DNA from: an uncultured Clostridia bacterium
GTDB lineage: Bacteria > Bacillota > Clostridia > Christensenellales > UBA1242
Assembly (NCBI GenBank): GCA_944383915.1
Contig: CALWRJ010000023.1
Location: 74,274 to 138,273 of the forward strand
Direction: 5' to 3'
Length of the DNA stretch: 64,000 bases
Positions 1 to 64,000 of the stretch are shown here, in pieces (position 1 is the first letter of the stretch; the number at the start of each line of letters is the position of its first letter). A program made the position numbers and the translations under genes. Below the pieces are notes generated by a model. That model saw only the letters and a list, made by a program, of their open reading frames with translations. It was not told where the DNA came from and did not search any database.

Positions 1-511
1 ACCCCGCGCAAGACGGCAAGTATTCCGCAACTTTTGTAGTCGAAGCATGTGCACGGTGCATTGTGCCGAACGCATCGTTACAATAAATATCCGCAAGGCT
101 CGCAAGTTTTTTAGCAAATTCGGGGTCGTTTGCCTCTTCACCAGGGTCAAAACGGACATTCTCCATCATTACAACATCGCCCTCTTTCATCGCCCTAACA
201 TATTTAAAAGTATCAGGACCAGCGACATCATCAGTAAGTATTACGGGCTTTTTAAGTAACTCGCGCAAGCGTTCGGCAACAGGCTTTAACGAAAATTCAG
301 CCTTAACCTTACCCTCAGGACGCCCTAGATGGCTAACAATTATAATTTTTGCGCCTTGCTCAATCAAATAATTAATTGTTGGCAAAGTCTCCCTAATTCT
401 TTTATCGTTTGTTATTTGTAAATTTGAGTTTAGGGGCACATTAAAATCAACTCTTAATAGCACCTTTTTACCCTTTAATTCAAAATCTTTTAGTGTTTGT
501 TTATTAAACAT
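1..511 (-). CDS. pgk: phosphoglycerate kinase, N-terminal ~170 codons (C-terminal part runs off the window)
   Basis: Absent from the ORF track because it runs off the edge. The minus-strand ATG at 509-511 is preceded by AGGAGG. My translation [27 protein letters not shown]...[11 protein letters not shown]...[11 protein letters not shown] carries the conserved PGK N-domain motifs. Confidence 0.9.
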
Positions 512-521
512 TTTTTACCTC

Positions 522-2171
522 CTAACCTGACAAAACTCCAAGTTTTACCGAAATATTTACTAAATCTGCATTAATGTCTTCGAATATCGAAACGATTGAA
601 AAAAACAAATCATTGTTGTGCGAGTAATGCCCCGTTTTGCGATATTCGGAAAATGTCGATTTTTTGACTTTTTGGCACAACGAGAAAATTCGCTTGTTGC
701 TCTCCATTGCGCTTTTTAAAACTTTGTTTTCAAGATTTTCACCATTCATAAGGCTTTCGATTAAATCACTATCTAGTACATATAAATTGTTGATTTCCTC
801 AAATATTTTTATAAGTTCTTTTGACTGTTTATCATACAAATTTTTAGTTTTTTTAAGGACTTCGCTTCCTTCACTATATAGTATTCCCGCGCGATCGCTC
901 AAATACAAAATATCGTTTAGAATATTTAACAAAACATTAATTTTAGGTAGTTGACTCTCGCCCGCTTTACTTGACAGCCTAATCGCGTTGTTTGAAGTAA
1001 TTTTTATCACCTTATTTAAGCCTTTTAGTTTACCACTCAAACCGCGCGTGTCTTTTTTTTCAACAATTCGAGTAACGAGTTGCGCCTGTAAATCGCGCAT
1101 CATTTCCAAAAGTTTTTTGGTAGATTTGAGTAAAGACGGATAGCCGACACTAAACACCGCGACTGCGCTATCTGGTAAAGAAAATTCGCTATAAATATCG
1201 TCTTTCGATTTTTTCGCAGGCATTATTTTTATCATCATTTCGGACAAATATTTTGTAAAAGGTAAAAGTATAAGGCTTGGAATAGTCATTTGGACCATAT
1301 GTACTACAATTAAGGTCATCGTTGCATTTTCGTTAAACGCATTATAGATTGCCGAAGTAAAGGGCGTAAAGTAAAGCCAAAACAGAATTAGGAAGGAAAA
1401 TATTCTAAAAAGCAAATGGAATGTCGCCACGCGCTTTGCTTCAATTGTTTGCCCAGAAATTGTGTATACGAAATCAGAAAGCGCACAACCAACACCGACT
1501 GCCAACATTCCTAAAAATGCCGTATCAATGCTAATAGGTCCAGCACCAGCAGTCGCGCCAACTAGGGCAACTAAAACAGTTAAACTTGCAAATGTGCTAG
1601 TCGTCAAAAAACTAATCACAAGCCCAATTACTATTACAACTATCGGACTGCTTATACTACTTAAAAAGTTGTATACATTAGACAACGCAAATATTTCTGC
1701 CGAGTACCTACCTACAAGTTCGATACCTAAAAATAGCATACCAAAGCCCACGAGCGCTTGCCCTAACAACTTTGCTTTTTGCGATGTGAAAAAGAGTGAA
1801 ATTAGAGCACCAATCAAGCATAGAAGGGATAAATAAAGCGTCAAATTAAGCCCTTCAAACATCATTAACACCATCGAAAGCGCGCTACCAAAACTAATTC
1901 CTAGCACAAAGGCGATACTTTGGCGCTGACTAATTGTCCCCACATCGACAAACCCCATTATCATACCGCACGCAAGAGTCGCTTTTTGAGTCGCAAATGT
2001 CAGCCCACTGCTTACTAAATAACTTCGCACAGTGCTATTCGCTACGCGCGTAAAGTGTTTACCAAAACTCGAGCCTAGTACCGTCTCAAAAGACCTACTA
2101 AAAAGGGACATACCGTATAAAAGTATGCCTAAGCCAGCAAGCGCTATAATTACCATATAAAGAACGCTCAT
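522..2171 (-). CDS. Na/Pi-cotransporter family membrane protein with a soluble helical (PhoU-like) C-terminal region
   Basis: 549-aa ORF. The first ~330 aa are polytopic and hydrophobic, followed by a charged helical tail, an architecture typical of NptA/YjbB-type proteins. Called by overall resemblance only. Confidence 0.6.
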   Translation of the reverse strand: MSVLYMVIIALAGLGILLYGMSLFSRSFETVLGSSFGKHFTRVANSTVRSYLVSSGLTFATQKATLACGMIMGFVDVGTISQRQSIAFVLGISFGSALSMVLMMFEGLNLTLYLSLLCLIGALISLFFTSQKAKLLGQALVGFGMLFLGIELVGRYSAEIFALSNVYNFLSSISSPIVVIVIGLVISFLTTSTFASLTVLVALVGATAGAGPISIDTAFLGMLAVGVGCALSDFVYTISGQTIEAKRVATFHLLFRIFSFLILFWLYFTPFTSAIYNAFNENATMTLIVVHMVQMTIPSLILLPFTKYLSEMMIKIMPAKKSKDDIYSEFSLPDSAVAVFSVGYPSLLKSTKKLLEMMRDLQAQLVTRIVEKKDTRGLSGKLKGLNKVIKITSNNAIRLSSKAGESQLPKINVLLNILNDILYLSDRAGILYSEGSEVLKKTKNLYDKQSKELIKIFEEINNLYVLDSDLIESLMNGENLENKVLKSAMESNKRIFSLCQKVKKSTFSEYRKTGHYSHNNDLFFSIVSIFEDINADLVNISVKLGVLSG

Positions 2172-2285
2172 ACTTCTGCCCCTTATCTTACTCTTTCGTA
2201 AAATATAGTTTGTGTAGAATTGCCATTTATATGATACTAAAAAATGAATTTAAAAGCAAACAATTTGACGCCCTTTTTACTATAA

Positions 2286-3215
2286 TTAACTAAATGCGTC
2301 TTTTAACATTTCAATTAATCTCGAGTACTCGTTTACAATATTCAATTCTGCGCGAAGGCTTCTTTTGATATTCGCCCTTTTTAAATACCACGCAAGGTGC
2401 TTTCGCATAAAGGGAATAGCGCGCTTTTCGCCATATTCCTTAACCGCCAAATCATAGTGTTTTAAAAGGACTTTTAGCCTATCTTGTGGAAAATCCGTTC
2501 CCGAAAGTTCGGCAAATATCCACGGGTTACCAAGCGCCCCACGACCGATTGCTACACCGTCTACGCCGTACTCACTCATTACCTTTTTTGCAGTTTCGCT
2601 ATCAAAAACATCACCGTTTAAAATTACAGGAATTTTCACCGCGCTTTTAATTTCTCCAATCATATCCCAATCTGCTACACCGCTATACATTTGCTCGCGC
2701 GTGCGCCCGTGAATTGTTACCATACTCGCCCCTGCGTCTTGACACATTTTTGCAAATTCAAGCGCGTTTTTATGCTCTTTATCCCACCCTAAACGGAATT
2801 TTACCGTAACAGGTTTAGGAGTATTTAGTACGGCGCTTTCTATCACTTTGCTTGAAAGGCTCAAATCCCTCATTAGCGCGCTCCCCATACCGCTTTTTAC
2901 AATTTTCGGCACAGGACACCCCATATTTAAATCAATGGCAATAAAAGGCTCCAACTCTGGCATTTTTACGCAGTCCGCCACAATCTCGGGCTCGTTTGAA
3001 AATAGTTGTATCGCGGTTCTATTGCTTTTACCGATATGGAGAAGTTCGAGAGTATTTTTTGAGTTGTAAACAAGCCCGCGCGCGCTCACCATTTCGGTTA
3101 CCAACATCCCAGCCCCAGCACCTTCGCACAAATACCTAAAAGGATAATCGGTAAAACTCGCCATAGGCGCAAGCATATAAGGGTTAACTAACTCTAAATC
3201 TTTAATTTTCATCAT
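2286..3215 (-). CDS. dusB: tRNA-dihydrouridine synthase
   Basis: 309-aa ORF. LAPMASFTDYPFR, IDLNMGCP and TIHGRTREQMY are hallmark Dus (TIM-barrel flavoenzyme) motifs. The start is ambiguous between the adjacent ATGs at 3215 and 3212. Confidence 0.85.
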   Translation of the reverse strand: MMKIKDLELVNPYMLAPMASFTDYPFRYLCEGAGAGMLVTEMVSARGLVYNSKNTLELLHIGKSNRTAIQLFSNEPEIVADCVKMPELEPFIAIDLNMGCPVPKIVKSGMGSALMRDLSLSSKVIESAVLNTPKPVTVKFRLGWDKEHKNALEFAKMCQDAGASMVTIHGRTREQMYSGVADWDMIGEIKSAVKIPVILNGDVFDSETAKKVMSEYGVDGVAIGRGALGNPWIFAELSGTDFPQDRLKVLLKHYDLAVKEYGEKRAIPFMRKHLAWYLKRANIKRSLRAELNIVNEYSRLIEMLKDAFS

Positions 3216-3228
3216 TCACCTATATAAC

Positions 3229-3251
3229 AAAAAAGAGTGCAACTTGCACTC
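3229..3251 (-). terminator. intrinsic terminator after hup
   Basis: GAGTGC/GCACTC stem at 3235-3251, followed on the minus strand by TTTTTT (3229-3234). Confidence 0.7.
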
Positions 3252-3262
3252 CTTCAAAAAAT

Positions 3263-3538
3263 TTATGCATTTACAGCGTCTTTAAGACCTTTACCAGCCT
3301 TGAATGCAGGAACCTTGCATGCTGGAATCTTAATAGAAGCACCAGTAGCAGGGTTTACACCTGTACGAGCAGCGCGAACGCGTGCTTCGAATTGACCAAA
3401 ACCAGTCAAAACAATCTTGTTGCCTTCCTTCATTTGTTCTTGAATAACTTCTAGTACAGCGTTGACAACCTTTGCAGTGTCAAGTTGACTAAAACCTACC
3501 TTTTCGGCAACGGCTGAAATAAATTCTTGTTTGTTCAT
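3263..3538 (-). CDS. hup: HU family DNA-binding protein
   Basis: MNKQEFISAVAEKVG...GFGQFEARVRAARTGVNPATGASIKIPACKVPAFKAGKGLKDAV is a canonical 91-aa HU. I trimmed the ORF-track start (3598) to the ATG at 3536-3538, which lies 9 nt after GGAGA. Confidence 0.92.
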   Translation of the reverse strand: MNKQEFISAVAEKVGFSQLDTAKVVNAVLEVIQEQMKEGNKIVLTGFGQFEARVRAARTGVNPATGASIKIPACKVPAFKAGKGLKDAVNA

Positions 3539-3639
3539 TACCATTTTCTCCTTTTTGTAATGTACTTTGATTATAGCATAAAAACTCGGCTTCTCCAAAC
3601 GATTTTAGCAATTTTTAATTAAATTTAGCAAAAAAAGCC

Positions 3640-3930
3640 CTAATTTTGCCCCAAATTATGCCGAAAATGGCGTTTTAGCGAGTTTGAAGGCGTAAATTTG
3701 GGTAAAAATCGCGCTGGCAAAACCCGTTTGTTGCTTGTAAGATTAGAAAAAAGTGTAGACTTTTTATAGTACTTTGCGAAAAATTTTCCAAAGCCATAAA
3801 TAGTCACAATCTCTCCACGAAGCATCGCAAGGGTAACAATTTCCATAAAATTATCAATTACACTTTTACTCAAACTATGCGAAATCTCACAGCGCTTCGC
3901 TAAACTTCTAATCAAATCACTTTTATTCAT
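3640..3930 (-). CDS. divergent HU/IHF-like DNA-binding protein
   Basis: MNKSDLIRSLAKRCEIS...IYGFGKFFAKYY...VLPARFLPKFTPSNSLK follows the HU/IHF fold pattern. The arm motif R-N-P-x-T is replaced by S-N-L-T-S (no proline). No Shine-Dalgarno sequence is visible upstream of the ATG. Confidence 0.55.
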   Translation of the reverse strand: MNKSDLIRSLAKRCEISHSLSKSVIDNFMEIVTLAMLRGEIVTIYGFGKFFAKYYKKSTLFSNLTSNKRVLPARFLPKFTPSNSLKRHFRHNLGQN

Positions 3931-3978
3931 AATACTAATTATTGACTAAACTATTAAGTTTAAAACTAGCGTTTTAAA

Positions 3979-4372
3979 AATTAGCAATTAGAAATTAGGA
4001 ATTAGGGAGCGCTAGCGCGTATATGCGCGTAGCGCAAATTAGGAATTAGGAATTAGTAATTAGGAATTAGGAATTAAGGAGATATTATCTAAAATAATAT
4101 AATTAAATAATTTTTTGCCTTAATTCAAAGTTCAGCCGTGAGCCATTCACTTATGACAATTACTCTAACAATCGTCTGGCTTTCCGTATGCATTGCATAC
4201 TCCAAGGCAAAATTCAAAATTGCGCGTAGCCAAAGGCGAAGCGTACGCGCGCTTGCGCGCAAGCAATAGGTTTTAATATAATTTAGTGTTAACATAATAA
4301 AGAAATCCAATAAAATCTACGGGCTTCCGCGCGCTTGCGCGCTATTGGGAGTGCGCCTTCGCACCGCACCGC
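3979..4372. repeat. mosaic intergenic repeat block R1
   Basis: AATTAGN heptad arrays at 3979-4006 and 4037-4078, the AT-rich core 4075-4125, the 77-nt structured core 4131-4207, and GC hairpins (GCGCGCTTGCGCGC occurs twice). Confidence 0.9.
4131..4207 (-). repeat. conserved ~80-nt structured core of the composite repeat, copy B (inverted)
   Basis: Its reverse complement aligns with copy A over the full length, with about 10 differences. These include a paired G:C to A:T change in the first stem. Confidence 0.75.
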
Positions 4373-4391
4373 GCGTAGCGGAAAAAGTAAC

Positions 4392-4414
4392 AAAAAGGCT
4401 AGCGCTTGCGCTAG
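4392..4414 (-). terminator. intrinsic terminator after the flippase gene
   Basis: CTAGC-GCAA-GCTAG hairpin at 4399-4414, followed on the minus strand by CCTTTTTG. Confidence 0.55.
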
Positions 4415-4450
4415 AATTTTTGCTTAAAAATTTATTTTTGATATAAAAAA

Positions 4451-6115
4451 TTAAATTTTTCTATTTCTTAATTTTAAAGATTTGAGCATTTGCTTTGGAG
4501 AAACTTGCCCAAAAAGCCACAAAGTAAAAAGATACAAAACCGCACTTCCTAGTATGCCGAGAATTAGTTTTAAGTTTAAAGATATAGGAAGTAATAATAT
4601 ATTTAAGGAATAAAAGACGATTAGCACCACCCCAGCAACGCTCGGTGTTAGTTTTTTGTATTCAAACTTAAAACCGAGTTTTTTCCTTAAATAGATTGCG
4701 TTTAGCAAAGTAGCAACAGCATAAAAGGCGAGATTTGATAGCGCGCAACCGTAAATATTAAAGTGCGGATTGCGGACAAGCAAAACGGTTAACAAAACTT
4801 TCAAAACGCCAGCAAGTATCATATTTATCATAGTTGCCCTACCGTAGCCCAGCCCTTGTAGACTGCTATTTTGGACTTGCAAAATCGAGCCCAACACCAC
4901 AATCGGCGCGCTCACGGTTAGCAAATTTGCCGAAATTCGATTAAATACCGCCCCGCCTAATGTGTTTTGGTATACAAATTGAGTAATTAGTTGCGGATAA
5001 AGTACAAAGACAAAAGCAACAGGCAAGGCAAGAAGTATGCACAAAAGAAGCGCTTGATTAATTTTTTCAATTGAAGCCGAATTATCTTTTAATCTTGCCA
5101 CTGCTGGCACAATGGATATTGCCACGGCAAGACTTAGAGCAACCGGCATATTAATTAGGCTTGTAACAACTCCGCTCTCTATCCCCCACAACTGCGTACT
5201 CGCGCTTTCGGTAAACCCAGCGCGCCCTAAAAGATTCACCACCAAGAAACTATCAATCATCACAATTAGCGGAAGTGTAATGCTCGCTAAAACTATCGGC
5301 ACACTCGTTTTTATCAACTCACGGAAAATGGCGCTATTTTTCGCACTTCTTTTCGTATTAATACTTTTTGTGTCCTTCCGTTTTAAGAAAATGCTAGATT
5401 TATAATTTAATTTTCGTTCTACACTATATCTATTTATATTATGTACAGTACTATGCACCCCGTTTTGCGCAGAGTTAAGGTTAGATTTCTTATCTTTTAG
5501 ATAAATAATGCATAGCACTAAAACCGCCAAAATTTCACTTATTGTTACCCCTAAAATCGCACCGAACGCGCCATATTCGATGCCGTAACCTATTAAAAGA
5601 TACGCGCCTAACAATCCAAAGGCAAGTTTCCCCGCCTGCTCGATAATTTGGCTTAACGCGGTCGGCGTCATATTACTTTGCCCTTGAAAGTATCCACGAA
5701 AGACGCTTAAAATACACACAAAAAAGACGGCTGGCGCAATTCCTAAATATCCAAGGCTACATAATGTGTTCCCTTGTAGGTTTGCAAGCCCTTGTGCCGA
5801 TAGTAACAATATCAAACTAAAAACCGCGCCAACAATAGCCATAAAAATCAAACTTACGCGAAAAACTTGTTGTACGCCCCTTTTATCTCCGCGCTCCTTT
5901 CGTTCTGCCACCATTTTACTAATCGAAGTCGGCATACCACTGCTAGCAAGCACAATTAAGAGCGAAAACACAGGAAAAACAAGTTGATAAAGCCCCAACC
6001 CCTCGGTGCCGAGTATCCAAGTTAGCGGAACGCGGAAAACCGCCCCCAAGACCTTTGCGAGCAAACCACCAATAAATAGGACAAATACACCGCCGAAAAA
6101 AGTTTGTGATTTCAT
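4451..6115 (-). CDS. MOP-superfamily polysaccharide/lipid II flippase (SpoVB/MurJ/YtgP-like)
   Basis: 554-aa polytopic ORF. The N-terminus GGLLAKVLGAVFRVPLTWILGTEGLGLYQLVFPVF is typical of this family. It has a long basic central loop. Confidence 0.7.
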   Translation of the reverse strand: MKSQTFFGGVFVLFIGGLLAKVLGAVFRVPLTWILGTEGLGLYQLVFPVFSLLIVLASSGMPTSISKMVAERKERGDKRGVQQVFRVSLIFMAIVGAVFSLILLLSAQGLANLQGNTLCSLGYLGIAPAVFFVCILSVFRGYFQGQSNMTPTALSQIIEQAGKLAFGLLGAYLLIGYGIEYGAFGAILGVTISEILAVLVLCIIYLKDKKSNLNSAQNGVHSTVHNINRYSVERKLNYKSSIFLKRKDTKSINTKRSAKNSAIFRELIKTSVPIVLASITLPLIVMIDSFLVVNLLGRAGFTESASTQLWGIESGVVTSLINMPVALSLAVAISIVPAVARLKDNSASIEKINQALLLCILLALPVAFVFVLYPQLITQFVYQNTLGGAVFNRISANLLTVSAPIVVLGSILQVQNSSLQGLGYGRATMINMILAGVLKVLLTVLLVRNPHFNIYGCALSNLAFYAVATLLNAIYLRKKLGFKFEYKKLTPSVAGVVLIVFYSLNILLLPISLNLKLILGILGSAVLYLFTLWLFGQVSPKQMLKSLKLRNRKI

Positions 6116-6181
6116 ACTCTTATTTTTGGCTATTACAAAATATTTATACTTATAACTACGCTATTTTTGTTAATTTATAAA

Positions 6182-6206
6182 TAAAAAAAGATAACCGAAG
6201 TTATCT
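6182..6206 (-). terminator. intrinsic terminator after glmM (overlaps the stop codon)
   Basis: AGATAAC-TTCG-GTTATCT hairpin at 6189-6206, then a T7 run on the minus strand. Confidence 0.75.
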
Positions 6207-7542
6207 AAATTCTGTTTATTTTCTCAACAATTTTTGCGCACAGTTTATCAAGTTTTTCCTTTTCTCGCCCTTCGACAAGGACGCGCACGACACTTTCCGT
6301 TCCGCTAGGTCTAACTACAATTCGCCCATTAGTTCCTAGTTCGTTCTCAATTTCGCTAACAAAATCATCGAGTACACCCTTCTCAACTTCGATTTTTTGC
6401 CTTTCGCTCACCGCAACATCGGCATTAGCAATAATTGTGCGGTTTAGCCCTTTTAAAAGTTCGGCTAAACTTGTCTGTTTCTCAATTAAAATCTTTAAAA
6501 GCATTAGCGAAGTCGTTAGCCCGCACGATTCAAACCAAACATCGCTAAACATAATGTGTCCGTTCTCCTCACCACCGAGATTGTACCCCTTTTCCACCAT
6601 TTCGCGCTCAATATACTGTCCGCCAACATTTGTGCGCAAAAGTTGAATACCTAGTTCGTTTAGGCTTGTTTCAAGTCCGCAGTTTGTGATAATTGTAGAA
6701 ACAACGGTATTGTCCTTTAATTCGCCCTTTTCTTTTAAATATTTAGCGAATATGTACATTATATCCGTACCGTCATAAATTGTGCCATCACGCGAAACGA
6801 CTAACACCCTATCGGCGTCACCGTCATACGAAAAGCCGATGTCCGCCCCGCAAGACTTTACGAGTGGCGCAAAATTTTCTATATACACACTGCCACAATC
6901 AGCGTTTATCTCCCTTCCGTCAAGCGAATTGTTAAAACTTATCACCTGCGCGCCTAAAAACTTTAAAGTATACGGAATCACCGCACTTCCAGCGCCATTT
7001 GCTGTATCAATAGCAACTTTTATTCCGTTTAGTTTTGGCATTTTTAGACTATTTAATATATGGTCTACCCAAAGGCGAAGTAAGTCGTCATTCACTTCTT
7101 GACTGCCAATATTACTCGCTTCAACCCCGCGATAACTGTCTAGTTCGAAGTAAATTTTTTCTATTTCGCCCTGTTCTTTTTCGCTTAACTTTAAGCCGTT
7201 AGAGTCAAAAAGTTTGATGCCGTTATGATTTGCTGGATTGTGGCTCGCGGTAATCATAACGCCCGCATCAACATCAAGCGCACTCGTTAAATACGAAAGC
7301 GCTGGTGTTGGCAGTACTCCTGGCATAATCGCACTAAACCCCATTTCGTTTAGCCCAGCAACAAAAGCACTGCGAAGCATTGGCCCAGACACTCGCGTAT
7401 CAATGCCAACTAAAACTTTGTGATATTTGGCAGATTTTGAAATTTCGATTGCCAAAGGCTTACCTATTCCGTAAGCAACAAGTGGCGTAATTTTTTCGTT
7501 TGCAATTCCTCTTATTCCATCTGTACCAAATAATTTCCCCAT
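6205..7542 (-). CDS. glmM: phosphoglucosamine mutase
   Basis: MGKLFGTDGIRG start, TASHNPANHNGIK phosphoserine loop, and a 445-aa length. Confidence 0.92.
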   Translation of the reverse strand: MGKLFGTDGIRGIANEKITPLVAYGIGKPLAIEISKSAKYHKVLVGIDTRVSGPMLRSAFVAGLNEMGFSAIMPGVLPTPALSYLTSALDVDAGVMITASHNPANHNGIKLFDSNGLKLSEKEQGEIEKIYFELDSYRGVEASNIGSQEVNDDLLRLWVDHILNSLKMPKLNGIKVAIDTANGAGSAVIPYTLKFLGAQVISFNNSLDGREINADCGSVYIENFAPLVKSCGADIGFSYDGDADRVLVVSRDGTIYDGTDIMYIFAKYLKEKGELKDNTVVSTIITNCGLETSLNELGIQLLRTNVGGQYIEREMVEKGYNLGGEENGHIMFSDVWFESCGLTTSLMLLKILIEKQTSLAELLKGLNRTIIANADVAVSERQKIEVEKGVLDDFVSEIENELGTNGRIVVRPSGTESVVRVLVEGREKEKLDKLCAKIVEKINRI

Positions 7543-7546
7543 ATGC

Positions 7547-8482
7547 CTAACCTTTTATTTTTTTTGCATACATAGCAGAATTAGTGCCGGCAATTGCACC
7601 GTCAGCAACGGCTGTGGTGATTTGCCTTAAATTTTTATCAACAATATCGCCCGCAGCAAAAACGCCCGAAATATTTGTTTCCATATTCGCTTTTACCACG
7701 ATATAACCGTTATTTAGCGTAATTTTTCCGTCTAGCATTTCGGTATTTGGATTGCGCCCAATCGCGACAAAGACACCGTCAACTGCAATTTTTTCCGTAA
7801 CATTCGACACAACATTGCGCAAAGTCAAACTTTCGACCTTGTCGTGCCCGTTTATGCTATCAACCACGCAGTCAAGTTTTTTAATAATGTTGGAATTTTC
7901 CTTATTTATTAAATTTTCGACTTCGTTTACTGTCGCCTGGTCGGCTCTAAACTCTTGCCTACGATGAATTAAATATAGTTTTTTAACAAGTGGCGCAAGG
8001 TAGACAACATCGCCTAGTGCGGTATTTCCACCGCCAACGACTGCGACAGTCTTATCTTTAAAAAACGCTCCGTCACAAACAGCGCAATAACTCAATCCTT
8101 TGCCGATAAAATCTTTTTCGTTCTTGACACCAAGCCCGCGCGAGTATGCTCCCATACTTAATATGACGGAATACCCCTTATATGTTACTCCACCAGCAAC
8201 AACTTCCTTTATATTACCCTCTAGTTTTAGCAAATCAACTTGCGCAAAAATCGTGTCGACTCCTAGCCCTTGCGCCTGCTCAAACATTGACTGACTCAAC
8301 ATAAAGCCGTCAATAGACTTAAACCCAGGGTAGTTTACAATATTTCCTGTAATCGCAACTTGTCCGCCAACGCCCGCCTTTTCAATTAGTAGTACACTTG
8401 CTCCCGCGCGCGTTGCGTAAATTCCAGCGGTCATTCCAGCAGGACCGCCACCGATAATTATTACATCATAAATTTCTTGCAT
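7547..8482 (-). CDS. trxB: thioredoxin-disulfide reductase
   Basis: YDVIIIGGGPAGMTAG FAD motif, CAVCDG redox centre, and a second GGGNTA dinucleotide motif. Start trimmed from 8551 to the ATG at 8480-8482, which follows GGAGGAAG. The stop is 4 nt from the glmM start. Confidence 0.92.
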   Translation of the reverse strand: MQEIYDVIIIGGGPAGMTAGIYATRAGASVLLIEKAGVGGQVAITGNIVNYPGFKSIDGFMLSQSMFEQAQGLGVDTIFAQVDLLKLEGNIKEVVAGGVTYKGYSVILSMGAYSRGLGVKNEKDFIGKGLSYCAVCDGAFFKDKTVAVVGGGNTALGDVVYLAPLVKKLYLIHRRQEFRADQATVNEVENLINKENSNIIKKLDCVVDSINGHDKVESLTLRNVVSNVTEKIAVDGVFVAIGRNPNTEMLDGKITLNNGYIVVKANMETNISGVFAAGDIVDKNLRQITTAVADGAIAGTNSAMYAKKIKG

Positions 8483-8510
8483 AACTTCCTCCGTATATCT
8501 AATTTCTACT

Positions 8511-8538
8511 ATTATACAAAAAAAATGCCATTTTACAA
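8511..8538 (-). promoter_or_regulatory. sigma-70-type promoter of trxB-glmM
   Basis: On the minus strand, TTGTAA (8533-8538), a 16-nt spacer ending in TG, then TATAAT (8511-8516). Confidence 0.65.
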
Positions 8539-8766
8539 AGTAAAACAGCATAAAAATTATTTTTTATTGTTTCGGTTGCGCTTTATTGCTTCGCTATCAT
8601 CGATTAAGTAATTTTTGTTCAACTCGGCTTGCGGTGGCACAAATTTGGTAATTTGGACTTTTTCTTTGTGATTGTGAAGCGCTTTCATACTGTAAATTCG
8701 TGTCAAAAAGGCTCTTTATTACATAGAAAATTATTTTTAGCAAAGTATATTGTAAGGAGGTATAAA

Positions 8767-9207
8767 ATGCAAAGAGATACAGAATTACTAACAAGCATTT
8801 ATCAAAACTGCCAGACCGCAATTCAAAGTATAAACGACATCGAGCCCGAAGTGAAAAACAAGGAATTGCGCGCGGAACTTCGTGAAGAGTTATCTCACTA
8901 CACCGAGTTTAGCAAGCGTTGTGAGCAAATTTTAGGCGCCAAAGATGATTTGCCCGACAACAACATTTTTGAAAAGGCGCGCTTGTGGACTTCGATAAAG
9001 ATGACCACCCTTTTTGACAAGTCGACAAGACACCTTGCCGAAATGTTGCTACTCGGTACAGTTATGGGCACTTTGCAATGTTACAAAGATTTGAGCGATT
9101 ACAGAGATTGCGACCACGACTTACTAACTCTTTGCGGAGATTTACAAAAAATGGAAGAGGACCATTTCAATTATTTAAAAATGTTTTTGCAAAAAAATAT
9201 TGATTAA
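8767..9207 (+). CDS. hypothetical helical protein (146 aa)
   Basis: The ATG at 8767 is preceded by AAGGAGG, so the ORF-track start at 8629 is probably too far upstream. I recognise no family. Confidence 0.55.
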   Translation: MQRDTELLTSIYQNCQTAIQSINDIEPEVKNKELRAELREELSHYTEFSKRCEQILGAKDDLPDNNIFEKARLWTSIKMTTLFDKSTRHLAEMLLLGTVMGTLQCYKDLSDYRDCDHDLLTLCGDLQKMEEDHFNYLKMFLQKNID

Positions 9208-9241
9208 CTTTTGCATTTGGTACTTCATCTACAAAAAAGTA

Positions 9242-9270
9242 AAAGCATACTATCAAAAAAAGTATGCTTT
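9242..9270. terminator. bidirectional terminator between the convergent 146-aa ORF and acpP
   Basis: AAAGCATACT ... AGTATGCTTT 10-bp stem with T-rich flanks on both strands. Confidence 0.65.
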
Positions 9271-9278
9271 TTAATATA

Positions 9279-9518
9279 TTATTCCTTATTTTGTACTCTG
9301 TTTTCAATATAATCAACAAGTTTTCCAACAGTGTCAAGATTTTTAACATCATCATCAGGTACAGTGATGTCGTACTTGTCTTCTAACGCAATAAGCATTT
9401 CCACCATATCAAGCGAGTCAGTGTGCAAGTCCTCGATAATTTTAGAATCGCGAGTAATGGCGGTCTTGTCGATGTTTAATTGTTCTGACAATAAATCTGT
9501 AATTTCATCGTAAATCAT
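9279..9518 (-). CDS. acpP: acyl carrier protein
   Basis: 79 aa, acidic, with the phosphopantetheine site motif LHTDSLDMVE. AAGGAG lies upstream. Confidence 0.88.
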   Translation of the reverse strand: MIYDEITDLLSEQLNIDKTAITRDSKIIEDLHTDSLDMVEMLIALEDKYDITVPDDDVKNLDTVGKLVDYIENRVQNKE

Positions 9519-9604
9519 ACTACACTCCTTTTTCCATTAGTGTTTATATACTATCATATAAAAAAATAATTGTAAAGTAAATTTAACTTTTTTGCCAAGT
9601 ATTT

Positions 9605-9630
9605 TAAAAAATAAGCCGTAAAAGGCTTAT
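9605..9630 (-). terminator. intrinsic terminator after the LRR gene
   Basis: ATAAGCC-GTAAAA-GGCTTAT hairpin with a T run on the minus strand. Confidence 0.6.
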
Positions 9631-9694
9631 TTTTAATTAAAATCGTGATTTTTACTGTTGCTTTGTTTAGATATTTTTTTATTAAATTATCATA

Positions 9695-12433
9695 TTACAT
9701 CACACCACTGTTTCCGCTATCTGTTTGGTCATTTGCATTTGTATTTGTCGGCACAAAGCGAGCAATTATAAGTTTGCTTTCGGCGTTGGAAATGTCTAGG
9801 TCGATTGATTTATCCGTGCTAAATGGTGTATCTGCATCGGCATAATACCAGCCAATAAAATTGTATCCTGTGTAGCAAAATGCACTTAAATGAATATAAC
9901 TATCGCCTTCTGTGTAGCCGTTAATTCTTGCTTCTCCACCACCTATTGAAGCAACCGCAAAGTTTTCTAACAAACTATTTGCAAACACTGCAGTAACTGT
10001 GGTGTTTGCAGTGATGTTGTCTATAGTTAACGGGTTTGCTGTACTGGTAGTTATATTTCCGTCACCCCTATCAATTTGCCAGTATACAAAAGCATTGCCT
10101 CCTACGGCTAGCGCCATAATATTTGATACCGCACCACCACTTTGCACTTGAATTGTTGTAGAATTGCCTAACACATTATTTGCAAAAATTTGCCCAAGAG
10201 TGCTGTCGTTAGTGGTGACAACAACGTTAAATAAAAGCATATCAAACACTGCAGTGTATGTTGCATTTTCAGCAATATTTACCACATAACTCGTTTGATT
10301 TTCAGTACCTTCAATTATTGAATTTCCACCATCTAAACTCCAACCTAAAAAATCATTATCGCCTGCTTGTGTAGCACTAATAACTATTGAACTCCCTGCC
10401 ATATATTCACCACTATTATCACTTACTGCACCCCAATTTGTATTGTTGCTTTGAACTGTAATAGTTGTGTCTAAATCCATTAGTTCCATATTAGCACTTC
10501 TGTTTGTAAATTTAGAACTATGGGTGCTAGATGACGCATTAGTTAAACTTGTTTGGTCTTTTAAGTAATATGTTACATCAGCGTTACCATTTCTAAAAGC
10601 AAATGAGCCTATACTAGATGAAGCTGTTGTTATGGTGTTATAAAAATATACCGAGGTTAAACTGGTACAATCTCGAAACGCATTATTTCCAATGCTTGTG
10701 ACACTATCTCCTATTGTTACCGAGGTTAAACCGCGACAATATTCAAACGCAGAATCTCCTATGCTAGTGACACTATTAGGGATTGTTATCGAGGTTAAAC
10801 CGCTACAACTTCGAAACGCATTACTTCCTATGCTAGTGACACTATTAGGGATTGTTATCGAGGTTAAACTTGTACAGTAACTAAACGCATTACTTCCTAT
10901 GCTGGTGACACTATTTGGTATAATTATTAAGGTTAAACCTCTACAATCAGAAAACGCATATTCTCCTATGCTGGTAACACCATCAGGGATTGTTATCGAA
11001 GTTAAACCGCGACAATATTCAAACGCAGAATCTCCTATGCTGATGACACTATCTGGTATGTCTATCGAGATTAAACTGCTACAATAACCAAATGCAGAAT
11101 CTACTATGGTTATAGTTTCGTGTAATATTGTATATGTTGTATCTGTTTTACCTGCTGGATACTGTATGATAGCACTACCGTCTTTCGTATATAGTACTCC
11201 ATTATCATCCTTGTAGTTTAGATTGTCATTAGACACGTTTATTGATGTTAAGTTATCACAATTATTAAACACACCGTTTCCTATGCTGGTAACACTATCG
11301 GGAATTGTTACCGAAGTTAAACTGCTACAACCATAAAACGCATTTTCTCCTATGCTAGTGACACTATTAGGTAGTTCTATTGACTCTAAACTTTCACAAC
11401 TACCAAACACTTGATTCCCTATGCTGGTGACATTATTCCCAATTGTTACCGAAGTTAAATCATAACAACCAGAAAACGCATGATCTCCTATACTGGTGAC
11501 ACCATCACCAATTGTTGCCGAGATTAAACTAGTACAAAGATTAATCGCATACCTTCCTATACTAATTACACTATCGGGAATTGTTACTGAAGTTAAACCA
11601 TCACAACGACTAAATGCATAATCACCTATACTAGTTACATTATTGGGAATAGTTACTGAGGTTAAACCATCACAATCATAAAACGCATAATTTCCTATGC
11701 TGGTGACACTATCACCTATTGTTACCGAGGTTAAACCAGTACAACTATAAAACGCACCCTCTCCTATGCTGGTTGTTCCTTCTATTATAGAATATTCTCC
11801 CGTTCTACCTGCTGGATATAATACTATTGTTGTACCATCTTTAGAATATATTACTCCGTCTATACTTTGATATGTTTGGTTATTTGGATCAACTGTAATT
11901 GAGGTTAAACCGGTACAATTTCGAAATGCATAATTTCCTATGCTGGTAACACTATCGGGGATTTCTACCGAGGTTAAACTGGTACAATAATAAAACGCAT
12001 AACCTCCTATATTAGTAAGTCCGCTAGGTAAGGTTACACCTGTTATACGGGATCTAACTGAATAAAATACACCACTACTAGTTGAAGAGCTGTTATTCAT
12101 TGTTGTTATGTTATATGTTGCTCCGCTTATTGATACACTATTGGGTATTACCAAAGTTGTTGGTACTGAAGTACTATAATAATAAACTCTATCAAGACGA
12201 CAGACTCCTGAGCCTTCCTCGTAGTAAATAGTTAAATAATACTCATAATCACTTGATGTTGCAGTTGTTCCGTCTGCGTTTATGTATATATTAGTTGAAA
12301 GTGCATTAGCAGTTTGTTCCGTGTCTTTTGATAGAGAAACGCCTAAAATTATTCCACCGGCAACTAGAACTAGGGTGATTATACAGAGCATTGTGTAAAG
12401 TTTATATTTTTTAAAAATTTCTTTAATAGGCAT
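9695..12433 (-). CDS. BspA-type leucine-rich-repeat surface protein with C-terminal Listeria-Bacteroides (InlB B-type) repeats
   Basis: There is an N-terminal TM/signal segment. More than 20 units of the 23-aa repeat IPxSVTSIGxxAFxxCxxLTSVT follow. The C-terminal modules are of the GYNFIGWY / DFLGWSLDG ... TAVF type. Confidence 0.85.
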   Translation of the reverse strand: MPIKEIFKKYKLYTMLCIITLVLVAGGIILGVSLSKDTEQTANALSTNIYINADGTTATSSDYEYYLTIYYEEGSGVCRLDRVYYYSTSVPTTLVIPNSVSISGATYNITTMNNSSSTSSGVFYSVRSRITGVTLPSGLTNIGGYAFYYCTSLTSVEIPDSVTSIGNYAFRNCTGLTSITVDPNNQTYQSIDGVIYSKDGTTIVLYPAGRTGEYSIIEGTTSIGEGAFYSCTGLTSVTIGDSVTSIGNYAFYDCDGLTSVTIPNNVTSIGDYAFSRCDGLTSVTIPDSVISIGRYAINLCTSLISATIGDGVTSIGDHAFSGCYDLTSVTIGNNVTSIGNQVFGSCESLESIELPNSVTSIGENAFYGCSSLTSVTIPDSVTSIGNGVFNNCDNLTSINVSNDNLNYKDDNGVLYTKDGSAIIQYPAGKTDTTYTILHETITIVDSAFGYCSSLISIDIPDSVISIGDSAFEYCRGLTSITIPDGVTSIGEYAFSDCRGLTLIIIPNSVTSIGSNAFSYCTSLTSITIPNSVTSIGSNAFRSCSGLTSITIPNSVTSIGDSAFEYCRGLTSVTIGDSVTSIGNNAFRDCTSLTSVYFYNTITTASSSIGSFAFRNGNADVTYYLKDQTSLTNASSSTHSSKFTNRSANMELMDLDTTITVQSNNTNWGAVSDNSGEYMAGSSIVISATQAGDNDFLGWSLDGGNSIIEGTENQTSYVVNIAENATYTAVFDMLLFNVVVTTNDSTLGQIFANNVLGNSTTIQVQSGGAVSNIMALAVGGNAFVYWQIDRGDGNITTSTANPLTIDNITANTTVTAVFANSLLENFAVASIGGGEARINGYTEGDSYIHLSAFCYTGYNFIGWYYADADTPFSTDKSIDLDISNAESKLIIARFVPTNTNANDQTDSGNSGVM
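10690..11090 (-). repeat. near-identical 69-nt tandem units inside the LRR gene
   Basis: cctatgctagtgacactattagggattgttatcgaggttaaac recurs exactly at 10758 and 10827, and similar units continue on both sides. Confidence 0.8.
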
Positions 12434-12705
12434 TTAGATGCACCCCCTTTGGAAATGCAAAAAAGCGCAAGGGGTTGCGTCAAGATATTTTGTATCTATT
12501 TGTGTGTTTTTGAAAAGTGTTTTAAACTTGTTTGTATTTATTGCTTGGTAATTTAAACTTTTTCTTTTATTTGATGTTGTATTAATGTTTGTGGGAGTGG
12601 TTGTTTTAGGTGTAATGGTTGGAGATAAATACCCTTCCTTTACACCTATATTTTGTGCAGTTAAACAGCCTTTGGAGTGCCTTAAAACAAGTATTTTTGG
12701 GCTAT

Positions 12706-12759
12706 TTAAGCGCCCCCCCCCCAGCGAATTCTGGGAAGGGGAAATTGTACTTTTTGCAT
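12706..12759 (-). CDS. 17-codon upstream ORF that contains the G10 tract
   Basis: AAGGGGA, then 7 nt, then the ATG at 12757-12759. It translates as MQKVQFPLPRIRWGGGA and stops at the TAA at 12706-12708. Whether it is translated is unknown. Confidence 0.35.
   Translation of the reverse strand: MQKVQFPLPRIRWGGGA
12713..12722 (-). repeat. homopolymeric G10 (C10 on the plus strand)
   Basis: A run of 10 C read directly from the sequence. It is the longest G/C homopolymer I noticed in the window. Confidence 0.95.
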
Positions 12760-12796
12760 AATTCGTTCCCCTTTTACTTTATTATTTTATAAAAAT

Positions 12797-12824
12797 AGTA
12801 TACTCAAAAAGTTTAAATTTACAA
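12797..12824 (-). promoter_or_regulatory. sigma-70-type promoter for the uORF/LRR transcript
   Basis: On the minus strand, TTGTAA (12819-12824), a 16-nt spacer, then TATACT (12797-12802). It lies about 35 nt upstream of the uORF ATG. Confidence 0.45.
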
Positions 12825-12880
12825 AACAAAATCACCCATTTTTACAAAATTTCTTAAAATTTTTATATAAAATAAAGTAA

Positions 12881-12989
12881 AAATAAATAATATACCCAGC
12901 AATAACTGCTAATTGCTACCTGCTAATTGCTAATTCTCGCAAAGCGAGTAAGATTGCTACCTGCTAATTGCTAATTCTCGCAAAGCGAG
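12881..12989. repeat. mosaic intergenic repeat block R2
   Basis: ATATACCCAGCAATAA core fragment, then two tandem copies (42-nt period) of ATTGCTACCTGCTAATTGCTAATTCTCGCAAAGCGAG. Confidence 0.9.
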
Positions 12990-13013
12990 AAAAAACAAGC
13001 CCTTTGGCTTGTT
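12988..13013 (-). terminator. intrinsic terminator after the M23 peptidase gene
   Basis: AACAAGCC-CTTT-GGCTTGTT hairpin at 12994-13013, then TTTTTT on the minus strand. Confidence 0.75.
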
Positions 13014-13029
13014 TTTTAAGGCTTGTTTT

Positions 13030-13617
13030 TTATTTTTCTGCTAAATCAAGATAAAGTGCTGGGTCGACTGCTTCGCCATTAAGCAAGACTTCTAAGTGTA
13101 AGTGCGCGCCGTCATTCGCTTCTGATTTTGCAGTGTTGCTAACTTTCCCAATCACGCTTCCCTTTGTTACGGTGTCGCCCGCGCTAACAGGGACATCGCT
13201 AGCAAGTGAAGCATAGACAACGGTTATTCCACCACCGATGTCGAGTTTAACAATGTTGCCCATAAGGTAGTTGTAAGTTACTTCGGTAATAGTGCCGTCC
13301 ATAACTGCGTACACATCAGTGCCTTCCTCGGCAGAAAAATCAATCGCCTTGTGCGCTTGCCACAAATTTAGCGTGCTATTGTATTGAAGTGCCGAGTTTG
13401 AATAGTTTTTCATCAATTCCATTTCAGTAATCGGGCTTGAAAAACTAATTTCTGGCGTGTCAGTTGGGACGAAGTCGTCATCAACAACAGGTGCTGGCTT
13501 GTTTGTCGCCGCGATTGTTACGACCGTAATAAGTACAATGATACTAAGCCCTAACCCTATCCAATAACCGTATTTCTTTAAGAATTTTAAAAGCGTTGTC
13601 TTTAATTTTGCTTGCAT
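13030..13617 (-). CDS. M23 family peptidoglycan metalloendopeptidase
   Basis: N-terminal TM anchor. The LytM-domain motifs HKAIDF and GAHLHLEV are present. AAGGAGG RBS. Confidence 0.85.
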   Translation of the reverse strand: MQAKLKTTLLKFLKKYGYWIGLGLSIIVLITVVTIAATNKPAPVVDDDFVPTDTPEISFSSPITEMELMKNYSNSALQYNSTLNLWQAHKAIDFSAEEGTDVYAVMDGTITEVTYNYLMGNIVKLDIGGGITVVYASLASDVPVSAGDTVTKGSVIGKVSNTAKSEANDGAHLHLEVLLNGEAVDPALYLDLAEK

Positions 13618-13896
13618 ATTTCTTTCCTCCTTGCCAATAAGTGTTGACCGCCTTATTACGAATTAAACATAAAAGTTTAAAAAATTTTATATTGTTATAA
13701 AAAAGCGTTTTAAGAAGGAAATTTATTAAATTATTATCATTATATAAAAGTTACTTATTTAAAAAGTACACACCTTCTTTTTATGCAACTTTTTAAGCGT
13801 GCTTTTTAATTTTATTTTATAAAATTTAAAAAATTAGTTTTGTAATTTTAAATTCAGTCAACAATTATTATTAAAATACAAAAGGAGTATGATTTT

Positions 13897-14361
13897 TTGA
13901 GTAAATACATATCACTTTTATTTTTACCGCTAGCCTTTTTATTTTGCGCGCCTGAGTACACTCTCATTGACGCACTAAATAATTACCCTGGCACACTCAC
14001 CATTTATACATATCAATATAAAGAACTTCCAAACGCGGACATTATAAAAAACGGCAATAGTTATATGATTTCTTGTGATTTAAGTTTTGGAAAGCAAGTT
14101 TATAATAATTTAAATAAAGAAAGTATCACAGGGCTAAGCGCCACTATTTTTAATAATGAAAAAACACTAGACAATCTCTTAAATTTGCTAAATATCAATA
14201 CAATTTTTAGTGAAAGCACGCAAAACATCACCTTTTTATATGGATACAGCCCAAATTTTTCGCATTTTGTAACCTATAATGGCGAAAAAATCAATGTGCA
14301 GATTGCAAAGAAAGAAAACGAACTACAAATTGGCGTTCCCCTAATTTTAGGCGGAATTTAA
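13897..14361 (+). CDS. hypothetical secreted protein (154 aa, TTG start)
   Basis: AAAGGAG lies 9 nt before the TTG at 13897. The N-terminus is hydrophobic (ISLLFLPLAFLFCA). I recognise no family. Confidence 0.5.
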   Translation: MSKYISLLFLPLAFLFCAPEYTLIDALNNYPGTLTIYTYQYKELPNADIIKNGNSYMISCDLSFGKQVYNNLNKESITGLSATIFNNEKTLDNLLNLLNINTIFSESTQNITFLYGYSPNFSHFVTYNGEKINVQIAKKENELQIGVPLILGGI

Positions 14362-14664
14362 GAAACTTAATTTAAAATTTTATAAAAAGACTAAAAAAAT
14401 TAAAAATTACCCGCAAAATAAAAAAGTTTTTATCGAGCACCTAAAAAAATTTTTTCTAGCAATTAATCATAATAAATCCCGACAAAAAAACTTAATCAAA
14501 AGGAATTTCCACTTTTTAACATTTAAACAAAAATTTTCTCGCTATTTAGATAAAAAATAATGCCCATTGATATTATTTTTAAGTAATTTATTAAAATAAA
14601 AAAAGGAGTTACCTAACACTCAGTATTCCCTTTTTTAAATAGAAGTATTCGTAAAAGTATATTT

Positions 14665-16146
14665 TTATCTTTTATTGTTTGTATTTTGTGCAGTGTTTGG
14701 TGACCCTGAATTTAAACTTGGATGATAAAGAACAGTTTCGGGTATAAAATGCCCTTCACGCTTATACTTTTCCACCGTTTCCGTAGTCAAAGACGGACAT
14801 TCGGGCGCAAGATGATACTTTTCTAAATATGGCGCAATTTTACTATAAGTTATCCCTTTTTCTAAAATATCATTTAGATTATAATGTTTAATTAAATCAA
14901 ACATTGCGTCTTGCCCAATAAAAAAACTTCTTTCTCGATAACCATTTTTCTTGAAATCTTCCATATTTGTTTTATATTTATTTTGATAATTTATTTTATC
15001 GAAGTTTTCCTCGTTTTCGCTAAAATAAGGACCCAAATATGACTTTCTTGTCATTTTAAAAGTATCCATATTGCCGTCCTTTAAATCCTCGATATATTTA
15101 TCAGCCATATCGTTAAGTTCACGGTTTAAAGGGTGATTTTTATCTAATTTAGCACCATCTAATTCGGCTTGCAAATTTTTTACATATGCTAGTGTTACCC
15201 CCGAGTACATATCGGTAGATTTTTTACAACTTTCTATATTTTTACTAACCATATCTTGTATTTCATTCTTGAAACTATTAAAAATTACAGTTTTTAAAGC
15301 CTTTGGATCGATACTCAATATTCCACTTATCAACTGTCCTCGCAAATCTTGAATACAATCATCTAATGCGTGGCTAAGTTCGTTATTAAAACTCGTGTTA
15401 TCTTTATAAACAGGTTCGTCCGCAAGTCCAACCACGTTTCGAAGTGGCAAAGTAAATGGTTGCTTGCCAAAAGGCGTAAAGTATTCGGGGTGCTCGGCGT
15501 GAATCTCGTCAAGATATTTCATCATTTTAGGTAGCCCCTGCTCGCCTGTGTAGACAAGCATTGTATCATTTCTATCATTTGCAGGGTTGAATTTTAAATG
15601 AATGTATTCCTTATCCCTTACTCCCCTTTTTAATAGTTCTATCGCAACTTTTGGTGCTGATTTGTAATCAATAGTGAGATAAAGTCGCTTCGTAATATCC
15701 TCTTTTTTATATGCAGTAAAGGGATAAGCATAGATAAAACCAAATTCTTTTGGCGGATTAAAGTGCAAATATCTTTTGCTTTGTTCCCTAAAAACGTTAT
15801 TTTCAAAAAATAAATCATAGCACTGCTTACCACTCAATTTTTGCGGTCTTAAATTTTCATTAGAACGAAACAACTCCGTTGCATTTCTTATCCTTGCATC
15901 TGTACTTGATTTACTTAAATCTTTTATGTACTGATAAAAAATTGAATACAATTCTTTTGAAAAATTATGCAATTCATATTCACTTAATTGTTGTCGATTC
16001 GCGGTAGGAATTAATTCTATTTCACTATATGAACCAAGACGACTCGCCTTAGGCACGCGTTCTCTAACAAAGTCCACAACATTTTGTTGCAACTTTTCTA
16101 GTTTATTGCGATTTTTTACTATATAATCATACACCAAATCAGCCAT
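14665..16146 (-). CDS. hypothetical protein (493 aa)
   Basis: Long ORF with an AGGAAGGG RBS. The segment RLYLTIDY...IHLKFNP...RNDTMLVY weakly recalls the HopA1-like / LanKC N-terminal family pattern, which is too weak to support a family call. Confidence 0.6.
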   Translation of the reverse strand: MADLVYDYIVKNRNKLEKLQQNVVDFVRERVPKASRLGSYSEIELIPTANRQQLSEYELHNFSKELYSIFYQYIKDLSKSSTDARIRNATELFRSNENLRPQKLSGKQCYDLFFENNVFREQSKRYLHFNPPKEFGFIYAYPFTAYKKEDITKRLYLTIDYKSAPKVAIELLKRGVRDKEYIHLKFNPANDRNDTMLVYTGEQGLPKMMKYLDEIHAEHPEYFTPFGKQPFTLPLRNVVGLADEPVYKDNTSFNNELSHALDDCIQDLRGQLISGILSIDPKALKTVIFNSFKNEIQDMVSKNIESCKKSTDMYSGVTLAYVKNLQAELDGAKLDKNHPLNRELNDMADKYIEDLKDGNMDTFKMTRKSYLGPYFSENEENFDKINYQNKYKTNMEDFKKNGYRERSFFIGQDAMFDLIKHYNLNDILEKGITYSKIAPYLEKYHLAPECPSLTTETVEKYKREGHFIPETVLYHPSLNSGSPNTAQNTNNKR

Positions 16147-16298
16147 TTTTCAACCCTTCCTTTGTAATTGTTTGCGTTTTTTTGAATAAAAAATACTTTT
16201 TGCGCAAAGTCGTTTTAAAATACTAATTCAAATTTTTAACATTAAATAGCCTTTAATAAACAATTTTTTAAATGCTTATAAAGTTTAAAATCTTTATA

Positions 16299-16979
16299 TT
16301 AGTCCTTTATGCGCTCAATTATACTCGGGTCATCTGGAATAATAACTGGTCCTACCCAATTAGTTTGCATTTTTTCTTTTAATTTAGGAACACCATACGG
16401 AATGCGGTCAAACACACGGTTGTATTTTGGAAGCATTTTTTCGATTACTTCCCAAGCCTGCTCTGCATTAGTTACCCCCCAAATTTTGTCGTCAAATTCA
16501 GGGTAACGAGGAGCATCGTCAAGTTTAACATTTGCAAGTTTTTCACTCCAATCACCAGCATTTTTGTACGCAATAATTAAACGCCCCAACTTCCAAGCAG
16601 CACTAATTTCGTTTAGTGTGCCAGCGCCACCGCCGATTGCAATAACAACTTCGCTATTTGCTACAATTACATTTCGCGCAAGGTCAGCTCCCGTTGGTAT
16701 AACGATATCAGCAAAATCATTTGCGGTTTCAAAGCCATACGATGGGCAAATTGCGATTGTGTCGCCTTCGCGGTAGTTTTTACTCGCGTGTGCGCCAGCA
16801 AAAGTAGCGCGCATAATTCCGCGTCCGCCACCAGACAACACTCTGCAACCGTGGTCAACAAGAGTCTTGCCTAGTTCAAAAGCCAACTCCCACTTTACTT
16901 TCTGCATTTCGTCAATTTCAGGTTGTGGGCTTGCAGCGTTCCCTATGACTGAAACAATTAATCGTCTATTTTTACACAT
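16299..16979 (-). CDS. LOG/TIGR00725-like Rossmann-fold protein (SLOG superfamily)
   Basis: GGGRGIMRA and GGGAGTLNE correspond to the two glycine-rich LOG-family motifs. A ~60-aa C-terminal extension is present. Confidence 0.65.
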   Translation of the reverse strand: MCKNRRLIVSVIGNAASPQPEIDEMQKVKWELAFELGKTLVDHGCRVLSGGGRGIMRATFAGAHASKNYREGDTIAICPSYGFETANDFADIVIPTGADLARNVIVANSEVVIAIGGGAGTLNEISAAWKLGRLIIAYKNAGDWSEKLANVKLDDAPRYPEFDDKIWGVTNAEQAWEVIEKMLPKYNRVFDRIPYGVPKLKEKMQTNWVGPVIIPDDPSIIERIKD

Positions 16980-17065
16980 TATTTTCTCCCTATAAGCTTA
17001 ATCGTAATATATATTTTACCAAATTTTTAAAGTTATGTAAACTAAAAAGTGCCTAAAAGTAGACG

Positions 17066-17395
17066 CTTTAAATTTTGAACGAAGTTCAAAATTAACTAGC
17101 AATTAAGGCTTTACGCTTCGCCTTTCGGCTTCGCTCGAATTTTTCCTTGGAGTGTGCAATAATGCACACGGAAAGCCAGACGATAGTTAGAGTAATTGTC
17201 AATGTGAGTGGTTCACGGCTGAATTTCGAATTAGGAATTTTGAATTATTGCTGGGTATATTTTTTATTTTAGATAATATCTCCTTAATTCCTAATTCCTA
17301 ATTATTTCAGCCTTAACTGCTAATTGCTAATTGCTAATTGCTAATTCACGCTTTGCGTGGTAGATTGCTAATTGCTAATTTTTTTAAAATTTGTA
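17066..17395. repeat. mosaic intergenic repeat block R3
   Basis: AATTTTGAAC-GAA-GTTCAAAATT palindrome, the 79-nt structured core 17145-17223, the AT-rich core, CCTAATT and GCTAATT arrays, and a CACGCTTTGCGTG hairpin. Confidence 0.9.
17145..17223 (+). repeat. conserved ~80-nt structured core of the composite repeat, copy A
   Basis: CCTTGGAGTGTGCAATAATGCACACGGAAAGCCAGACGATAGTTAGAGTAATTGTCAATGTGAGTGGTTCACGGCTGAA. Three hairpins can be drawn from it. Confidence 0.75.
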
Positions 17396-17419
17396 ATTAT
17401 CACAAAAGAAATGTAATAA

Positions 17420-18847
17420 TTATAAAATTCTAAACGAAGTTGTGCCGTCTTTATTGTCTTGCAATTCTACACCGAGTGCTATTATCTCGGCTTTTAATTC
17501 GTCTGCTTTTTTAAAGTCGCGTGCTTTTCGGTACTCGTTGCGCTCGTCAATTAAGCGCTGTACTCGTTCGGCGCGGTCGTCTTTTTTATTCTCGTGCAAA
17601 GTATCAAAACACTTAAAAATCTTGTCGATTTTTGCTAAATAATCTAAAATTTCCGCCTTGTTTTTCTCGTCATAGTCGTGCGCAGTAACGATAACATTAC
17701 CTTCTTTTATAAAATCGAAAAGTGATGCAATCGCGTTTGGCGTGTTAAAGTCGTCATTCATTTCACGCTCAAAAGAAGCACGAAAATTTGCTAACATTTG
17801 AGATAACTTTTCGTTATAATTACCACTTGCGTTTTGTTTTAAATTAAAAATGAAGTTGTCAATTCGTTCAAGCCCAGCACTGCTTGCGCGCATAACATTA
17901 TCCCCAAATTTTACGGGGCTACGGTAGTGACTGCTCACGAAAAACCACCTTAAAGCGCGCGCGCCGTAGCGAGCCATCGCGTCCTCAATAGTTACATAAT
18001 TCCCAGCCGATTTAGACATTTTACTACCGTCTTCGGCTAGGAGCATACCTGTATGCACCCAATAGTTTGCTGGTATATCGTGTCCTAATGCCCTACTCTG
18101 CGCAATTTCGTTTTCGTGGTGCGGAAATGCCAAATCTCGCCCGCCGCCGTGAATATCAAACTTGTCGCCCAAATATTTTGTACTCATAACAGTACACTCA
18201 ATGTGCCACCCAGGGTAGCCTTCACCCCAAGGACTGTCCCATTTCAAAACGGAATTTTTCTGCGCGCGCTTCCAAATTGTGAAATCATACGGAGAATGCT
18301 TGCCGTCTTTAACTTCGATTCTTGCGCCCGCGTTGAGATTTTCAAGAGTGTTACCACTCAAAATGCCGTAGTCCTTAATTTTCGAAACATCGCAGTAAAC
18401 ATCACCGTCAAGTTCGTACGCAACGCCGCGCTTTATCATTTCACTAACGGCTTCGATAATATCGATAATATGCCCAGTGGCGCGTGGTGAAATATTCGGG
18501 CGCGCGCAACGAAGGGAGTCGAGATAATACCACATTGCGCGAATATTTATATCGATTAATTCCATCGGGTGCAACTTCATCTCGTTCGCTTTCAAAACGA
18601 TTTTGTCGTCCCCCTGGTCAGCATCACCTACAATACTTCCAGCATCGGTAATATTGCGTACATAAAAAACTTTGTAGCCAAGATACTCAAAGTACTCTTT
18701 TATAACATCATAGCCAACATATGTTCGCGCGTGCCCCAAGTGTGGTGGCATATAAACAGTTACACCGCAGACATACATCTTGACTTCGTTATCAGTAACG
18801 CTTTTAAACTCTTGCTTACTTCGCGTAAGAGTATTATAAATTTGCAT
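17420..18847 (-). CDS. cysS: cysteine--tRNA ligase
   Basis: PHLGHARTY (HIGH) and KMSKSAGN (KMSKS) motifs. Start trimmed to MQIYNTLTR (ATG 18845-18847). Confidence 0.93.
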   Translation of the reverse strand: MQIYNTLTRSKQEFKSVTDNEVKMYVCGVTVYMPPHLGHARTYVGYDVIKEYFEYLGYKVFYVRNITDAGSIVGDADQGDDKIVLKANEMKLHPMELIDINIRAMWYYLDSLRCARPNISPRATGHIIDIIEAVSEMIKRGVAYELDGDVYCDVSKIKDYGILSGNTLENLNAGARIEVKDGKHSPYDFTIWKRAQKNSVLKWDSPWGEGYPGWHIECTVMSTKYLGDKFDIHGGGRDLAFPHHENEIAQSRALGHDIPANYWVHTGMLLAEDGSKMSKSAGNYVTIEDAMARYGARALRWFFVSSHYRSPVKFGDNVMRASSAGLERIDNFIFNLKQNASGNYNEKLSQMLANFRASFEREMNDDFNTPNAIASLFDFIKEGNVIVTAHDYDEKNKAEILDYLAKIDKIFKCFDTLHENKKDDRAERVQRLIDERNEYRKARDFKKADELKAEIIALGVELQDNKDGTTSFRIL

Positions 18848-18862
18848 AGTTACCCCCATAAA

Positions 18863-19203
18863 AAATTAGGAATTTTACTCGCTTTCGCTCCAATTTTGAA
18901 TTTTGAATTTTGAATTTTGAATTAAGGCTGGAATACCTAATTATAATATTTTAAGTAATAACTCCTTAACTGCTACCTGCTAATTGCTAATTGCTAATTT
19001 GAGCGTAGGGAATAAAATTTCTAATTAAATAATATCGTGAGAGTAAAACTCTTATAGTATGATAAAATCTAGCAGTTATTAGCATAATTATTTAGATATA
19101 TCAAAATTTCTAAAAGCGGAGTTAAATTAAATAAGTATAAGTAACAAGAAATTTTGTCCTTAATTCAAAATTCACAATTCAAAATTCGAGCGTCAGCGAT
19201 AAA
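18863..19203. repeat. mosaic intergenic repeat block R4
   Basis: AATTTTG x4, the AAGGCTGG...CTCCTTAA core, GCTAATT arrays, a second core-like unit, and AATTCAA arrays. Confidence 0.9.
18913..18992 (+). repeat. 80-nt perfect direct repeat, copy 1 (downstream flank of the ABC-F gene)
   Basis: Identical by eye, base for base, to 20880-20959. Confidence 0.9.
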
Positions 19204-19205
19204 TT

Positions 19206-20786
19206 TTAACTGTTCCTCTCCAAATATTCCTCATAACCGCACATACGGTCGATGAGTCCGTCTTTGATTTCAAAAACGCGGTTTGCAACACTTTGCGCTA
19301 ACTCGTGGTCGTGCGTACTAAAAATAGTTACTCCTTTAAAGTCCACCATACCTTCATTTAAGGCAGTAATACTTTCTAGGTCTAAGTGATTAGTTGGCTG
19401 GTCGAGAATTAAGACATTCGCATTCATCACCATTAGACGCGAGAGCATACAACGCACTTTTTCGCCACCAGACAAGACGCGTACTTTTTTAAGTCCATCA
19501 TCGCCACTAAATAGCATACGCCCCAAAAATCCGCGAAGGTAAGTGCTGTCCTTTTCTTTGCTAAACTGCGCTAGCCACTCTATAATATTCAAATCATTAT
19601 CAAAATAGCCCGCGGTGTCCTTCGGCAAATCGCCTTTTATAACAGTTGTCCCCCACTTCACCGTGCCTTTAAAGTCCGTAATCTCGCCCCCTAAAATTCC
19701 AAGAAGCGCGCTTACCGCCAACTCGTTTTCACCCAGCACAACTACCTTGTCATCGCGGTTTACCCTAAATGAGATATTGTCAAGCAAGACTTTTCCATCG
19801 TGCTCGTAGTAAAGTTTGTCTACTTCCAAAATGTCCTTACCCAACTCGCGCTCATACTTAAAATTTATGTAAGGATACTTGCGGTTTGATACAGGTAATT
19901 CCTCAATTTTGATTTTTTCGAGCATTTTCTTTCGGCTTGTCGCCTGCTTTGCGAGAGATTTTTTCGCACCGAATCTGCGGATAAATTCCTTCAATTCCTC
20001 GATGCGCTCCTCTTTCTTTTTGTTTTGTTGCTTGATTTGTTGTTGCATTAAAGTGCTAGCCTCGTACCAAAAATCATAGTTACCAGGCCACATACTAATT
20101 TTACTAAAATCAATGTCCACGGTATAAGTGCAAACGGTATTTAAGAAATGACGGTCGTGTGAAACAACAATAACAGTCCCAGGATAATTAATTATAAACT
20201 CCTCAAGCCACTCAATACTTTTCGGGTCCATATGGTTAGTTGGCTCGTCAAGAAGCAAAATATCAGGCGTCCCAAAAAGTGCCTGCGCAAGCATAACTTT
20301 TACCTTAATCGCACCATTTTGTTCGCTCATCAACGCATAATGAAGGTTTTCAGGCACGCCTAAGCCGTTTAAAAGTTTCGCAGCGTCAAGTTCAGCGTCC
20401 CAACCATTCATTTCGGCAAATTCAGCCTCGAGGTCAGCCGCGCGCAAACCATCCTCTTCACTAAAATCAGGCTTTGCGTACAGCGCGTCCTTTTCTTTCA
20501 TAATCTCATAAAGGCGCTTGTTCCCCATAATTACGGTGTCCATAATTGTATATTCGTCAAAGGCGAAGTGGTCTTGACGGAGTACGGACATTCGCAAATT
20601 AGCAGGTATTTCAATACTGCCTTTGCTCGCTTCCAAATCACCACTAATAAGGCGCAAAAAAGTAGACTTTCCAGCCCCATTCGCCCCGATTACACCGTAA
20701 CAGTTACCAGGGGTAAACTTTAAATTAACATCTTTAAAAAGTGGCGCTCCGCCAAAAGACAATTCTAGGTCTGTAATTGTAATCAT
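19206..20786 (-). CDS. ABC-F family ATPase (YbiT-like) with a degenerate second nucleotide-binding site
   Basis: There are two NBDs and no TM segments. NBD1 has GANGAGKST and LLLDEPTNHMD. NBD2 has GENELAVSA where Walker A should be, and ILDQPTNHLD (Gln in place of the catalytic Glu). Confidence 0.88.
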   Translation of the reverse strand: MITITDLELSFGGAPLFKDVNLKFTPGNCYGVIGANGAGKSTFLRLISGDLEASKGSIEIPANLRMSVLRQDHFAFDEYTIMDTVIMGNKRLYEIMKEKDALYAKPDFSEEDGLRAADLEAEFAEMNGWDAELDAAKLLNGLGVPENLHYALMSEQNGAIKVKVMLAQALFGTPDILLLDEPTNHMDPKSIEWLEEFIINYPGTVIVVSHDRHFLNTVCTYTVDIDFSKISMWPGNYDFWYEASTLMQQQIKQQNKKKEERIEELKEFIRRFGAKKSLAKQATSRKKMLEKIKIEELPVSNRKYPYINFKYERELGKDILEVDKLYYEHDGKVLLDNISFRVNRDDKVVVLGENELAVSALLGILGGEITDFKGTVKWGTTVIKGDLPKDTAGYFDNDLNIIEWLAQFSKEKDSTYLRGFLGRMLFSGDDGLKKVRVLSGGEKVRCMLSRLMVMNANVLILDQPTNHLDLESITALNEGMVDFKGVTIFSTHDHELAQSVANRVFEIKDGLIDRMCGYEEYLERNS

Positions 20787-20857
20787 TTTTGTACCCTTTT
20801 ACTTTTTTCTCGTTTCAGTCATTTATAAAATAAAATCTAAATACTCGATTGTGCGCA

Positions 20858-21056
20858 AAATTTTGAATTTTGAATTAGGAATTTTGAATTAAGGCTGGAA
20901 TACCTAATTATAATATTTTAAGTAATAACTCCTTAACTGCTACCTGCTAATTGCTAATTCTCGCTTTGCGTGGTAGATTCCTAATTTCTAATTCCTAATT
21001 AATTTTAGCCTTAACTGCTAATTGCTAATTGCTAATTCGCAACAAAGTTGCGGAAT
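20858..21056. repeat. mosaic intergenic repeat block R5
   Basis: Same modules as R4 (80 nt are identical), plus a CGCTTTGCG hairpin, CCTAATT/GCTAATT arrays and a CGCAAC-AAA-GTTGCG hairpin. Confidence 0.9.
20880..20959 (+). repeat. 80-nt perfect direct repeat, copy 2 (upstream flank of the ABC-F gene)
   Basis: Identical by eye, base for base, to 18913-18992. Confidence 0.9.
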
Positions 21057-22805
21057 TTAATTCTTAATATCAACCTTAATACTTAATTCGCGGAGTTGTT
21101 TCTCGCTAACTTCGCTAGGCGCGTTCATAAGCGGGTCGTAAGCAGATTTGTTAAGCGGGAACGCGATAACTTCGCGAACATTCGGTTCATCGAGCATAAG
21201 CATAATACTGCGGTCGATACCGAGAGCCATACCAGCGTGCGGTGGCGCACCATATTGAAATGCGTTGTAAAGCGCACCGAAGCGTTCGACACAGTCCTTT
21301 TCGCTAAGTCCAACAATTTCCATAAGTTTAAGCATCGTGCGTGCATCGTGGTTACGCTCTGCCCCACTCACCAATTCAACACCGTTGCAAACTAGGTCAA
21401 ATTGATTTGCGTAAAGCGAAAGCGCATTCTCTTTTGTCAAGTCGTCAACAGGACGATTCGGCTTGTTAAACGGGTTGTGGCAGAATTGAATTTGTCCTTC
21501 GTCATCAAGTTCGTACATAGGAAAGTCCGTTATCCAGCAAAATTCAAACTTGTTCGGGTCGCAAAGTTCAAGTTCATCGCCAAGAAGATTGCGCAAAATT
21601 CCACTTAACTTCGTAGTCCCCTCGGGCTTACCTGCTAGCATAAAAATGCTTGTGCCTTCTCGCGCGCTCGTCTTTTCGATAATTTGCGCCTTTTCGTCAT
21701 CGCTCAAAAATTTAGCAATAGGGCTAACCATTTCGTTGTTCGCCTCAACCTTTATCCACGCAAGCCCTTTACTGCCCGCTTCCATCATTTTCGTAGTTAA
21801 ATTGTCGTAAAATGAACGCGGTTTTCCAGCGATATCATGTACCGCGATTGCCTTAACCGTGCTATTTTTAAATGCGTTAAAGTTGGTATTTTTAAAAACT
21901 TCAGTTAGGTTTACCACAACAAGCGGGTTCCTAAGGTCTGGCTTGTCTGTGCCATATAATTCCATACTTTCATTAAATGGAATGCGCCTAAATGGTGGCT
22001 TGTTAATTTCTTTATGTCCAAAAGTTTTGAATAATTCGTAATAGATAATCTCACCGAGTTCAAACATATCCTCTTGCGTTGCAAAACTCATTTCCATATC
22101 GAGTTGATAAAACTCGCCCGCCGTTCTGTCTGCGCGCGCGTCCTCATCTCTAAAACAAGGTGCGATTTGGAAATACCTATCAAAGCCACCTACCATCAAT
22201 AATTGTTTAAACATCTGTGGTGCTTGCGGAAGTGCGTAAAACTTGCCTGGGTGCTGTCTTGCTGGCACTAAAAAAGCACGCGCGCCTTCTGGCGAATCGG
22301 CAGTTAGAATGGGTGTTGCAATTTCAACAAAGTTTAGCGACTCCATTTTGTTGCGCATCCAACTATTTATCTTGCTACGAAGCAAAATATTGTTGTACAC
22401 TTCGGGATTGCGAAGGTCTAAAAAGCGGTATTTTGTGCGCACATCCTCGCGGATTCGCTTGCTGTCCTCAACTTCAAAAGGAAGTGGCTGAGTAACAGGT
22501 CCAAGTAGGTCGACAGTGTCCGCCACAATTTCGATTTCGCCTGTCGCAAGTTTGGGGTTCGTGTTCCCTTCACCACGGCTAACCACCTTACCACTAACCG
22601 AAATAACACTTTCGCGTGTAACGTGCTTTAATTTTGTGTCGTCCTCCACAACAACCTGCACTATTCCCGTCTGGTCGCGAAGGTCGATAAAAGTAATGCC
22701 CCCGTGGTCACGAATAGTAGCCACCCAACCAGCCACTTTTACCGTGCTTCCTTCCATAGATTTATTAACATCATTGCAGTATTGTGTTCGAAAAGTCGTC
22801 TGCAT
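21057..22805 (-). CDS. aspS: aspartate--tRNA ligase (bacterial type)
   Basis: 582 aa from the ATG at 22803-22805 (AGGAGA RBS). FRTQYCNDV start, class II motifs FYQIAPCFRDED and GLDR. The ORF-track start at 22853 is trimmed. Confidence 0.93.
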   Translation of the reverse strand: MQTTFRTQYCNDVNKSMEGSTVKVAGWVATIRDHGGITFIDLRDQTGIVQVVVEDDTKLKHVTRESVISVSGKVVSRGEGNTNPKLATGEIEIVADTVDLLGPVTQPLPFEVEDSKRIREDVRTKYRFLDLRNPEVYNNILLRSKINSWMRNKMESLNFVEIATPILTADSPEGARAFLVPARQHPGKFYALPQAPQMFKQLLMVGGFDRYFQIAPCFRDEDARADRTAGEFYQLDMEMSFATQEDMFELGEIIYYELFKTFGHKEINKPPFRRIPFNESMELYGTDKPDLRNPLVVVNLTEVFKNTNFNAFKNSTVKAIAVHDIAGKPRSFYDNLTTKMMEAGSKGLAWIKVEANNEMVSPIAKFLSDDEKAQIIEKTSAREGTSIFMLAGKPEGTTKLSGILRNLLGDELELCDPNKFEFCWITDFPMYELDDEGQIQFCHNPFNKPNRPVDDLTKENALSLYANQFDLVCNGVELVSGAERNHDARTMLKLMEIVGLSEKDCVERFGALYNAFQYGAPPHAGMALGIDRSIMLMLDEPNVREVIAFPLNKSAYDPLMNAPSEVSEKQLRELSIKVDIKN

Positions 22806-22841
22806 TTTAATTCTCCTAAATAAAAAATTTGTGCTTTTTTG

Positions 22842-22870
22842 ATTATATAACAAATCTTAACAAATTTCAA
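22842..22870 (-). promoter_or_regulatory. sigma-70-type promoter of aspS
   Basis: On the minus strand, TTGAAA (22865-22870), a 17-nt spacer, then TATAAT (22842-22847). The leader is about 30 nt. Confidence 0.65.
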
Positions 22871-22892
22871 GTATTAAACCGCATTAAAGCCT

Positions 22893-22929
22893 AAAAATAA
22901 TAAAAATCTTGCCGATAAAACAAGATTTT
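22893..22929 (-). terminator. intrinsic terminator after the MFS gene, distal to repeat block R6
   Basis: AAAATCTTG ... CAAGATTTT 9-bp stem at 22903-22929, then TTATTATTTTT on the minus strand. Confidence 0.6.
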
Positions 22930-22933
22930 ATAT

Positions 22934-23046
22934 AATTAGGAAATAGTAATTAGGAATTACGGAAGGTTATTATTCAAAATAAATAATATACCCAGTAATA
23001 ATTCAAAATTCAAAATTCGAGCACCAGCGAGTAAGACTGCTAATTT
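22934..23046. repeat. mosaic intergenic repeat block R6
   Basis: AATTAGG-type array, a core (ATAATATACCCAGTAATAA), then an AATTCAA array. The block runs into the MFS stop codon. Confidence 0.85.
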
Positions 23047-24518
23047 TTATCAGTATTTTCGTTAATTTCGTTGTTTTCGATATTTTCGATATTTTTGTTT
23101 GATTTTTCTGTATTTTCTGCTGTTTCAGTTTTATCAGTAATCTCGACTGTTTCTATTTTTTCAGTATTTTCTATATTTTCGCTAACATCATTTGTTTTTT
23201 CGGTATTATTTTCAATTAGTTTGTGTTTTGGCTTTTTGTAGCACATAAATACTATTAGTGCAAGAGCGGTAAATATAGTTACATACGGGAAAAGCCACTG
23301 GTAACCGAGAGCCTTAAAGAAAAATCCAACACAAATTGGCGTTATACTTTGTGCAAGCATACTAGCCGCGTAATACCAGCCCGTAAGTCTGCCTACATTT
23401 TGCTTGTCTGCCATTTCAACAACCATAGGATAACTATTTACATTCACCCACGCCCAGCCTACACCAGCAATAGCGATTAAGACATAAAGCACCCAAATAT
23501 TAGTAACAAAGCACGCGATAAAGACAGCGACTAGTAACATCGAAAGCCCAAGCACAATTGTCCACTTACGCCCAAGTTTATCCGCGATAAAACTGCCAGG
23601 GATAAAGCCGATAAGGCTTGCAACAGTCAATACGATTACCGCCATTCCCCACCAGCCCGTGTCTTGTCCTAAATACTGCGCGCCGTATGTCGAGCCGAAG
23701 GTTTCTATCGCATTAAAGGCAAAGAACCACAAGAAAATTGACCCGAGCAAAATTATTAGATTTCGCTTATCTAGTTTAGTTAGCGGACGATGTTCGGCAA
23801 GCGGTGTTTCGGTTTCGGAGAATGCTTCCCCTGCTTCCATTTCCGCCTTCGTTTCGGCTAAAATCTTGTTTTCCTTAATTTTTACCAACAAAATAACAAG
23901 CGCAACAATCATTAGTACCGCTGTCGCGACAAAAGGTATCCAAATCGTGTTTGTGTTGTACATAAGGACGCCATTTTCCCATTCCGCAGGAAAAAGTATT
24001 GCAAGAAGCCCTGCAAACATTCCCCCAATGTAGCCGAGTAGATTAATTATCGCGTTCGCCTTACTGCGTAGCGGTTTTGGTGTGATGTCTGGCATAAGCG
24101 ACACTGACGGCGAGCGGTAAATATTCATCGCAAGGAGCAAAAATGCCATTACTACAATCATCCAAATATATTGATTTACGATAAACAAAACAGCAATTAG
24201 CGGAAAAAGAATAACTGACGCAACAATTCCCGCAATTATGTATGGCATACGCTTACCTAGGCGCGATTTCGTATTGTCCGAAAGCCTACCAAAAAGTGGC
24301 AACATAAATAGTGCTAAAATGTTGTCCATCGCCATAATTATACCAACTAAATACGAGTGGTCCTCGGGCACACCGCCGAAAGTCTTTACAAAATAATCAC
24401 TTAAAAAAAGCGGACAGTAAGTATTATATATTTGCCAAAGCATCATAATCGTAAAAAACGCAAGCCCGATATAAATTGTGCGCTTAACATTTAATTTAAA
24501 TTTGGGAGTTTGTTCCAT
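23040..24518 (-). CDS. MFS transporter (GPH/SLC45-like) with a low-complexity acidic C-terminal tail
   Basis: About 12 hydrophobic segments. The loop motif GRLSDNTKSRLGKRMPY is present. The last ~60 aa are E/N/T/K-rich (ENTEKIETVEITDKTETAENTEK...NIENIENNEINEN). Confidence 0.75.
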   Translation of the reverse strand: MEQTPKFKLNVKRTIYIGLAFFTIMMLWQIYNTYCPLFLSDYFVKTFGGVPEDHSYLVGIIMAMDNILALFMLPLFGRLSDNTKSRLGKRMPYIIAGIVASVILFPLIAVLFIVNQYIWMIVVMAFLLLAMNIYRSPSVSLMPDITPKPLRSKANAIINLLGYIGGMFAGLLAILFPAEWENGVLMYNTNTIWIPFVATAVLMIVALVILLVKIKENKILAETKAEMEAGEAFSETETPLAEHRPLTKLDKRNLIILLGSIFLWFFAFNAIETFGSTYGAQYLGQDTGWWGMAVIVLTVASLIGFIPGSFIADKLGRKWTIVLGLSMLLVAVFIACFVTNIWVLYVLIAIAGVGWAWVNVNSYPMVVEMADKQNVGRLTGWYYAASMLAQSITPICVGFFFKALGYQWLFPYVTIFTALALIVFMCYKKPKHKLIENNTEKTNDVSENIENTEKIETVEITDKTETAENTEKSNKNIENIENNEINENTDKN

Positions 24519-24785
24519 AATAACTTCCTTTTAAATTTAATTTCCTTTTTAAGCAAAACTAAAACACTTTTAGTAGAGTTGCTAGCAAAAACTCTTTTAG
24601 CAAAATGTTATTCGTTTAAAGTAAATTTTTTTACAGTGTCATTTTTTAATAAAAATCAAACTTAATTTTATAGTGTTGTTTTTTAATAAAAAATATTTAG
24701 TATAATATTAAAACTGCTTTCCTTTTGCCCATACTATAATTTTATTTTATCAAATTTAAACTTTATAAGCAAGCAAATTTAGATT

Positions 24786-25042
24786 AATTAGTAATTAGGA
24801 ATTAGGAATTAGGAATTTCGGGGCGCGTGCGCGCAAGCATATGTGCTTAGCGCAAATTAAGAATTAGGAATTTTATTCGCTTCGCTTAAATTAGCAATTA
24901 GTAATTAGCAATTAGCAGTTAAGGCTTAGCGCTTCGCGCAATTTTGAATTAGAAATTTTGAATTTTGAATTATTACTGGGTATATTATTTATTTTAGATA
25001 ATAACTCCACAATTCCTAATTACTAATTCCTAATTTCTAATT
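24786..25042. repeat. mosaic intergenic repeat block R7, bounded by 32-nt inverted heptad arms
   Basis: 24786-24817 matches the reverse complement of 25011-25042 at 30 of 32 positions. GC hairpins, AATTAGC and AATTTTG arrays and the core lie between the arms. Confidence 0.9.
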
Positions 25043-25059
25043 TTTTCTGCGTGAATACT

Positions 25060-25088
25060 AAAACAAAAAAGACGGTTTCCCGTCTTTT
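25060..25088 (-). terminator. intrinsic terminator ~280 nt after the 4469-aa ORF
   Basis: AAAAGACGG-TTTC-CCGTCTTTT hairpin with T runs on both sides. Confidence 0.75.
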
Positions 25089-25369
25089 TTGCCTTGATTT
25101 ATTGCCTATTAATTTATCTAACAGCGCGCTTGATGGTTTAAAGAGCGCTATTTAGCAAATTTTTATATTTAGCAATAAGTTTTACGCAGTTTTTTTAGTT
25201 TTGTTGTTAAAAAATTAGTGATACAGTTCTTTAAAACAATTAGAATAGTTGAATTGTGTTTTTTGCGTAATTCGAATTTGATAATAAATATCTAATTATA
25301 CATATAACACAAAACAATTTTAGTTATTTTCTATTTTTTTGTTTAATAAGGAAATATAGAAGTTTATTA

Positions 25370-28300
25370 CTAATTCCTTCCTGCAAATGCTACACGTGCT
25401 GAACCATTATCAAAGCGATCGTAATCACCGCCCCACACTTCATCCGTAGAACCTCTTAAATTATATCTAAGAGAAAACGATGCAGAACCTCCAGAACTTA
25501 ATGAGCGTGTAGAATCATTAGAACCAAAAGATGCCGTTTTAGATGGTCCATCTCCAAGTATTGAATGAGTATCTGTACATCTTATAGATCCCCCACTAAT
25601 TCTTACGTCAAATGAAAAACTACCAGGAAGTTCTGAACATGATACAGTAATTGATACACTTATATCATAATATGATTGATAATTTATCCAGTTTGTTGTA
25701 GATTCATATATAACGCCACCTGTTACTTTTGCGGATACATAGTTCATTACATTATCCGATCCCGTATAGACTTTTTGACCTGCTTTAAAGGCTTTTATCC
25801 CACTTCCTGGCGAGATATTTACAGTATCACTCCAACTGCTTTGACCACCAAACGCTGGTCCAAAGCCTGGCTTACAATATACTGTTACAGTCATTCTAAG
25901 CGTATTGACATCTTGACTAAATGTTAGATTCGTGCCAGATTGTGAACCAGTAGACCCCGAACTACTAAAGTTTGATGGAATTTCTTGCTCAACTCCTTCC
26001 GTAGCCTGTGCTCCACTAAATCCATAAGTCCATTCAGCATCTATAGAAGCACCGCCCATATTTGAATAACTTGTTTTTACTCCTGTAATGGTTTGCCAAC
26101 TTGCTTGAGTAGTTGCTTCTTGCACTATTTTTGAATTATCTGGAGCACTAGGATCCCATACCCAATCACCATATGCAGCAATACCATCTCCACCCTTATC
26201 TACAATCGTAGGTGTACCGATATTTGCACTCGGGTGGTATGGAATTTCAAAGAATATATCTGTTGAGTATGAATAATATACAGGGAGCAAATTATGCGCT
26301 TCATCATAACCATCGTGTACAGGGATAACTGTAAAGTAGTTTGTACCACCCTGGATATTACCTATATAGTTTGTATAACCACTATACAAGCATCTACTTA
26401 CCGTTGCCGCGTCATATGATTGGCTCGCAAAAGCATCAGCACTGCCCGAACTAAAAGTCCACGAAGCCGTGTAGGTATAAGTGCTAGTAGCCTTATTTAC
26501 AGTAACTGTTGCGCTAGTTTCTTTTGCTTGACCTGCTAGGTTGTACTGGTCTAGTGTAACTTGCAAAGTGCCAAGTTGGTTGTTAGCAGAGAAATTTGCT
26601 TCCATATAGATAGTACTTCCACTTACGCTAAAATCAATTCGGCTAGTATCAAATGGCAACTCTCGATAATAGTTTAAAATTAAGCCATTTGAGAAATCAC
26701 TTTCAAGCACATAGTCATTTGAATAATCAGTCGTTACCCTATCAAATTTAACGTAGATTATAAAGCCGTCTGACGCTCGAATTTCGGGGTTATCAACTAG
26801 ATAATCGTTTATAAAGTTGTTTAGCATATTGTAGTACTCACTAGCCGATGTTGACGGACTAATTGTGTACCATTCATCAATACTAATTGTCCGTTGTGAA
26901 TACGGATAATAATATCTAAATGTTACCCTGTTTGGAGCCATATTGTATGGTTGCCCAGTTTTATCTTGAGTAGTTGAGTAATTTTTCCATAGAGCTTCGC
27001 CTTGGTAACCATTTTGCAAAATACTAGATGTAAGCGCTGCAACAGTACCGCGAGAAGTATTTGCTAGTGGTTCCATATCGATTGTTAACGATTCAATGTC
27101 CATTTTTAATTTTAATGTAACGGTGTAATATAAGTCTTTACTATTGTATCCCCTACCTACATAAGTCATTGAGTCATCAACAGCAGCGATAATATTAATT
27201 AACCATCTATCGTTTTGATTTGCTGGCAACTCCCATTGATTGTAGTAACTACTATCAGTATAAGGGTCACCAACATCAATTTTTAAAATATCCGTTAGAT
27301 TTTTAATGTTAGAGGTATTAGTATTATTCGGCGAAAGAGTACAAGCGCTACGCACAATTCCGTTGTCAATACTATATGTTTCGTGGTCTGGTCTTGTTAG
27401 GTAAACATAGTAATTTACATTACGACTAATAGTCCTATATTGTAGCGGAATGTAGTTTTGGTAGTAGTAGTAGTAACCTTGCTCACGATAGAATGATGAA
27501 ATTTCATCATTATACTGCTCGGTACTAAATGTGCAGTTATTTTGGTTGAAGTCTGTTTGCACGGTTTCAAGTCTTGAATAGAAGTAGAATGAGTAAGTAC
27601 CGCTATTTGATTCGCTCGCCCAATCACTTGACACCCAGTTTAATGCTGAACTACCACTTGGTGCTACGGTGCGGATATCAATAGTAATTAGTCCGCCGTG
27701 GTAAAGTCCACTTGAAAGTGGAGTGTCCTCGTTAATAAGGTTGAATATTCTCTCATATAGACAAGATACTGAATACAAATAAATGTCGCGGTAATTTGTG
27801 TAGTCGTACCTTGCAGTGTCTGTGTCTTTTCCACTTGATAATGCGCTAGCCAACTCCTCGGCGAACCGTCCAGACATAATGTTGTCATTGTACCCTTGTA
27901 GCAATGTGTAATCGGTATACATAGTTGCGTTTACATCACGAGTATTTAAGGTGAATGTTTCCGTCTTATCTCCATAAGTAAGCCTTATCTCGTAAACGGT
28001 GTTTGCGTTAGTTGCAAGCATACCATATTCAAATTCTTGTCCGCCGAGTCCCTCTAAATCTTTTCGGCTCGTGTACATATACGGGTTTGTTGCAAGCCCT
28101 GAGTATTCATATCCGCTAATATTTCCGTAGTTTGGCGCAAGGTTTGTGTCGTAAGTTGTTCCGTTTACTTCAATACTACTCATATTATAGTACTGTTCGA
28201 GGTCACTATTCATAGTATCAAACATCAAGTGCACTGAAGGTGCGGTGTATTGTTTTTGAATAGATAAATAGTCAAGACTTTCGGAGCGTTTAGACGAAAC

Positions 28301-31300
28301 ATAAGTTCTGTTAATTGTAGCACGCGTTGCGTTAACTTCTCCTGTAGAATTATTTATAGTATAGAAGGAGTTGAGTTCGTTATAGCCAGGTCCACCACCT
28401 GTTTCAAGTTGGACTGTATCCGCTGTAACTGCGGTAAATCTAAACGAAACAATATTTGGTAGATAAGTGTCAAGCATTTGGAACATCGAACTTTCTGCGC
28501 CATAACTATGCACTTCGATGTACGCGCGTTGACTAGCCTCGTCATAGTGAATTTCAAACTTAACAGTCGAGTTGTTATACCAGGTGAAAGTATTGTTTGC
28601 AGTTCCCGTTCCGCTCGAACCACCATCGCTATTTGAATAAGTCGTGTACCCGATATCGAGTAATACGCTCTTATCACTAACAATTAGCGGGTCGGTCGAA
28701 TACAAATCATTTAACCAAATGCGGTAGTAGTAACCAAGATTTGAGTCAGCAATCAAGTATCCGTCAGTCGCACCAAGGCTAGAGTAACCTTCATAGTCGT
28801 TTGAGCCCTCTTCGTTTAGTATTTCAATGTCAACAGGTCCAGGCTCTGTTAGATACGGCATAGCATACTCTATCTTGTGTTGGAAAGTAAAGTATAGTGA
28901 CGGCATTAGTGAATTTAAATCGAGATATTCCAAGATAAAAGATTGATTTGCCTCAACAATACCATTTACAACATCCTCATTAATAGTACCGTCAGCGTTC
29001 ACAGCAAAAGGCACATGCTCGCGCACCCATCTATCGCCTAGTATTATGTCGTCTTGATAAGTTCCGTCAGTAACGGGCGCATTTTGGTTTACCGTATTGT
29101 TATTTACCCAAGTCTTAATCTTACCATAGTAAGTAATCGGTACCCAAACTTTATCTAGGTCTACCCCTTGCACAGTTGTGTTGCGCAAAAGTTCACTTAG
29201 AGTTAATTCGTTTAGGATAATTTCTCTATCTCTAATCGTTCCAACAACGCGGGAGTAGTCCCAAGTGCCAGAGCCGATTTGTCTATCTTTGTAGTCATAC
29301 AAGATATAGAGATTTTGAGTGCTTCCTTGCGAACTTGCGTTGTCCCTAGTACCTATTATCCAGTGTGCAAGATAAGTACCGTCTTGCTCTTGTAAATCAG
29401 TCCAGTTTGGAGTCGTACCAGCGCGTTCGTCTTGCGTATTGTAAATATAGATTTCAAACGCATTGTTGTAGTTGTCTGGTTGAATACTCTCTAGAGTATA
29501 GTAAGCATTGTTTTCAATGTCGGTATTCTCCAAAGGATAATTGCTTTCGCTTGTAATATGAATCATATTGTCGATATTATATGAAGTATGTTTACCAGAC
29601 ATTGCAATGTATGTGTACTCTACCCCAAGAGAAGTATCACTATTTAAGTAGTAAATCGCGTTTAGGTTTTTCTCCTCGTAATTCGGGTTGTCGTAGTCAG
29701 GTTTTGTCGTTGTTAAGTACATATAAACTTTATAAGTAGCGTTTGGTTCCCAATTCCAAGTAGCAATTGTATCGCTTTGGACAAAGCAAGTCCTACCATT
29801 GATTTCAGAAAGGCTTGAGAAGTTTTCTACATACAAGTTTTGTCTATCGATTGACGAATTTCCGTTAGGATTAAAGTATACGCTCTGCATATCGGAGGTA
29901 TAGAAGGCTTCTTGTTCCTCTGGACTTAGACTATTATACAAGATTTCGTCCGCGAACTGCCCGTTTGCGTCTTGTTTAAAGGCAATAAAGGTTGCATTGT
30001 AGACGCATCCGTCATTAACCTCGTATGTGTATCTGTCTGGAGTAAGCGTCCAGCTTATTACGAATTGGTCATTATTTGTGCCAGTGTAAGAAAGTCTGTA
30101 ATCAAGAATTGGAGTAGGAAGCACAACATAGTGGCAAACATCAGTATTAAGCATATACGGGTCGCCCGTTGGACTACTGTCACCGACTTCGTCACCGTTT
30201 AGTATCCAGAAAATGTGATATACGCCCGCGTACGAGTTGGTATCAAACAAATCGTGGATATCCATTATAATTTGCGCACGGCTTGTATCAATCGCGCTAC
30301 CACTCGAGTAGCAACGCAAAATCGTTACATCGGGGTTTTCTGGGTCGGAATAAATTCCGTCAGTGCCAAGAAGGCTATAATCAGGAATATTAAGTGTAAC
30401 TGAATAAGTGTGGTCAATGTCATAGTTTAAGCCATTGTAAAGCCTTGCGATAACTGTAATCGTTTCTGGCAATTTTGGTCTGTCAACTCCATCAACGGAC
30501 TGTGTAATTGTGTTTACATAGATTGAGAGCAATGCTTGTTTGTGCTCGTCAAAACTCCACAATCTCTCGTTACCGTTTACTGGGTTTGGCGCTGCGTCTT
30601 GTGCTTTTGTGGTAAGGTGTTCACCAGAGATTGATGCGTCTTGCGTACTGCTACGCCAAACTTCCCTAACCAACTTTTCACGCGTTACCGTGTAGCCGGT
30701 GTAGTAAGTGCTCGTAGTCGTAAAACTTACTTTTAAGTAGTAGTACCCACCAGCGAGCGAGTCACCACCCGATACCCAGTCACTTGCAGTGATGTATCCG
30801 CGTTCTGCCAAACTATTTAGCGCATTAACTAGGTTAAAGTTGTACTCTGTCATTCCGCGGTAGTAATTTATGTAGTTGTGGTGATTTTCACTTGCAGGTT
30901 GGTCCCAAATAACTTCACCGATGTATGAGCCGTTATTTTTTACTTCGTCATAGTCGGCTCCAGGTGTTGGCTCGGGGTCGCCTACATGCCAATTAAGTTT
31001 TAATAGGCTAACTGTTATATAAATTGAGCCACCGTTGCTTGTAATGTCATCGTAAATTGCCTGGTTTATGTCGTTTTCAAGTGTTACATCAAATTCGCGT
31101 TGGTCGTCCCAACTTACATAAATATTAGGTAATTCGCTCGAACTTGGCAAGTTATTTGTAAGCACTTTTACCCTTTCGCCGTCCAAGTAGTACGATTTAA
31201 TGCTTTCATCGCTCAAGTTTTTCGTTGGGCTGTTTGTGTAGATGTAAACTGCATTTCTGTTACTACCACCAGCAATTAGCATACTGCTAATGTCATACGA

Positions 31301-34300
31301 AGTAGCGCCTTCGACAACAACGCTTTGCTCTACATAATCATTAGGGTCGCTATTCCAAGTGCGCACAACGATTGTAAACGAATTTGTGTTTACTGTAACA
31401 GGAAGCCCTAACTCGTTTTCACCGTAAATTGTGTCTGTATATTCCCAAGTTAAAATTCCGTCACTTGATAAATTAGTGTTTGTCGGTTGCTCTGGGAATG
31501 GCACATTTTGATAAGTATACGGCATCATACCAGTATCAGTTATGTTTACTGCGTCTGTTCCATAACTATTCGGGTTAAAGATGCGCTCCTTAAAGGCAAC
31601 ACCATCTCTATCGTAAACCGTTGCCGAAATCATATATTCGTATGTTCCAGCAAGGTAGTATGTACCATTTCTAGCGTTTTCGTCAATACGGTCGCGGTCG
31701 TTAAAGTACTCTGTCATATCGAAAATTAAGCGGTTTCCAACAAGGTCAAGAGTAAAGCCTTCGCTAGTTCTTTCATTATCTAATGAATAGGTGTAAACGA
31801 CTTCGTTATCTACAATCGACACCTCGATATTTAAGTATGCCGAGTATGGTATTTTGTGGCGAACAGTTTGGTTTTTATTACCAAATGCTTGCGGAAGGTC
31901 GCTCATCGTTACGGTATACAACACATCAATACTATACGGGTGCGTTGGAAGTGTCCAGTATAGGCTTCCGTTTTGCGCGAGTGTGTCGTTTTCAACCGCG
32001 TTTAGAGCGGTAACTTCGGTAACAAGACTATTTAGAGTCGAGTCCCCATTGCGAGCAGGAGCGAAGTCCATAAGTTGCGTTTTAAACTCAAAGGAGCGTG
32101 GAGTCGTAACTACATGGCTATTCAACTCGAACTCACCTTCGGCTAGCGCTTGCACGCTAAAGCGGAACATATGCGGTCCAAGAGTCTTGATATAGTCGTA
32201 AACATCAAGCCCGAGTGGCACGCCGTTATCAAAGTCATCGTCCGTCATATCGATGTCAAAGTAGTTGCCCGTTGTATAAGCGTCACCGTTGTAGTGGTCG
32301 TAGTAAAGTGGAGTTACACGGTAAGTAATACCGCTAACTGCGTTGCTAAACACGATATTTACTCTGTTTACATTTTGGCGAGTTGATGTGTCCGAATAGC
32401 CGATACTTAATGAAGTTTCGTTTAAGCTCGGCGCATCGTTACGCATATAAATGTATTTATCAAAGTCACTTTGTAATACTGTGCCAGCGTCACTTAAAGC
32501 AACTTCCCTACCACTGCTATCAATGTAGAAGTAGTAGTTTTCGTTACCCCAAGGAACGAGCCTAATCGTATTAAGCCCAGCAACTGCCACCACGCTATTT
32601 TGTTGTTGCGAAAGGTTGAGTTTGTTTACCGAGTTCGCAATTGCTTCATAAGTAAGCGCGGTTGCAACATTTTGGATATCACCGACATAGTAAAATTCAC
32701 CAGGGTTAAGCGAATTTGAAAGGTAGACTTTAAAGTATTGTGCATAAGATGCCGAATCATCAGTTATGATTAGATATTTGTCATTAAAACTCAAATTCTG
32801 CTCATAAATTTCGAGGTCCTCATCGGCGCTCGTAACTTCGTGATTTGATACGCTATTAATAAAGGCATCAGGTGCGATTGCAAAAATTTCACTTGTTACT
32901 GCTGTAAGTGCGAATTTATTTACATATTCGTGGCTAACGGGGTCGGAATCGGTGTAGATTCCACTTCCCTTTACCACAACGCTTAACACACCCGCCCCCG
33001 CAATTATACTACGGGTAATGTCCGCGCTCGAACCATCGATATAGTTAAAGTTATAAGTTTGAGTTACCGAGTTATAGGTAAACTTTTCGTTGTCCGCGCC
33101 TTGATTTTGTACGATGTAGTGTACTTCACTATTAGCATCAGTTATATACACATCAAAAAGCGCGTTTGCGGTATAGTTCCAAGTAACGCTTGTTTGGTAA
33201 GTGCCACTTGTAAGCGGAATCGTAGTAACAATTAAGTTTGTAATCGAACTTGCAGGTGTCATACGCGTAAATTGAGCACTTACGCTTCCCGCATTGTCGG
33301 ATACATAAACTTTATTATCGACATCTTCCGCAACTCTTACAACGACATAGTATACCCCAGCATCAAGCCCAGTAGTTAGACTTGAAAGGTCAAGGCTTGT
33401 GTTTGTAGTAACAGTCGTTCTACCGTCTAATACACTACCATTTTCCGTGCTAGAAATGTAGACTTCGTACTGTGTGGCGTACATTACAGGATTCCAAGAT
33501 GCCACATTATCTACAATTACAAGATTTGTCGGCGCATCAGCAATTAAAACTGGTAAAAGGGTTTCGCCCGTGCTTGTTTGCGAGTTGTATGCTAAATAAT
33601 TTTCAGTGTTGTAATTATAGTAAGTTGGTGTTGCAGAAATCGTGTAAGTAACCGTTCTGCCAGTTAATAGCAAGTTTGAAATCAACGAATTTGTGCCTAA
33701 AATGTCGACACTTACGCGATTATCAACGGTTTGAAGGCTCGATAAATCTACAATATAGCCATTAATATTTAGTCCGTATTCAGCACCATTAAACACATCA
33801 CCATTTCTTAAAGTATTTGTCCACGAAAGTGTGTAGGTATTGCTTGCTTTATCAAAAGTAATATCAAAATCGTTAACGCTATTTAAATTTCTAGTGTTTA
33901 CAAAAATACTTAATACCGTTTGACTTGCCGAACCGTCAGGACGGCTTGCTTGCAAACTAAAATGAATTGCGTAAACTGCGTCCGCTGGTAACGTAAATGT
34001 TACTTGACGGTTAGTAGTATTTAAGTTTAGAGAAGTCGGCGCACCGTCAACAAAGGCTGTGCCTTCTAAATGTTGTACAGTGTTATTAGCATCGATAATT
34101 TGAACTGAATAGTTGTAACTTAAATCGTTAAACTGCTCTTCCCCGTTCCAAAGGATAGTAATATTTGTGCCATCTGCAATCATTCGAATATCACTAGGAG
34201 CCGAAATCTCACCAATTACAAAGCGGTATTGCGTTTCACTAGTTGGCGCAAAGTTAAATTCCGTAAGTCCACCGTCAATGTTTGGCTCACAACTAATAGG

Positions 34301-37300
34301 GTCAGTCTCTGCTTTAACTGTGATAGTAAATATCGAGTCTGGGTTTTGCCAAGCAGTTTTAAATGCTTCAAAAACCGCATTATCGGTAAAGTCCGCACTG
34401 CTAAATGTAAAGCCACCTGTTACATTTTGGCGTGTGTAACTATTTGAGTCAGCGCCATTTGAATAACTAATAGTAACCTCATAATTTACCGCACTAATTA
34501 ACTCTGGCAAGTCGCCTAGTGTAAACGACACATTAAAGGTTTCACTAGTTGCTTCATAACTCATACTTATATTTTGAGCCACGATAAATGACTGTCCGTA
34601 GTAGACGATTAATTCGTTACTCCACGCGCTCGCCGCGTACTGTCCATTTTGCGAACTGCGAACGCTTATCCTATAAATTCCGCGCTCGGTAAAGTGTTCC
34701 GTACCGCTTACTAGACAAGTATTAGACGACCAAGCAAGGTTGTAGTAAGTTTGACTGCTTTCAACATTTCCAGTACTATCTAATAACTCCACACGCAAAT
34801 CATATTGAAGGGCATTTGGGTCTAACTCTGTAGCCAAAATTTCTGCGTTATTTGCGTCTAAAATTGTCGCATAGTATGTACTGTCGCCCGTGTTAAATTG
34901 AATAGTAGGCGGAGTAAGTTGTTGTTGATAAGCAAGCATAATTGAGCCAACGAAACTATCGAGCATTACGCTATCCTCTGGCGCAATCGCGGTAACTGAT
35001 ACAAAGTAATTGCCCGTTATCATTTCGTTTAGTCCGTTAAATTTGTCAATCGCAAATTCGTGCGCAGAGATTGTTTCATTAATTATTTCGTTGTCTGTAT
35101 CCAGTGCGCTTGTTACGACAATATGATATCCACTAGGGCTAACACTTCCGCCAGTAGTTTGCGCTACAATTGCTGGCCACGAAATAATTACGCGGTTGTT
35201 TTGGAAGTCCTGTGTTGCGGTTATGCTCGGCGTGTCAAAGCGTTTTTGCCAAATGAACTCATAAATAGTAGCGTCACTGTTTGTGTAAACTTCGGTATTT
35301 CTAGGGTATGCAGTTATTGAGAATGAGTAACTACCTGCAATCGCCGTGCTTAAATAATTTTCGATATTAAAGTACACAAAACCATTTTCGGTCGTGCGCG
35401 CTTCGGCATTATCGAGTCCTAAACTTGAATTTGAAATTGAGTAGTAATCAACTAAACTATTATATAAAATCTGCAAGTGCCACTGATTGTTGCGCTGAAC
35501 AGCAGTCACAACAGGAGATGCAAGTTTATTGCTAAAATGCCAAGTGTGAGTTGCATCGCCACTATTTATGTAATAACTATTTTGTGGAGCAAGGGCGGTA
35601 ATTGTGAAAATGTAATCACCGACAGTACTAAATACATCGGTAGTATTTAGCCTTACGACAGTTTTTAAGTTGCCGTTTGTTTCCTCAATAGTGTACTCAC
35701 TAATGATAGGGTTTTGTACAGGTGCACCGTTTATGCTAACTTGATATCTGTCTACATTTTCGACATAATCCCATTGTAGATACGAGTTATCTAGCGCTTC
35801 TATAAAGTTTGTAGGCGTGCTTAAAGTCTCGCGAATATCAAAGGAGCAAACACCAGATTGCGAAACAAGTGCGCTATTTTCACTCGATACCGCGTAGGCT
35901 TCTAACCTATATCCACCTACCAAAATCTCACTACCCGAGTTAATAAGGTCGTTTTCAACTAAATCGATTACATACTTGCCGTTTTCGTCAAAATCGTTAA
36001 TACTAATGTAGTCTGCATAAGTTACACCAGTCGTACCGTTAAATGACCATTCAACAGCCGAAATATATGGTCTAGCAACTTGTGAAAGCGAGATTGTAAC
36101 TGTTTGCTCTTGATTGTTGTAAACAAGTCCCGGAGTTTCCACAAAGAGCAAGTTAACATAACTCTGCGTAAAATGACAATTTTCAGCGTTAATGTATGGC
36201 TCAAAAGTATTTAAATCAGTGCGTCCCGGGTAAACGGTAATGGTTACATTTGTATATAGTGGAAGGTAAGTAAAGTCGACTTGGTCAACAGCATCACTTT
36301 CCTCTTCACAATTTATAACTAAACTCTTGTCTACCCCATTCCCGCTAAATGTTAGATAGTAAGATGTTACATATCGATAGTCAGGTATTGTAGGAATTGT
36401 GATTTGGATTAACTGACTGTCTGGTACTGCCTCAAACTCAATTGTAGACGAACCAGTCAACACATAGAAGTATGTGTGCGTTGTTTCTACAAATTCACTA
36501 GCAAGATACAACTGCCCAGAGTTTGCAGACCTAACCATAATAGTATTGCCACTACCTAAATGCAAATATTCGCTAATATCGTTTACGCTTGTACCAACGA
36601 CATCCTCGCTATTTACCATTCTGCCGTTAATAATAACTTCGTATGTTCCGCCAGATTGAGTGACTGTGTAGACAGGGTCCCAAGTAAGTCTAACTACATT
36701 TGAGCCACTATCTTGTGTAACAGTAAGATTAGTCGGCGCAGAGTGTGTAAAGTAATTTGTGTAAACATACGGGTCAGACTGTATACTATTTATATAACCA
36801 GCCACTGTGCCCGAAATAATTACTGCCTGCACGGTAATTCGGTATTGTTGAGGCTCGTTAAAGCCGTTTATGTATTGAGTAATACGCGTGCTTTCGCTAA
36901 TAATATTGTTTTCTGGCGCAGTTTCGGGTTGTGCCACATTAAATGCCAAAATATTATTTATTCTAATGTAGTAGTATTCGGCATTTTCAACATAACTCCA
37001 AGACAAAGTGAAGTTATATAAATTCGAGTTTTCCATCGGCTCATAAGTAAGAGTAACATTTGTCGGTGTTGGAAGTCTTACGATATAATTAAATGTCGTC
37101 AACTCGCTTTCAAGAGAGTTTTCATAGTAAATAGAATTACTCGTTGCCATAACTGTTACACCATACGAGCCAGGCTCGAGGTTGTACGAATTCATATAAT
37201 CGGAGATTTGGATACGCTCCTCGTATACGCTTTGAGAAAGGAGCATATTACCTCTTTCTACACTTTCATCTTCATTTATCACAACTTCATAAACTCTAAC

Positions 37301-38779
37301 AATGTATCCACCGCTTGCATCAGCCACTTCGCGCCATTCAAGAGTATAGACACCGTTTCCGTCTATTAATTGAAGTCCTGTCGGTGCATCAAGTTGAGTT
37401 ACCGCACTAAATTCATTTGATAGACTACTATAACTACTATTTAAAATATATTCAAAACTATCATTTAGCGCTTGAATTTCTACTCTAAACGACTTGCCCG
37501 CGTTTTCCAACTCGCTTAACGCGATTGTATAAGTCGTTCTTTGCCAATTTCTAACCGTACTAAACTCGTAGTACGAACTGTTTTCGTCCTCAGGATACAT
37601 ATTAGCGTAAATTACAATGTTGTAGGCGGTCGCAAGATAGTTGTCACTAGAATTGTAAGGGTTTATATCACTAACAGGGTCCCACGAAATTTCAAGATTT
37701 ACACCAACTTTATTTATTACGATACTGCTCGCATCGGGGGCGGATAGCGTGTGCCTTACCGTAAAACTAATTTCCTCGCTTGACTGCGCCGCAATTACAT
37801 TTGGTGTTTCGGGGTTATTTTTAGGAATTGCGGTAATGTATACCGTGTGCGTGCCTAGTGTGTCTGCAATCGGTGTACCATTTACCCTTAAATCATTAAG
37901 GTTTACATTGTATGTTGGTAGCCCTTCTAACTGCTCTGCTGTAACAGTATGAGCAAGATAACTATCAATATACAATTCGTACTCCTCTACCGCAAAATCA
38001 ACATTCCACGAAATAAATTTATCTGTTGTCTGTTCCATAGAACTAGGCAAATTACTTTGGATTACAGGAGTATCAATTGAAGTCGTACGATAAAAGAAGG
38101 TTTCATCACTAAAATCACTACTATATATATAAGCATTAGTAAGGTTTGTTTCAAGATTTAGCGAAGTTGCTTGCACTGAAAGACTAAAGAAGTCGTAGTC
38201 GTCTAGACTCGGGTTGTTTGCAATATATTGAGAGAAATTAAAGTTGTTCGGCTCTAGAGTTATCTCAATATCCTCGTTCGTTGCGCCCGAGATAGAATTT
38301 GTATAACGAATTGCAAGCACATAACTTTGCGCATTTTGGACTTGTCCCCAGTAAAGCGTTCCCCCACTCCAACTTAAATTTGCCGGAGCAGAAAGAGTCG
38401 TAGTGTTAGCACCAGCAACTATATCACTAATACTAGAGTTATAGTCGGGTTGCGAATGAATGGCTTGTACAGAAAATTCGTACACACCATAACTTTGGAT
38501 ATACGATGCAACAGAAACAGTGGTACTAGGAGTCGAGAACGAATAAGCACCATCGTTGCTACTAACATATACCATATACCTTTCTGCATTGGCGACAGGG
38601 TCATACGATAACACCCAGGTTTGTTCGTCAATGTGAAGGTGCGTTGGCGTTTCCAACTTTTGTGGAAGCGAGTTTATCGGGCGTTCGTTCGGCATCAAAA
38701 GGAATATTAAACCAACGATACCCCCAACAATGAGTAACGCAACCAAAACAATTATAACTATTTTTAATGCTTTAGACAT
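25370..38779 (-). CDS. giant membrane-anchored surface protein (4469 aa) made of many FN3-like repeats
   Basis: A single uninterrupted ORF. There is an N-terminal TM segment (IVIIVLVALLIVGGIVGLIFLL). Dozens of ~100-130-aa modules open with xxP(T/S)N(L/V)... then W...V..A..Y.V, for example LSAPANLSWSGGTLYWGQVQNAQSYVL and SAPTNLTVTQDSGSNVVRLTWDPV. No LPXTG motif was seen. Confidence 0.85.
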   Translation of the reverse strand: MSKALKIVIIVLVALLIVGGIVGLIFLLMPNERPINSLPQKLETPTHLHIDEQTWVLSYDPVANAERYMVYVSSNDGAYSFSTPSTTVSVASYIQSYGVYEFSVQAIHSQPDYNSSISDIVAGANTTTLSAPANLSWSGGTLYWGQVQNAQSYVLAIRYTNSISGATNEDIEITLEPNNFNFSQYIANNPSLDDYDFFSLSVQATSLNLETNLTNAYIYSSDFSDETFFYRTTSIDTPVIQSNLPSSMEQTTDKFISWNVDFAVEEYELYIDSYLAHTVTAEQLEGLPTYNVNLNDLRVNGTPIADTLGTHTVYITAIPKNNPETPNVIAAQSSEEISFTVRHTLSAPDASSIVINKVGVNLEISWDPVSDINPYNSSDNYLATAYNIVIYANMYPEDENSSYYEFSTVRNWQRTTYTIALSELENAGKSFRVEIQALNDSFEYILNSSYSSLSNEFSAVTQLDAPTGLQLIDGNGVYTLEWREVADASGGYIVRVYEVVINEDESVERGNMLLSQSVYEERIQISDYMNSYNLEPGSYGVTVMATSNSIYYENSLESELTTFNYIVRLPTPTNVTLTYEPMENSNLYNFTLSWSYVENAEYYYIRINNILAFNVAQPETAPENNIISESTRITQYINGFNEPQQYRITVQAVIISGTVAGYINSIQSDPYVYTNYFTHSAPTNLTVTQDSGSNVVRLTWDPVYTVTQSGGTYEVIINGRMVNSEDVVGTSVNDISEYLHLGSGNTIMVRSANSGQLYLASEFVETTHTYFYVLTGSSTIEFEAVPDSQLIQITIPTIPDYRYVTSYYLTFSGNGVDKSLVINCEEESDAVDQVDFTYLPLYTNVTITVYPGRTDLNTFEPYINAENCHFTQSYVNLLFVETPGLVYNNQEQTVTISLSQVARPYISAVEWSFNGTTGVTYADYISINDFDENGKYVIDLVENDLINSGSEILVGGYRLEAYAVSSENSALVSQSGVCSFDIRETLSTPTNFIEALDNSYLQWDYVENVDRYQVSINGAPVQNPIISEYTIEETNGNLKTVVRLNTTDVFSTVGDYIFTITALAPQNSYYINSGDATHTWHFSNKLASPVVTAVQRNNQWHLQILYNSLVDYYSISNSSLGLDNAEARTTENGFVYFNIENYLSTAIAGSYSFSITAYPRNTEVYTNSDATIYEFIWQKRFDTPSITATQDFQNNRVIISWPAIVAQTTGGSVSPSGYHIVVTSALDTDNEIINETISAHEFAIDKFNGLNEMITGNYFVSVTAIAPEDSVMLDSFVGSIMLAYQQQLTPPTIQFNTGDSTYYATILDANNAEILATELDPNALQYDLRVELLDSTGNVESSQTYYNLAWSSNTCLVSGTEHFTERGIYRISVRSSQNGQYAASAWSNELIVYYGQSFIVAQNISMSYEATSETFNVSFTLGDLPELISAVNYEVTISYSNGADSNSYTRQNVTGGFTFSSADFTDNAVFEAFKTAWQNPDSIFTITVKAETDPISCEPNIDGGLTEFNFAPTSETQYRFVIGEISAPSDIRMIADGTNITILWNGEEQFNDLSYNYSVQIIDANNTVQHLEGTAFVDGAPTSLNLNTTNRQVTFTLPADAVYAIHFSLQASRPDGSASQTVLSIFVNTRNLNSVNDFDITFDKASNTYTLSWTNTLRNGDVFNGAEYGLNINGYIVDLSSLQTVDNRVSVDILGTNSLISNLLLTGRTVTYTISATPTYYNYNTENYLAYNSQTSTGETLLPVLIADAPTNLVIVDNVASWNPVMYATQYEVYISSTENGSVLDGRTTVTTNTSLDLSSLTTGLDAGVYYVVVRVAEDVDNKVYVSDNAGSVSAQFTRMTPASSITNLIVTTIPLTSGTYQTSVTWNYTANALFDVYITDANSEVHYIVQNQGADNEKFTYNSVTQTYNFNYIDGSSADITRSIIAGAGVLSVVVKGSGIYTDSDPVSHEYVNKFALTAVTSEIFAIAPDAFINSVSNHEVTSADEDLEIYEQNLSFNDKYLIITDDSASYAQYFKVYLSNSLNPGEFYYVGDIQNVATALTYEAIANSVNKLNLSQQQNSVVAVAGLNTIRLVPWGNENYYFYIDSSGREVALSDAGTVLQSDFDKYIYMRNDAPSLNETSLSIGYSDTSTRQNVNRVNIVFSNAVSGITYRVTPLYYDHYNGDAYTTGNYFDIDMTDDDFDNGVPLGLDVYDYIKTLGPHMFRFSVQALAEGEFELNSHVVTTPRSFEFKTQLMDFAPARNGDSTLNSLVTEVTALNAVENDTLAQNGSLYWTLPTHPYSIDVLYTVTMSDLPQAFGNKNQTVRHKIPYSAYLNIEVSIVDNEVVYTYSLDNERTSEGFTLDLVGNRLIFDMTEYFNDRDRIDENARNGTYYLAGTYEYMISATVYDRDGVAFKERIFNPNSYGTDAVNITDTGMMPYTYQNVPFPEQPTNTNLSSDGILTWEYTDTIYGENELGLPVTVNTNSFTIVVRTWNSDPNDYVEQSVVVEGATSYDISSMLIAGGSNRNAVYIYTNSPTKNLSDESIKSYYLDGERVKVLTNNLPSSSELPNIYVSWDDQREFDVTLENDINQAIYDDITSNGGSIYITVSLLKLNWHVGDPEPTPGADYDEVKNNGSYIGEVIWDQPASENHHNYINYYRGMTEYNFNLVNALNSLAERGYITASDWVSGGDSLAGGYYYLKVSFTTTSTYYTGYTVTREKLVREVWRSSTQDASISGEHLTTKAQDAAPNPVNGNERLWSFDEHKQALLSIYVNTITQSVDGVDRPKLPETITVIARLYNGLNYDIDHTYSVTLNIPDYSLLGTDGIYSDPENPDVTILRCYSSGSAIDTSRAQIIMDIHDLFDTNSYAGVYHIFWILNGDEVGDSSPTGDPYMLNTDVCHYVVLPTPILDYRLSYTGTNNDQFVISWTLTPDRYTYEVNDGCVYNATFIAFKQDANGQFADEILYNSLSPEEQEAFYTSDMQSVYFNPNGNSSIDRQNLYVENFSSLSEINGRTCFVQSDTIATWNWEPNATYKVYMYLTTTKPDYDNPNYEEKNLNAIYYLNSDTSLGVEYTYIAMSGKHTSYNIDNMIHITSESNYPLENTDIENNAYYTLESIQPDNYNNAFEIYIYNTQDERAGTTPNWTDLQEQDGTYLAHWIIGTRDNASSQGSTQNLYILYDYKDRQIGSGTWDYSRVVGTIRDREIILNELTLSELLRNTTVQGVDLDKVWVPITYYGKIKTWVNNNTVNQNAPVTDGTYQDDIILGDRWVREHVPFAVNADGTINEDVVNGIVEANQSFILEYLDLNSLMPSLYFTFQHKIEYAMPYLTEPGPVDIEILNEEGSNDYEGYSSLGATDGYLIADSNLGYYYRIWLNDLYSTDPLIVSDKSVLLDIGYTTYSNSDGGSSGTGTANNTFTWYNNSTVKFEIHYDEASQRAYIEVHSYGAESSMFQMLDTYLPNIVSFRFTAVTADTVQLETGGGPGYNELNSFYTINNSTGEVNATRATINRTYVSSKRSESLDYLSIQKQYTAPSVHLMFDTMNSDLEQYYNMSSIEVNGTTYDTNLAPNYGNISGYEYSGLATNPYMYTSRKDLEGLGGQEFEYGMLATNANTVYEIRLTYGDKTETFTLNTRDVNATMYTDYTLLQGYNDNIMSGRFAEELASALSSGKDTDTARYDYTNYRDIYLYSVSCLYERIFNLINEDTPLSSGLYHGGLITIDIRTVAPSGSSALNWVSSDWASESNSGTYSFYFYSRLETVQTDFNQNNCTFSTEQYNDEISSFYREQGYYYYYQNYIPLQYRTISRNVNYYVYLTRPDHETYSIDNGIVRSACTLSPNNTNTSNIKNLTDILKIDVGDPYTDSSYYNQWELPANQNDRWLINIIAAVDDSMTYVGRGYNSKDLYYTVTLKLKMDIESLTIDMEPLANTSRGTVAALTSSILQNGYQGEALWKNYSTTQDKTGQPYNMAPNRVTFRYYYPYSQRTISIDEWYTISPSTSASEYYNMLNNFINDYLVDNPEIRASDGFIIYVKFDRVTTDYSNDYVLESDFSNGLILNYYRELPFDTSRIDFSVSGSTIYMEANFSANNQLGTLQVTLDQYNLAGQAKETSATVTVNKATSTYTYTASWTFSSGSADAFASQSYDAATVSRCLYSGYTNYIGNIQGGTNYFTVIPVHDGYDEAHNLLPVYYSYSTDIFFEIPYHPSANIGTPTIVDKGGDGIAAYGDWVWDPSAPDNSKIVQEATTQASWQTITGVKTSYSNMGGASIDAEWTYGFSGAQATEGVEQEIPSNFSSSGSTGSQSGTNLTFSQDVNTLRMTVTVYCKPGFGPAFGGQSSWSDTVNISPGSGIKAFKAGQKVYTGSDNVMNYVSAKVTGGVIYESTTNWINYQSYYDISVSITVSCSELPGSFSFDVRISGGSIRCTDTHSILGDGPSKTASFGSNDSTRSLSSGGSASFSLRYNLRGSTDEVWGGDYDRFDNGSARVAFAGRN

Positions 38780-38930
38780 AAGGATAAATCCCCCATTTAT
38801 CGTTTAGTACATAATCGCTTCGCGATAATTAGTAATTATTTTTACTAATTATTTTTTAAATCTTTCGGGCAAAATTAAAGGTCGCAAAAACAAGTCATTT
38901 CAGGCAAAATCAAAGGTCGCTTATGCTTTT

Positions 38931-39250
38931 AATTAGGAATTGTGAATTAGGAATCTACCACGCAAAGCGTGAATTAGCAATGAGCAATTAGCAATTAGCA
39001 GTTAAGGCTGAGTACTTAATTATTTTTTGTTGCTTTTTGCTTTTTATTTTTTATATGTCCGTTGGTACTTATTCGCTATGCTCGGATTTTGAATTAGGAT
39101 ATTTCAATTTTGAATTAAGGAGTTATTACCTAAAATAATATAATTAGATATACCTTCCTTAACTGCTAATTGCTAATTGCTAACTGCTAATTCTTGCATA
39201 GCAAGTAAGATTACTAATTGCTAATTAATTTTGAATTTCATTCAAAATTC
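38931..39250. repeat. mosaic intergenic repeat block R8 (between the two adjacent giant ORFs)
   Basis: AATTAGG/AATTAGC arrays, a CACGCAAAGCGTG hairpin, the core, GCTAATT arrays, a CTTGCATAGCAAG hairpin, and a terminal AATTTTGAAT-TTC-ATTCAAAATT palindrome. Confidence 0.9.
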
Positions 39251-39251
39251 T

Positions 39252-42200
39252 TTAAACCCACTCAATCGTAGGGTTTTGTCCACTAACGAGACTAAATTGA
39301 GCGCGTAGTCCATCAATGCGGTAAACAACATTATCAACAGGTTCAGTACTAATCAATATACTGTCTTGGTTAATCTTTGTGCTTGCGTTAGTTAAGAATT
39401 GAGCAATATCAAGACCAGCAAAACTTTGAGTTCTAAATGTTGAGCCTGTATTTACGCTTGTAGACGCATCACCCATTAATCTATCTAACTGCGTTACACC
39501 ACCATCGCTTCGATTCATATAAATACCATTTTCGACATAGTAACAGAAGTATACATTTCCAAAATCACCAATACCAAGAATTGAACCAGCAGTAATTTGT
39601 GTAGGTGTATTGCTTCCATAATACTCGTTGTATCTAATTTCACCAATATTTACACAACTTAAGATGTATGCACCTTGGTTTTGTGCACCAGCAATACCAC
39701 CGAGTGCCGAACTAATTCCAGTTGTTGTAACTGTTCCAAAGTTCATATCATATGTAACAAATCCACGGTAAATTGTACCAACGATACCACCTGCACTACT
39801 ATAACTTGAACCTTCACTCGTCTGTCTACGAGTAGTTGTAATTGTACCGTAGTTAATGTTTCCAGAAGTATAAGCATAGGTGTACGATGCGATTGTTCCG
39901 TCCTCATCAGTCATTTCGACACTATCAATAGTACCAACGATACCACCTGCTCTATAACCTGTTATTTCGGCTTGATTGCTTAGGCTTGTCATATTATCAC
40001 TACCGTTTACACAGTCGATAATTGAACCAGCAAGGTTGTATCCTGCGATACCGCCGACAAAGACTTCAAAGTTTTGTACGCCGATTGATTCAAGAGTAAT
40101 ATCTAGGAAGTTTTGACTGCTTTCAATGTGACCAAATCCCGAGTATTCACGAATAATGTGACCTTCAGGAGTGCTATCAAATACACCAGTCATACCAGCG
40201 ATACCACCAACATAAATATTGCTATTGCTTACTTGTCCAGAGAATACTGGAATATAGATGCTCGGGTCGCTCGGGTTGTGTCTATCAGCAAGTGAAGCGC
40301 CGTCCGAAATACAGTTTGTAATTAAACCGAAGTTTTGTTCTGCAAATAAGCCACTATAACTATTTTCACTCAAACTTGAAACATCAATACTGTATGCTTC
40401 CATTGTTAGATTTGTAATTACACCACCACGAGAATCAAATGCGTTGTTTTCATCAATTTCGGTGTCGTCATACTCGTTGTAAACAAGTTCAGTATCGGTT
40501 ACCGCTTGCCACCAACCATAACTTTCAGCGCCTGATACTTGAATGTTTGAAATCGTGTGGTTGCGTCCGTCAAAGCCACCTGTAAGGTTTCTTGAAATGT
40601 AAATTTCGTCAGCCTCGCCTGTATAGAATTCGGCAGGAATTGGATAGTTTGAAGTAGCGTCTGGAGAAGTTTGTTGAATTACCTCTAAGTCCTCTAATTC
40701 AATATCCTCCTCAAGCGCAAAGAATACTTCAGGGATCCAGTAAGCGAGTTCTAACTGCTCTAATGCCGAGTACGAACTATTTCCACCACTCTTAATGATA
40801 AACGGGTCGCTTACTGTACCTTGACCGCTGTCAAAGAAGTTAAAGTTTATATTTTGAACTTCGAGAGTATTACTACCAAACGCGTTACCTTGGCTACTTA
40901 ATACTGTAAGACTAATTCGCTCAAAGGTTGTGACATTCCAAAGCGCAATGTTGTCAACAGCCTCACTCGTGACTTTTTTGTATTTAATCTCGTCACTACC
41001 TCTTTCGGTGTACGCAAACAATACAACATCACCGTTGATACTTACTGTTTGATTTTCGCTAGATGCCTCGGGGTCAAAACCAACTATACCACATTCTGCG
41101 ATATCCCACACCAAACGAAGTCCAGGGCCATTTTCGGTATCAAGCCCAAACGAAGTTGCATTATCCAACTTGTATGCTGAGCAAAGGTACGAATCACTAT
41201 TTAAGTAAATCATTCCGCCACCCTGTGACGAAGGAGTTACTTGGTCAACAGTACCAGCGACATAGCCAGTAATATTATACTTTAATACGCCGTCCATTGA
41301 ACCATACCACGGGTTGTTGTCATTTGTGAGTGCTGTGTCGATATTTTCTTGTGAAATATTAATTGTCGGCACATTAAAGTAGTTTCCAATGTTTGTTCCC
41401 GTTCCGTCTGGGGCTCTATCTACGTCCCAGCCTTCCGTATAACCACCTACAGTTGTGCCTAGGTATCTAATATCAAGTGTTAAGTGCATTTTTACATCAA
41501 AATCAGTGTACTTGTCTTGATAATTTGCACCATAACGCCAAGCAAGTTGTCCCCAATCGTTGATAAACAATTCATTTTGGTAAGTTTCGTTATATTCAAT
41601 GTCAGGAAGTTTGATAATATTATTTAACTCCTCAGACCACTCGGTGTTTACATAACCTTGCGTTGCGCCTTGTGAAGTTGCAATATCGCCAGAGTATCTA
41701 ACTTTTATGTAGTCAAATGTCGAACCTTTTGCGTTTCCGTCCTCATCGAACGAATATGTGTTAACTGTTAAATTCCTAATAGGCTCAGGCTCGTCATTTC
41801 CACTGTAACGATATTCAATATCGTATCCAGCGGTCGAACCATTTGTAATTGCTTCCCAATTTAAAGCACCATTTGTAACATTAAAGTCCTCAATTTTCCC
41901 ACCATAAAGAATAGTAAATTGTCCGTAACTATCACTTGTAATATAAATAGTTTCGCTTGATGAACCTGTCCAAGTGTTACCAACAGAGTATAGACTTATA
42001 TAATATCTACCAGCACTTTCAAATTCTGCTTTTGCGTCAAATGATTGCGCTGTGCCATCTAATGCGTATGTGTATTGCCATTCGTCATTTACGCTCAAAA
42101 TATACGCGGTTGCGCCAGTGTCGTCAGTCCAAGCACCACTCACTTCGTCACGGATACCAAAATCAAACTCTCCGTTTACAATGCGCGAGTATGCCTCACT

Positions 42201-45200
42201 TCTGCCTTCGACTCTATCGTCATTTGGCGCGCTTAATTTTACAAATGGCTGTTTAGTCGAAATCTCGCTCGAAACATAACCGAGATTATAAGATAAACCG
42301 TCAACAGTGATTGTATTACTAGAAGCACCACCGATTAGAGTAAACTGCAAGTTGTATTGACCAGCATCAAGCCCAGTAATTGAGCCAGAATAATTACTTG
42401 CCTCACTGCTTGCTGGCACGCTAAACGCTGTACGCATAATGCTTTCGTCATTATTTGAAAGTAATGCATCATATCGAGTTACACCCTCGACTTTATTCCA
42501 CCAAACAGTACCGTCTTTTGTGTACCACCCGTCAAAACTTGCCTCGTTTTCAATTCCACCAGAAACAGTGTTTGGAGTAAATACTTCGAGTTTCTGCACG
42601 ATAAAGTTGCTTATTTCCCAACTCGATTCGATTAAGTTACTCGAATTACCAAGTGCTTTAAGTTGTACTTGATACATTACGCCTGCTTCAAGGTTGCTAT
42701 TATTCATATTAAAGGTATTTACACCGCTTGCAAGTTGAATATTTACTTGCGCTCCAGAATCAAGGCTATATGTTTCATTAGCATATGTTACAGGAGTAAA
42801 TATTAGTTGTGTACCTTTATCAAATTGATTTGTTTTATTTAGATAAATATTTCCGTCATCTTGGAAAGTTATAGACGGTGCACTGTATACATACGCACTA
42901 TAAACTGCGCTTTGCTGGCTGTATAGCAAGTGAACTGTCTTGCCATCTTCAATAGTTGAGCCTTCGTCAAGTAAAACTGCTTGAATGTAAAATCTCAAAG
43001 TACCAGCATCAAATTTTTCAATGTCTACTGAACCACCAGCACTATTTTGCGCTTGTCCGTTAAGGTTAAGAGAATACGAAGTAACGCCTTCACTTGCTGG
43101 CACAAAGTATGAAACTGTGCCTGTGCTTGAAACGATATCAATTCTAAAACGCATTAAGTCGCTTGCTGAAACTACACGCCAGGTTAACACAGGGTCACCC
43201 TGCCCGCCATCGCTTCTTGTCATTGTTACTCCAATTGGACGAGCAAAACGCTCTAGGTAGTAAGGGTCAGAAAGTTTACTATCAAGGTATCTATCTAAAC
43301 CAGTGTCATACCCTTTTCTTAAAATGCGTACAAAGTATTCCCCGCTTGCAAGATCAGGAAGTTGAATTGAGTTTGTACTTGCAGTTAAAGTATATCTCGG
43401 GTTTGTAGAATCGATAGGAAGCGTACTGCTGTATTCGTAAATATATACGGTATAAGTCGTAGTTACGCCCAAAGCCTCAGGCCAAGTAATTACCATACCG
43501 TCCATTTTCATATTATCCGCATCAACAGCAATCTGCGCTGGTTTATATACAGTATAAACTCTGTCGTCAGTCGGGTTGGCATCAGAGGGGCGCGTATAGT
43601 TTGCGCTCAATTCGCTATCGTACACTCTATCATAACTACTTACCGCTTTTATGCGAATATAGAGCGGAGTATCATAGAACGAACTAGGCAAATCGTCAAG
43701 CGTTGTCGAAGTTGCGTTATTTACCACAATATTAAAGTATTCGTAGCCACCATTTTCCGTTTGTCTTGCAATCGATAAACTATAAGTATTAATTCTATTT
43801 GAAACACCGTTTAATTCGCTATAAACCGCGTTCCAACTAACAACACCGGCCTTAACATCGAGTGTCGGTGTATCAAGTTTAAATACCTCGACATAACTTG
43901 ACGCATAACTTGTTAGATATCCATAACTTGATGACGAGTCTTGCGCGTTAAAGTTTGTACCAATCGCGTAAATCACAAATTGATATGCGCCAGAACTGAA
44001 ATCAAATTCCGTGCTTTCATCCCCTAACCCAAGAGCAACGGAGAAATCCCAAGACGGACTAGACGGATTGCTAGGAGAAACTATTGTCGTGTACGAAGGT
44101 TCGCTATCGCGAGTACGGTTTCCACTCGTTTCATCAACATTCACTCTATACAACTCAATACGATATTCATTAAGGCTTGTGTTACTTGCCGACCAGTAAA
44201 GAGTTGTGTCGCGAATAGTTACATTAGACGGAGTTGGAAGTTGTCGCACATTAAAGGCTTCGCTATAATTAGAATTTATAATAAATACCGAGTCATCTCC
44301 AACTACTGTTGGTTTAAAGTCACCGCTCAAATTTTGTTGAATTGTAACTTGAAGTCGTATTGAATAACTCATCGTGCTTGCAGTAAGTCCAGTAATTAAC
44401 GCGCTAGTCGAAGTAATATCAAGTATTGGACTGCTTGTGATACCGTATTCTTGCGAACCAACCATTAGCGAATATCTAATACCGGAGTGGTTAGCCTCAA
44501 CATTCGTATCATCAAAAGCGTCCCAAGTAATTACACCATTTTCAATACGCACATTTGTAGGTGTTGGCAACTGATAAGTCGTAATAGCATCAGACCAATC
44601 ACCATTTATGTATGCGCTTGACGAACTATTTATCGCGCGCACTTTAAATACGAAGTATCTATCCGTTGTAATTAAATCACCGAGATAATCTTCAAAATTT
44701 AGAGGTTGTTCTTGCGTAGTAAAATCAGGGATAACCGTGTCGCCGTTTCGGTTTGTAACCTGCACTTCAAAAGTGTTTGTATTAATTGTGTTTTTGAACT
44801 GGTCAATTCTATCCCAGGTTAATTCACCGTTTTCAACTCGTAAGTTGCTCGGTCTACCAAAACGCGTAATTTCGATACCTTGACTTTCGTCACTATTAAT
44901 AATTAAGTCGTTATCATTATTAATTGCCATAATGTAAGCAAAATAACTTGTTGACGCGTCAGGCATTTCAGTTGCGGTTGGCTCGTATGTATAAGCCGTT
45001 TGTCCAAGGCTTGTATCAACGGTTACGCTTGTGTTTTCATTATTAAAGTAAATTATGTATTGAGTTGCAGAATCAACCGCACTCCAAGTAAGTTGTCCAT
45101 TGCTTACCCCAAAATCACTCGGTGTCGCGATTTTTATAAATTTTTGCGAGTAAAGAGTCGGCGCAGAAGCAACATATCGGCTACTATCGTCACCTTCATT

Positions 45201-46811
45201 AGATGGATACGCTACAATTTTTAAAGAGTTGTATCCAACAGTCCAAAGTGGCTCTCCATTTAAAGTTTGATTGTAAAGAATTTCTACCGAAGTCGCGCTA
45301 CCTGTGTAAACGAGTTTATCAAGACTAGAAATATTTGCGTCAGAACTCGTTTCGCTTGTTGATGGACCTATGTAGACTTCATAAAAACCTGCATTGTCGA
45401 CAGTACCCCAGTTAATAGTATATAGAGAACTCTCGTCATTAGGGCTAATAGTTATACTATCCTCTTCTACCGAACGCAATTGTTGTTGCGCTGGTAAATC
45501 GCTAATATCACTATCAAGATAATATACACCACTAATATTTGCGTCAGGTGCAAGCGCGTACATATAAATATCAAAAGACACATACTCACTTTCATTAGGT
45601 CTATCAACCATATTTGCAAAGTCGTACATAGTTGGAGTCGAACTGCTTGCCGAGTGCGAAATATACCTATCAATAGTGCCACCGTTAACTGCATTGTAAC
45701 TTACATAAATCATATATGTAGTTGCATATTGAACGGTACTCCAAGTAAGTTGTTCAGTGTCGTTTACATGCGCGTAACTCAAATTTGTCGGTGCAGGCAA
45801 GCGCGATAACCTAATCGAAGTGCTATATTCCGAAGCAAAATAATTATTTTCGCTATCAGCAAGTGTCTGGATGCTTACCGCATAAATATTTGTAGACAAG
45901 TCGCGCGGAACGGAGATAAGCATATAATCGCTGTTTTCAGGGTCAGGTTCGGCGTCCGCAATTGCTTGTTGCCAAAGGCTGTCATCATTATCATTCATAA
46001 TTCCACTAACATTAGTAACGCGGACATTGTAATCACTAATATCTGTCGTCAAAGCAGACATTTTAAAACGCAAGAAGTATATGCGGTTGGTATTATTATC
46101 ACCACCCTCCACAACAAGCGAGTACTCACTCGGCGTAGACATTTGCGCAAAAGTATAAGTGCTACTTGCGTCCGAATCAGTATACATTATGCCATCACCT
46201 AACGCGCTTACACTAACCGTATAAACCGTGTCAGGTAAAAATTCGTCATAAGTCGTAGTAGGAATTGCCGAAGTCGTGGTTGTGCCTTCGCTAGTTGTAA
46301 TTGTCAAAACATATGACGGAACATAGTTACTATTAGACACATAGACAGGATTCCACACGATGCTATCACTCGCTTCGTCATAGTGAACATTTGTAGGAGC
46401 AGTCAATTTTTCTGCATTTTGGAAAACAGAAATTTGAATATTAGAAATATTAACATCTGCCCTATCTTGCGAAGTAATAGTAATTATTGTAGTACCAACA
46501 CCAACGGCGGTAACAAGTCCGTTTTCGTCAACAGTTGCTACATCAGTATTTGATGACGAATAATTTACCCCCGTGTTTGTAGCGTTTGATGGTTGAACAA
46601 CACACTCTATTTGATATGGCTCACCCGTTTCTAGTGACATTGCCACAGTGTAAAGTTCGCCCGCCTCTACGGTTTCACCCGTACTGGTGTTGATAACCTC
46701 GATATAGCCAGCAGAAATATAGTTTTCCGTATTTGATTCACCACAAGCAACAAAACAAAGTGGCGCCAAAACTATCATAAATGCCGACAACAACCATTTT
46801 TTAACTTGCAT
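39252..46811 (-). CDS. giant lipoprotein-like surface protein (2519 aa): Big_2-like, FN3-like repeats, C-terminal GLUG-like repeats
   Basis: The signal peptide has a lipobox-like CFVAC. There is a Big_2-like segment (SSSNTDVATVDENGLVTAVGVGTTIITITS). FN3-like modules are present (LPTPTNVRIENGVITWDAF, LPAPTNLSYAHVNDTEQLTWSTV). The C-terminal part has FDGRNHTISNIQV followed by repeated GGIAG/GGIVG units. Confidence 0.85.
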   Translation of the reverse strand: MQVKKWLLSAFMIVLAPLCFVACGESNTENYISAGYIEVINTSTGETVEAGELYTVAMSLETGEPYQIECVVQPSNATNTGVNYSSSNTDVATVDENGLVTAVGVGTTIITITSQDRADVNISNIQISVFQNAEKLTAPTNVHYDEASDSIVWNPVYVSNSNYVPSYVLTITTSEGTTTTSAIPTTTYDEFLPDTVYTVSVSALGDGIMYTDSDASSTYTFAQMSTPSEYSLVVEGGDNNTNRIYFLRFKMSALTTDISDYNVRVTNVSGIMNDNDDSLWQQAIADAEPDPENSDYMLISVPRDLSTNIYAVSIQTLADSENNYFASEYSTSIRLSRLPAPTNLSYAHVNDTEQLTWSTVQYATTYMIYVSYNAVNGGTIDRYISHSASSSTPTMYDFANMVDRPNESEYVSFDIYMYALAPDANISGVYYLDSDISDLPAQQQLRSVEEDSITISPNDESSLYTINWGTVDNAGFYEVYIGPSTSETSSDANISSLDKLVYTGSATSVEILYNQTLNGEPLWTVGYNSLKIVAYPSNEGDDSSRYVASAPTLYSQKFIKIATPSDFGVSNGQLTWSAVDSATQYIIYFNNENTSVTVDTSLGQTAYTYEPTATEMPDASTSYFAYIMAINNDNDLIINSDESQGIEITRFGRPSNLRVENGELTWDRIDQFKNTINTNTFEVQVTNRNGDTVIPDFTTQEQPLNFEDYLGDLITTDRYFVFKVRAINSSSSAYINGDWSDAITTYQLPTPTNVRIENGVITWDAFDDTNVEANHSGIRYSLMVGSQEYGITSSPILDITSTSALITGLTASTMSYSIRLQVTIQQNLSGDFKPTVVGDDSVFIINSNYSEAFNVRQLPTPSNVTIRDTTLYWSASNTSLNEYRIELYRVNVDETSGNRTRDSEPSYTTIVSPSNPSSPSWDFSVALGLGDESTEFDFSSGAYQFVIYAIGTNFNAQDSSSSYGYLTSYASSYVEVFKLDTPTLDVKAGVVSWNAVYSELNGVSNRINTYSLSIARQTENGGYEYFNIVVNNATSTTLDDLPSSFYDTPLYIRIKAVSSYDRVYDSELSANYTRPSDANPTDDRVYTVYKPAQIAVDADNMKMDGMVITWPEALGVTTTYTVYIYEYSSTLPIDSTNPRYTLTASTNSIQLPDLASGEYFVRILRKGYDTGLDRYLDSKLSDPYYLERFARPIGVTMTRSDGGQGDPVLTWRVVSASDLMRFRIDIVSSTGTVSYFVPASEGVTSYSLNLNGQAQNSAGGSVDIEKFDAGTLRFYIQAVLLDEGSTIEDGKTVHLLYSQQSAVYSAYVYSAPSITFQDDGNIYLNKTNQFDKGTQLIFTPVTYANETYSLDSGAQVNIQLASGVNTFNMNNSNLEAGVMYQVQLKALGNSSNLIESSWEISNFIVQKLEVFTPNTVSGGIENEASFDGWYTKDGTVWWNKVEGVTRYDALLSNNDESIMRTAFSVPASSEASNYSGSITGLDAGQYNLQFTLIGGASSNTITVDGLSYNLGYVSSEISTKQPFVKLSAPNDDRVEGRSEAYSRIVNGEFDFGIRDEVSGAWTDDTGATAYILSVNDEWQYTYALDGTAQSFDAKAEFESAGRYYISLYSVGNTWTGSSSETIYITSDSYGQFTILYGGKIEDFNVTNGALNWEAITNGSTAGYDIEYRYSGNDEPEPIRNLTVNTYSFDEDGNAKGSTFDYIKVRYSGDIATSQGATQGYVNTEWSEELNNIIKLPDIEYNETYQNELFINDWGQLAWRYGANYQDKYTDFDVKMHLTLDIRYLGTTVGGYTEGWDVDRAPDGTGTNIGNYFNVPTINISQENIDTALTNDNNPWYGSMDGVLKYNITGYVAGTVDQVTPSSQGGGMIYLNSDSYLCSAYKLDNATSFGLDTENGPGLRLVWDIAECGIVGFDPEASSENQTVSINGDVVLFAYTERGSDEIKYKKVTSEAVDNIALWNVTTFERISLTVLSSQGNAFGSNTLEVQNINFNFFDSGQGTVSDPFIIKSGGNSSYSALEQLELAYWIPEVFFALEEDIELEDLEVIQQTSPDATSNYPIPAEFYTGEADEIYISRNLTGGFDGRNHTISNIQVSGAESYGWWQAVTDTELVYNEYDDTEIDENNAFDSRGGVITNLTMEAYSIDVSSLSENSYSGLFAEQNFGLITNCISDGASLADRHNPSDPSIYIPVFSGQVSNSNIYVGGIAGMTGVFDSTPEGHIIREYSGFGHIESSQNFLDITLESIGVQNFEVFVGGIAGYNLAGSIIDCVNGSDNMTSLSNQAEITGYRAGGIVGTIDSVEMTDEDGTIASYTYAYTSGNINYGTITTTRRQTSEGSSYSSAGGIVGTIYRGFVTYDMNFGTVTTTGISSALGGIAGAQNQGAYILSCVNIGEIRYNEYYGSNTPTQITAGSILGIGDFGNVYFCYYVENGIYMNRSDGGVTQLDRLMGDASTSVNTGSTFRTQSFAGLDIAQFLTNASTKINQDSILISTEPVDNVVYRIDGLRAQFSLVSGQNPTIEWV

Positions 46812-47221
46812 AATGTACCTCTCTATTTTCTTATAATTTGCTTAATTTCGATAATTAAACAAAAAACAACAAAATTTTTGTCTAAAAATGTAAATTTTTC
46901 GTTGCGCTTTAAAATTTCTTACATTACTTTGCATTTAATAAAAAAACTAATGCGTAATTTGCAATACTAAAAGAATATTTAATCAACATATCATACACAT
47001 CACTTGTGTAATATGTAATTATCATACACATCACTTTTTTACCTTACTCGCAAAGTTAAAAAATACAAGTTTCCGCAACCGAATTAACAAATAACAAAAA
47101 TATTTCACAAACAGCCTTTTGCCCGACTTTTAGTCATATAAATTATATATTATTTAGCAATATTAAGTCAAATAATATACGCCATTTTTCCGCAATTTTT
47201 CGTTATTTTTTACAATAAAAA

Positions 47222-47595
47222 AAATTAGTCGCTACGCCCTACGGCTTCGCTTAATTTTGAATTGTGAATTTTGAATTTTGAATTATGGGGCGCGTGCGCG
47301 CAAGCCCCTAACAATTAGTAATTAGAAAGCTTATTCGCTACACTCAAATTAGCAATTAGCAGTTAAGGATGAAATAATTAGGAATTAGAAATTAGGAATT
47401 AGGAATTAAGGCTGAAATATTCTAATTATAAATTTTTGGTAATATTTCCTTAATTCACAATTCAAAATTAAAGCAAGCCGAAAGGCGAAGCGTACAGCCT
47501 TAACTGCTAATTGCTAATTCACGCTTTGCGTGGCAGATTGCTCATTGCTAATTCTCAACGGAGTTGCGGAAAGCGAAGCGTAAAAGGCGGAACGA
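47222..47595. repeat. mosaic intergenic repeat block R9
   Basis: AATTTTG/AATTGTG arrays, a GGGGCGCGTGCGCGCAAGCCCC hairpin, AATTAGC/AATTAGG arrays, the core, and a CACGCTTTGCGTG hairpin. Confidence 0.9.
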
Positions 47596-47597
47596 AT

Positions 47598-47627
47598 AAA
47601 CAAAAAACCGCCCAAAAAAGCGATTTT
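47598..47627 (-). terminator. possible terminator after degV
   Basis: AAAATCGC ... GCGGTTTT stem (one G-U pair) followed by TTGTTT. Imperfect. Confidence 0.4.
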
Positions 47628-48467
47628 CTATTTTAAATAATATAAAATTCCTATAGTATTTGGTCCACAGTGCGTGCCGACCGTACAGCCAGCCTCGGTT
47701 TCGTAAATGTTATCAAAAATGCTTGAAATTCGCGAACGGATACCTTCTACAACACTCGCATCAACTGGCGTGTGTGTGATAAAACAACGCGTTCTATCGA
47801 TGTTCGGGAAAGTCGTTAGGATATAGTCAATATACTTTGGAACGATTTTATCGAATTTCCCCATTAACTTGCTCCCTACCTTCATTTCGCCATCGCGAAG
47901 GACGATAATCGGCTTTATTTGAAGTAGTGATGCGCTAAATTTTGCAACGCCAGAACAACGCCCGCCCTTGTGCAAATAGTCTAGTTTATCAATCACAAAA
48001 CTAGCCTGCACAGAACTACGGCGCGTGGTAACCGCGTCAAAAACTTCGCTAGCAGTCTTGCCAGCATTAATTAAATCATTCGCATACAACATTTGGAGCC
48101 CCACACCTGTTGAAAGTGAGAGCGAGTCCACAACAAACACCTTATTATCAAACATTTGCGAAGCGGTGAGCGCGTTTTGGTAGAGCGTACTTATTTTAGA
48201 CGAAATAGAAAAATGGATAACCGCGTCATTGTCTTTTAACTGCTCCCTAAAAAACTCCTCAAACTCAAGCGGGTTGTTTGCCGAAGTCTTAGGTAGTACA
48301 GGGTTTTCCTTTAAAAATTTGTAAAATTCGTCTTGAGAAATGTCGCGAGAGTCACTATATTCCTTATCTCCAAGCGTGATATGTACAGGCAAAATCGCAA
48401 AATTATTTTCTTTAATTAATTCATTACCAAGGTCGCAACTTGAGTCAGCAGTAATCTTAATTTTCAT
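47628..48467 (-). CDS. degV: DegV family fatty-acid-binding protein
   Basis: 279 aa. The MKIKITADSSCDL start and overall DegV pattern (HKGGR segment) are present. Confidence 0.85.
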   Translation of the reverse strand: MKIKITADSSCDLGNELIKENNFAILPVHITLGDKEYSDSRDISQDEFYKFLKENPVLPKTSANNPLEFEEFFREQLKDNDAVIHFSISSKISTLYQNALTASQMFDNKVFVVDSLSLSTGVGLQMLYANDLINAGKTASEVFDAVTTRRSSVQASFVIDKLDYLHKGGRCSGVAKFSASLLQIKPIIVLRDGEMKVGSKLMGKFDKIVPKYIDYILTTFPNIDRTRCFITHTPVDASVVEGIRSRISSIFDNIYETEAGCTVGTHCGPNTIGILYYLK

Positions 48468-48540
48468 AAGCGCACCCCTATATAATTATACATAAATTAT
48501 GCCATATTTTATGCGAAAAATCAATTAATTTAGCACAATT

Positions 48541-48991
48541 TTTTGAATTATAAACTTCAGTCGCTTACGCTCCAATTTTGAATTAGGAATTTAATTCGCT
48601 ACGCCTTTAGCTTCGCTTAATTTTGAATTAGGAATTTTGAATTTTGAATTATGGCTGGAATTATTTAAATATAATATAATTTTATATCCAGCAATAACTG
48701 CTAATTGCTAATTCTTGCGTAGCAAGTTGCATAGTACTGCCTTTTGCTATTTTTGCGTATAATTTATATGCATAATACTATAATCTCATATCAAAAAAAC
48801 TTTGCATAATATTGCATTTTCATATCAAAAACACATGGCATAGTACCAATCCTGCATATTGCATAGTACTATTCCACACCCCTACTGCACAGCGCATAGT
48901 ACAATTAATTAATTTTGAATTATTTCTGGGTATATTATTTATTTTAGATAATAACTCCGCAATTCCTAATTCCTAATTTCTAATTTTTAAT
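48541..48991. repeat. mosaic intergenic repeat block R10 (also contains GCATAGTAC boxes)
   Basis: AATTTTG arrays, two core units, GCTAATT arrays, a CTTGCGTAGCAAG hairpin, four GCATAGTAC boxes and CCTAATT arrays. Confidence 0.9.
48725..48779 (+). repeat. ~55-nt direct repeat, copy 1 (downstream flank of glyQS)
   Basis: AGTTGCATAGTACTG...TTTTTGCGTATAATTTATATGCATAATACT matches 50606-50660 except for a few substitutions. Confidence 0.85.
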
Positions 48992-48997
48992 TATTTT

Positions 48998-50404
48998 TTA
49001 GTTATAAATTTTATCGTGCAAGTAGTCTTTTAAGTCGTCTATTTTTATGCGAGTTTGTTCCATTGAGTCGCGGTCACGAACGGTTACAGCGCCATCCTCC
49101 AAACTATCAAAATCGAATGTTATACAATACGGAGTACCGATTTCGTCTTGCCTACGGTAGCGCTTACCTATCGAACCTGTTGTATCGTACTCACAACGGA
49201 AGTGCTTGTTTAATTTTTTGAAAAGTTCGAAAGCGGGCTCCTCCAACTTTTTACTCAAAGGCAAAACAGCCACTTTTATTGGAGCGATGCTTGGTTTAAA
49301 ACCTAAAACAACGCGTTCGTCATCGGCGTCTAATTTTTCAACCCTATACGCACTGCATAAAAGCGCTAAAAACATACGGTCCACACCAACACTTGGCTCG
49401 ACAACATATGGAATATAACTTTCGTTCGTAAAAGGGTCTGTATAGGTTAAGTCCTCGCCACTGTAATTTTGATGTTGCGTTAAGTCGTAATTTGTGCGAT
49501 TAGCAATTCCCCACAATTCACCCCAGCCGAAAGGATATTTAAATTCAATATCGGTGGTCGCTGCGGAATAAAACACCAACTCCTCTTTTGAATGGTCGCG
49601 AAGGCGGAGCGAATTTTTATCAACACCGATATCAACTAGAAAATCGAAACAAGCAGTACGGTAATACTTGTGCCAATCGCTAGCCGAGTCTGGCTGGCAG
49701 AAAAACTCCATTTCCATTTGCTCAAACTCGCGAGTACGGAAAATAAAGTTTCCAGGCGTTATTTCGTTACGGAAAGCCTTACCAATTTGGCAAACACCCA
49801 TAGGCAACTTGCTACGCGTACTGCGCAACACATTTTTAAAGTTTACGAAAATTCCCCCAGCAGTTTCAGGGCGAAGGTAGACAGTGTCCTTATTCTCCTC
49901 CGTTACACCGATAAAAGTTTTAAACATCAAGTTAAATTTGCGAATAGGCGTAAAATCGCAAGTATTACAATTTGGACAAGTAATGTTGTTATTTTTGATA
50001 AAATCTTGCATTTCGGCATCATTCATCGCTTCTACACTGCCGATTTCTATTTTGTTACCCTTTTTCTCCTGCTCGCTTAACCAATTTTCGATTAATTTAT
50101 CTGCGCGGTGGCGAGTACGACACTTTTTGCAATCTATCAAAGGGTCACTAAACCCAGAAACATGGCCACTCGCTTCCCAAACGCGCGGATTCATAATTAT
50201 CGCGCTATCAAGCCCAACATTGTGTGGCTCCTCTTGTACAAAACGCTTCCACCACGCGCTTTTAATATTATTTTTGAGTTCGACACCTAGCGGACCATAG
50301 TCCCAACTATTAGATAGCCCCCCATAAATTTCACTACCGGCGAAAATAAAACCGCGATTTTTGCAAAGCGCAATTAATTCCACCATAGACAAATCGTCTT
50401 TCAT
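48998..50404 (-). CDS. glyQS: glycine--tRNA ligase (alpha2 homodimeric type)
   Basis: 468 aa. [24 protein letters not shown] near the start and the class II core motifs. AAGGAG RBS. Confidence 0.93.
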
Positions 50405-50439
50405 TTTAGTATTACTCCTTAAAGAAAAATATTGAAAGT

Positions 50440-50468
50440 ACTATATCATATTTTTTAGTTTTTAGCAA
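50440..50468 (-). promoter_or_regulatory. sigma-70-type promoter of glyQS
   Basis: On the minus strand, TTGCTA (50463-50468), a 17-nt spacer, then TATAGT (50440-50445). The leader is only about 30 nt. Confidence 0.55.
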
Positions 50469-50482
50469 GCAACTTATTAAAT

Positions 50483-50910
50483 AATTAGAAATTAGGAATT
50501 AGGAATTAGGAATTAGGAATTGCGGAGTTATTTACTTAATATGTATATCTATTATAGAAAATTTAGCCTTAATTCAAAATTCAAAATTCAAAATTACACA
50601 AAGTGAGTTGCATAGTACTGTAATTTTATCATTTTTACGCATAATTTATATGCATAATACTGTTGCATAGTACCATTGCATAGTATATTATATATTAAGA
50701 TATTTGCCTAAAATGGATTTTGTACCTAGCCGGAAAAATTAAGTAAAACGAATAAAAGAAAAAGGATAAAATATTAATTTCATCCTTAACTGCTAATTGC
50801 CTTTGCGCTTCACCTTTGGCTTTACTTATTTTTAATGCTTGCGCGCTAGCGCACGATAACTGCTAATTGCTAATTCCTAATTGCTAATTATTTTGAACTT
50901 TGTTCAAAAT
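50483..50910. repeat. mosaic intergenic repeat block R11 (also contains GCATAGTAC boxes)
   Basis: AATTAGG x5, the core, AATTCAA x3, three GCATAGTA(C/T) boxes, GCTAATT arrays, and a terminal ATTTTGAAC-TTT-GTTCAAAAT palindrome. Confidence 0.9.
50606..50660 (+). repeat. ~55-nt direct repeat, copy 2 (upstream flank of glyQS)
   Basis: AGTTGCATAGTACTG...TTTTTACGCATAATTTATATGCATAATACT. Confidence 0.85.
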
Positions 50911-50911
50911 T

Positions 50912-51676
50912 TTATGCTCTATTTTTACTATTAGTGATTTGGCGAACATTGTCCTCTACTCGTTTATATTCATCCAAACCGCTTTTATACTTTGATTTTT
51001 GCGCTGTATAATCGGTGTCTATTCTTTTCATACGGTCGTTGAAGGCTGATTCATAACCTTCTACTTCTTTCTCCATACCTTCAACTTTGTCTTTATTCAT
51101 GATTATCTTGTACTCAATTCCATCGATTTTTATATCGCGCTCAACAATACTCTTTTGCTTTTCATATTTTATTTTTTGTTTACTAAAAGAAACAATATCT
51201 GCTTTTACCTCGTCATAAGCCTTTTTTAAAGACTGCATATCGGCTTTATATGGAGAAATCGAACTTTCCATATCTTTTTTAAAAGCGAGTAAGTCGTCAG
51301 CATGGCTTTTAAAACTGCTTTGCAATTCGCCCTCAACCTTATCGTGAATACCATCAAAAGCCAAAATTTGAGTTTCGAGTTTGTCTTGCTTGTGCATAAT
51401 TATAGCGCCTAATTTAATAAGTTCTGCAATCATACCATCAAGTTTTTCGGACTCACTTAAAAAAAGTGCGCGTAGTCTATCGTCATCGCTTAATTTAAAA
51501 TCTTGTTTTTTGCTTTTCTTAATTTGCTCAATATCTAACTTTATATAAACGACATTGTCTGCATCGCCTACTTTATTTTTCATTTCATCAATAACCGCGT
51601 CCGCGCGCATTAAGTCCTCACCACTTAAATTTTCGCTTAAATCACAATTTTTAAATTTATATTTTTTAATTGCCAT
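50912..51676 (-). CDS. hypothetical coiled-coil protein (254 aa)
   Basis: AAGGGGA RBS. K/E/D-rich heptad-like sequence throughout. I recognise no family. Confidence 0.6.
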   Translation of the reverse strand: MAIKKYKFKNCDLSENLSGEDLMRADAVIDEMKNKVGDADNVVYIKLDIEQIKKSKKQDFKLSDDDRLRALFLSESEKLDGMIAELIKLGAIIMHKQDKLETQILAFDGIHDKVEGELQSSFKSHADDLLAFKKDMESSISPYKADMQSLKKAYDEVKADIVSFSKQKIKYEKQKSIVERDIKIDGIEYKIIMNKDKVEGMEKEVEGYESAFNDRMKRIDTDYTAQKSKYKSGLDEYKRVEDNVRQITNSKNRA

Positions 51677-51727
51677 TACTTTCCCCTTTTTTATAATATT
51701 TTATACAATAAATCAGCAAAACAAATA

Positions 51728-52381
51728 TTATCTTGTGCTTTGGTTTTCAAAAAATACTTTTATTGCTGTGCTTGTTTCTTCTGCTTGAGTTAAATCTTTA
51801 TTTTTATAAGCAATTCGTGCAATTTTTTTCATTTCTTGATTTTGTGTTTTGTCACTATTGCTAATTTTTAAATCTGCTTTTTCCATATTATTTAATGCAT
51901 CAAATGCAAGTTGAGTTTTTAATTTGTTTGCGTACTCACCACCGAATTCTGCAAGCATATGTGCACGCCATTTCGTCTGCAATTCGTGCTCAAATTTTGT
52001 TTCGTGATAGAAAGGCACGCCAGGGCTAGTAATTTCGCATACATTACTAATGCTGTAATCGTTTATTTGCCATGTGTGATACCTGCCATCACTATTTTTG
52101 AAAGTAACATCAAGTGCATCAGGAATATTTACCCACTTGTTATTTACATTACGCCATCTTTGAACAACCATATCAAACTTTGGTTTAACGCTCATAATTT
52201 CACTGTATTTGTAGCCATTTTCTTTAAAAAATTGAACTAAATCGAGCAAATCAACCTTTGAAAAGAGCAATTCGATACTATCAGGCAAATCACCCGTGCG
52301 TTTATTACGCAAATTAGATTCATCGCTAAAACTTTGCCCCTCGCGGAACATATACTCAATACTACCAATTTTACTTGTCAT
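51728..52381 (-). CDS. hypothetical protein (217 aa)
   Basis: The ATG at 52379-52381 lies 6 nt after GAGGTG, so the ORF-track GTG at 52390 is less likely. I recognise no family. It sits 51 nt upstream of the coiled-coil ORF. Confidence 0.6.
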   Translation of the reverse strand: MTSKIGSIEYMFREGQSFSDESNLRNKRTGDLPDSIELLFSKVDLLDLVQFFKENGYKYSEIMSVKPKFDMVVQRWRNVNNKWVNIPDALDVTFKNSDGRYHTWQINDYSISNVCEITSPGVPFYHETKFEHELQTKWRAHMLAEFGGEYANKLKTQLAFDALNNMEKADLKISNSDKTQNQEMKKIARIAYKNKDLTQAEETSTAIKVFFENQSTR

Positions 52382-52763
52382 AAAATTCACCTCTAAATAG
52401 TTTTAATCGTATTATACCACAAAATAAAAATAATTCAAGGGGTAATTTCGATTTTGCAAAAACTATAATCTAGGAATTAAAGCCTATTTCCTCTATTTTT
52501 CTATTTACATATATTTTTAATTTAAATTAAATCGATTATTATTATTCTTTAAATTTTAAAAACAAATATTTACCTTGTCTTAAAAATTGAGAGTATTTTT
52601 ATTGATGTTGATTTTAATTATTAAATACTATTAAATCTTGATTTTTTACTTGTTAAATACCAATATAAGTATTGAATTTTGTAAAATATAAAAAAACTTT
52701 AAAGACGATTTTTTGCTACCACCGTAAAAAAATGCTGTAAAACTGCAAATTTTAAGCATTAAC

Positions 52764-52805
52764 AACAAAAAAACAAGCAGTTGGTGGTTTTAAAACTGCT
52801 TGTTT
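52764..52805 (-). terminator. intrinsic terminator ~180 nt after the GLUG giant ORF
   Basis: AAACAAGCAGTT ... AACTGCTTGTTT 12-bp stem at 52771-52805, then a T-rich run on the minus strand. Confidence 0.7.
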
Positions 52806-52986
52806 TTAATTTACTCTTTAAAAAGCATAAAAACAATTTTGCCTATCGTATATTTTTATGTGATTTTTGCTTTTAAAATTATTTTATAGGCTGTTTTTTA
52901 GTAAGATTGTAGCGTATTTAACACATAATGGCTAGCGAAAAGACATCTCGTGGTTTTACTACATAATTTTCTAAACTGAATAAAAT

Positions 52987-55900
52987 CTATGGAGTTTCAG
53001 TGTCACCACCTTCAGTTTCACCGCCTTCAACTTCGCCCTCTCCTTCCTCATCAATATTTACGCCATTAACGATAATTGTACCATTGTTAGTAATCGCATA
53101 ATTTGCTAGAGTTAGGCTTTCGTCTGTCACGATATTAAGTGTGCCGTTGTTTATATCTACGAGTGCGGTTAAATTGCTTGCAGTAACATTTGCAATAGTT
53201 ACATTAACGGTTGCGTCAGCGTAAATGTTAGATGCGATTCCATACACAACTACGCTAGGTGCAGTAAATATTTCTACGCTGTCTAATACTGTATTAATCG
53301 TGCGTGCAGAGTCAAAGTTTTGTACAAATAGCGAAGTATCAGTATCTACATAAACGAAACTATTTGTAATTGATAATGTGCTCAAATCGTCAAATTTCTG
53401 TCCTGTTGGACCAAATACGCTTCCGTTTAGTACCCAAACACCAGCATTTGATATAGTTGTGATGTGGTTGTTTGTTGACGAACTTGTAAAGTCGCCAGTC
53501 GAGGTATTTCGAACAATTAGACCGTTTGAAACAGTAGTAAAGTTTAGGGTAAAGTTGTTTAGCGTTTCAAGTGCCATATTATTTAAGTCCAGCGTTCCGC
53601 TATTAATTGTAACAGAGTAAGTGCCACCATTTGTATTTGCGTATTCGACAAGTCTAGACAACTCGTCAACGGTATTTATGATATACTCATCGCTTATCAT
53701 TGATACCGAAACGCCGAATTTCGCATTTTCGCCGACTGTGTCTACAAATTCGCGAAGTTCAAACACGCGTGCACCGTCTACCATTCTACCGGTGTGAACC
53801 CAGATGTCGCCATCAAGATTAACCATATTATTTGGAAGTGCGGTAAAGCAGTTTGTAGCAGTGCTTCCAAATGTTGCGCCGTTTGAAAGGCTGTTGGAAA
53901 TATTTCCTTCGCTAACGACAGCACCGCTTGCGCTGTTTGTGTAGATAATACTTGCCGAACCGCTCACATTGTCCGCTAAAATTACGCTTGCAGTCGCATC
54001 ATTTAATGCAAGGTTACTTACTTCACCAGATAAAGTACCTATCAAAGTTTCCGAGATATTGCCAATCGAATATCCTCTACCATTAAGGTGTCCAGCGAAG
54101 TTTGATTTTGTAAAGTTTCGAGTAAGCAAGTTAAAGTCGATGTCATTTTCTAGCATATAGTACGAAGTACGACCGTTTGAAAGTGCCCAGTTTAATAATC
54201 CAGCAGAATTTATCAAGTATGGCGAACTAATACTACCGCTTCCTGTGTCTTTTAGTACTGTATTACTTTCTAGCCACCTTAAATATGGAAGTCCATAGTT
54301 TACTGAATCATTCGAAATAAACGCTGTGCCAAGACTCAAAACTCCGCTTTCGCGTTCACTTGCAACACTAAATGGCGTAAAGTAAGTGTTTTGCGTTGTC
54401 GTCATTGTATTGTCGTAGTAAACTCCGTCAACATTAGTTGCCCCACCATTACGGTTTGCGACCACGCTATCAAGAATTGCCGAGCCATTATCTATCAACG
54501 ATACCGCAGTGTAGCAGTTTTCGTTGTAGAAGCCTAGGCTTGCGCCACTTTCATTTGTAACTCTACCTACAAAACCCGAAATATAAGTATTTTGTGCTCT
54601 GCTATAATTCGTAATCGTGCCTGTCGCAAAAGAATCGATAAAAGTTAGACGCGTGTCAGTATTGCTTGACCAACCAACTAGTGCGCCGAGATTTACGCTA
54701 CCGCCTGTGTCTAAAATGTTTCCGTCTAAATCAACGCCACCGTACCAATTAATATCAAGCCCGCTACCGCTACCGATAATTTGCCCTTTATTAATTCCCG
54801 CAATCGCGCCGACATTTGCCGTGCCACTTTCAAGCCCGAGTGTAAGACTTCCTGAAACGTAGACTGCGAACACTTTCGCATTCTCGTCTATCTCGCCAGC
54901 AAGTCCGCCAAAGTTTACGCCATCGCCAATTTTTGTCGATACATTTAACCTAATAACCGCCCCCGAGAAAATCGAACCTCTGCCGTTTACTTCGGCCAGT
55001 GTATCAAAAATGCCGTAATTTTTGTTAGTCGTTGCAGTAAAGTTGTCGTATTCGAGAGTGTCTAGACTTATAGCAGTTAAAGAATTTCCGCCAGCGTTGT
55101 ACCAACCGTATAATGTGCGGTTAAGTTCTAGGCTAACTCCTGTAATGTTAGCAACTTGCAAGTAGTATAGATAATTTCGCCCTGTCGTGTCAAGAAGTGT
55201 TGCAAAGTTGCTATAATTACTAATAATAATTGGAGTGCGCTTTGTGTCACCGTTTACGGTATCATAGTTATAAAGTGTAGTGTAACGCGTATTTGCATCT
55301 GTAAAGTTTGACCAAGAATTTGTATTTAGTCGCGCGTATGCGTAAGTGCTACCTTGTGGACGAGTAAGAGTTGATGCTGAATAGTTTATAACGCTCGCAC
55401 TCGTTGCGCCTACATTGTTTGTATCGCGAGCGGTAAGCCCTAGATTTGTATCACAAACGACACTTGCATACCCGAGTCCGCCACTAAATACGCTCAAATC
55501 AATATTTTCAAAGCGCGTGTTGTTGAAAATTGAAGCAATAGAGTAACCAACTTGGAATGCTCCGCCAGCATTAGAGCCAGCAATTCCGCCGAGCGCGTGC
55601 GATGTCGTACTCAAACTTGTATCGTACTCACCGTTTAAGGTTATGTCACCACTGCTAATAAATGTCGTAACTTGTCCACCACTAATATTTCCTACAACAC
55701 CGCCGACAAATAGCCTATTTGAACCGATGTTGACAAGATTTAGCGTTAGATTACTTGCACTATCGATTTGGTCGAGCATATTTTCATTACTTAGTCCAAC
55801 GAAACCGCCCGCATAAGTGCTAGATTGAATATTATTTAGAGTTATATCCATATGGCTTACAGCACTAGTTATATTAACACTCGTTGCACTTCCAACAAAG

Positions 55901-58900
55901 CCACCGACATAGTGCGTAATATTTAGTCCAGTAACATCATAAGTTGCCGAAATACTTCCTTCTGCCATAATGTTTGTAAATGTCGTATTTTCGCCAGTTG
56001 CTTGACCAATCGCACCACCTACATTTGCCGAAGTTTCGCGCGCGGTGTAAGAATTATCTTGCGCATCTATATCGATAATTACATAACAATCAGTTGCGCT
56101 TGCTGTGTTATCTCCGTCTGAATAGAAGCGTCCAAATAGTCCACCAACATTGTTTGCAGTCGTACTAATACCGTGGTACGCGCCTACAACTGTACTATCG
56201 TTTGTAATGTTTACGCTAGATACTGTCGTGTTGCGCGCTACCCCTATTAGTCCGCCGACATACGCGGTTAGATTGTCGCTTAAATTTGTCGAAATATAGA
56301 GGTTTACAATTTTTACATTTCTAATTGTAGCACCGTCAGTCGCGCCAAAAATACCAGCATTCATTGCCCCAGTTTGTACTATTGGAACATTTTTTAATGT
56401 GTGTCCGTTTCCGTTGAAACTACCCGTAAACGGCGCACTTTCAGAGCCTACTGGCACAACAGCAACTTGTTCTGCTAAAAAGTCGATATCTTGCATCAAA
56501 ATGTAGTTTTTGTCAGGGTGCCAGTACATAATGTTGTAGTCGTCAACAGTGTTTATATTTATAGTATCTGGCACATCTTGGATATCAATTGATGGCATAC
56601 CATTTTCATTTGAGATGCTAAAACTATCCCAACCGTCAAAAATCTCATCAAAGTTGTTTAGCATATATCCGCGAGTGTACCCTGTTGCACAATTAATATC
56701 TGCCTCGTCATTACCAACTGCGCGCAAGTTTATCACATTCTCGCCCGTCTGCTCATCTACAACAGTATTTAGTACTACGCGGTTGTAAATTTGATTTACA
56801 TAGAAGTTTATACTATTGATTAAATTGCCATAAGGTTCATCAGGGTCACCCGTACTTGTCGTGTGAGTTGTATATATTAGGCTAGGGTCTACACAGTAAC
56901 CAACCAACCCACCTTGCGCTCCAATGCGCGCCTGCGTGTCCGTTTGACTTAATTCGTAATAGTAATTGTAATCACTTGCAAGGTAGTTGTTTAGCGCAAC
57001 GCAGTAATCAAGCGTTGTTTGCGCTGATACATTTGTATCAAACGGATTGTCGATACTTGTTAGGTTTCCACCGTTGCTGAAATCGTCAATGTAGCCGACA
57101 ATTCCACCTAGGTTTGCAGTCCTGCTTCCAAGCAATCCACCTGTCGCAAATACCGCTCTAATATCTCCACCATAGGCAACACCGACAATTCCGCCGACAT
57201 TTGCACCATTAGAATTGCGCACGCGCACTTTGCTACTACTATAATATATTGCACCGCTTGACCAACCGTTGCTTGTGTAACCAATATTGATACCTACCAA
57301 GCCACCTGTACCGATTGTGCTTTGTCCGTTATCAAAGAGTGTGTTGTTTACTGTGATATTGTCTCCGTCAAGGTCAACAGTCGTATCTTCACCAGTGTTT
57401 GCGCTGTCAACAGCGTTTTGCACATCGTCAGTGTATACAACATTACTATATCTAATTACACCGTTATTCTGTCCAACAAGTCCGCCAGCGAATTGATAAC
57501 CGCGAATACTTGACATAGTGTCAACCGTTTTTTCAGCATAGTTTAGTACCGTGTGCACACCTAATGCACCTACAATACCACCAGCAATTTTTCCAACAAT
57601 ACTCGTTTGTCCTGTCGAATAAATGTATTGAAGCATTGCTTCGTTTATATTTGTAGTCGTGTTTACGCTATCAAATTGAGTAAGGTCTGCAATTCCAAAT
57701 ACTCCGCCAGCCATTCCAAGTACGCCAATGTTATTGTACGCGTTGTCACTTCCGCTCGCGCGTCTTAAATCGTAATTGTAGAGTGCTTCGGTATTTGCGC
57801 GGTAGTTTGCAGTAACACCGATGTTAGCCGTAATATTGCTTGCTCGCGATGTTCCTGTAATAAGTCCAACCGCGCCACCAACTGCATTATATCCAATAAC
57901 TCGGCTGTTTTGTCCAGAGATATTGATGTTATAAATATTTCCGCCGTCAACGATACCAGCGAGTGCGCCGACATAGTCAACTTGCGAACACGATACCGCG
58001 GTAACCGAAATATTTAAGTTTTTAACAGTACCAGTATGTAAAATTCCGTCTGTTGTAGTCTCACTTCGAATTAGCCCGAATAGTCCATATCTTGAAACGC
58101 TCTCGTCGTTTACTGCGAGATTGAGATTTTCAAAAGTGAAGGAGTTGCCTTCAAAAATTCCTGCGTACTCAATTGTCGGGCTATTTAAACTCGTAGTAGC
58201 CGAAATTTCGCTTTGGTCAATGTCGCGAGCAAGTCGAATGTCGTCAACGATTACAATATCTGTCGTACTAAACGCGTTATTAAACTGCGTTGCGTTCGTT
58301 ATAGTCACAGGGTCGTATGAATAATCAGTACCAAAGGCTGTATTTGTAGTTTTAGTAAAGTACGGAACAAATTGTTGCGTGTATACATATTGTATAACTC
58401 CCGTGTCAGGGTCAACGCTTGTATTTGCTTCGTCAAGATTTAATCTCGGAGTCGCAATCAAACTTGCGCTTACTAATTTTGGTCCTAAATTCATTTGATT
58501 GCGCTCATTTAAGTATGTCGTAAAGCGGTCAGGAGTAAAGTAATCATTATCTACATCAACTAGTGTCCAAACTCCCGTAAACTCGCTTCCTTCACGCGAG
58601 AAAGTAAAGCCTTCAAAGACGGTGCTTCCGCTATTTCCTAACATTTGGTCTAAAGTTAATTCAGTGGCGTCCTCAAGCCTTAACGCGTTAGAACTAAAAC
58701 CAGTGTTAAGGAAGTAACAATTAACAATTCCGTTAGGGTTAAGGTTGTTGTTTTCAGTCGCTTGCGTGCTATCTACCCCAATAAATGGCATACTAAGGCT
58801 AGTTACCCCCGAATCGCTAGCATCCGTCAAGATTGAAACAGAGTAACAACGAGTAATTGTCGCAGAATTTGAGTTTGAGAAGGCAAAACCGCTCGCCTCA

Positions 58901-61900
58901 ATCGCCCAAATTTGCGCTGCCGAATAACTATCACTAATTGAGCCATAGTTGTTGTACACAAAGCCCGCAGTCCTAACACCTGATAGTATAAGCGCATCGC
59001 GAGTACCACTCAACGAATCTACGCTTGTATTTTCGCCTGTTTCATCATTGTATTCAGTGTATGCACCACCGACAAATGAGCCGAAAATTGTCGCGCCGTT
59101 GTTATTTTCTACTACAAGTCCCGCAGTCGCAACATTTGTACCTGTCGAACTTGCAGTATTTGTAATCGTTCCGCCTGTATAATACGATGAAGCAATCGTT
59201 CCAGAATTTGCAGAAACTAACCCAGACACACGCCCAAAACCTGTAATATTTGTGTAAAGCACTCGGCTGTTTGATATCGCACCGCTTGCGTTATTAGTAC
59301 CGACAAGCCCACCGATATAGAAGTTTGCCGAAGTGTCGCTCGGTTGTGGAATTGTAATTCCGCGTGGAGAATTATTCATCCAACCATTTACTACACAGTT
59401 ATAAATCGTTCCTTCATTTACACCAGCAATCGCACCAAAGTTTAAGGAAGTGCTACTAGAAATACTACTAGGAAGTGTAAGTCCATTTGAATTTAGCGCA
59501 ATGGTAACATTTTTAATTACCATATTCTCGGTAACTGTATCGAATAGTCCGTAGTTAGACGAGTTAGAATTAATGCTATTTGGCAAGTAAATTGTATATC
59601 CGTTACCGTTTAGGCTTGCAATTTCGGTAGTTAACGCAGTCCAGTTTGAAGTGATATAGATATCATTTAGCAAAATGTAGTCAATTCCAGACTCCATATT
59701 CATAAGGTCGCGCTCGGTATAAATCGGTTGAGCGTGCTCTTGGCTCGTCATTTGGTAAAATTCGAGTGTCAACTCGCCTGTCGAATATCCGCGTGACGAG
59801 TTTTCAACATTTTCACCATAAATTAGGGTAAAGTGTCCGTTTTCGTAGTCAAAGTAAAGGTCATATCTAATTCGTGACGAACTTGAAACTCCCGCCCCCT
59901 CGACTTGATAGCCTAAATATCCACTGTCGCCATAATCGTTATAGAATTTGTAATTTGAGTCAAGCCAAGTCGTATATTCATCTGTCATAGGTTCAAGAAT
60001 TGTCCAGTAATAATTTCCGTCTTGGTCAGGCACAAAGCCCCACCATCCAAAATATCTTTGCTCGCCAATACCATTTAACCTATTAATTAAGTCCATAACT
60101 TGTTGACGAACTGTACTGTCATTAGGGTTAAATGTTATTGCGGTAATTGTGTCAAGATTTTCAAGAGTTGCGCCTTCAAAGATGCGCAAATCATATTTTG
60201 CATCGCGAATATACGGATAGCGTAAAGTTGTATTTTGCGAATTTCCGTTTACTAGCCCATCACTTATGCTTGAAATGTAAAAGTCAACAACCAAAAAGTC
60301 AAGAGTGCGAGTAATGGTATTTATTAGCCCAGACATATTTTGTCTACCTGTTAGAGTAACTGTAATAGTCGAACCAACAGGCGCAGTCCCAGTGTATAGG
60401 TAATACCTACCATTTTCGCTAGTTATTAAAACATTGTAAGTGTCCGTTAAGTCAGTGCCATCACTATCAAAAATTGATGCCGAAATCGAATAATCGATAA
60501 ACGAACTTCCTACTACGACATTAATTTCATTTCTATTCTGCTCAAGCGTGTTGCTTCCTATTGTATACCCTGTCCCCGCAGCAACATATGCGGTATTAAT
60601 ATTAGAATTGTAATTATCGTAACTTAAAGACAAAGTATCTTGCGCAACAACTGTCATAGTAAGGTCTTGCGTATAGGTGTTTTCACCTTGATAAATTCTA
60701 ACTGTTACAGTAAATTGCGAGCCAACGGTAGCAACCGCCGAAATTAGAGTGCGGACATAATAGTTTCCGTCAAAAGAACCATCAATGTTACTTACTCTAT
60801 ATAGAGTTACACCGCCATCGATATTTTCAACTCCCGTTTGCCAACTATAATAAGTCGCGATGTCGTTTTCGTAACGCAAAATGCGTTGGTCAAACATAAT
60901 TTCCTCGGGGTTCGTGCTTGCGTTTACAACTTCGACTCTGTCATAATTAGCAAAATCAGGAGATATGCGAATGTTAAGAAGTCCGTACTGCCCTGCAATT
61001 AGAGTATTTGTCGGTAACTGCCCTGCTTGTTGTAGCCTTGAACCACTATTTACCGCGTCACTATAATGTGCCATATCAATGTGATTAATTTTTTGTGGTA
61101 TGAAAGTAAAGTATAGAGGAGCTGTCATCGTGTAGTTAAAGTCACCATTTGTGTCGGTTACACCTATCGGGTCGCCATTCTCATCAAGTGCCCAGAAGGT
61201 AATTGTATAACTTTGCGCAGTGTTTAGGTCATTTCTAGCCATATTGCTTAAACTTACACTAAACGGAATAATTAGCGTTTGGTTTGTCAAACTGTACTCA
61301 ACCGCACCAAATTGAATGTACATATCATTAGTTTCAATACCGTCTTCGGTATTAATTAAGTCACTATCCGCACCTTCAAGGCGCACCGAATACCCTATGT
61401 GGTCAAGCACGCTGTCGCCGTCTTTATAGTTATCCGTAAACACGGTTACGCTACTAACGAGCGAGTCCCCAGCATAAACTTGCGTGCTATCCGCAATACC
61501 AATTGCTATTCCAGTCGCGCCCTTATATATAACGGTGTCATAAACAAGCGAAGTGTGTGGGTCGAAAATGTCGATTCGGTATTCAGCACTTGATACTGCC
61601 GACAAGTTTTCGTCAAGTGTATAGAAAGTTGCCCTTAAAAATGGAGTTACGGTTACTTCAATACTTGGAGAATACGAGTTTGCTACAAATGTGATGCTTG
61701 AATATTCTGCATCAAGGTAGTAATAATAGTCCAAATCACCCTGTGTCCACTCATCAAAGCCGAGAGAAATTATATCAGGGTCTTGCACGCTAAAGCGAAG
61801 TCCACCGTCTACCGCACTTGCGCTAACTGCTTCGTTATTGTCGATATACTCGACAAATGCTTGCGTATTTCCGCCATTTTTAATACGAATTGTATTGTTA

Positions 61901-64000
61901 GCGCCAGTACCATTTTCAATTAAGTTTCCGCTAGTTGTGTCTGTGCCCGCGTACAAGTTAAAGGACTCAAAACCATCAATAACAGCAATTTGCACCGCAT
62001 CGCGCGCAACATTATTTTGACTGCTTACAAATCTAATTATTACCGTACCGGTACCAACTATTCTAAAACTTGTCGTGTCAAAAGTTAGCCCAGCATTCAA
62101 TTGAAGTACGTTTGTATTAGATAGTGTAATTTGCATACGCACATCGCCTGCATCTAATTCTGGGTCGCTTGCAAAATCAAACAAGTTAGATAGCATTATG
62201 TCTTGCGCGGTGTCGTCATAGAAAAGTATCAATTTTTCGCCGTCAAGTACATCATCGTTGTAAACATTTTGTATGCCATTTATAACATCACTTCGAACGC
62301 TTTCAAATGTTTTAGCGGTAATCGAAATCGAGTTTGGCACAATTCGAACGAAAGGTTCACCATCTTTTAATAAATATGGATAACCATCGTTTATGTTTGC
62401 CGAAATATCCCAGTTATTTGCGTTAAAGCCATTTTGGATATAGTAATTTAGGCTCGTAGCATTTGCGCTATTCTTGTCAAGGTAAATTAGGTTTGTTGTA
62501 CTTGTAAATAGGCTTGCATCATTTACTAAAATTATAGTTCTGCTTTGGTTTGTGCTTATGCTTCCCGTTCCAACAATGCTTAAATCATTTTCTTGACTAA
62601 ATTCAGTGTAAACGCTAAATGTCGAGGTTTGATTTCCGCTAGTACCAACGACAGCACCAAGATTTGCGTTTGTTCCGCTTACAATTCCGCGCGCGTACGC
62701 ATTAAATATCGAAGTTACTCCGGTCGTACTACCTACAAGCCCACCAATAGACATATTCCCCGCGCTTGAAAGAGAGCCAACAAGTCCAATATTTGCAAAA
62801 CTGCTTTGAATTGAAGCATTGCTACTAGTATTTATCGCACCAACTAGTCCACCAATGTTTGTGTTGTCTATGTCGCTAGTAATGTTTGGATTTTCAGCAT
62901 CAATATAGTATCCTTGCGCGATAGCGTACTCAATACTACCACCAGTCATTAGACCAACAATACCACCAAGTGAGCCACCACCACTAATACCGCAGTTATT
63001 ACTACTAAGGCTATAAACCTCATATGCGATATTACTTAAAGTACCACTATTTGAGCCAACAATTCCACCAACATTTCCCCTAGCCCTTAAAATGCCCGAA
63101 CTCATAGAATTTTGTAAATAGCCAGCATTAATTCCTACAACACCACCAAGAGAAGTGTTTTCATTAGTGCCTGTATCAATGTTTCCGTCAGCGTTGACTC
63201 CGTAAATATTTGCGCCTTCCATATTTTGCCCAACTGCGACACCTACTACCCCAGAACGCAACACTCCAGAAACTTGCGAACTTGAATCTGTTACCGTAAC
63301 GCTTGCGTACGCGGTATTTGTGTAATATTGAGTTGCGCTCGTTCCAATACTTCCTTCATTTGAACCAGCAATTGCACCAAAACTTACTTTCAAGTCGTTG
63401 CTTGTAATTCTTGCCGAGATGTTTACATTCATATTGTCAACGATACAATTTGCGCTCACCTTTCCTATCGCACCTAGGTTAAATGTCAAATAGTCGTGAA
63501 GCGTTGGAAGTGTGTTTGGGTTTTGGTATATAACATTTGAGCAAGATACTGTTACATGGTCAATAACCGCTCCGCGAGTCGAATCCCCTATTGTTGTTGA
63601 GTTTAATTCACCAACAAGAAATCCGTAGTTATATTCACCATTAATAATAGGAGTATTCATATCCTCTCGGCAAGTTGTTTGGTAAACAGTATAACTATTA
63701 ATATAGAAGTTTACATACCGAATTTCACCAGTCACTACACCAAATATTCCATAAAACATTGAGTGCGAACTATCATTTTGTGGTGATGATTGCGTCAAAT
63801 CTTTCCTTAATGTCCACCCAACAATACTTTGCGCCGTGCCTGTTCCGTCCTCACATCCCATCGAAATAATACTTCCGCTAAATGGCGCTATACGCGTTCC
63901 AATCGGCGTCCAATCAGGGTTGCGAATAAGGTAACTACTCATATCGATTGTATTCATAAGGTAATACTTGCTACTAAGACCAATTGCTGTATTGCCTATA
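52987..64000 (-). CDS. giant GLUG-repeat surface protein, at least 3671 codons, 5' end beyond the window
   Basis: The frame stays open from the ATG at 63957 up to position 64000 (IGNTAIGLSSKYYL-MNTID), and no RBS precedes that ATG. Many GGLVG/GGIVG/GGVVG units are present. Module openers of the type FTGSFNGNGHTLKNV, LNGNGYTIYL and LNGRGYSIGNI are typical of GLUG-motif adhesin-like proteins. The tail is acidic (EEGEGEVEGGETEGGDTETP). Confidence 0.85.
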   Translation of the reverse strand, partial: IGNTAIGLSSKYYLMNTIDMSSYLIRNPDWTPIGTRIAPFSGSIISMGCEDGTGTAQSIVGWTLRKDLTQSSPQNDSSHSMFYGIFGVVTGEIRYVNFYINSYTVYQTTCREDMNTPIINGEYNYGFLVGELNSTTIGDSTRGAVIDHVTVSCSNVIYQNPNTLPTLHDYLTFNLGAIGKVSANCIVDNMNVNISARITSNDLKVSFGAIAGSNEGSIGTSATQYYTNTAYASVTVTDSSSQVSGVLRSGVVGVAVGQNMEGANIYGVNADGNIDTGTNENTSLGGVVGINAGYLQNSMSSGILRARGNVGGIVGSNSGTLSNIAYEVYSLSSNNCGISGGGSLGGIVGLMTGGSIEYAIAQGYYIDAENPNITSDIDNTNIGGLVGAINTSSNASIQSSFANIGLVGSLSSAGNMSIGGLVGSTTGVTSIFNAYARGIVSGTNANLGAVVGTSGNQTSTFSVYTEFSQENDLSIVGTGSISTNQSRTIILVNDASLFTSTTNLIYLDKNSANATSLNYYIQNGFNANNWDISANINDGYPYLLKDGEPFVRIVPNSISITAKTFESVRSDVINGIQNVYNDDVLDGEKLILFYDDTAQDIMLSNLFDFASDPELDAGDVRMQITLSNTNVLQLNAGLTFDTTSFRIVGTGTVIIRFVSSQNNVARDAVQIAVIDGFESFNLYAGTDTTSGNLIENGTGANNTIRIKNGGNTQAFVEYIDNNEAVSASAVDGGLRFSVQDPDIISLGFDEWTQGDLDYYYYLDAEYSSITFVANSYSPSIEVTVTPFLRATFYTLDENLSAVSSAEYRIDIFDPHTSLVYDTVIYKGATGIAIGIADSTQVYAGDSLVSSVTVFTDNYKDGDSVLDHIGYSVRLEGADSDLINTEDGIETNDMYIQFGAVEYSLTNQTLIIPFSVSLSNMARNDLNTAQSYTITFWALDENGDPIGVTDTNGDFNYTMTAPLYFTFIPQKINHIDMAHYSDAVNSGSRLQQAGQLPTNTLIAGQYGLLNIRISPDFANYDRVEVVNASTNPEEIMFDQRILRYENDIATYYSWQTGVENIDGGVTLYRVSNIDGSFDGNYYVRTLISAVATVGSQFTVTVRIYQGENTYTQDLTMTVVAQDTLSLSYDNYNSNINTAYVAAGTGYTIGSNTLEQNRNEINVVVGSSFIDYSISASIFDSDGTDLTDTYNVLITSENGRYYLYTGTAPVGSTITVTLTGRQNMSGLINTITRTLDFLVVDFYISSISDGLVNGNSQNTTLRYPYIRDAKYDLRIFEGATLENLDTITAITFNPNDSTVRQQVMDLINRLNGIGEQRYFGWWGFVPDQDGNYYWTILEPMTDEYTTWLDSNYKFYNDYGDSGYLGYQVEGAGVSSSSRIRYDLYFDYENGHFTLIYGENVENSSRGYSTGELTLEFYQMTSQEHAQPIYTERDLMNMESGIDYILLNDIYITSNWTALTTEIASLNGNGYTIYLPNSINSNSSNYGLFDTVTENMVIKNVTIALNSNGLTLPSSISSSTSLNFGAIAGVNEGTIYNCVVNGWMNNSPRGITIPQPSDTSANFYIGGLVGTNNASGAISNSRVLYTNITGFGRVSGLVSANSGTIASSYYTGGTITNTASSTGTNVATAGLVVENNNGATIFGSFVGGAYTEYNDETGENTSVDSLSGTRDALILSGVRTAGFVYNNYGSISDSYSAAQIWAIEASGFAFSNSNSATITRCYSVSILTDASDSGVTSLSMPFIGVDSTQATENNNLNPNGIVNCYFLNTGFSSNALRLEDATELTLDQMLGNSGSTVFEGFTFSREGSEFTGVWTLVDVDNDYFTPDRFTTYLNERNQMNLGPKLVSASLIATPRLNLDEANTSVDPDTGVIQYVYTQQFVPYFTKTTNTAFGTDYSYDPVTITNATQFNNAFSTTDIVIVDDIRLARDIDQSEISATTSLNSPTIEYAGIFEGNSFTFENLNLAVNDESVSRYGLFGLIRSETTTDGILHTGTVKNLNISVTAVSCSQVDYVGALAGIVDGGNIYNINISGQNSRVIGYNAVGGAVGLITGTSRASNITANIGVTANYRANTEALYNYDLRRASGSDNAYNNIGVLGMAGGVFGIADLTQFDSVNTTTNINEAMLQYIYSTGQTSIVGKIAGGIVGALGVHTVLNYAEKTVDTMSSIRGYQFAGGLVGQNNGVIRYSNVVYTDDVQNAVDSANTGEDTTVDLDGDNITVNNTLFDNGQSTIGTGGLVGINIGYTSNGWSSGAIYYSSSKVRVRNSNGANVGGIVGVAYGGDIRAVFATGGLLGSRTANLGGIVGYIDDFSNGGNLTSIDNPFDTNVSAQTTLDYCVALNNYLASDYNYYYELSQTDTQARIGAQGGLVGYCVDPSLIYTTHTTSTGDPDEPYGNLINSINFYVNQIYNRVVLNTVVDEQTGENVINLRAVGNDEADINCATGYTRGYMLNNFDEIFDGWDSFSISNENGMPSIDIQDVPDTININTVDDYNIMYWHPDKNYILMQDIDFLAEQVAVVPVGSESAPFTGSFNGNGHTLKNVPIVQTGAMNAGIFGATDGATIRNVKIVNLYISTNLSDNLTAYVGGLIGVARNTTVSSVNITNDSTVVGAYHGISTTANNVGGLFGRFYSDGDNTASATDCYVIIDIDAQDNSYTARETSANVGGAIGQATGENTTFTNIMAEGSISATYDVTGLNITHYVGGFVGSATSVNITSAVSHMDITLNNIQSSTYAGGFVGLSNENMLDQIDSASNLTLNLVNIGSNRLFVGGVVGNISGGQVTTFISSGDITLNGEYDTSLSTTSHALGGIAGSNAGGAFQVGYSIASIFNNTRFENIDLSVFSGGLGYASVVCDTNLGLTARDTNNVGATSASVINYSASTLTRPQGSTYAYARLNTNSWSNFTDANTRYTTLYNYDTVNGDTKRTPIIISNYSNFATLLDTTGRNYLYYLQVANITGVSLELNRTLYGWYNAGGNSLTAISLDTLEYDNFTATTNKNYGIFDTLAEVNGRGSIFSGAVIRLNVSTKIGDGVNFGGLAGEIDENAKVFAVYVSGSLTLGLESGTANVGAIAGINKGQIIGSGSGLDINWYGGVDLDGNILDTGGSVNLGALVGWSSNTDTRLTFIDSFATGTITNYSRAQNTYISGFVGRVTNESGASLGFYNENCYTAVSLIDNGSAILDSVVANRNGGATNVDGVYYDNTMTTTQNTYFTPFSVASERESGVLSLGTAFISNDSVNYGLPYLRWLESNTVLKDTGSGSISSPYLINSAGLLNWALSNGRTSYYMLENDIDFNLLTRNFTKSNFAGHLNGRGYSIGNISETLIGTLSGEVSNLALNDATASVILADNVSGSASIIYTNSASGAVVSEGNISNSLSNGATFGSTATNCFTALPNNMVNLDGDIWVHTGRMVDGARVFELREFVDTVGENAKFGVSVSMISDEYIINTVDELSRLVEYANTNGGTYSVTINSGTLDLNNMALETLNNFTLNFTTVSNGLIVRNTSTGDFTSSSTNNHITTISNAGVWVLNGSVFGPTGQKFDDLSTLSITNSFVYVDTDTSLFVQNFDSARTINTVLDSVEIFTAPSVVVYGIASNIYADATVNVTIANVTASNLTALVDINNGTLNIVTDESLTLANYAITNNGTIIVNGVNIDEEGEGEVEGGETEGGDTETP

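Follow-up and report, generated by a model that had tools for sequence, protein, structure and literature searches.

Intergenic spacers in the 64-kb stretch of DNA analysed here (the window), which comes from an uncultured human-gut Clostridia species, carry a lineage-specific family of palindromic elements. Each element has two arms of complementary 7-bp arrays, (AATTAGG)n/(CCTAATT)n, (AATTTTG)n/(CAAAATT)n or (AATTAGC)n/(GCTAATT)n. A TTAAGG/CCTTAA junction together with a small GC-rich hairpin frequently caps the arms, which surround an AT-rich loop (the core) or additional nested elements. The repeats are of a known but unexplained kind, the bacterial heptanucleotide tandem repeats, which are the most over-represented class of long simple sequence repeats (SSRs) in prokaryotes for reasons so far unexplained (PMC4679880, PMC4692102). 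Described heptamers include cyanobacterial STRR, Xanthomonas GGGAATC and Beggiatoa TAACTGA (PMC4679880, PMC4692102, PMC2670836). A small four-helix-bundle gene is bracketed by inverted 7-bp arrays in a sister species and likewise across six bacterial phyla, which points to a possible origin of the bacterial heptamer repeats. We give roughly an even chance to the reading that the window blocks are gene-less relatives of such a cassette that form long stems in transcripts.

A regex census of the window revealed 27 runs of (AATTNNN)>=3 between 3979 and 50892, against an average of 0.035 (at most 1) in shuffles preserving composition, and TRF independently called period-7 arrays at the same places, confirming the AATTNNN arrays of the original prediction. 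Every perfect array of 3 or more units in the window had period 7, and none had period 5, 6 or 8-11. Matches to AATTNNNAATT were intergenic in 111 of 114 cases, although spacers account for just 13% of the window. Of the 18 spacers exceeding 100 nt, 11 contained such matches, the same number as predicted to carry modules. A conservative count put the coverage at 2.75-2.85 kb (4.3% of the window), compared with the predicted roughly 3.4 kb, about 5 percent. When the spacer sequences were read by eye, 10 of the 11 blocks started within about 40 nt past the upstream stop codon and the remaining one came after a terminator; promoter-like and terminator-like sites were not enriched. The repeats are not an assembly artefact: three contigs (L127, L128, L129) derived from other samples and built with other assemblers match the window spacers at 99.96-100% identity.

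The predicted GC hairpins, TTAAGG...CCTTAA cores and TTCGCT modules were all found in the window, every one intergenic. CTCGCAAAGCGAG, CTTGCRTAGCAAG, GCGCGCTTGCGCGC and TTCGCTTAATTTTG each occur in 2 copies, CACGCTTTGCGTG in 3 (one of them reversed), CGCAACAAAGTTGCG in 1 and the junction AGCAGTTAAGG in 10, and the core GGAGWTATTAYYTAAAATA has 7 copies, in both orientations as predicted; the 45-nt core originally quoted lies at about 39117-39160. Self-BLAST of the window showed that stretches spanning several modules recur from spacer to spacer, in direct and inverted orientation, at 80-98% identity, for example 4057-4215 against 17304-17137 (170 nt, 83%), 18892-18992 against 20859-20959 (101 nt, 98%) and a further match of 86 nt at 93%; the family is genuinely dispersed and mosaic. 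The non-repetitive modules that recur with the arrays are the cores, GC hairpins, AGCAGTTAAGG junctions and an 85-nt module (Table 1).

Table 1. The eleven repeat blocks of the window and their component features
Block	Span	Strand	Location	Arms and arrays	Other modules
1	3974..4264	.	spacer from polysaccharide-synthesis gene to HU-like ORF	3979-4006 (AATTAGC/AGA/AGG); 4037-4078 (AATTAGG)n	GC palindrome 4007-4036; core TTAAGGAG...GCCTTAA 4074-4125; ~85-nt module 4130-4215; hairpin GCGCGCTTGCGCGC 4247; GC hairpins additional to the block 4329, 4351, 4401
2	12879..12989	.	immediately 3' of M23 peptidase gene terminator	(TAATTGC)n	41-nt tandem duplication; two hairpins CTCGCAAAGCGAG 12936, 12977; partial core (..ATATACCCAG reversed) 12880-12905
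3	17054..17398	.	CysRS to SLOG spacer	(GCTAATT)n; arms flanking core, (CCTAATT) 17285-17303 vs AATTAGG.. 17229-17247	AGCAGTTAAGG junctions; hairpin CACGCTTTGCGTG 17347; ~85-nt module 17137-17222
4	18861..19199	.	whole ABC-F to CysRS spacer	outer inverted arms 18879-18916 / 19162-19199 (38 nt, 89%; inner 30 nt 97%), (AATTTTG)n...(CAAAATT)n	TCGCT..CGCTC module ahead of each arm; core1 19110-19160; nested (GCTAATT)n-CCTTAACTGCT-core2 unit
5	20857..21055	.	AspRS to ABC-F spacer	right arm GCCTTAATTCAAAATTCCTAATTCAAAATTCAAAATTTT 20857-20895 (read on - strand); AGC and AGG arrays	core2; hairpin CGCAACAAAGTTGCG 21038; interior gene-free
6	22932..23020	.	MFS to AspRS spacer	(AATTCAA)n 23000-23020; CCTAATT units 22934-22960	core ATTACTGGGTATATTATTTATTTTGAATAATAACC, reversed orientation
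7	24785..25047	.	from terminator of 4469-aa gene (25064-25091) to MFS gene promoter region	outer arms 24786-24817 (AATTAGG)n / 25011-25042 (CCTAATT)n (32 nt, 94%); (AATTAGC)n 24889-24921; (AATTTTG)n 24940-24974	palindrome GGGGCGCGTGCGCGCAAGC 24819-24845; core 24975-25010
8	38929..39249	.	flanked by 2519-aa and 4469-aa surface-protein genes	38938-39007 / 39157-39226 (70 nt, 80% complementary), with perfect 25-bp stem AGCAATTAGCAATTAGCAGTTAAGG / CCTTAACTGCTAATTGCTAATTGCT	hairpins CACGCAAAGCGTG 38959, CTTGCATAGCAAG 39193; 45-nt core 39117-39160
9	47230..47571	.	DegV to 2519-aa gene spacer; nested palindrome	outer arms 47230-47270 / 47452-47492 (41 nt, 85%), each TTCGCT module + (AATTTTG)n; second-level arms 47313-47371 / 47495-47553; (AATTAGG)n 47376-47410	palindrome GGGGCGCGTGCGCGCAAGCCCC 47287-47309; core 47411-47451
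10	48561..48996	.	spacer between class-II aaRS gene and DegV	48619-48643 (AATTTTG/AGG), 48961-48985 (CCTAATT), separation 317 nt	TTCGCTTAATTTTG 48612; hairpin CTTGCGTAGCAAG 48714; cores 48655-48700, 48911-48960; TTGCATAGTAC repeats in 48720-48900
11	50476..50927	.	spacer 5' of class-II aaRS gene	50479-50515 (AATTAGG)n / 50857-50893 (GCTAATT/CCTAATT) (37 nt, 89%, separation 341 nt); (AATTCAA)n 50571-50598	core 50525-50570; TTGCATAGTAC repeats 50600-50690; junction AGCAGTTAAGG 50784; hairpin TGCGCGCTAGCGCA 50840

The shuffling of modules that had been predicted is genuine, but the blocks are also long imperfect palindromes whose outer stems are complementary arrays, AGG with CCT, TTG with CAA and AGC with GCT. 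Folding of the blocks beats that of shuffles on both strands by far (z = -4 to -9; block 8, -9.3). The outer helices comprise a perfect 25-bp stem (39181-39157/38983-39007), 12+17 bp (19187-19158/18898-18927), 13+11 bp (25035-25011/24793-24817) and 18 bp (47469-47452/47253-47270). The earlier claim that any two arrays can pair in register every 7 nt was overstated, as AATT by itself pairs just 4 bases per 7; the long stems arise from arrays with complementary triplets.

Comparison with syntenic relatives (L001-5, L131, L163; 73-86% aaRS identity) revealed spacers that are far shorter and without arrays, the ABC-F to CysRS spacer being 346 bp in the window versus 10-67 bp in these genomes. In L130 (CysRS 81% identical) the same spacer is 0 bp, and one block lies in the spacer downstream of CysRS. 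The family is present in 8 of about 14 spacers of the sister species (L006, L161), whose CysRS and AspRS are 88% and 93% identical to those of the window. Among five orthologous spacers of the two species, two share their block, one has different blocks and two have a block in one species only; block 4 has an orthologous block in the sister species, and block 3 is missing from its orthologous spacer. Orthologous spacers of the two species have thus gained and lost blocks. The window-species conspecific contigs (n=3, 99.96-100% identical) show no sign of current mobility or array-length variation.

The AspRS to ABC-F spacer of the sister species contains a PF05635 gene (109.8 bits, cutoff 33.8) between (GAATTTT)4.7 and (AATTCAA)4.6. 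PF05635/TIGR02436 is the four-helix-bundle family of 23S-rRNA intervening-sequence proteins (S23p, Avd-like). The 39-nt arm 3' of the gene (L161) is identical to the right arm of window block 5, and the upstream arm with its GC palindrome is 87% identical to window 47253-47307, in the left arm and GC palindrome of block 9. This cassette occupies one fixed locus with invariant arms in at least 10 samples. By tblastn (E<=10), neither a PF05635 ORF nor a recognisable remnant was found in the window, so the derivation, presumably from cassette to gene-less block, is drawn from one orthologous spacer and the shared arm and hairpin modules. The link to PF05635 cassettes emerges in related genomes only and is invisible from the window alone.

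The association of gene and arrays extends well beyond this lineage. Fourteen PF05635-like genes were chosen on PLSDB plasmids through tblastn protein similarity alone, and 12 of them have TRF period-7 arrays within 200 nt on both flanks, the other two on one flank only. The heptads of the 12 are exact reverse complements in seven cassettes, reverse complements with 1-2 mismatches in two and direct in three, and the hosts belong to Cyanobacteriota, Bacteroidota, Bacillota, Spirochaetota and Chloroflexota. Closely related PF05635 proteins (68-76% identity) may have unrelated heptads with the arms still complementary, indicating compensatory change and supporting the stem. Where its neighbours were co-directional, the four-helix-bundle gene shared their orientation in only 8 of 11 cases, a proportion that does not reach significance.

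In a separate set of 120 loci, chosen for AATT heptads only, inverted complementary array pairs show bimodal gaps, mostly in a group of 6-180 nt. A PF05635 ORF lies inside each of the four pairs with gaps of 378-463 nt and exactly complementary arms (Bacteroidales twice, Segetibacter and a Neisseriaceae MAG), and the other wide-gap pairs hold ordinary genes or none. A PF05635 gene thus lies between the arms in only 4 of 120 loci, about 96% being gene-less. Since arrays in nature are mostly gene-less, they may have come first and taken up the gene afterwards: palindromic heptamer hairpins would arise and spread alone, as a selfish or structural DNA/RNA family, and four-helix-bundle genes, being small and either mobile or under selection, would preferentially land or persist in hairpin loops, the window blocks never having borne a gene. 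The eleven window blocks with zero four-helix-bundle remnants are consistent with this, as are hairpins in many metagenomes that combine heptad stems with unrelated GC-rich loops. Against it, 8 of 10 period-7 arrays (at least 3 copies) in 2 x 50 kb of control sequence surrounding such genes lie within 170 nt of the three PF05635 genes there, which would be unexpected were arrays independent and common, and arm-to-gene distances are similar in six phyla. We regard this order of events as unlikely, though the best placed of the alternatives.

A REP/BIME- or REPIN-like family moved in trans by a RAYT transposase (IS200/IS605-type Y1), or a MITE of a conventional IS, with the enzyme encoded at another place in the genome, would account for a nested palindromic mosaic that lies close to the 3' ends of genes in either orientation and whose presence differs between sister species. 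Neither the 64-kb window nor 21.7 kb of sister-species sequence contains a transposase, the hairpins are just 12-15 nt, a conserved 5' GTAG-type tetranucleotide was not seen, the ends are variable tandem arrays instead of fixed inverted terminal repeats, and no target-site duplication was found or is definable, all of which makes such mobility improbable. The elements likewise do not fit REP/BIME, BOX, RUP, ERIC, Correia or CRISPR, as originally stated, and an Rfam search gave no match; the heptad building block itself belongs to a described class (STRR, long SSRs). Nor are the arrays restricted to the window, for they recur in the sister species, and AATT-type heptad arrays in many phyla mean that they are not unique to the window genome.

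We consider it equally improbable that the arrays are host protein-binding platforms, with phased AATT minor-groove motifs serving as nucleoid or regulatory DNA sites, bound for instance by HU-like proteins or by the pentameric four-helix-bundle protein, or serving as RNA sites of a post-transcriptional regulator. [quoted passage not shown] However, the AATT phase is lost from module to module, the blocks have no fixed orientation or distance relative to start codons or promoters, related cassettes conserve periodicity and complementarity only and not heptad sequence, and close relatives lack arrays at the same housekeeping genes. Least probable are plain microsatellites (Mrazek-type) that arose convergently by slippage in AT-rich spacers, with no element and no function: polymerase slippage has been proposed for heptamer SSRs (as summarised in PMC4679880, PMC4692102) and the heptad composition of orthologous arms differs between the window and L006, but as applied to whole blocks this is largely refuted by the accompanying non-repetitive modules, the complementary pairing of arms, the constant copy number among 3 + 10 strain-level contigs, and the array-free syntenic relatives L004 (GC 36.5%) and L131 (34%), which are also AT-rich.

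[quoted passage not shown] We propose that the parent, ranging from Clostridia to Cyanobacteria, was a gene of ~120 aa for the four-helix-bundle protein (PF05635/TIGR02436) inside inverted heptamer arrays. As the elements lie right 3' of stop codons or amid co-transcribed genes, they are probably transcribed, and the arms would then form a register-tolerant double-stranded stem of 18-30 bp. This stem might be an RNase III substrate, as in rRNA IVSs, or a hairpin protecting the 3' end; hairpins made by STRR heptamers are found between genes that are co-transcribed, and a role in transcript stability has been proposed for them (PMC2670836). With either role, the insert would be tolerated in operons and might uncouple neighbouring cistrons. 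Slippage would lengthen and shorten the arrays, arm complementarity would be maintained via selection on the stem or intrastrand template switching, and homology between arrays would allow modules to be copied, nested and swapped among spacers, leading to the mosaic of blocks. The original guess of non-autonomous mobile DNA or RNA processing was reasonable, and the original interpretation overall is partly supported.

A cassette in Monoglobus (Bacillota) has the heptads AATTAGG/TAATTCC. Its match region contains stop codons, and this copy may be a decaying four-helix-bundle ORF.

The window has a GC content of 38% and carries all its long genes on the minus strand. A regular-expression search revealed 27 runs of at least three AATTNNN units, spanning 3979 to 50892, against a mean of 0.035 in shuffled sequence, and TRF called period-7 arrays at those same sites. 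Perfect arrays of at least three units occur with period 7 only; none of periods 5, 6 or 8-11 was found in the window. The heptad units are AATTAGG, AATTAGC and AATTTTG. The sequence AATTNNNAATT lies in spacers in 111 of its 114 occurrences, and the spacers bearing it make up 11 of the 18 longer than 100 nt, a count over 64 kb rather than the whole genome and the same as in the original prediction. CTCGCAAAGCGAG, CACGCTTTGCGTG, CTTGCRTAGCAAG, GCGCGCTTGCGCGC, CGCAACAAAGTTGCG and TTCGCTTAATTTTG were each found in the window, exclusively between genes, as was every hairpin and module that the prediction had listed. The AT-rich core bounded by TTAAGG is also intergenic and occurs in both orientations, and an additional junction, AGCAGTTAAGG, is present in 10 copies. 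Self-BLAST showed that multi-module stretches recur across spacers with 80-98% identity in both orientations. Counted conservatively, the repeats cover 2.75-2.85 kb (4.3% of the window), somewhat less than the ~3.4 kb (~5%) first estimated. Three conspecific contigs (L127-L129), which come from other samples and assemblers and encode proteins identical to those of the window, are 99.96-100% identical to it through the spacers. Therefore, the arrays are not assembly artefacts, which would have counted against the original prediction. Over 11.5 kb, all four differences between L127 and the window lie in repeat-bearing spacers (47472-47474, 48687 and 48729); at two of them the base in the other strain is that of the family consensus, possibly through gene conversion between copies.

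Read in the direction of the genes, the heptad arrays of a block terminate in AATTAAGG or AGCAGTTAAGG, followed by an AT-rich core of 35-50 nt and then by CCTT and a further array, whose type is either different or complementary, with short GC-rich hairpins and a TTCGCT..CGC module at the array ends. The AATT phase is not kept from array to array across whole blocks, so the arrays are separate modules, and the possibility that each block is one degenerate array was rejected. The large blocks fold much better than dinucleotide shuffles on both strands (z -4 to -9). This follows from their structure, as each is a long imperfect palindrome with outer helices formed by complementary arrays. The palindromic arms measure 30-70 nt with 80-97% complementarity and form helices of 18-29 bp (Table). 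The earlier suggestion that any two arrays could pair through AATT is too loose, because in the real arms the triplets are complementary as well. A module of ~85 nt (CAGCCG...CTGGCTTTCCG-hairpin-CTCCAAGG) goes with the arrays in both orientations, at 4130-4215 and 17137-17222 of the window and at 1596-1690 and 7790-7880 of the sister-species contig L161; its consensus fold is weak (-4.7 kcal/mol) with a few compensatory pairs. The motif TTGCATAGTAC (GTACTATGCAA on the gene strand) forms 6-7 repeats in the loops of blocks 10 and 11 (48727-48902 and 50608-50685), upstream of DegV and a class-II aaRS gene. It is nearly absent from the rest of the window and has an iteron- or operator-like look.

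Table. Stems of the window blocks, spacers orthologous between the window and the sister species, and gene-bearing cassettes among the collected heptad loci
Feature	Position or host	Description
Stem	39181-39157/38983-39007	perfect, 25 bp
Stem	18898-18927/19158-19187	30 nt, 97%; 38 nt including flanking TCGCT modules
Stem	24786-24817/25011-25042	32 nt, 94%
Stem	47230-47270/47452-47492	41 nt, 85%
Stem	50479-50515/50857-50893	37 nt, 89%
Orthologous spacer, ABC-F to CysRS		arms and one core common to both; window with an extra nested unit
Orthologous spacer, AspRS to ABC-F		39-nt arm identical in both; interior different
Orthologous spacer, MFS to AspRS		modules differ between the species
Orthologous spacer, CysRS to SLOG		filled in the window only
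Orthologous spacer after SLOG		filled in the sister species only
Cassette, L023	Bacteroidales	arms AATTTTG/AAAATTC around a PF05635 gene
Cassette, L072	Aphodosoma	arms AATTCAT/AATTATG around a PF05635 gene
Cassette, L090	Segetibacter	arms AATTAGG/ATTCCTA around a PF05635 gene
Cassette, L117	Neisseriaceae MAG	arms (AGTTAGG)11.6/TAACTCC around a PF05635 gene

The position of the blocks was taken from the spacer sequences read by eye. Ten of the eleven blocks start no more than about 40 nt past the upstream stop codon, the eleventh comes after an intrinsic terminator at 25064-25091, and the distance from a block to the downstream start codon ranges from ~25 to ~450 nt. Consensus scans of the window found no enrichment of promoter-like or terminator-like sites, and no T-runs were seen there after the GC hairpins. 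Among the positional relations that had been put forward for tabulation, proximity to stop codons was observed and enrichment of promoter-like and terminator-like sites was not. The idea that the T-array and core form a portable promoter (TTGAAT-N17-TATATT) was abandoned, since the core is found in either orientation. The proposed search of Rfam (release 15) gave no match at gathering thresholds and, at E<=1, a single chance-level miRNA match outside the blocks; the window has no tRNA or tmRNA gene. An unlisted ORF for a 96-aa HU-like protein lies at 3642-3930 (minus strand) inside the supposed 852-nt spacer, which leaves a true spacer of about 3931-4450; in relatives the site holds two HU genes.

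The window carries housekeeping genes (CysRS, AspRS, ABC-F, DegV, Dus, TrxR, PGM) and genes for giant surface proteins, the nearest named proteins are those of "MAG: Clostridia bacterium", and the close relatives all come from human-gut metagenomes. An exact-protein look-up with CysRS and Dus of the window gave no recorded match. The syntenic relatives L001-L005 and L131 (CysRS 73-80% identical) and L163 (AspRS 86%) have no arrays and far shorter spacers. The ABC-F to CysRS spacer is 10-67 bp in these array-free relatives versus 346 bp in the window, and the spacer between the polysaccharide-synthesis gene and HU is 6-38 bp versus ~520 bp. The relative L130 (CysRS 81%) has a 0-bp ABC-F to CysRS spacer, yet one block elsewhere. 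In L130, a GC-rich inverted pair (GCGCGGAGAGCGCGCGGCTCAATA...) at 4165-4195 and 4740-4770 bounds a ~570-bp insert with one heptad-core-heptad unit inside, a different, TIR-bounded type of element. In the sister species (CysRS 88%, AspRS 93%; L006, L161 and L162), 8 of about 14 spacers contain the family; confinement of the arrays to the window, which would have counted against the original prediction, was thus not observed. Presence or absence differs between the two species in two of five orthologous spacers (Table). Judged from these sequence comparisons, the family thus originated within this small clade and was turned over after the split of the two species. The block polymorphism that had been proposed as a check was therefore found between sister species, and not among conspecific strains: array length is invariant among 3 + 10 strain-level contigs. 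The family-specific junction AATTAGCAATTAGCAGTTAAGG had no match in the metagenome_contigs collection.

Catalogues of bacterial heptamer tandem repeats go back to 1990. Among the long SSRs of prokaryotes, heptanucleotide repeats form the most abundant or over-represented class (PMC4679880, PMC4692102). They are intergenic and phylogenetically sporadic, one spacer often mixes different heptamers, some are inverted and hairpin-forming, and related strains either lack the repeats and have shorter spacers or show differences in steps of 7 nt; examples are the cyanobacterial STRR, Xanthomonas GGGAATC, Nostoc GGGGAYT and Beggiatoaceae/Bacteroidetes TAACTGA (PMC4679880, PMC4692102, PMC2670836). The title of Vioque 1997, as cited in PMC2858038, places STRRs also within cyanobacterial RNase P RNA genes. 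Their origin and function are open in the literature, and cyanobacterial strain typing uses them (PMC4679880, PMC4692102). Like these repeats, those of the window consist of 7-bp units in short tandem runs (2-6 or more copies), and runs of three or more copies are far more frequent than expected by chance. They are almost exclusively intergenic with many loci per genome (here 11 spacers), with mixed heptamers per spacer, some inverted pairs with the potential for hairpins between co-transcribed genes, and a sporadic phylogenetic distribution in which close relatives have shorter repeat-free spacers. The window differs in its gut Clostridia host, its AATT core with AGG, AGC or TTG triplets, its density of 27 arrays in 64 kb, and its fixed grammar of TTAAGG junctions, AT-rich cores, GC hairpins and nested palindromes. 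Cyanobacterial STRR in the strict sense has a (heterocystous) cyanobacterial host and units of the STRR1-3 type; the window, with its clostridial host and different heptads, does not belong there. In the light of the literature, the repeats of the window are therefore a new form, of very high density and elaborate structure, within a heptamer-repeat class that is known yet still unexplained. The original prediction had named a match to a described family as evidence against it; the class proves to be known, and the dense, structured form is new.

A scan for AATT[WKS]-type arrays, with one genome per species, gave at least 120 loci spread over many phyla (among them Bacteroidota, Cyanobacteriota, Lentisphaerota, Acidobacteriota, Patescibacteria, Planctomycetota and Pseudomonadota), also in genomes of high GC content. 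Among the 120 loci listed, period-7 arrays number 380 versus at most 33 for any other period. The gaps of inverted complementary pairs in these listed loci are bimodal: one group of 6-180 nt consists of hairpins, and the four exactly complementary pairs that are 378-463 nt apart each enclose one of the PF05635 genes described below, the other wide-gap pairs surrounding ordinary or no genes. In Nostoc (L024), the stretch between distant inverted arrays was considered as an "autonomous" element and rejected, as the enclosed genes are ordinary rmlA/C/D.

In the sister species, the AspRS to ABC-F spacer contains a gene-bearing cassette at a site orthologous to a window block. Its 118-aa protein matches PF05635 (23S_rRNA_IVP) with 109.8 bits against a cutoff of 33.8, and also TIGR02436 "four helix bundle protein". 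The gene is flanked by (GAATTTT)4.7 and (AATTCAA)4.6, which are exact reverse complements; the downstream arm is the arm shared with window 20857-20895, and the upstream arm with its GC palindrome matches window 47253-47307 at 87%. The protein was found in the same AspRS/ABC-F context in 11 of 11 contigs, and the idea of several genomic contexts was given up. Searching the ORFs of the collected loci with this protein revealed six more PF05635 genes, four of them exactly between inverted arrays (Table). These loci had already been selected for heptads, so an independent sample was drawn by tblastn of the protein against PLSDB plasmids, which gave 30 records (mostly Nostocales; also Bernardetia, Chondrinema, Monoglobus, Treponema and Chlorohelix), and 14 were fetched. 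TRF found period-7 arrays on both sides of 12 of the 14 genes, within 200 nt, and on one side only of two. The flanking consensus heptads are exact reverse complements in seven cassettes (Monoglobus AATTAGG/TAATTCC, Bernardetia ATTAGTG/TCACTAA, Dolichospermum, N. punctiforme, Aulosira, Gloeocapsa and N. flagelliforme), have 1-2 mismatches in two and are direct in three. As a density control, 2 x 50 kb around four-helix-bundle genes of N. punctiforme pNPUN01 and Bernardetia contained ten period-7 arrays of at least three copies, eight of which lie within 170 nt of the three such genes present. One of the other two, (TAACTGA)5 at 2752-2787 of the Bernardetia plasmid locus L179, is 22 kb from a four-helix-bundle gene; TAACTGA is the Beggiatoaceae/Bacteroidetes repeat (PMC4679880). 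The match region of the Monoglobus copy has stop codons in the frame tried, and no gene is annotated there; the copy is possibly a pseudogene.

Proteins that are 68-76% identical may have unrelated heptads, each with complementary arms, and the heptad sequence does not track the phylogeny of the four-helix-bundle proteins. Unrelated heptads with complementary arms amount to compensatory change, which argues for the stem. The plasmid genes lie between co-oriented operon genes such as hsdS-hsdR, cas2-cas1, helicase-methylase and RND adaptor-permease, and a gene table of Flavobacterium columnare places one between guanylate kinase and nicotinate-nucleotide adenylyltransferase (PMC5524665). Across at least six phyla, rRNA-IVS family genes for four-helix-bundle proteins stand between inverted heptamer arrays, often in operons for restriction-modification, CRISPR adaptation, efflux or aminoacyl-tRNA synthetases; the family is very large, with more than 6,000 clusters at E<=1e-20. 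A literature search, with key older papers beyond its reach, found no report joining four-helix-bundle/S23p genes to heptamer/STRR repeats.

The 23S rRNA intervening sequences (IVSs), for example those of Coxiella burnetii and Leptospira, have, like the cassettes, terminal inverted repeats, a stem of ~28 bp and an ORF of ~120 aa for a four-helix bundle. They are regarded as selfish elements of sporadic distribution, gained by horizontal transfer. Their hosts tolerate them since RNase III cuts them out of the transcript at the 28-bp terminal stem, and the ORF can decay (PMC4990558). The same architecture was counted in the sister-species cassette and in 20 others found here, among which the array orientation varies. 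Unlike IVSs, which reside in rRNA helices, the cassettes occupy mRNA spacers and operons. Their arms are tandem heptamers, the window copies have no ORF, and RNase III excision is established for rRNA IVSs only (PMC4990558). Long-stem inverted repeats are present in the window, and the S23p ORF is present in the sister species at the orthologous spacer. Inverted arms and a stem around an S23p ORF constitute the IVS architecture, and we therefore infer that the window blocks are a gene-less, partly nested form of IVS-like cassettes. Several observations count against this reading. The window contains no PF05635 ORF or remnant by tblastn with 15 four-helix-bundle proteins, arrays in nature are mostly gene-less, the cassette of the sister species occupies a single fixed locus and its arms do not vary, the arrays of some cassettes are direct, and neither a transposase (window and L161) nor a target-site duplication was found. 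The main rival reading takes the hairpin arrays as primary, with a small four-helix-bundle gene lodging in their loops.

If the blocks are gene-less cassettes, they would descend from gene-bearing ones, the stems would, by analogy, act in RNA through RNase III processing or 3' end protection, and the mosaic might be generated by slippage, template switching between arms and array-mediated recombination. The repeat family is real and non-artefactual, and it leads to a testable hypothesis on the nature of the heptamer class. We tentatively propose, at somewhat less than even confidence, that heptamer repeats (STRR, period-7 long SSRs) stem for the most part from a single pan-bacterial selfish cassette, either as its arms or as remnants without the gene. 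In complete form this cassette would carry a PF05635 (S23p/Avd-like) gene, would be the same entity as the 23S rRNA IVSs, and would reside in operons, where predicted RNase III cleavage of the heptamer stem would make it harmless. On this view, the window would represent a Clostridia lineage in which miniature forms have spread to ~4% of the DNA. Such a link, if true, would unify STRR-type repeats and IVS/S23p genes, both poorly understood, predict RNase III processing sites inside many operons, and give annotators a recognition rule for these elements. If it is false, the window still presents a new lineage-specific mosaic repeat family that lengthens housekeeping-gene spacers two- or threefold, and in either case an unusually dense, well-structured heptamer instance in a human-gut Clostridia lineage. 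Cultured carriers for experiments are Nostoc punctiforme PCC 73102, Monoglobus pectinilyticus and Bernardetia.

Among other repeat families, MITEs (Correia/NEMIS, RUP, Nezha) resemble the blocks in being short, non-coding and intergenic, with inverted ends, nested copies, presence or absence between related species and a related gene-bearing form. However, the gene-bearing form here encodes no transposase, the ends are arrays and not unique inverted terminal repeats, and no strain-level polymorphism was seen in the 3 + 10 contigs. Comparison with empty sites gave no clean boundaries; the block ends are tandem arrays, so a target-site duplication cannot be defined. REP/BIME elements of enterobacteria and REPINs are likewise mosaics of small palindromes that follow stop codons or separate cistrons and lie in either orientation, and by analogy the blocks, too, probably affect the 3' ends of mRNAs. 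They belong to another phylum, and the arms in the window are tandem repeats of variable length. This assignment was rejected, in line with the original prediction, as the window has no conserved REP palindrome of 20-40 nt and its hairpins are 12-15 nt long with several sequences; no RAYT gene, conserved REP sequence or GTAG-type motif was seen there, and no transposase-like Pfam match was found in the window or L161, the two stretches covered. CRISPR was also rightly dismissed from the start, the units being 7 nt head-to-tail with irregular modules versus identical 24-48 nt repeats with unique spacers.

A few further features were observed. A C10 homopolymer (G10 on the gene strand) at 12713-12722, ~280 nt upstream of the gene for a 912-aa BspA-type LRR surface protein (9695-12433), may be phase-variable. 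Tandem repeats of 69, 138 and 207 nt within this gene (10652-11773) are coding BspA-type leucine-rich repeats, separate from the intergenic family. In the plasmid loci L164-L177, the four-helix-bundle genes lie repeatedly in defence operons (hsdS-hsdR, cas2-cas1, helicase-methylase, DUF1156-HEPN), and one such gene of N. punctiforme adjoins XisH/XisI. In L161, a tandem repeat of ~58 nt (GGAAGGCTGGCTCCAAAAGGGCATCCAGCCTCCAAACA...) at 20040-20200 lies upstream of a putative tRNA-like 3' end and an LRR gene, and adjoins a serine recombinase gene.

What the first reader, a model, noticed from the sequence alone, without database searches (positions are those of the whole stretch)
12434..12824. G10 tract in an upstream ORF: +1 G opens a 108-codon frame ending TAA-ATG at the LRR adhesin start
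Reading the minus strand, the elements come in this order.
- A promoter-like TTGTAA-16-TATACT at 12797-12824.
- AAGGGGA and an ATG at 12759.
- A 17-codon ORF, MQKVQFPLPRIRWGGGA, that reads through G10 (12713-12722) and stops at 12706-12708.
The frame reached by adding one G (or removing two) has no stop for 114 codons (12437-12778). It ends at the TAA at 12434-12436, which directly abuts the ATG of the 912-aa LRR surface protein (TAAATG). My rough estimate assumes about 6-7 percent stop codons per random codon at this base composition. On that basis a 114-codon open run by chance has a probability of order 1e-3 to 1e-4. Either this is a slipped-strand phase-variation switch, in which tract length sets whether ribosomes are delivered to the LRR start, or the homopolymer length is a sequencing error and a real ~108-aa leader protein is translationally coupled to the adhesin. 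The predicted peptide is basic and low-complexity (TPKTTTPTNINTTSNKRK...), so coding potential is not self-evident.
Basis: partly seen in the sequence, partly recalled or inferred. Interest (0 to 1): 0.7.

Follow-up and report, generated by a model that had tools for sequence, protein, structure and literature searches.

The report
Poly-G switch in an adhesin leader ORF
A run of ten G's sits inside a roughly 108-codon reading frame just upstream of a leucine-rich-repeat surface-protein gene in an uncultured Clostridia bacterium; related strains carry 9, 10, 11 or 12 G's in both in-frame and out-of-frame states, so it looks like a heritable on/off switch that probably acts by letting ribosomes reach the adhesin start or stopping them early.

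Summary
Four related metagenome loci and one database protein carry the same unit: a conserved promoter, ribosome-binding site and ATG, a C/U-rich arm, a poly-G tract, a long open frame, a terminator hairpin and a BspA-type LRR gene. The tract is G9, G10, G10, G11 or G12. The ATG is in frame in L001, L002, L003 and P0002, and one base short in the window and L021. A conserved TTAAATAG/TTGAATAG motif gives stops in both wrong frames straight after the tract. This is the only G/C run of 7 or more in 196 kb of this clade.

The long frame stays open in all five DNA loci across non-homologous middle segments (shuffle P 0.0004-0.007 each), and its length differs only by multiples of 3. It shows no protein-level constraint: dN/dS is 0.77 against 0.05 for the adjacent LRR codons, and the AlphaFold model has no fold. 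It crosses a C-rich, G-poor stretch, a terminator hairpin and, in the window, a hairpin that buries the LRR ribosome-binding site.

Best reading: a slipped-strand phase switch in a translated leader ORF that gates adhesin expression through coupling or attenuation. Read-level switching and the downstream effect are untested. I rate it a new variant of a known kind.

The parts
12797..12824 (-). Promoter-like site TTGTAA-16-TATACT
   Evidence: Both hexamers (TTGTAA or TTGTAT, and TATACT) and the 16-nt spacing are kept in L001, L002, L003 and L021, while the spacer sequence varies.
12757..12773 (-). Ribosome-binding site AAGGGGA (12773-12767) and the leader-ORF start ATG (12759-12757)
   Evidence: AAAAGGGGAA, 7-8 nt, then ATG is invariant in all five DNA loci.
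12706..12759 (-). Short ORF of the present OFF allele: 17 codons plus TAA
   Evidence: L021 shows the same OFF reading.
12713..12742 (-). Hairpin of UCCCCUUCCCA (12742-12732), an 8-nt loop, and U + G10 (12723-12713). The G10 tract itself is 12713-12722.
   Evidence: The hairpin is predicted in all five loci at -17 to -24 kcal/mol. The single change in the C arm (C to U in L001) keeps a G-U pair. It is the only G/C run of 7 or more in 196 kb.
12702..12709 (-). TTAAATAG motif, which gives TAA (12708-12706) in the -1 frame and TAG (12704-12702) in the +1 frame immediately after the tract
   Evidence: Read directly. The motif is TTAAATAG in the window, L001, L003 and L021, and TTGAATAG in L002, where TAA has become TGA and is still a stop.
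12437..12778 (-). Long open frame of 114 stop-free codons, or 108 codons from the ATG when the tract is G11
   Evidence: Homologous ORFs P0001-P0004 and P0125 were found. The frame is open in all five loci, and the distance from the tract to the terminator is 2 mod 3 in each.
12547..12624 (-). C-rich, G-poor stretch (22 C, 2 G in 78 nt) with the composition of a Rho-loading (rut) site
   Evidence: It ties with one other region for the highest C/G ratio on the minus strand of the window and has the largest C count. A C>G stretch with a ratio of 5-10 is kept in all five loci even though the middle sequences differ.
12459..12479 (-). Terminator-like hairpin CGCAA-CCCC-TTGCG (12479-12466) followed by C and T6 (12464-12459), inside the long frame
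   Evidence: The 22-nt core is identical in all five loci. The stem is 5 bp (-4.5 kcal/mol) in the window and L001, and 7 bp (-8.9) in L002, L003 and L021.
12439..12459 (-). Predicted hairpin UGCAUUUCC-AAA-GGGGGUGCA, which sequesters the LRR gene's ribosome-binding site
   Evidence: -9.7 kcal/mol in the window and -7.7 in L001, where a C to U change keeps a G-U pair. It is not clearly conserved in L021.
12431..12436 (-). TAA-ATG junction: the leader-ORF stop abuts the LRR start in the same frame
   Evidence: The junction is the same in L001. In L021 the ORF overlaps the LRR start by 11 nt.
9695..12433 (-). 912-aa BspA-type LRR surface protein with an N-terminal signal or anchor segment; the presumed regulated gene
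   Evidence: LRR_5 E = 3.7e-153; Flg_new_2. An LRR gene with the same N-terminus follows the element in all five loci.

Best explanation
The element is a self-contained regulatory cassette that travels with a BspA-type LRR adhesin gene. In order it holds a promoter, a ribosome-binding site and ATG, a hypermutable poly-G tract, a leader ORF of roughly 90-110 codons, an intrinsic-terminator hairpin and the LRR gene.

Proposed mechanism:
- Slipped-strand gain or loss of a G puts the ATG in or out of frame with the long ORF.
- In frame (ON), ribosomes translate across a C-rich, G-poor stretch, across the terminator hairpin and, in the window type, across the hairpin that hides the LRR ribosome-binding site. 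They stop at the TAA that abuts the LRR ATG. The transcript is thereby protected from termination or polarity, and the LRR start is opened.
- Out of frame (OFF, as in the window at G10), ribosomes stop 2-4 codons after the tract. About 270 nt of leader is left bare, and LRR expression falls.
- The peptide itself is probably irrelevant. What is selected is that the frame stays open.

Shown here: the anatomy, tract-length polymorphism, the existence of ON and OFF alleles, frame preservation, and the lack of constraint on the amino-acid sequence.

Inferred only: that switching happens within populations, and that translation of the leader controls LRR expression.
For: 1. Hypermutable tract. Lengths are G9 (L021), G10 (window, L001), G11 (L002) and G12 (L003). 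This is the only G/C run of 7 or more in 196 kb of window and related loci.

2. Both states exist. The distance from the ATG to the AATAGCC anchor is 54 nt (in frame) in L001, L002 and L003. It is built from three different combinations of upstream length, tract length and downstream length: 38+10+6, 38+11+5 and 37+12+5. It is 53 nt, one G short, in the window and L021. P0002 is also in frame.

3. Stops in both wrong frames within 2-4 codons of the tract are kept in all five loci, including a TAA to TGA change in L002.

4. The frame is kept open.
- There are 72-112 codons after the tract with no stop, against 3-11 stops in each other frame. Shuffle P is 0.0004-0.007 per locus.
- The middle segments are non-homologous between the types.
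- The distance from tract to terminator is 242, 242, 263, 206 and 296 nt. All are 2 mod 3.

5. There is no constraint on the protein.
- dN/dS is 0.77, with differences of 16, 9 and 10 at the three codon positions (window vs L001). The adjacent LRR codons give dN/dS 0.05 and differences of 4, 1 and 16.
- Codon-usage score is 0.09-0.20 per codon, between genes (0.44) and intergenic sequence (-0.27).
- AlphaFold mean pLDDT is 41.6 with no secondary structure.

6. The terminator core is identical in all five loci and lies inside or at the end of the ORF. A hairpin over the LRR ribosome-binding site is predicted in the window and L001. A C>G stretch is kept in all loci.

7. No promoter-like site lies between the tract and the LRR start in the window or in L002.

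8. The cassette always precedes an LRR gene, and does so in two different genomic contexts: between the M23 peptidase and ACP genes, and after recR.

9. Established precedent, from my own knowledge:
- Translation of the pyrBI leader ORF through its attenuator suppresses termination.
- The rph-1 frameshift in E. coli K-12 lowers pyrE expression by uncoupling translation from the attenuator.
The Rho review PMC12360218 covers uORF-dependent control of Rho termination.
Against: - Ascertainment bias. Four of the five relatives were found through called ORFs, which favours in-frame, open alleles. Only L021 (OFF) was caught through a fortuitous upstream start.
- All sequences come from short-read assemblies, so homopolymer lengths may be miscalled. 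No read-level data were available.
- The sample is small: five DNA loci in two or three lineages.
- The terminator stem is only 5 bp (-4.5 kcal/mol) in the window and L001.
- The hairpin over the ribosome-binding site is not clearly kept in L021 and does not apply to L002 or L003.
- In L002 and L003 about 400 nt separate the ORF from the LRR gene, so coupling cannot be direct there.
- A leader ORF of around 100 codons is unusually long for a regulatory uORF.
- dN/dS for L002 vs L003 is 0.29, which leaves room for some selection on the peptide.
- Whether this organism has Rho was not checked.
Confidence: 0.55

Rival explanations
1. The long frame is a stand-alone small protein gene of about 108 aa, basic and disordered, with its own function. 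The window's G10 is then a consensus or assembly error, or a simple frameshift pseudogene, and the LRR gene merely lies downstream.
For: - Gene callers predicted the ORF in four other assemblies.
- It has its own promoter, ribosome-binding site and terminator.
- In L002 and L003 it ends at the terminator about 400 nt before the LRR gene.
- The N-terminal 40 residues are conserved.
- dN/dS is 0.29 for L002 vs L003.
Against: - dN/dS is 0.77 with no excess of third-position changes for window vs L001, while the neighbouring codons give 0.05.
- The middle 60 residues are not alignable between the types.
- There is no Pfam match, no predicted fold and weak codon usage.
- An exhaustive profile search of 1.84 billion proteins found only three clusters.
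- Two of five DNA loci are out of frame at the same tract.
- The C arm is conserved at nucleotide level although it is read in different frames in different loci.
- The ORF is always followed by an LRR gene.
Confidence: 0.15
2. The element is a non-coding structured 5' leader or small RNA. The G tract matters as the 3' arm of a hairpin with the C/U-rich segment, a cis version of a G-repeat paired by a C/U-rich RNA. The open frame would then be a by-product of T/G-poor composition.
For: - The whole leader folds better than shuffles (z = -3.98).
- The C-arm/G-tract hairpin is predicted in all five loci.
- Overall divergence of the leader is about 11%, far below synonymous divergence next door (pS 0.56).
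- Substitutions are spread evenly over codon positions.
- G-repeats in 5' UTRs targeted by small RNAs are known (statement in PMC12721329).
Against: - No Rfam family matches.
- No compensatory base-pair changes were seen.
- It does not explain several conserved features:
  - the ribosome-binding site and ATG;
  - stops in both wrong frames directly after the tract;
  - an open frame across three unrelated middle segments;
  - lengths that stay in register modulo 3.
- The low divergence may reflect recombination mosaicism. L002 and L003 differ by 1.2% downstream of the terminator but by 12% in the ORF.
Confidence: 0.12
3. The switch acts at RNA level rather than DNA level. RNA-polymerase slippage on the G run, or ribosomal frameshifting on GGG GGG GGG, yields a fixed fraction of in-frame products from any allele. 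Genomic tract-length differences would then only tune that fraction.
For: - The run is as long as the RNA-DNA hybrid (9-10 bp).
- A nascent-RNA hairpin that includes the run is predicted in all loci.
- Slippage stimulated by a nascent hairpin is documented for a Roseiflexus IS630 element (PMC5009743).
Against: - Efficient slippage in bacteria is documented mainly for A/T runs.
- In the documented case the hairpin lies beside the slippery run, not within it.
- Genomic lengths really do differ between loci, together with compensating indels, which points to DNA-level change.
Confidence: 0.08

Closest known systems
Contingency loci with simple sequence repeats (homopolymeric-tract phase variation, e.g. 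poly-G genes of Campylobacter, Neisseria and Haemophilus)
   Same: - A long homopolymer far above the genomic background.
- Tract length differs among strains.
- Length changes shift a reading frame.
- The gene under control encodes a surface adhesin-like protein.
   Different: - The tract lies in a separate upstream ORF, not in the structural gene or its core promoter.
- The host is an uncultured Clostridia lineage. In Clostridia, documented phase variation is mainly by invertible DNA; the C. difficile examples in PMC11868660 and PMC12360218 are inversion-based.
- The 2025 phase-variation review PMC11868660 contains none of the words leader, upstream ORF, translational coupling or terminator.
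Translation-coupled transcription attenuation (E. coli pyrBI leader; the rph-pyrE attenuator and the rph-1 frameshift) and uORF-dependent control of Rho termination (tnaC, speFL; PMC12360218)
   Same: - A leader ORF runs up to or through a terminator or Rho-loading (rut) region ahead of the structural gene.
- Whether ribosomes get that far decides downstream expression.
- rph-1 shows that a frameshift in the upstream ORF can lower expression of the downstream gene.
   Different: - In those systems the input is a metabolite or NTP level acting on ribosome or polymerase pausing. Here the input would be a heritable, reversible frameshift at a repeat.
- The leader ORF is about 100 codons, against 14-44.
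Clostridioides difficile cwpV and flgB switches (invertible DNA in the leader that creates a terminator or Rho-dependent termination in one orientation)
   Same: - The host belongs to Clostridia.
- Control of a surface structure is stochastic ON/OFF.
- Control acts after transcription initiation, through termination in a long leader (PMC12360218).
   Different: - Those switches work by site-specific DNA inversion by a recombinase.
- Here there are no inverted repeats flanking a switch and no recombinase. A poly-G tract and a translated ORF take their place.
Helicobacter pylori tlpB G-repeat regulated by the C/U-rich small RNA RepG; H. influenzae hmw 5'-UTR repeats (PMC12721329)
   Same: - A G-repeat of variable length lies in an mRNA leader.
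- It is paired by a C/U-rich RNA segment.
- Repeat length sets post-transcriptional output.
   Different: - The C/U-rich partner is in cis, 8 nt upstream, rather than a trans-acting small RNA.
- The repeat lies inside a translated ORF, with stops in both alternative frames.
Operon polarity from a phase-variable first gene (e.g. hpuA poly-G affecting hpuB in Neisseria; from my own knowledge)
   Same: A frameshift at a poly-G tract in the upstream ORF reduces expression of the downstream gene.
   Different: There the upstream gene encodes a functional lipoprotein partner. Here the upstream ORF shows no protein-level constraint.

Membership tests
SSR (homopolymer) phase-variable contingency locus | A repeat tract much longer than the genome background | tested here: met
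   G/C runs in the window number 100, 21 and 2 at lengths 4, 5 and 6, followed by a single run of 10. This is the only G/C run of 7 or more in 196 kb of window and related loci.
SSR (homopolymer) phase-variable contingency locus | Tract placed so that a change in length alters expression (frame or promoter spacing) | tested here: met
   The tract lies 37-38 nt after a conserved ribosome-binding site and ATG. One frame is open for about 90 further codons, and both other frames stop within 2-4 codons.
SSR (homopolymer) phase-variable contingency locus | Tract length polymorphic among related strains, with ON and OFF alleles | tested here: met
   G9, G10, G10, G11 and G12 are seen. Three DNA loci and P0002 are in frame; the window and L021 are out of frame. 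Caveats: these are assembled consensus sequences, and ascertainment is biased.
SSR (homopolymer) phase-variable contingency locus | High-frequency reversible switching within a clonal population, with a change in phenotype | not testable with these tools
   No reads or cultures were available.
Leader-ORF (translation-coupled) transcription attenuator | A translated leader ORF with its own ribosome-binding site and start, between the promoter and the structural gene | tested here: met
   The promoter hexamers with 16-nt spacing, the ribosome-binding site and the ATG are conserved in five loci. Frame preservation argues for translation, but translation itself was not observed.
Leader-ORF (translation-coupled) transcription attenuator | An intrinsic terminator within or at the end of the leader ORF, upstream of the structural gene | tested here: met
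   A hairpin with a T6 run lies at 12479-12459. The core is identical in all loci. The stem is weak (5 bp, -4.5 kcal/mol) in the window and L001, and 7 bp (-8.9) in the others.
Leader-ORF (translation-coupled) transcription attenuator | No independent promoter for the structural gene downstream of the attenuator | tested here: inconclusive
   The consensus scan found none on the coding strand in the window (12434-12796) or in the 400-nt spacer of L002. A consensus scan cannot exclude weak promoters or promoters for alternative sigma factors.
Leader-ORF (translation-coupled) transcription attenuator | Read-through of the terminator depends on translation of the leader | not testable with these tools
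   Needs reporter or transcript assays.
Translational coupling through a sequestered ribosome-binding site | Upstream stop adjacent to or overlapping the downstream start | tested here: met
   The junction is TAAATG in the window and L001, and an 11-nt overlap in L021. This is not met in L002 or L003, which have a gap of about 400 nt.
Translational coupling through a sequestered ribosome-binding site | The downstream ribosome-binding site is buried in a structure that upstream ribosomes must melt | tested here: inconclusive
   A 9-bp hairpin, UGCAUUUCC-AAA-GGGGGUGCA, is predicted in the window (-9.7 kcal/mol) and L001 (-7.7). It is not the preferred fold in L021.
Rho-dependent polarity (rut site exposed when untranslated) | A C-rich, G-poor unstructured stretch of about 80 nt in the untranslated part | tested here: met
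   Positions 12547-12624 hold 22 C and 2 G. This ties with one other region for the highest C/G ratio on the minus strand of the window. Ratios of 5-10 are kept in all five loci. This is composition only.
Rho-dependent polarity (rut site exposed when untranslated) | The organism encodes Rho, and termination depends on Rho | not tested
   No rho gene was looked for. The genome outside the window is not available.
Described RNA families (Rfam 15) | Match at the gathering score | tested here: not met
   There were no matches in the window at gathering thresholds. No sub-threshold hit fell on the minus-strand leader (12437-12790). The strongest sub-threshold hits elsewhere were to the repeat region at 12868-13064.

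The most novel reading that the evidence does not exclude
The C/U-rich arm and the G run form a hairpin in the nascent RNA while the polymerase is still on the run. This would drive programmed transcriptional slippage, so a single genotype would produce a set mix of in-frame and out-of-frame leader mRNAs. Genomic tract length would tune that mix. The result would be a two-layer (DNA and RNA) stochastic switch in which a sequence-unconstrained 'spacer' ORF carries ribosomes over a Rho-loading (rut) stretch, a terminator and a buried ribosome-binding site to license an adhesin gene.
Probability: 0.1. Interest if true: 0.8.

Novelty: new variant of a known kind. Interest (0 to 1): 0.6.

Why it matters
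Repeat-driven phase variation is usually placed either inside the structural gene or in its promoter. Here the repeat sits in a long translated leader whose peptide seems dispensable. A heritable frameshift would therefore be read out through transcription-translation coupling, involving a terminator, a Rho-like stretch and ribosome-binding-site occlusion.

If confirmed, this would add a mechanistic category that links contingency loci to attenuation. It would also extend poly-G phase variation to uncultured gut-type Clostridia, where BspA-like LRR adhesins are abundant and their regulation is unknown.

There is a practical point too. Gene callers annotate such leaders as hypothetical proteins or miss them, depending on the allele. 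The same locus breaks metagenome assemblies (L022, L025).

Tried and rejected
- Rfam at gathering and permissive thresholds gave nothing on the leader. The only sub-threshold hits (rliE and others) fall on the heptamer-repeat region at 12868-13064 and are probably spurious.
- A blast of the leader against the rest of the window found no paralogous copy. Only the upstream repeat region recurs.
- Exact-protein look-ups of the window's M23 peptidase and LRR proteins, and of P0002, returned no record.
- Scans of genome contigs and metagenome contigs with a protein profile and with a 26-nt conserved DNA pattern returned 0 loci. The element appears restricted to a few ENA and NCBI assemblies.
- An attempt at unbiased sampling through neighbouring genes did not reach the tract.
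  - M23 homologues at 76-83% identity belong to related species that lack the cassette entirely, with M23 followed directly by the ACP gene.
  - Look-ups with the ACP and SpoIIT proteins found contigs of the same species, but these break before the leader.
- A profile search with the LRR N-terminus found nothing, so that search was wasted.
- RNAalifold on four and on five sequences found conserved helices but no compensatory pairs. RNA structure beyond the C/G hairpin is unproven.
- AlphaFold on the four-sequence alignment gave mean pLDDT 41.6 and no fold. No fold search was therefore run.
- I considered that the ORF might be an N-terminal extension of the LRR protein, because TAA and ATG are in the same frame. 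I rejected this for three reasons:
  - The LRR N-terminus is a typical signal or anchor segment with its own ribosome-binding site.
  - L021 uses a different frame.
  - L002 and L003 are separated from the LRR gene by 400 nt.
- A search for the sample accessions in the literature found nothing.
Full report
**1. The observation**

- TTGTAA-16-TATACT lies at 12824-12797.
- The ribosome-binding site AAGGGGA lies at 12773-12767, and the ATG at 12759.
- A 17-codon ORF, MQKVQFPLPRIRWGGGA, runs through G10 (12722-12713) to TAA at 12708-12706.
- The frame reached by adding one G has no stop from 12778 to 12437 (114 codons). It ends at TAA 12436-12434, which directly abuts the ATG of the 912-aa ORF at 9695-12433.
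- That ORF is a BspA-type LRR_5 protein (E = 3.7e-153) with Flg_new_2 repeats.
- With G11 the ORF from the ATG is 108 codons.

In the window alone the open frame is only moderately unusual. Dinucleotide-preserving shuffles keep the 90 codons after the tract open in 0.6% of trials. Stop-free runs of 100 codons or more are common antisense to genes.

The G10 run is a clear outlier. G/C runs number 100, 21 and 2 at lengths 4, 5 and 6, and then there is one run of 10.

A terminator-like hairpin, CGCAA-CCCC-TTGCG with a T6 run, lies at 12479-12459 inside the open frame. The G tract is also the 3' arm of a strong hairpin with UCCCCUUCCCA at 12742-12732.

**2. Relatives**

A protein search with the G11 translation found four called ORFs: P0001 (81% identity), P0002 (79%), P0003 (47%) and P0004 (45%). 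An exhaustive profile search of 1.84 billion representative proteins added only P0125, so the family is tiny.

DNA was recovered for L001, L002, L003 and L021. All four carry the same parts in order:
- the promoter hexamers with 16-nt spacing, while the spacer sequence varies;
- AAAAGGGGAA, 7-8 nt, then ATG;
- the C/U-rich arm;
- a poly-G tract;
- a conserved block of about 80 nt;
- a variable middle segment;
- an identical 22-nt terminator core;
- an LRR gene with the same N-terminal signal or anchor segment.

Related species whose M23 peptidase is 76-83% identical have the M23 gene followed directly by the ACP gene, with no cassette. In L021 the cassette sits after dnaX-ybaB-recR. The leader and LRR gene therefore behave as one accessory unit.

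L002 and L003 have about 400 nt between the terminator and the LRR gene. The window, L001, P0002 and L021 join them directly.

M23 peptidase homologues at 58-71% identity are labelled 'MAG: Clostridia bacterium'.

**3. The tract and the frame**

| Locus | Tract | ATG to tract (nt) | Tract to AATAGCC (nt) | ATG to AATAGCC (nt) | State |
|---|---|---|---|---|---|
| L021 | G9 | 38 | 6 | 53 | OFF |
| window | G10 | 37 | 6 | 53 | OFF |
| L001 | G10 | 38 | 6 | 54 | ON |
| L002 | G11 | 38 | 5 | 54 | ON |
| L003 | G12 | 37 | 5 | 54 | ON |

Three different combinations give the in-frame total of 54 nt. The window and L021 are each one G short. P0002 is in frame.

L021 was caught only because a spurious upstream GTG opens the long frame, so it is a near-unbiased OFF example.

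Directly after the tract, TTAAATAG places TAA in one wrong frame and TAG in the other. L002 has TTGAATAG, in which TAA has become TGA and is still a stop.

These are the only G/C runs of 7 or more in 196 kb of window and fetched loci.

Together these features are what a slipped-strand contingency switch looks like. The caveat is that all lengths are assembly consensus sequences and that most relatives were found through called ORFs.

**4. Is the long frame translated, and is the peptide functional?**

The frame is kept open.
- After the tract, 72-112 codons carry no stop in any of the five loci. The other two frames carry 3-11 stops each.
- Shuffle P is 0.0004-0.007 per locus.
- The middle segments are not alignable between the window/L001 type and the L002/L003/L021 type.
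- The distance from the AATAGCC anchor to the end of the terminator core is 242, 242, 263, 206 and 296 nt. All are 2 mod 3, so every length difference is a multiple of 3.

The sequence is not constrained as a protein.
- Window vs L001 gives dN/dS 0.77, with differences of 16, 9 and 10 over the three codon positions. Shifted frames give 0.54 and 0.94.
- The 41 LRR codons next door give dN/dS 0.05 and differences of 4, 1 and 16.
- L002 vs L003 gives 0.29, which is not significantly different from an even spread.
- The codon-usage log-likelihood is 0.09-0.20 per codon. Real genes average 0.44 (5th percentile 0.27) and intergenic frames average -0.27.
- AlphaFold gives mean pLDDT 41.6, pTM 0.11 and no secondary structure.
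- There is no Pfam domain.
- The C arm is invariant at nucleotide level even though a 1-nt indel upstream makes different loci read it in different frames.

The simplest reconciliation is that the openness of the frame is selected, not the peptide.

**5. What the ribosome would cross**

Downstream of the OFF stop lie three features.
- A C-rich, G-poor stretch at 12547-12624 holds 22 C and 2 G. It ties with one other region for the highest C/G ratio on this strand of the window. A comparable stretch, with a C/G ratio of 5-10, is kept in all loci despite their different sequences. This is the composition of a Rho-loading (rut) site, but composition is all that was tested.
- The terminator hairpin is 5 bp (-4.5 kcal/mol) in the window and L001, and 7 bp (-8.9) in the others.
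- In the window and L001, a 9-bp hairpin UGCAUUUCC-AAA-GGGGGUGCA pairs the LRR ribosome-binding site (-9.7 and -7.7 kcal/mol). The one difference between them is a G-C to G-U change.

No promoter-like site lies between the tract and the LRR start in the window, nor in the 400-nt spacer of L002.

**6. Mechanism proposed**

In frame, ribosomes starting at 12759 translate the whole leader. They cover the C-rich stretch, prevent the terminator hairpin from forming or override it, and melt the hairpin over the ribosome-binding site. They terminate at the TAA that touches the LRR ATG, and the LRR gene is expressed.

Out of frame, ribosomes stop at 12708-12706. About 270 nt of leader is then untranslated, termination or polarity and occlusion of the ribosome-binding site apply, and LRR expression is low.

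Shown here: the parts, their conservation, tract polymorphism, ON and OFF alleles, and frame preservation without peptide constraint. Inferred only: switching within populations and any effect on LRR expression.

Precedents, from established knowledge:
- The pyrBI leader ORF, whose translation through the attenuator suppresses termination.
- The rph-1 frameshift, which lowers pyrE expression by uncoupling translation from the attenuator.

The Rho review (PMC12360218) covers two further precedents:
- uORF-dependent control of Rho termination.
- Phase variation through termination in leaders, in both cases driven by invertible DNA (fim in E. coli, flgB in C. difficile).

**7. Rival explanations**

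*A real small protein whose tract was mis-sequenced.* This is favoured by its own promoter and terminator and by the L002/L003 architecture. It is disfavoured by the selection tests, by the two OFF alleles and by the constant association with an LRR gene.

*A non-coding structured leader in which the G tract is a hairpin arm.* This would be a cis analogue of the G-repeat and C/U-rich small-RNA pairing mentioned in PMC12721329.
- In favour: the fold z-score of -3.98, and low overall divergence relative to neighbouring synonymous sites.
- Against: it leaves the ribosome-binding site and ATG, the stops in both wrong frames, the open frame and the modulo-3 lengths unexplained. No covariation was found and there is no Rfam match.

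*RNA-level slippage or ribosomal frameshifting on the run.* This is not excluded. Slippage stimulated by a nascent hairpin is known for a Roseiflexus IS630 element (PMC5009743).

**8. Novelty and verdict**

Poly-G phase variation of surface proteins is well known. Leader-ORF attenuation and translational coupling are well known too. Placing the repeat in a long, sequence-unconstrained leader ORF, so that a heritable frameshift is read out through transcription-translation coupling, is not among the categories I could find. A 2025 review of phase variation contains none of the words leader, upstream ORF, terminator or translational coupling. The host is an uncultured Clostridia lineage.

I class it as a new variant of a known kind, with interest about 0.6. 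Confidence is about 0.55 in the full mechanism and higher, about 0.7, in the narrower claim that this is a hypermutable tract toggling a translated leader ORF.

Noticed in passing
window 12880-12990, 3976-4078, 17219-17349, 18889-19189, 20856-21040, 24783-25045, 47250-47472, 48571-48995, 50480-50892: Intergenic regions carry 27 arrays of three or more heptamers AATTNNN (AATTAGC, AATTCAA, AATTCCT and their complements). The arrays flank short GC hairpins such as CACGCAAAGCGTG. None lies inside an ORF although 86% of the window is coding. This looks like a family of REP- or MITE-like intergenic repeats. Loci from related species gave no blast hit to the copy at 12880-12990.
   Followed up: partly
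window 9695-12830, compared with L004-L020 and L021: The leader and LRR gene form an accessory insertion between the M23 peptidase and ACP genes. Related species have M23 followed directly by ACP. In L021 the same cassette sits after dnaX-ybaB-recR. The locus is mosaic: L002 is 94% identical to the window upstream and in the first 120 nt of the ORF, then unrelated until the terminator. L002 and L003 differ by 12% in the ORF but by 1.2% in the 400 nt after it.
   Followed up: partly
L022 position 1 (18 nt before the LRR ATG); L025 position 1 (inside the M23 gene): Metagenome contigs of the same species end at or next to the leader and repeat region. This suggests strain heterogeneity or assembly breaks caused by repeats at this locus.
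   Followed up: no
window 12431-12436: The leader ORF and the LRR ORF are in the same frame and separated by a single TAA. Stop-codon read-through would therefore fuse them. The same holds in L001, but not in L021 (11-nt overlap in another frame) or in L002 and L003.
   Followed up: partly
L002 586-1000, L003 382-796: A 400-nt AT-rich spacer lies between the terminator and the LRR gene in two loci. It has no match in the window and no promoter-like site on the coding strand. Its origin and role are unknown.
   Followed up: partly
window 522-2171, 17420-18859, 23040-24518: Three ORFs of similar size (549, 479 and 492 aa) each contain an antisense 124-aa GTG ORF at the same relative place. This suggests a paralogous gene family. 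Pfam was not run on them.
   Followed up: no
window 25370-38779, 39252-46811, 52987-63957: There are giant ORFs of 4469, 2519 and 3656 aa on the minus strand, presumably surface proteins. Their upstream regions carry the heptamer repeats but have no poly-G leader.
   Followed up: no
window 12868-13064 (+): A sub-threshold Rfam hit to Listeria rliE (38.6 bits against a gathering score of 90, E = 1.8e-4) falls on the heptamer-repeat and terminator region. It is most likely driven by the repeats and by composition.
   Followed up: no

Follow-up and report, generated by a model that had tools for sequence, protein, structure and literature searches.

The closest described counterparts of the proteins considered here are Giant1-5 of Apilactobacillus kunkeei, clustered extracellular proteins of 3,000-8,000 aa with beta-solenoid domains that are thought to bind ligands (PMC12863079). 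A second point of reference is the IgA1 protease of Streptococcus pneumoniae (IgA1P), in which an N-terminal beta-helix binds the substrate, the IgA1 Fab (PDB 6XJA/6XJB; PMC7695701). The stretch of DNA analysed here (hereafter the window) is 64 kb from an uncultured Clostridia bacterium of the Christensenellales, in which three open reading frames, ORF1, ORF2 and ORF3, take up ~32 kb, i.e. half. Clostridia of this Christensenellales-like sort, as yet uncultured, abound in the guts of animals and humans. The three ORFs belong to families that are new and unannotated, though familiar in kind, being giant adhesin-like proteins, the function of which we infer.

Layout and reality of the three genes

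All features are on the minus strand unless noted otherwise. ORF1 lies at 25370-38779 (13,410 nt, 4,469 aa), ORF2 at 39252-46811 (7,560 nt, 2,519 aa) and ORF3 at 52987-64000, where it is open to the window end. As no stop occurs upstream before that end, at least 3,670 aa of ORF3 are visible, the C-terminal portion of a protein of ~4,700 aa, with ~1,020 N-terminal residues missing beyond the edge as judged from its orthologue. These coordinates reproduce exactly the lengths and strand given in a first-pass annotation, and the layout it described was also found, with repeat block R8 between ORF1 and ORF2 and an islet of ~6 kb before ORF3. This islet, a housekeeping stretch of 6.2 kb (46812-52986), is context outside the system and contains degV (47628-48467), glyQS (48998-50404) and two small genes without an assigned family (50912-51676 and 51728-52390), for which a Pfam and NCBIfam scan gave zero matches. 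The two small genes were rejected as parts of the system, they have a cytoplasmic look and one of them recurs, solely in the closest relative. The order of the genes in the islet is kept in that relative.

It is apparent that the ORFs are real genes, neither chance nor assembly products. The source is a metagenome assembly, the composition resembles low complexity and ORF3 is cut at the window edge, all of which might point to repeat mis-assembly or to pseudogenes that are open by chance, yet this explanation is effectively refuted, because part of the region (window positions 35217-49173) is reproduced at 99.97-100% in two independent metagenome assemblies, ERZ24773235 and ERZ28614008, self-BLAST found no near-identical internal repeats able to collapse, and full-length orthologues exist for ORF1, ORF2 and ORF3 at 27-67% identity, with colinear, frameshift-free examples in many genomes. 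Each family, moreover, has hundreds of invariant residues. Identity to the closest relative is 56-67% for the giant proteins against 81-83% for GlyRS and DegV, a contrast in keeping with surface proteins. Housekeeping synteny around ORF1 is still kept where ORF1 itself is at 37% identity, thus the three genes are chromosomal.

Membrane tethers, FN3 modules and GLUG units

The products of ORF1-3 had been described as N/S/T-rich and poor in Cys and basic residues, which is confirmed by N+S+T of 28-31%, Cys of 0.4% and Lys of 0.9-1.7% (pI ~4.1), with Lys in the cytoplasmic neighbours at 5.4-9.7%. This acidic, Lys-poor composition resembles that of a neighbouring BspA-type LRR protein. The N-terminal signal anchor claimed for ORF1 corresponds to its sole strongly hydrophobic segment, at residues 1-33 (38681-38779), which is kept in all family members. 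ORF2 begins with the lipoprotein-type signal ascribed to it (residues 1-23, 46743-46811), a predicted signal peptide ending in the lipobox FVA-C (...LCFVA-C23), with Cys23 invariant across 6 orthologues. ORF3 is probably a lipoprotein too, with its N-terminus outside the window; its 67% identical orthologue is a predicted lipoprotein of 4,817 aa with the lipobox LAGC, and lipoboxes occur in 4/4 of the distant homologues P0121-P0124. The first-pass annotation was silent on both the missing N-terminus and the probable lipoprotein nature of ORF3. It had reported LPXTG, SLH and choline-binding anchors to be absent, and motif and Pfam scans bear this out, with no LPXTG-like motif or C-terminal hydrophobic segment in any of the three ORFs, no transmembrane segments in ORF1-3 beyond the N-terminal ones, and no SLH or choline-binding (CW_binding) Pfam matches, even for pieces scanned at E<=5. 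As read from their sequences, the three are giant cell-surface proteins tethered N-terminally to the membrane, with lipidation predicted.

The Big_2-like domain proposed for ORF2 lies at residues 58-117 (46461-46640) and is matched by Pfam (PF02368) well over the curated cut-off (E 7e-12, 45.6 bits vs 22.8), as it is in 6/6 ORF2 orthologues; against PDB sequences the ORF2 family profile matched the Big_2 domain alone. Beyond it, ORF2 shares with ORF1 repeated modules of ~100 aa each, which on the evidence of profile searches are true FN3 modules. A module HMM from a seven-module family seed, run with reversed-sequence controls, found 15 modules in ORF1 (residues 45-2543, 31151-38647), with gaps roomy enough for roughly 9 more, 14 in ORF2 (residues 139-1735, 41607-46397) and 0 in the reversed controls. 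Built from the 29 modules of the window, a profile picked out the FN3 of fibronectin among PDB sequences (E 1.6e-11), with FN3-type proteins accounting for 60/60 among the matches listed. Pfam fn3 (PF00041) gave no match at its curated threshold in whole ORF1 or ORF2, it is matched in 3/6 ORF2 orthologues (best E 7.7e-10), and scanning ORF1 in pieces placed it at residues 680-754 with 21.3 bits vs a cut-off of 25. Iterating an HMM from a single seed stalled, as did hhalign with one module, because the modules are too diverged.

A Pfam check had been suggested for all of these domains, and it held for Big_2 in ORF2 but found nothing in ORF1 or ORF3 at curated thresholds; the same is true of NCBIfam for both whole proteins, and with pieces scanned at E<=5 the sole matches were sub-threshold ones to fn3 and Glug. 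In the suggested structure search, FN3 arrays were matched by Foldseek for both AF2 models, that of ORF1 residues 2700-3899 in the C-terminal half (mean pLDDT 62.2) and that from ORF2 (44.8, residues 1320-2000 matching), at probability 0.97-1.0 but with low TM-scores. For this region of ORF1 the prediction is one of arrays of FN3-like beta-sandwiches that carry helical inserts. The earlier count of "dozens" of FN3 modules in ORF1 and ~15-20 in ORF2 was right as to the nature of the modules, but 15 and 14 respectively are detectable by sequence, so that "dozens" depends on fold prediction, for ORF1 on a model of moderate confidence.

Foldseek against viral models also returned multi-FN3 tail and decoration proteins, and among the PDB profile matches of Big_2 are Hoc-like and decoration proteins of phages, which raises the question of whether the ORFs are cargo of a phage or mobile element, for example tail-fibre or decoration-type proteins. 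This is exceedingly improbable, as what such matches pick up is a generic FN3 or Big_2 fold, the surrounding genes are housekeeping ones whose order is conserved, integrase and phage genes are absent among the window ORFs scanned, and the proteins carry membrane-anchor signals.

The C-terminal region of ORF2 (residues ~2017-2393, 39633-40763) is GLUG-like, as had been claimed, with four units of 28 aa at residues 2249-2393 and, at 2076, the opener LTGGFDGRNHTISN. Units of ~28 aa with the core G-G-(I/L/V)-(V/A)-G number 20 in ORF3 and 4 in ORF2, with none in ORF1 or the reversed controls, and the GLUG-type module reported as common to ORF2 and ORF3 is indeed detected in both. Within ORF3 the unit search places them in five blocks: four units at residues 279-407 (block 1, 62779-63165); two at 1516-1586 (block 2, 59242-59454), with an opener NGNGYTI at ~1465; five at 2093-2321 (block 3, 57037-57723), where a sub-threshold Pfam Glug match falls at 2265-2287; eight at 2542-2825 (block 4, 55525-56376), with an opener FTGSFNGNGHTLKN at 2524; and one detected unit at 3025-3053 (block 5, 54841-54927). 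Together they cover ~1/3 of the visible protein, with residues 500-1430, for example, being different, and the description of ORF3 as almost entirely GLUG does not stand. Its acidic tail does, being Glu/Gly-rich at the C-terminus (52990-53055), with a longer acidic E/P tail in the orthologue. Block 4 is the part closest to the ORF2 C-terminus. A modular exchange between ORF2 and ORF3 had been suggested, however the shared region is 25% identical, compared with 41-67% to the orthologues of each, thus a recent exchange is unsupported.

The ORF3 family is separate from, and more widespread than, those of ORF1 and ORF2. One close orthologue was found (L093, 67% identity), and ORF3-like giants are known from over 50 species of MAGs labelled Clostridia or Christensenella, at 24-31% identity to ORF3 over 1,000-3,000 aa. 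These ORFs range in length from 3,000 aa to over 7,400 aa, are often in tandem, and most have a lipobox-like motif found by regular expression, a candidate lipoprotein signal. The C-terminus of ORF3 is ~1,370 residues longer than in P0121-P0124. Pfam Glug (PF07581) is matched in 2/5 members of the family (E 2e-24), reaches 19.8 bits vs a cut-off of 20.5 over 4 stretches when ORF3 is scanned in pieces, and has no match in ORF2 or the closest ORF3 orthologue; the ORF3 family profile matched nothing among PDB sequences.

A profile of the ORF2 and ORF3 units had as its best PDB match the beta-helix of IgA1 protease, a weak match at E 0.007, and such weak sequence links hint that the GLUG units may form a beta-helix. 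The AF2 model of ORF2 residues 1320-2519 is poor (mean pLDDT 44.8), so it does not establish the fold of the GLUG region. Almost nothing was found in the literature on GLUG.

That the top match of the GLUG profile is the IgA1 protease of S. pneumoniae does raise the prospect of a surface enzyme, either M26 IgA-protease-like or glycan-degrading, and by their names the samples come from the animal gut, which is rich in IgA. Foldseek matches that include alpha-2-macroglobulin of Escherichia coli, A2ML1 and CD109 might likewise indicate a thioester trap of the alpha-2-macroglobulin kind. Both are improbable. The match to the protease is confined to its non-catalytic beta-helix, and no peptidase (including Peptidase_M26), glycoside hydrolase or lyase family was matched in Pfam or NCBIfam by any segment or orthologue. 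The alpha-2-macroglobulin matches are weak, with a probability of 0.13-0.30 and TM-scores <0.1, and neither the CxEQ thioester motif nor A2M Pfam matches were found in ORF1-3.

The ORF2-ORF1 pair and its proposed role

An exhaustive search of 1.84 billion representatives gave 15 matches to ORF1, the whole family amounting to ~10 clusters at 50% identity. Its members measure 4,179-4,568 aa and align colinearly with ORF1, at identities from 48% down to 27%. Conservation is even over the whole length, with a peak in the non-repetitive residues 2800-3900. The C-terminal half (residues 2544-4469, 25373-31150) is conserved without a Pfam or PDB sequence match; the profile search of PDB sequences gave nothing either for the ORF1 family or for the 2700-3899 region, and Pfam matched 0/10 family members. 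A C-terminal region of ~450 aa had been thought unique to ORF1, it is instead conserved within this small family up to ~residue 4300, with the final ~170 aa being variable. A word-indexed search with the C-terminus came back empty, which was a false negative, as the exhaustive search and genome scans found the orthologues.

In 8/8 loci examined (the window, L083, L088 and L173-L177), a full-length ORF2 orthologue lies directly upstream of an ORF1 orthologue that shares its strand, and this adjacency suggests that ORF2 and ORF1 probably form an operon. The conserved pairing was absent from the first-pass annotation. In one subclade there are tandem ORF1 paralogues without an ORF2 partner, thus the partnership is not obligatory. 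The spacer between the two genes is 472 bp (38780-39251, no strand assigned) and is the same as repeat block R8, where AATTAGC heptamers form inverted arrays at 38972-39004 and 39160-39192; it holds no terminator-like site, and in relatives the spacer is merely 20-460 bp. A GC-rich palindromic hairpin with T-runs on both strands (25064-25091, no strand assigned), 280 nt 3' of the ORF1 stop, looks like a terminator. The best promoter-like site 5' of ORF2 is TTGACT-18-TATAAT at 47142-47171, with 11/12 matches to the consensus, a consensus match only, and the RBS of ORF2 is GAGAGG, 6 nt 5' of the ATG.

The reading preferred here, with a probability of roughly 0.55, is that these are very large, membrane-held modular surface fibrils, ORF2 and ORF1 working as a pair, with a role in contact or adhesion. 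Each protein would have its N-terminus on the cytoplasmic membrane, with the remainder projecting outward as a long modular fibril. ORF2 would be lipid-anchored, with Big_2 followed by ~14-17 FN3 modules and then the GLUG-type beta-helix region, whilst ORF1 would pass from a transmembrane helix to ~15 clear FN3 modules and end in divergent FN3-like beta-sandwiches over ~1,900 aa. The two may be co-transcribed and would probably act together, possibly as a complex. ORF3, as a lipoprotein of ~4,700 aa, would alternate GLUG beta-helix blocks with unclassified beta-rich segments. The FN3 arrays could serve as stalks, and the distal non-repetitive parts, i.e. the C-terminal half of ORF1 and the GLUG beta-helices, may touch host material, glycans or other cells, with no adhesin or ligand-binding domain of known specificity found in ORF1-3.

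In adhesin stalks the number of repeats normally varies. A length and module order that stay fixed down to 27% identity are unusual for such stalks, and a structural role fits ORF1 at least equally well. Hence ORF1, with or without ORF2, might be an envelope scaffold or a fixed-length spacer, supporting an outer layer or sheath or keeping cell from cell, and not a ligand-binding adhesin. The family, at 4,179-4,568 aa with modules in 1:1 order, the stable housekeeping synteny of the locus, the even conservation with its maximum outside the repeats, and Foldseek matches to scaffolds of FN3-like MG domains (complement C3, alpha-2-macroglobulin, CD109) would all suit this. Overall it is nevertheless rather unlikely, given that Pfam detects no SLH, S-layer or wall-binding domains, that so few members of the family exist, that evolution is much faster than in housekeeping genes, and that ORF1 copy number varies by lineage. 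A related suggestion, made tentatively, is that ORF2 and ORF1 form an undescribed, lineage-specific heteromeric fibre of fixed length (~100-150 nm), with a structural or cell-cell contact role, as opposed to a generic adhesin of variable length. Here a lipoprotein would be combined with a transmembrane-anchored partner of ~4,400 aa, with roughly 40 individually conserved modules and a Pfam-less C-terminal half, and might, for example, set the distance to an outer layer or to partner cells in Christensenellales-like gut bacteria.

With around half of a 64-kb chromosomal stretch spent on three surface proteins, and giants of more than 7,400 aa in relatives, such an investment implies that these proteins dominate the outer face of the cell. 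The rare, colinear, Pfam-less and lipoprotein-paired ORF1 family offers a concrete target for questions of structure and of aggregation or host contact, and domain definitions for annotating the families are now available in the set of FN3 modules and the blocks of GLUG units.

Comparison with described surface proteins

Like Giant1-5 of A. kunkeei, the proteins described here are modular, would be elongated and are encoded by neighbouring genes on a Bacillota chromosome, and they share with them fast evolution and restriction to a single lineage (PMC12863079). They differ in that a sequence relationship is undetectable, in their FN3-array stalks and in the housekeeping genes that stand among the three genes. 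In Giant1-4 the beta-solenoid is N-terminal (PMC12863079), whereas here a membrane tether takes that place and the GLUG regions lie at the C-terminus of ORF2 and scattered through ORF3.

With the Gram-positive M26 IgA1 metalloproteases the shared feature is the 28-aa unit G-G-(I/L)-(V/A)-G, a weak link at E 0.007. Unlike those enzymes, the proteins here lack an M26 catalytic domain, a G5 domain and an LPXTG anchor, and ORF3 has five GLUG blocks in ~4,700 aa.

The LPXTG-anchored stalk adhesins and the Big_2 "YjdB"-type proteins are similar in having long FN3/Ig-like arrays in an acidic, Cys-poor surface protein. In the stalk adhesins the anchor is a C-terminal one for sortase, whereas here there is an N-terminal transmembrane or lipid tether, and because the tether is N-terminal the C-terminus would be the distal end. 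In contrast to FN3/Ig-array adhesins, the modules here are old, each conserved in its own right, and show neither recent repeats nor variation in copy number, and the ORF1 family is one without any Pfam coverage.

Three giant genes in a chromosomal setting

The three giant ORFs all lie on the minus strand, ORF1 at 25370-38779 (4,469 aa), ORF2 at 39252-46811 (2,519 aa) and ORF3 open from 52987 up to the window edge (3,670 aa or more, no upstream stop), exactly matching the positions and lengths of the first-pass annotation. They are real genes, as they lack near-identical internal repeats that assembly might have collapsed, the stretch 35217-49173 (the whole of ORF2, the spacer and the ORF1 start) is matched at 99.97% and 100% by two contigs of independent metagenome assemblies, and colinear orthologues without frameshifts exist for each. 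There are five such orthologues for ORF2 (41-46% identity along its full length) and one for ORF3 (67% across 3,646 residues), whilst ORF1 family members have 27-48% identity across about 4,300 residues. The composition claimed for them, rich in N, S and T and poor in Cys and basic residues, is borne out, with Lys 0.9-1.7% against 5.4-9.7% in cytoplasmic neighbours, Cys 0.4%, N+S+T about 29-31% and a pI of about 4.1.

A 912-aa BspA-type LRR protein (9695-12433, minus strand; LRR_5 E 4e-153 plus Flg_new repeats, with DNA repeats of 69-bp period in its gene) is as extreme as the three giants, with Lys 1.4% and a pI of about 4.1. All predicted surface proteins in the window are Lys-poor compared with 5-10% Lys in cytoplasmic proteins; orthologues of the BspA-type protein in other species show a weaker depletion, with Lys up to 6.7%.

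The rest of the window consists of ordinary chromosomal genes, including CysRS, GlmM-like, TrxB-like, Dus, GlyRS, DegV and M23 peptidase genes, with the 6.2 kb between ORF2 and ORF3 holding degV, glyQS and two genes without a family match. In most Clostridia MAGs GlyRS reaches no more than 62-64% identity, the closest relative found being the MAG uncultured Clostridia bacterium BRZ_DV bin98 (83%), in which the order is ORF3, a homologue of the 220-aa gene, glyQS, degV and ORF2. Even a relative with just 37% ORF1 identity keeps the window order of ORF2, ORF1, MFS, AspRS, ABC-F, CysRS, LDcluster4 and M23. The kept gene order shows the giant genes to be inherited vertically on the chromosome and to be neither island nor phage cargo; no phage context was found among the window ORFs scanned. 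Animal and human gut samples are the source of the relatives with giant genes, whose labels read uncultured Clostridia, Christensenella sp. or Christensenellales.

A 493-aa Lys-rich ORF with no Pfam or NCBIfam match (14665-16146, minus strand) is flanked by the LDcluster4 (SLOG) and M23 peptidase genes. In a syntenic relative (L088) a 154-aa ORF alone takes its place, and it may be an insertion beside the SLOG-family gene.

The ORF2-ORF1 pair

In every locus examined, the gene directly after an ORF2 orthologue, on the same strand, is an orthologue of ORF1 (GCA_964315415.1, BRZ_AQ bin90, BRZ_PQ bin18, O1_L3 bin.41, G02608-L1, a Hadza gut MAG and ERZ27279214), with spacers of 20 to about 460 bp and of 472 bp in the window. 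A promoter-like site (11/12 matches) lies 330 nt upstream of ORF2, no terminator-like site was found between ORF2 and ORF1 in the window and a bidirectional hairpin follows ORF1; we infer that the two genes are co-transcribed. The partnership is obligate-looking, and a more distant subclade has two ORF1 paralogues in tandem without an ORF2 partner. On a Logan contig (SRR33036528; L090, 6229-29590) the tandem ORF1-family paralogues are 4,453 and 4,236 aa long, with two small unknown genes between them; an ORF2-like lipoprotein is absent, and upstream there is an Amidase_3/PG_binding gene, as in L083, one of the loci with the ORF2-ORF1 pair. Downstream of the promoter-like site and ahead of the ORF2 start, the 17-mer AGTGATGTGTATGATA forms a direct repeat of two copies 15 nt apart (46987-47035, minus strand), which could be an operator or 5'-UTR element.

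The spacer in the window also holds two inverted arrays of the heptamer AATTAGC. Short tandem 7-bp arrays of the form AATTNNN (AATTAGC, AATTAGG, AATTTTG, AATTCAA), with about 4.6 copies per array and frequently paired in inverted orientation, occur in nearly all intergenic spacers of the window, for example at 3974-4076, 12903-12989, 17285-17347, 18892-19187, 20859-21037, 24786-25042, 38972-39192, 47253-47408, 48619-48992 and 50483-50889. They enlarge the spacers, that between ORF2 and ORF1 being only 20 bp in two relatives. The closest relative (L093) lacks them at its syntenic locus, so they look like an expansion of intergenic repeats specific to this lineage. Part of the ORF2-ORF1 spacer, 67 bp in the 39050-39120 region, recurs at 97% identity at 17307-17373, also intergenic, which indicates a dispersed intergenic element tied to the arrays.

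Pfam gives no match in ORF1 or any of ten family members, nor does the family profile match PDB sequences. An HMM was seeded with the first seven modules of the family and iterated alongside reversed-sequence controls. It settled on 15 modules in ORF1, each about 100 aa long (residues 45-2543), with gaps that leave room for about nine more, and on 14 in ORF2 (residues 139-1735), with none in the reversed controls. A profile built from these 29 window modules alone finds fibronectin in the PDB (E 1.6e-11), all 60 matches listed being FN3 proteins, and Pfam fn3 matches three of six ORF2 orthologues (best E 7.7e-10); the FN3-like label of the first-pass annotation is thus correct at the sequence-profile level.

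The sole candidate membrane span of ORF1 is the strongly hydrophobic stretch of residues 1-33, found in every family member. Its best-conserved part is the C-terminal half, with peaks at 2800-2900, 3100-3200 and 3700-3900, whilst the last ~170 residues are variable. Foldseek matches an AF2 model of residues 2700-3899, made from a 10-sequence alignment (mean pLDDT 62), with tandem FN3 arrays, among them those of the insulin receptor and contactins (probability 0.97-0.99), which suggests that further beta-sandwich modules, more diverged and with helical inserts, lie here. ORF2 begins with a lipoprotein signal, its lipobox Cys23 invariant among orthologues, followed by a Big_2 domain (residues 58-117, E 7e-12), and in its C-terminal ~500 residues four GLUG-like units are found together with an opener motif (LTGGFDGRNHTISN at 2076). 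For this C-terminal part AF2 gave a poor model (pLDDT 44.8), whose usable Foldseek matches are only to FN3 arrays, over modules upstream of the GLUG region.

ORF3 and the giant GLUG proteins

The 67%-identical ORF3 orthologue is a 4,817-aa lipoprotein with the lipobox LAGC, and as residue 1 of ORF3 in the window aligns with about its residue 1,019, about 1,020 residues of ORF3 lie beyond the window edge. An HMM of the 28-aa unit (consensus QGSANVGGIVGLINGGTISNSYSSGDIT) finds 20 units in ORF3, in five blocks, and the four in ORF2, with none in ORF1 or in reversed controls. That ORF3 is almost entirely GLUG was overstated, as large parts of it (e.g. residues 500-1430) have no units and no family match. 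Pfam Glug scores 19.8 bits in ORF3, just under the threshold of 20.5; the closest orthologue has no match, and two distant homologues match strongly (E 2e-24). The best PDB match of the unit profile, at a weak E of 0.007, lies within the N-terminal beta-helix of pneumococcal IgA1 protease, a region that binds IgA1 Fab (PMC7695701), and this location makes it plausible that the GLUG blocks would also fold as a beta-helix.

Modular exchange between ORF2 and ORF3, as had been suggested, is unsupported: the ORF2 GLUG region resembles ORF3 2485-2815 at 25% identity, against 41-67% for each protein and its own orthologues, and the identity comparison gave no evidence of recent exchange.

ORF3-like proteins are common in the clade, with a genome scan for the opener motif finding relatives in more than 50 species-level MAGs, superseding a word-indexed search that found only four. 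The word-indexed protein search likewise missed all ORF1 orthologues, which exhaustive search and genome scans recovered, and negatives from indexed searches are unreliable for low-complexity-like giant proteins such as these. The ORF3-like ORFs are between 3,000 and more than 7,400 aa long, are frequently in tandem with other giant ORFs and mostly have a lipobox-like motif near the N-terminus, as judged by regular expression only. Giant GLUG proteins seem to be characteristic of the uncultured clade. Still larger GLUG-type ORFs occur in relatives (L087, a Hadza gut contig, 1-20116, and also L096, L130, L114 and L128), with one of 5,630 aa beside another of 3,371 aa, and single ORFs from 6,400 aa up to more than 7,459 aa in length.

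Proposed tethered fibrils and known giant proteins

Motif and family searches of the three ORFs turned up neither an LPXTG motif nor SLH or choline-binding repeats, as originally claimed, and no further membrane spans or thioester motif; peptidase, glycosidase and lyase families had no match among the ORFs, segments and orthologues scanned. The best-supported picture is of three N-terminally tethered extracellular fibrils, in which a transmembrane helix would tether ORF1 and lipid would tether ORF2 and ORF3, with the FN3 arrays as putative stalks and the distal non-repetitive parts possibly contacting the environment. With one FN3 domain measuring about 3.5-4 nm, a fully extended ORF1 could reach a length of roughly 100-150 nm. 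The giant proteins are 56-67% identical to those of the closest relative against 81-83% for housekeeping genes, and both this faster divergence and the acidic, Lys-poor composition, also seen in the BspA-type protein, are in keeping with surface proteins exposed in a gut rich in proteases.

The chief alternative would give ORF1 and ORF2 a structural or ruler-like role, as suggested by strict conservation of ORF1 length and module order. An exhaustive phmmer search with the last 1,200 residues of ORF1 against 1.84 billion representatives returned only 15 proteins, all ORF1 family members or fragments with full-length ones of 4,179-4,568 aa, so that the family is tiny, with length and module order constant across deep divergence. 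The original observation is confirmed, and its interpretation is partly supported, with the corrections given here.

The ORF1 family is notable for being Pfam-dark and strictly colinear and for its obligate-looking pairing with ORF2. It is also notable that giant GLUG lipoproteins abound in an uncultured gut clade of ecological importance. Giant modular surface proteins as such are already known, and those of the window are new unannotated families. Among described systems the nearest analogue is that of Apilactobacillus kunkeei, its Giant1-5 cluster, which is alike in kind, although its sequences are unrelated and its topology is the opposite (PMC12863079).
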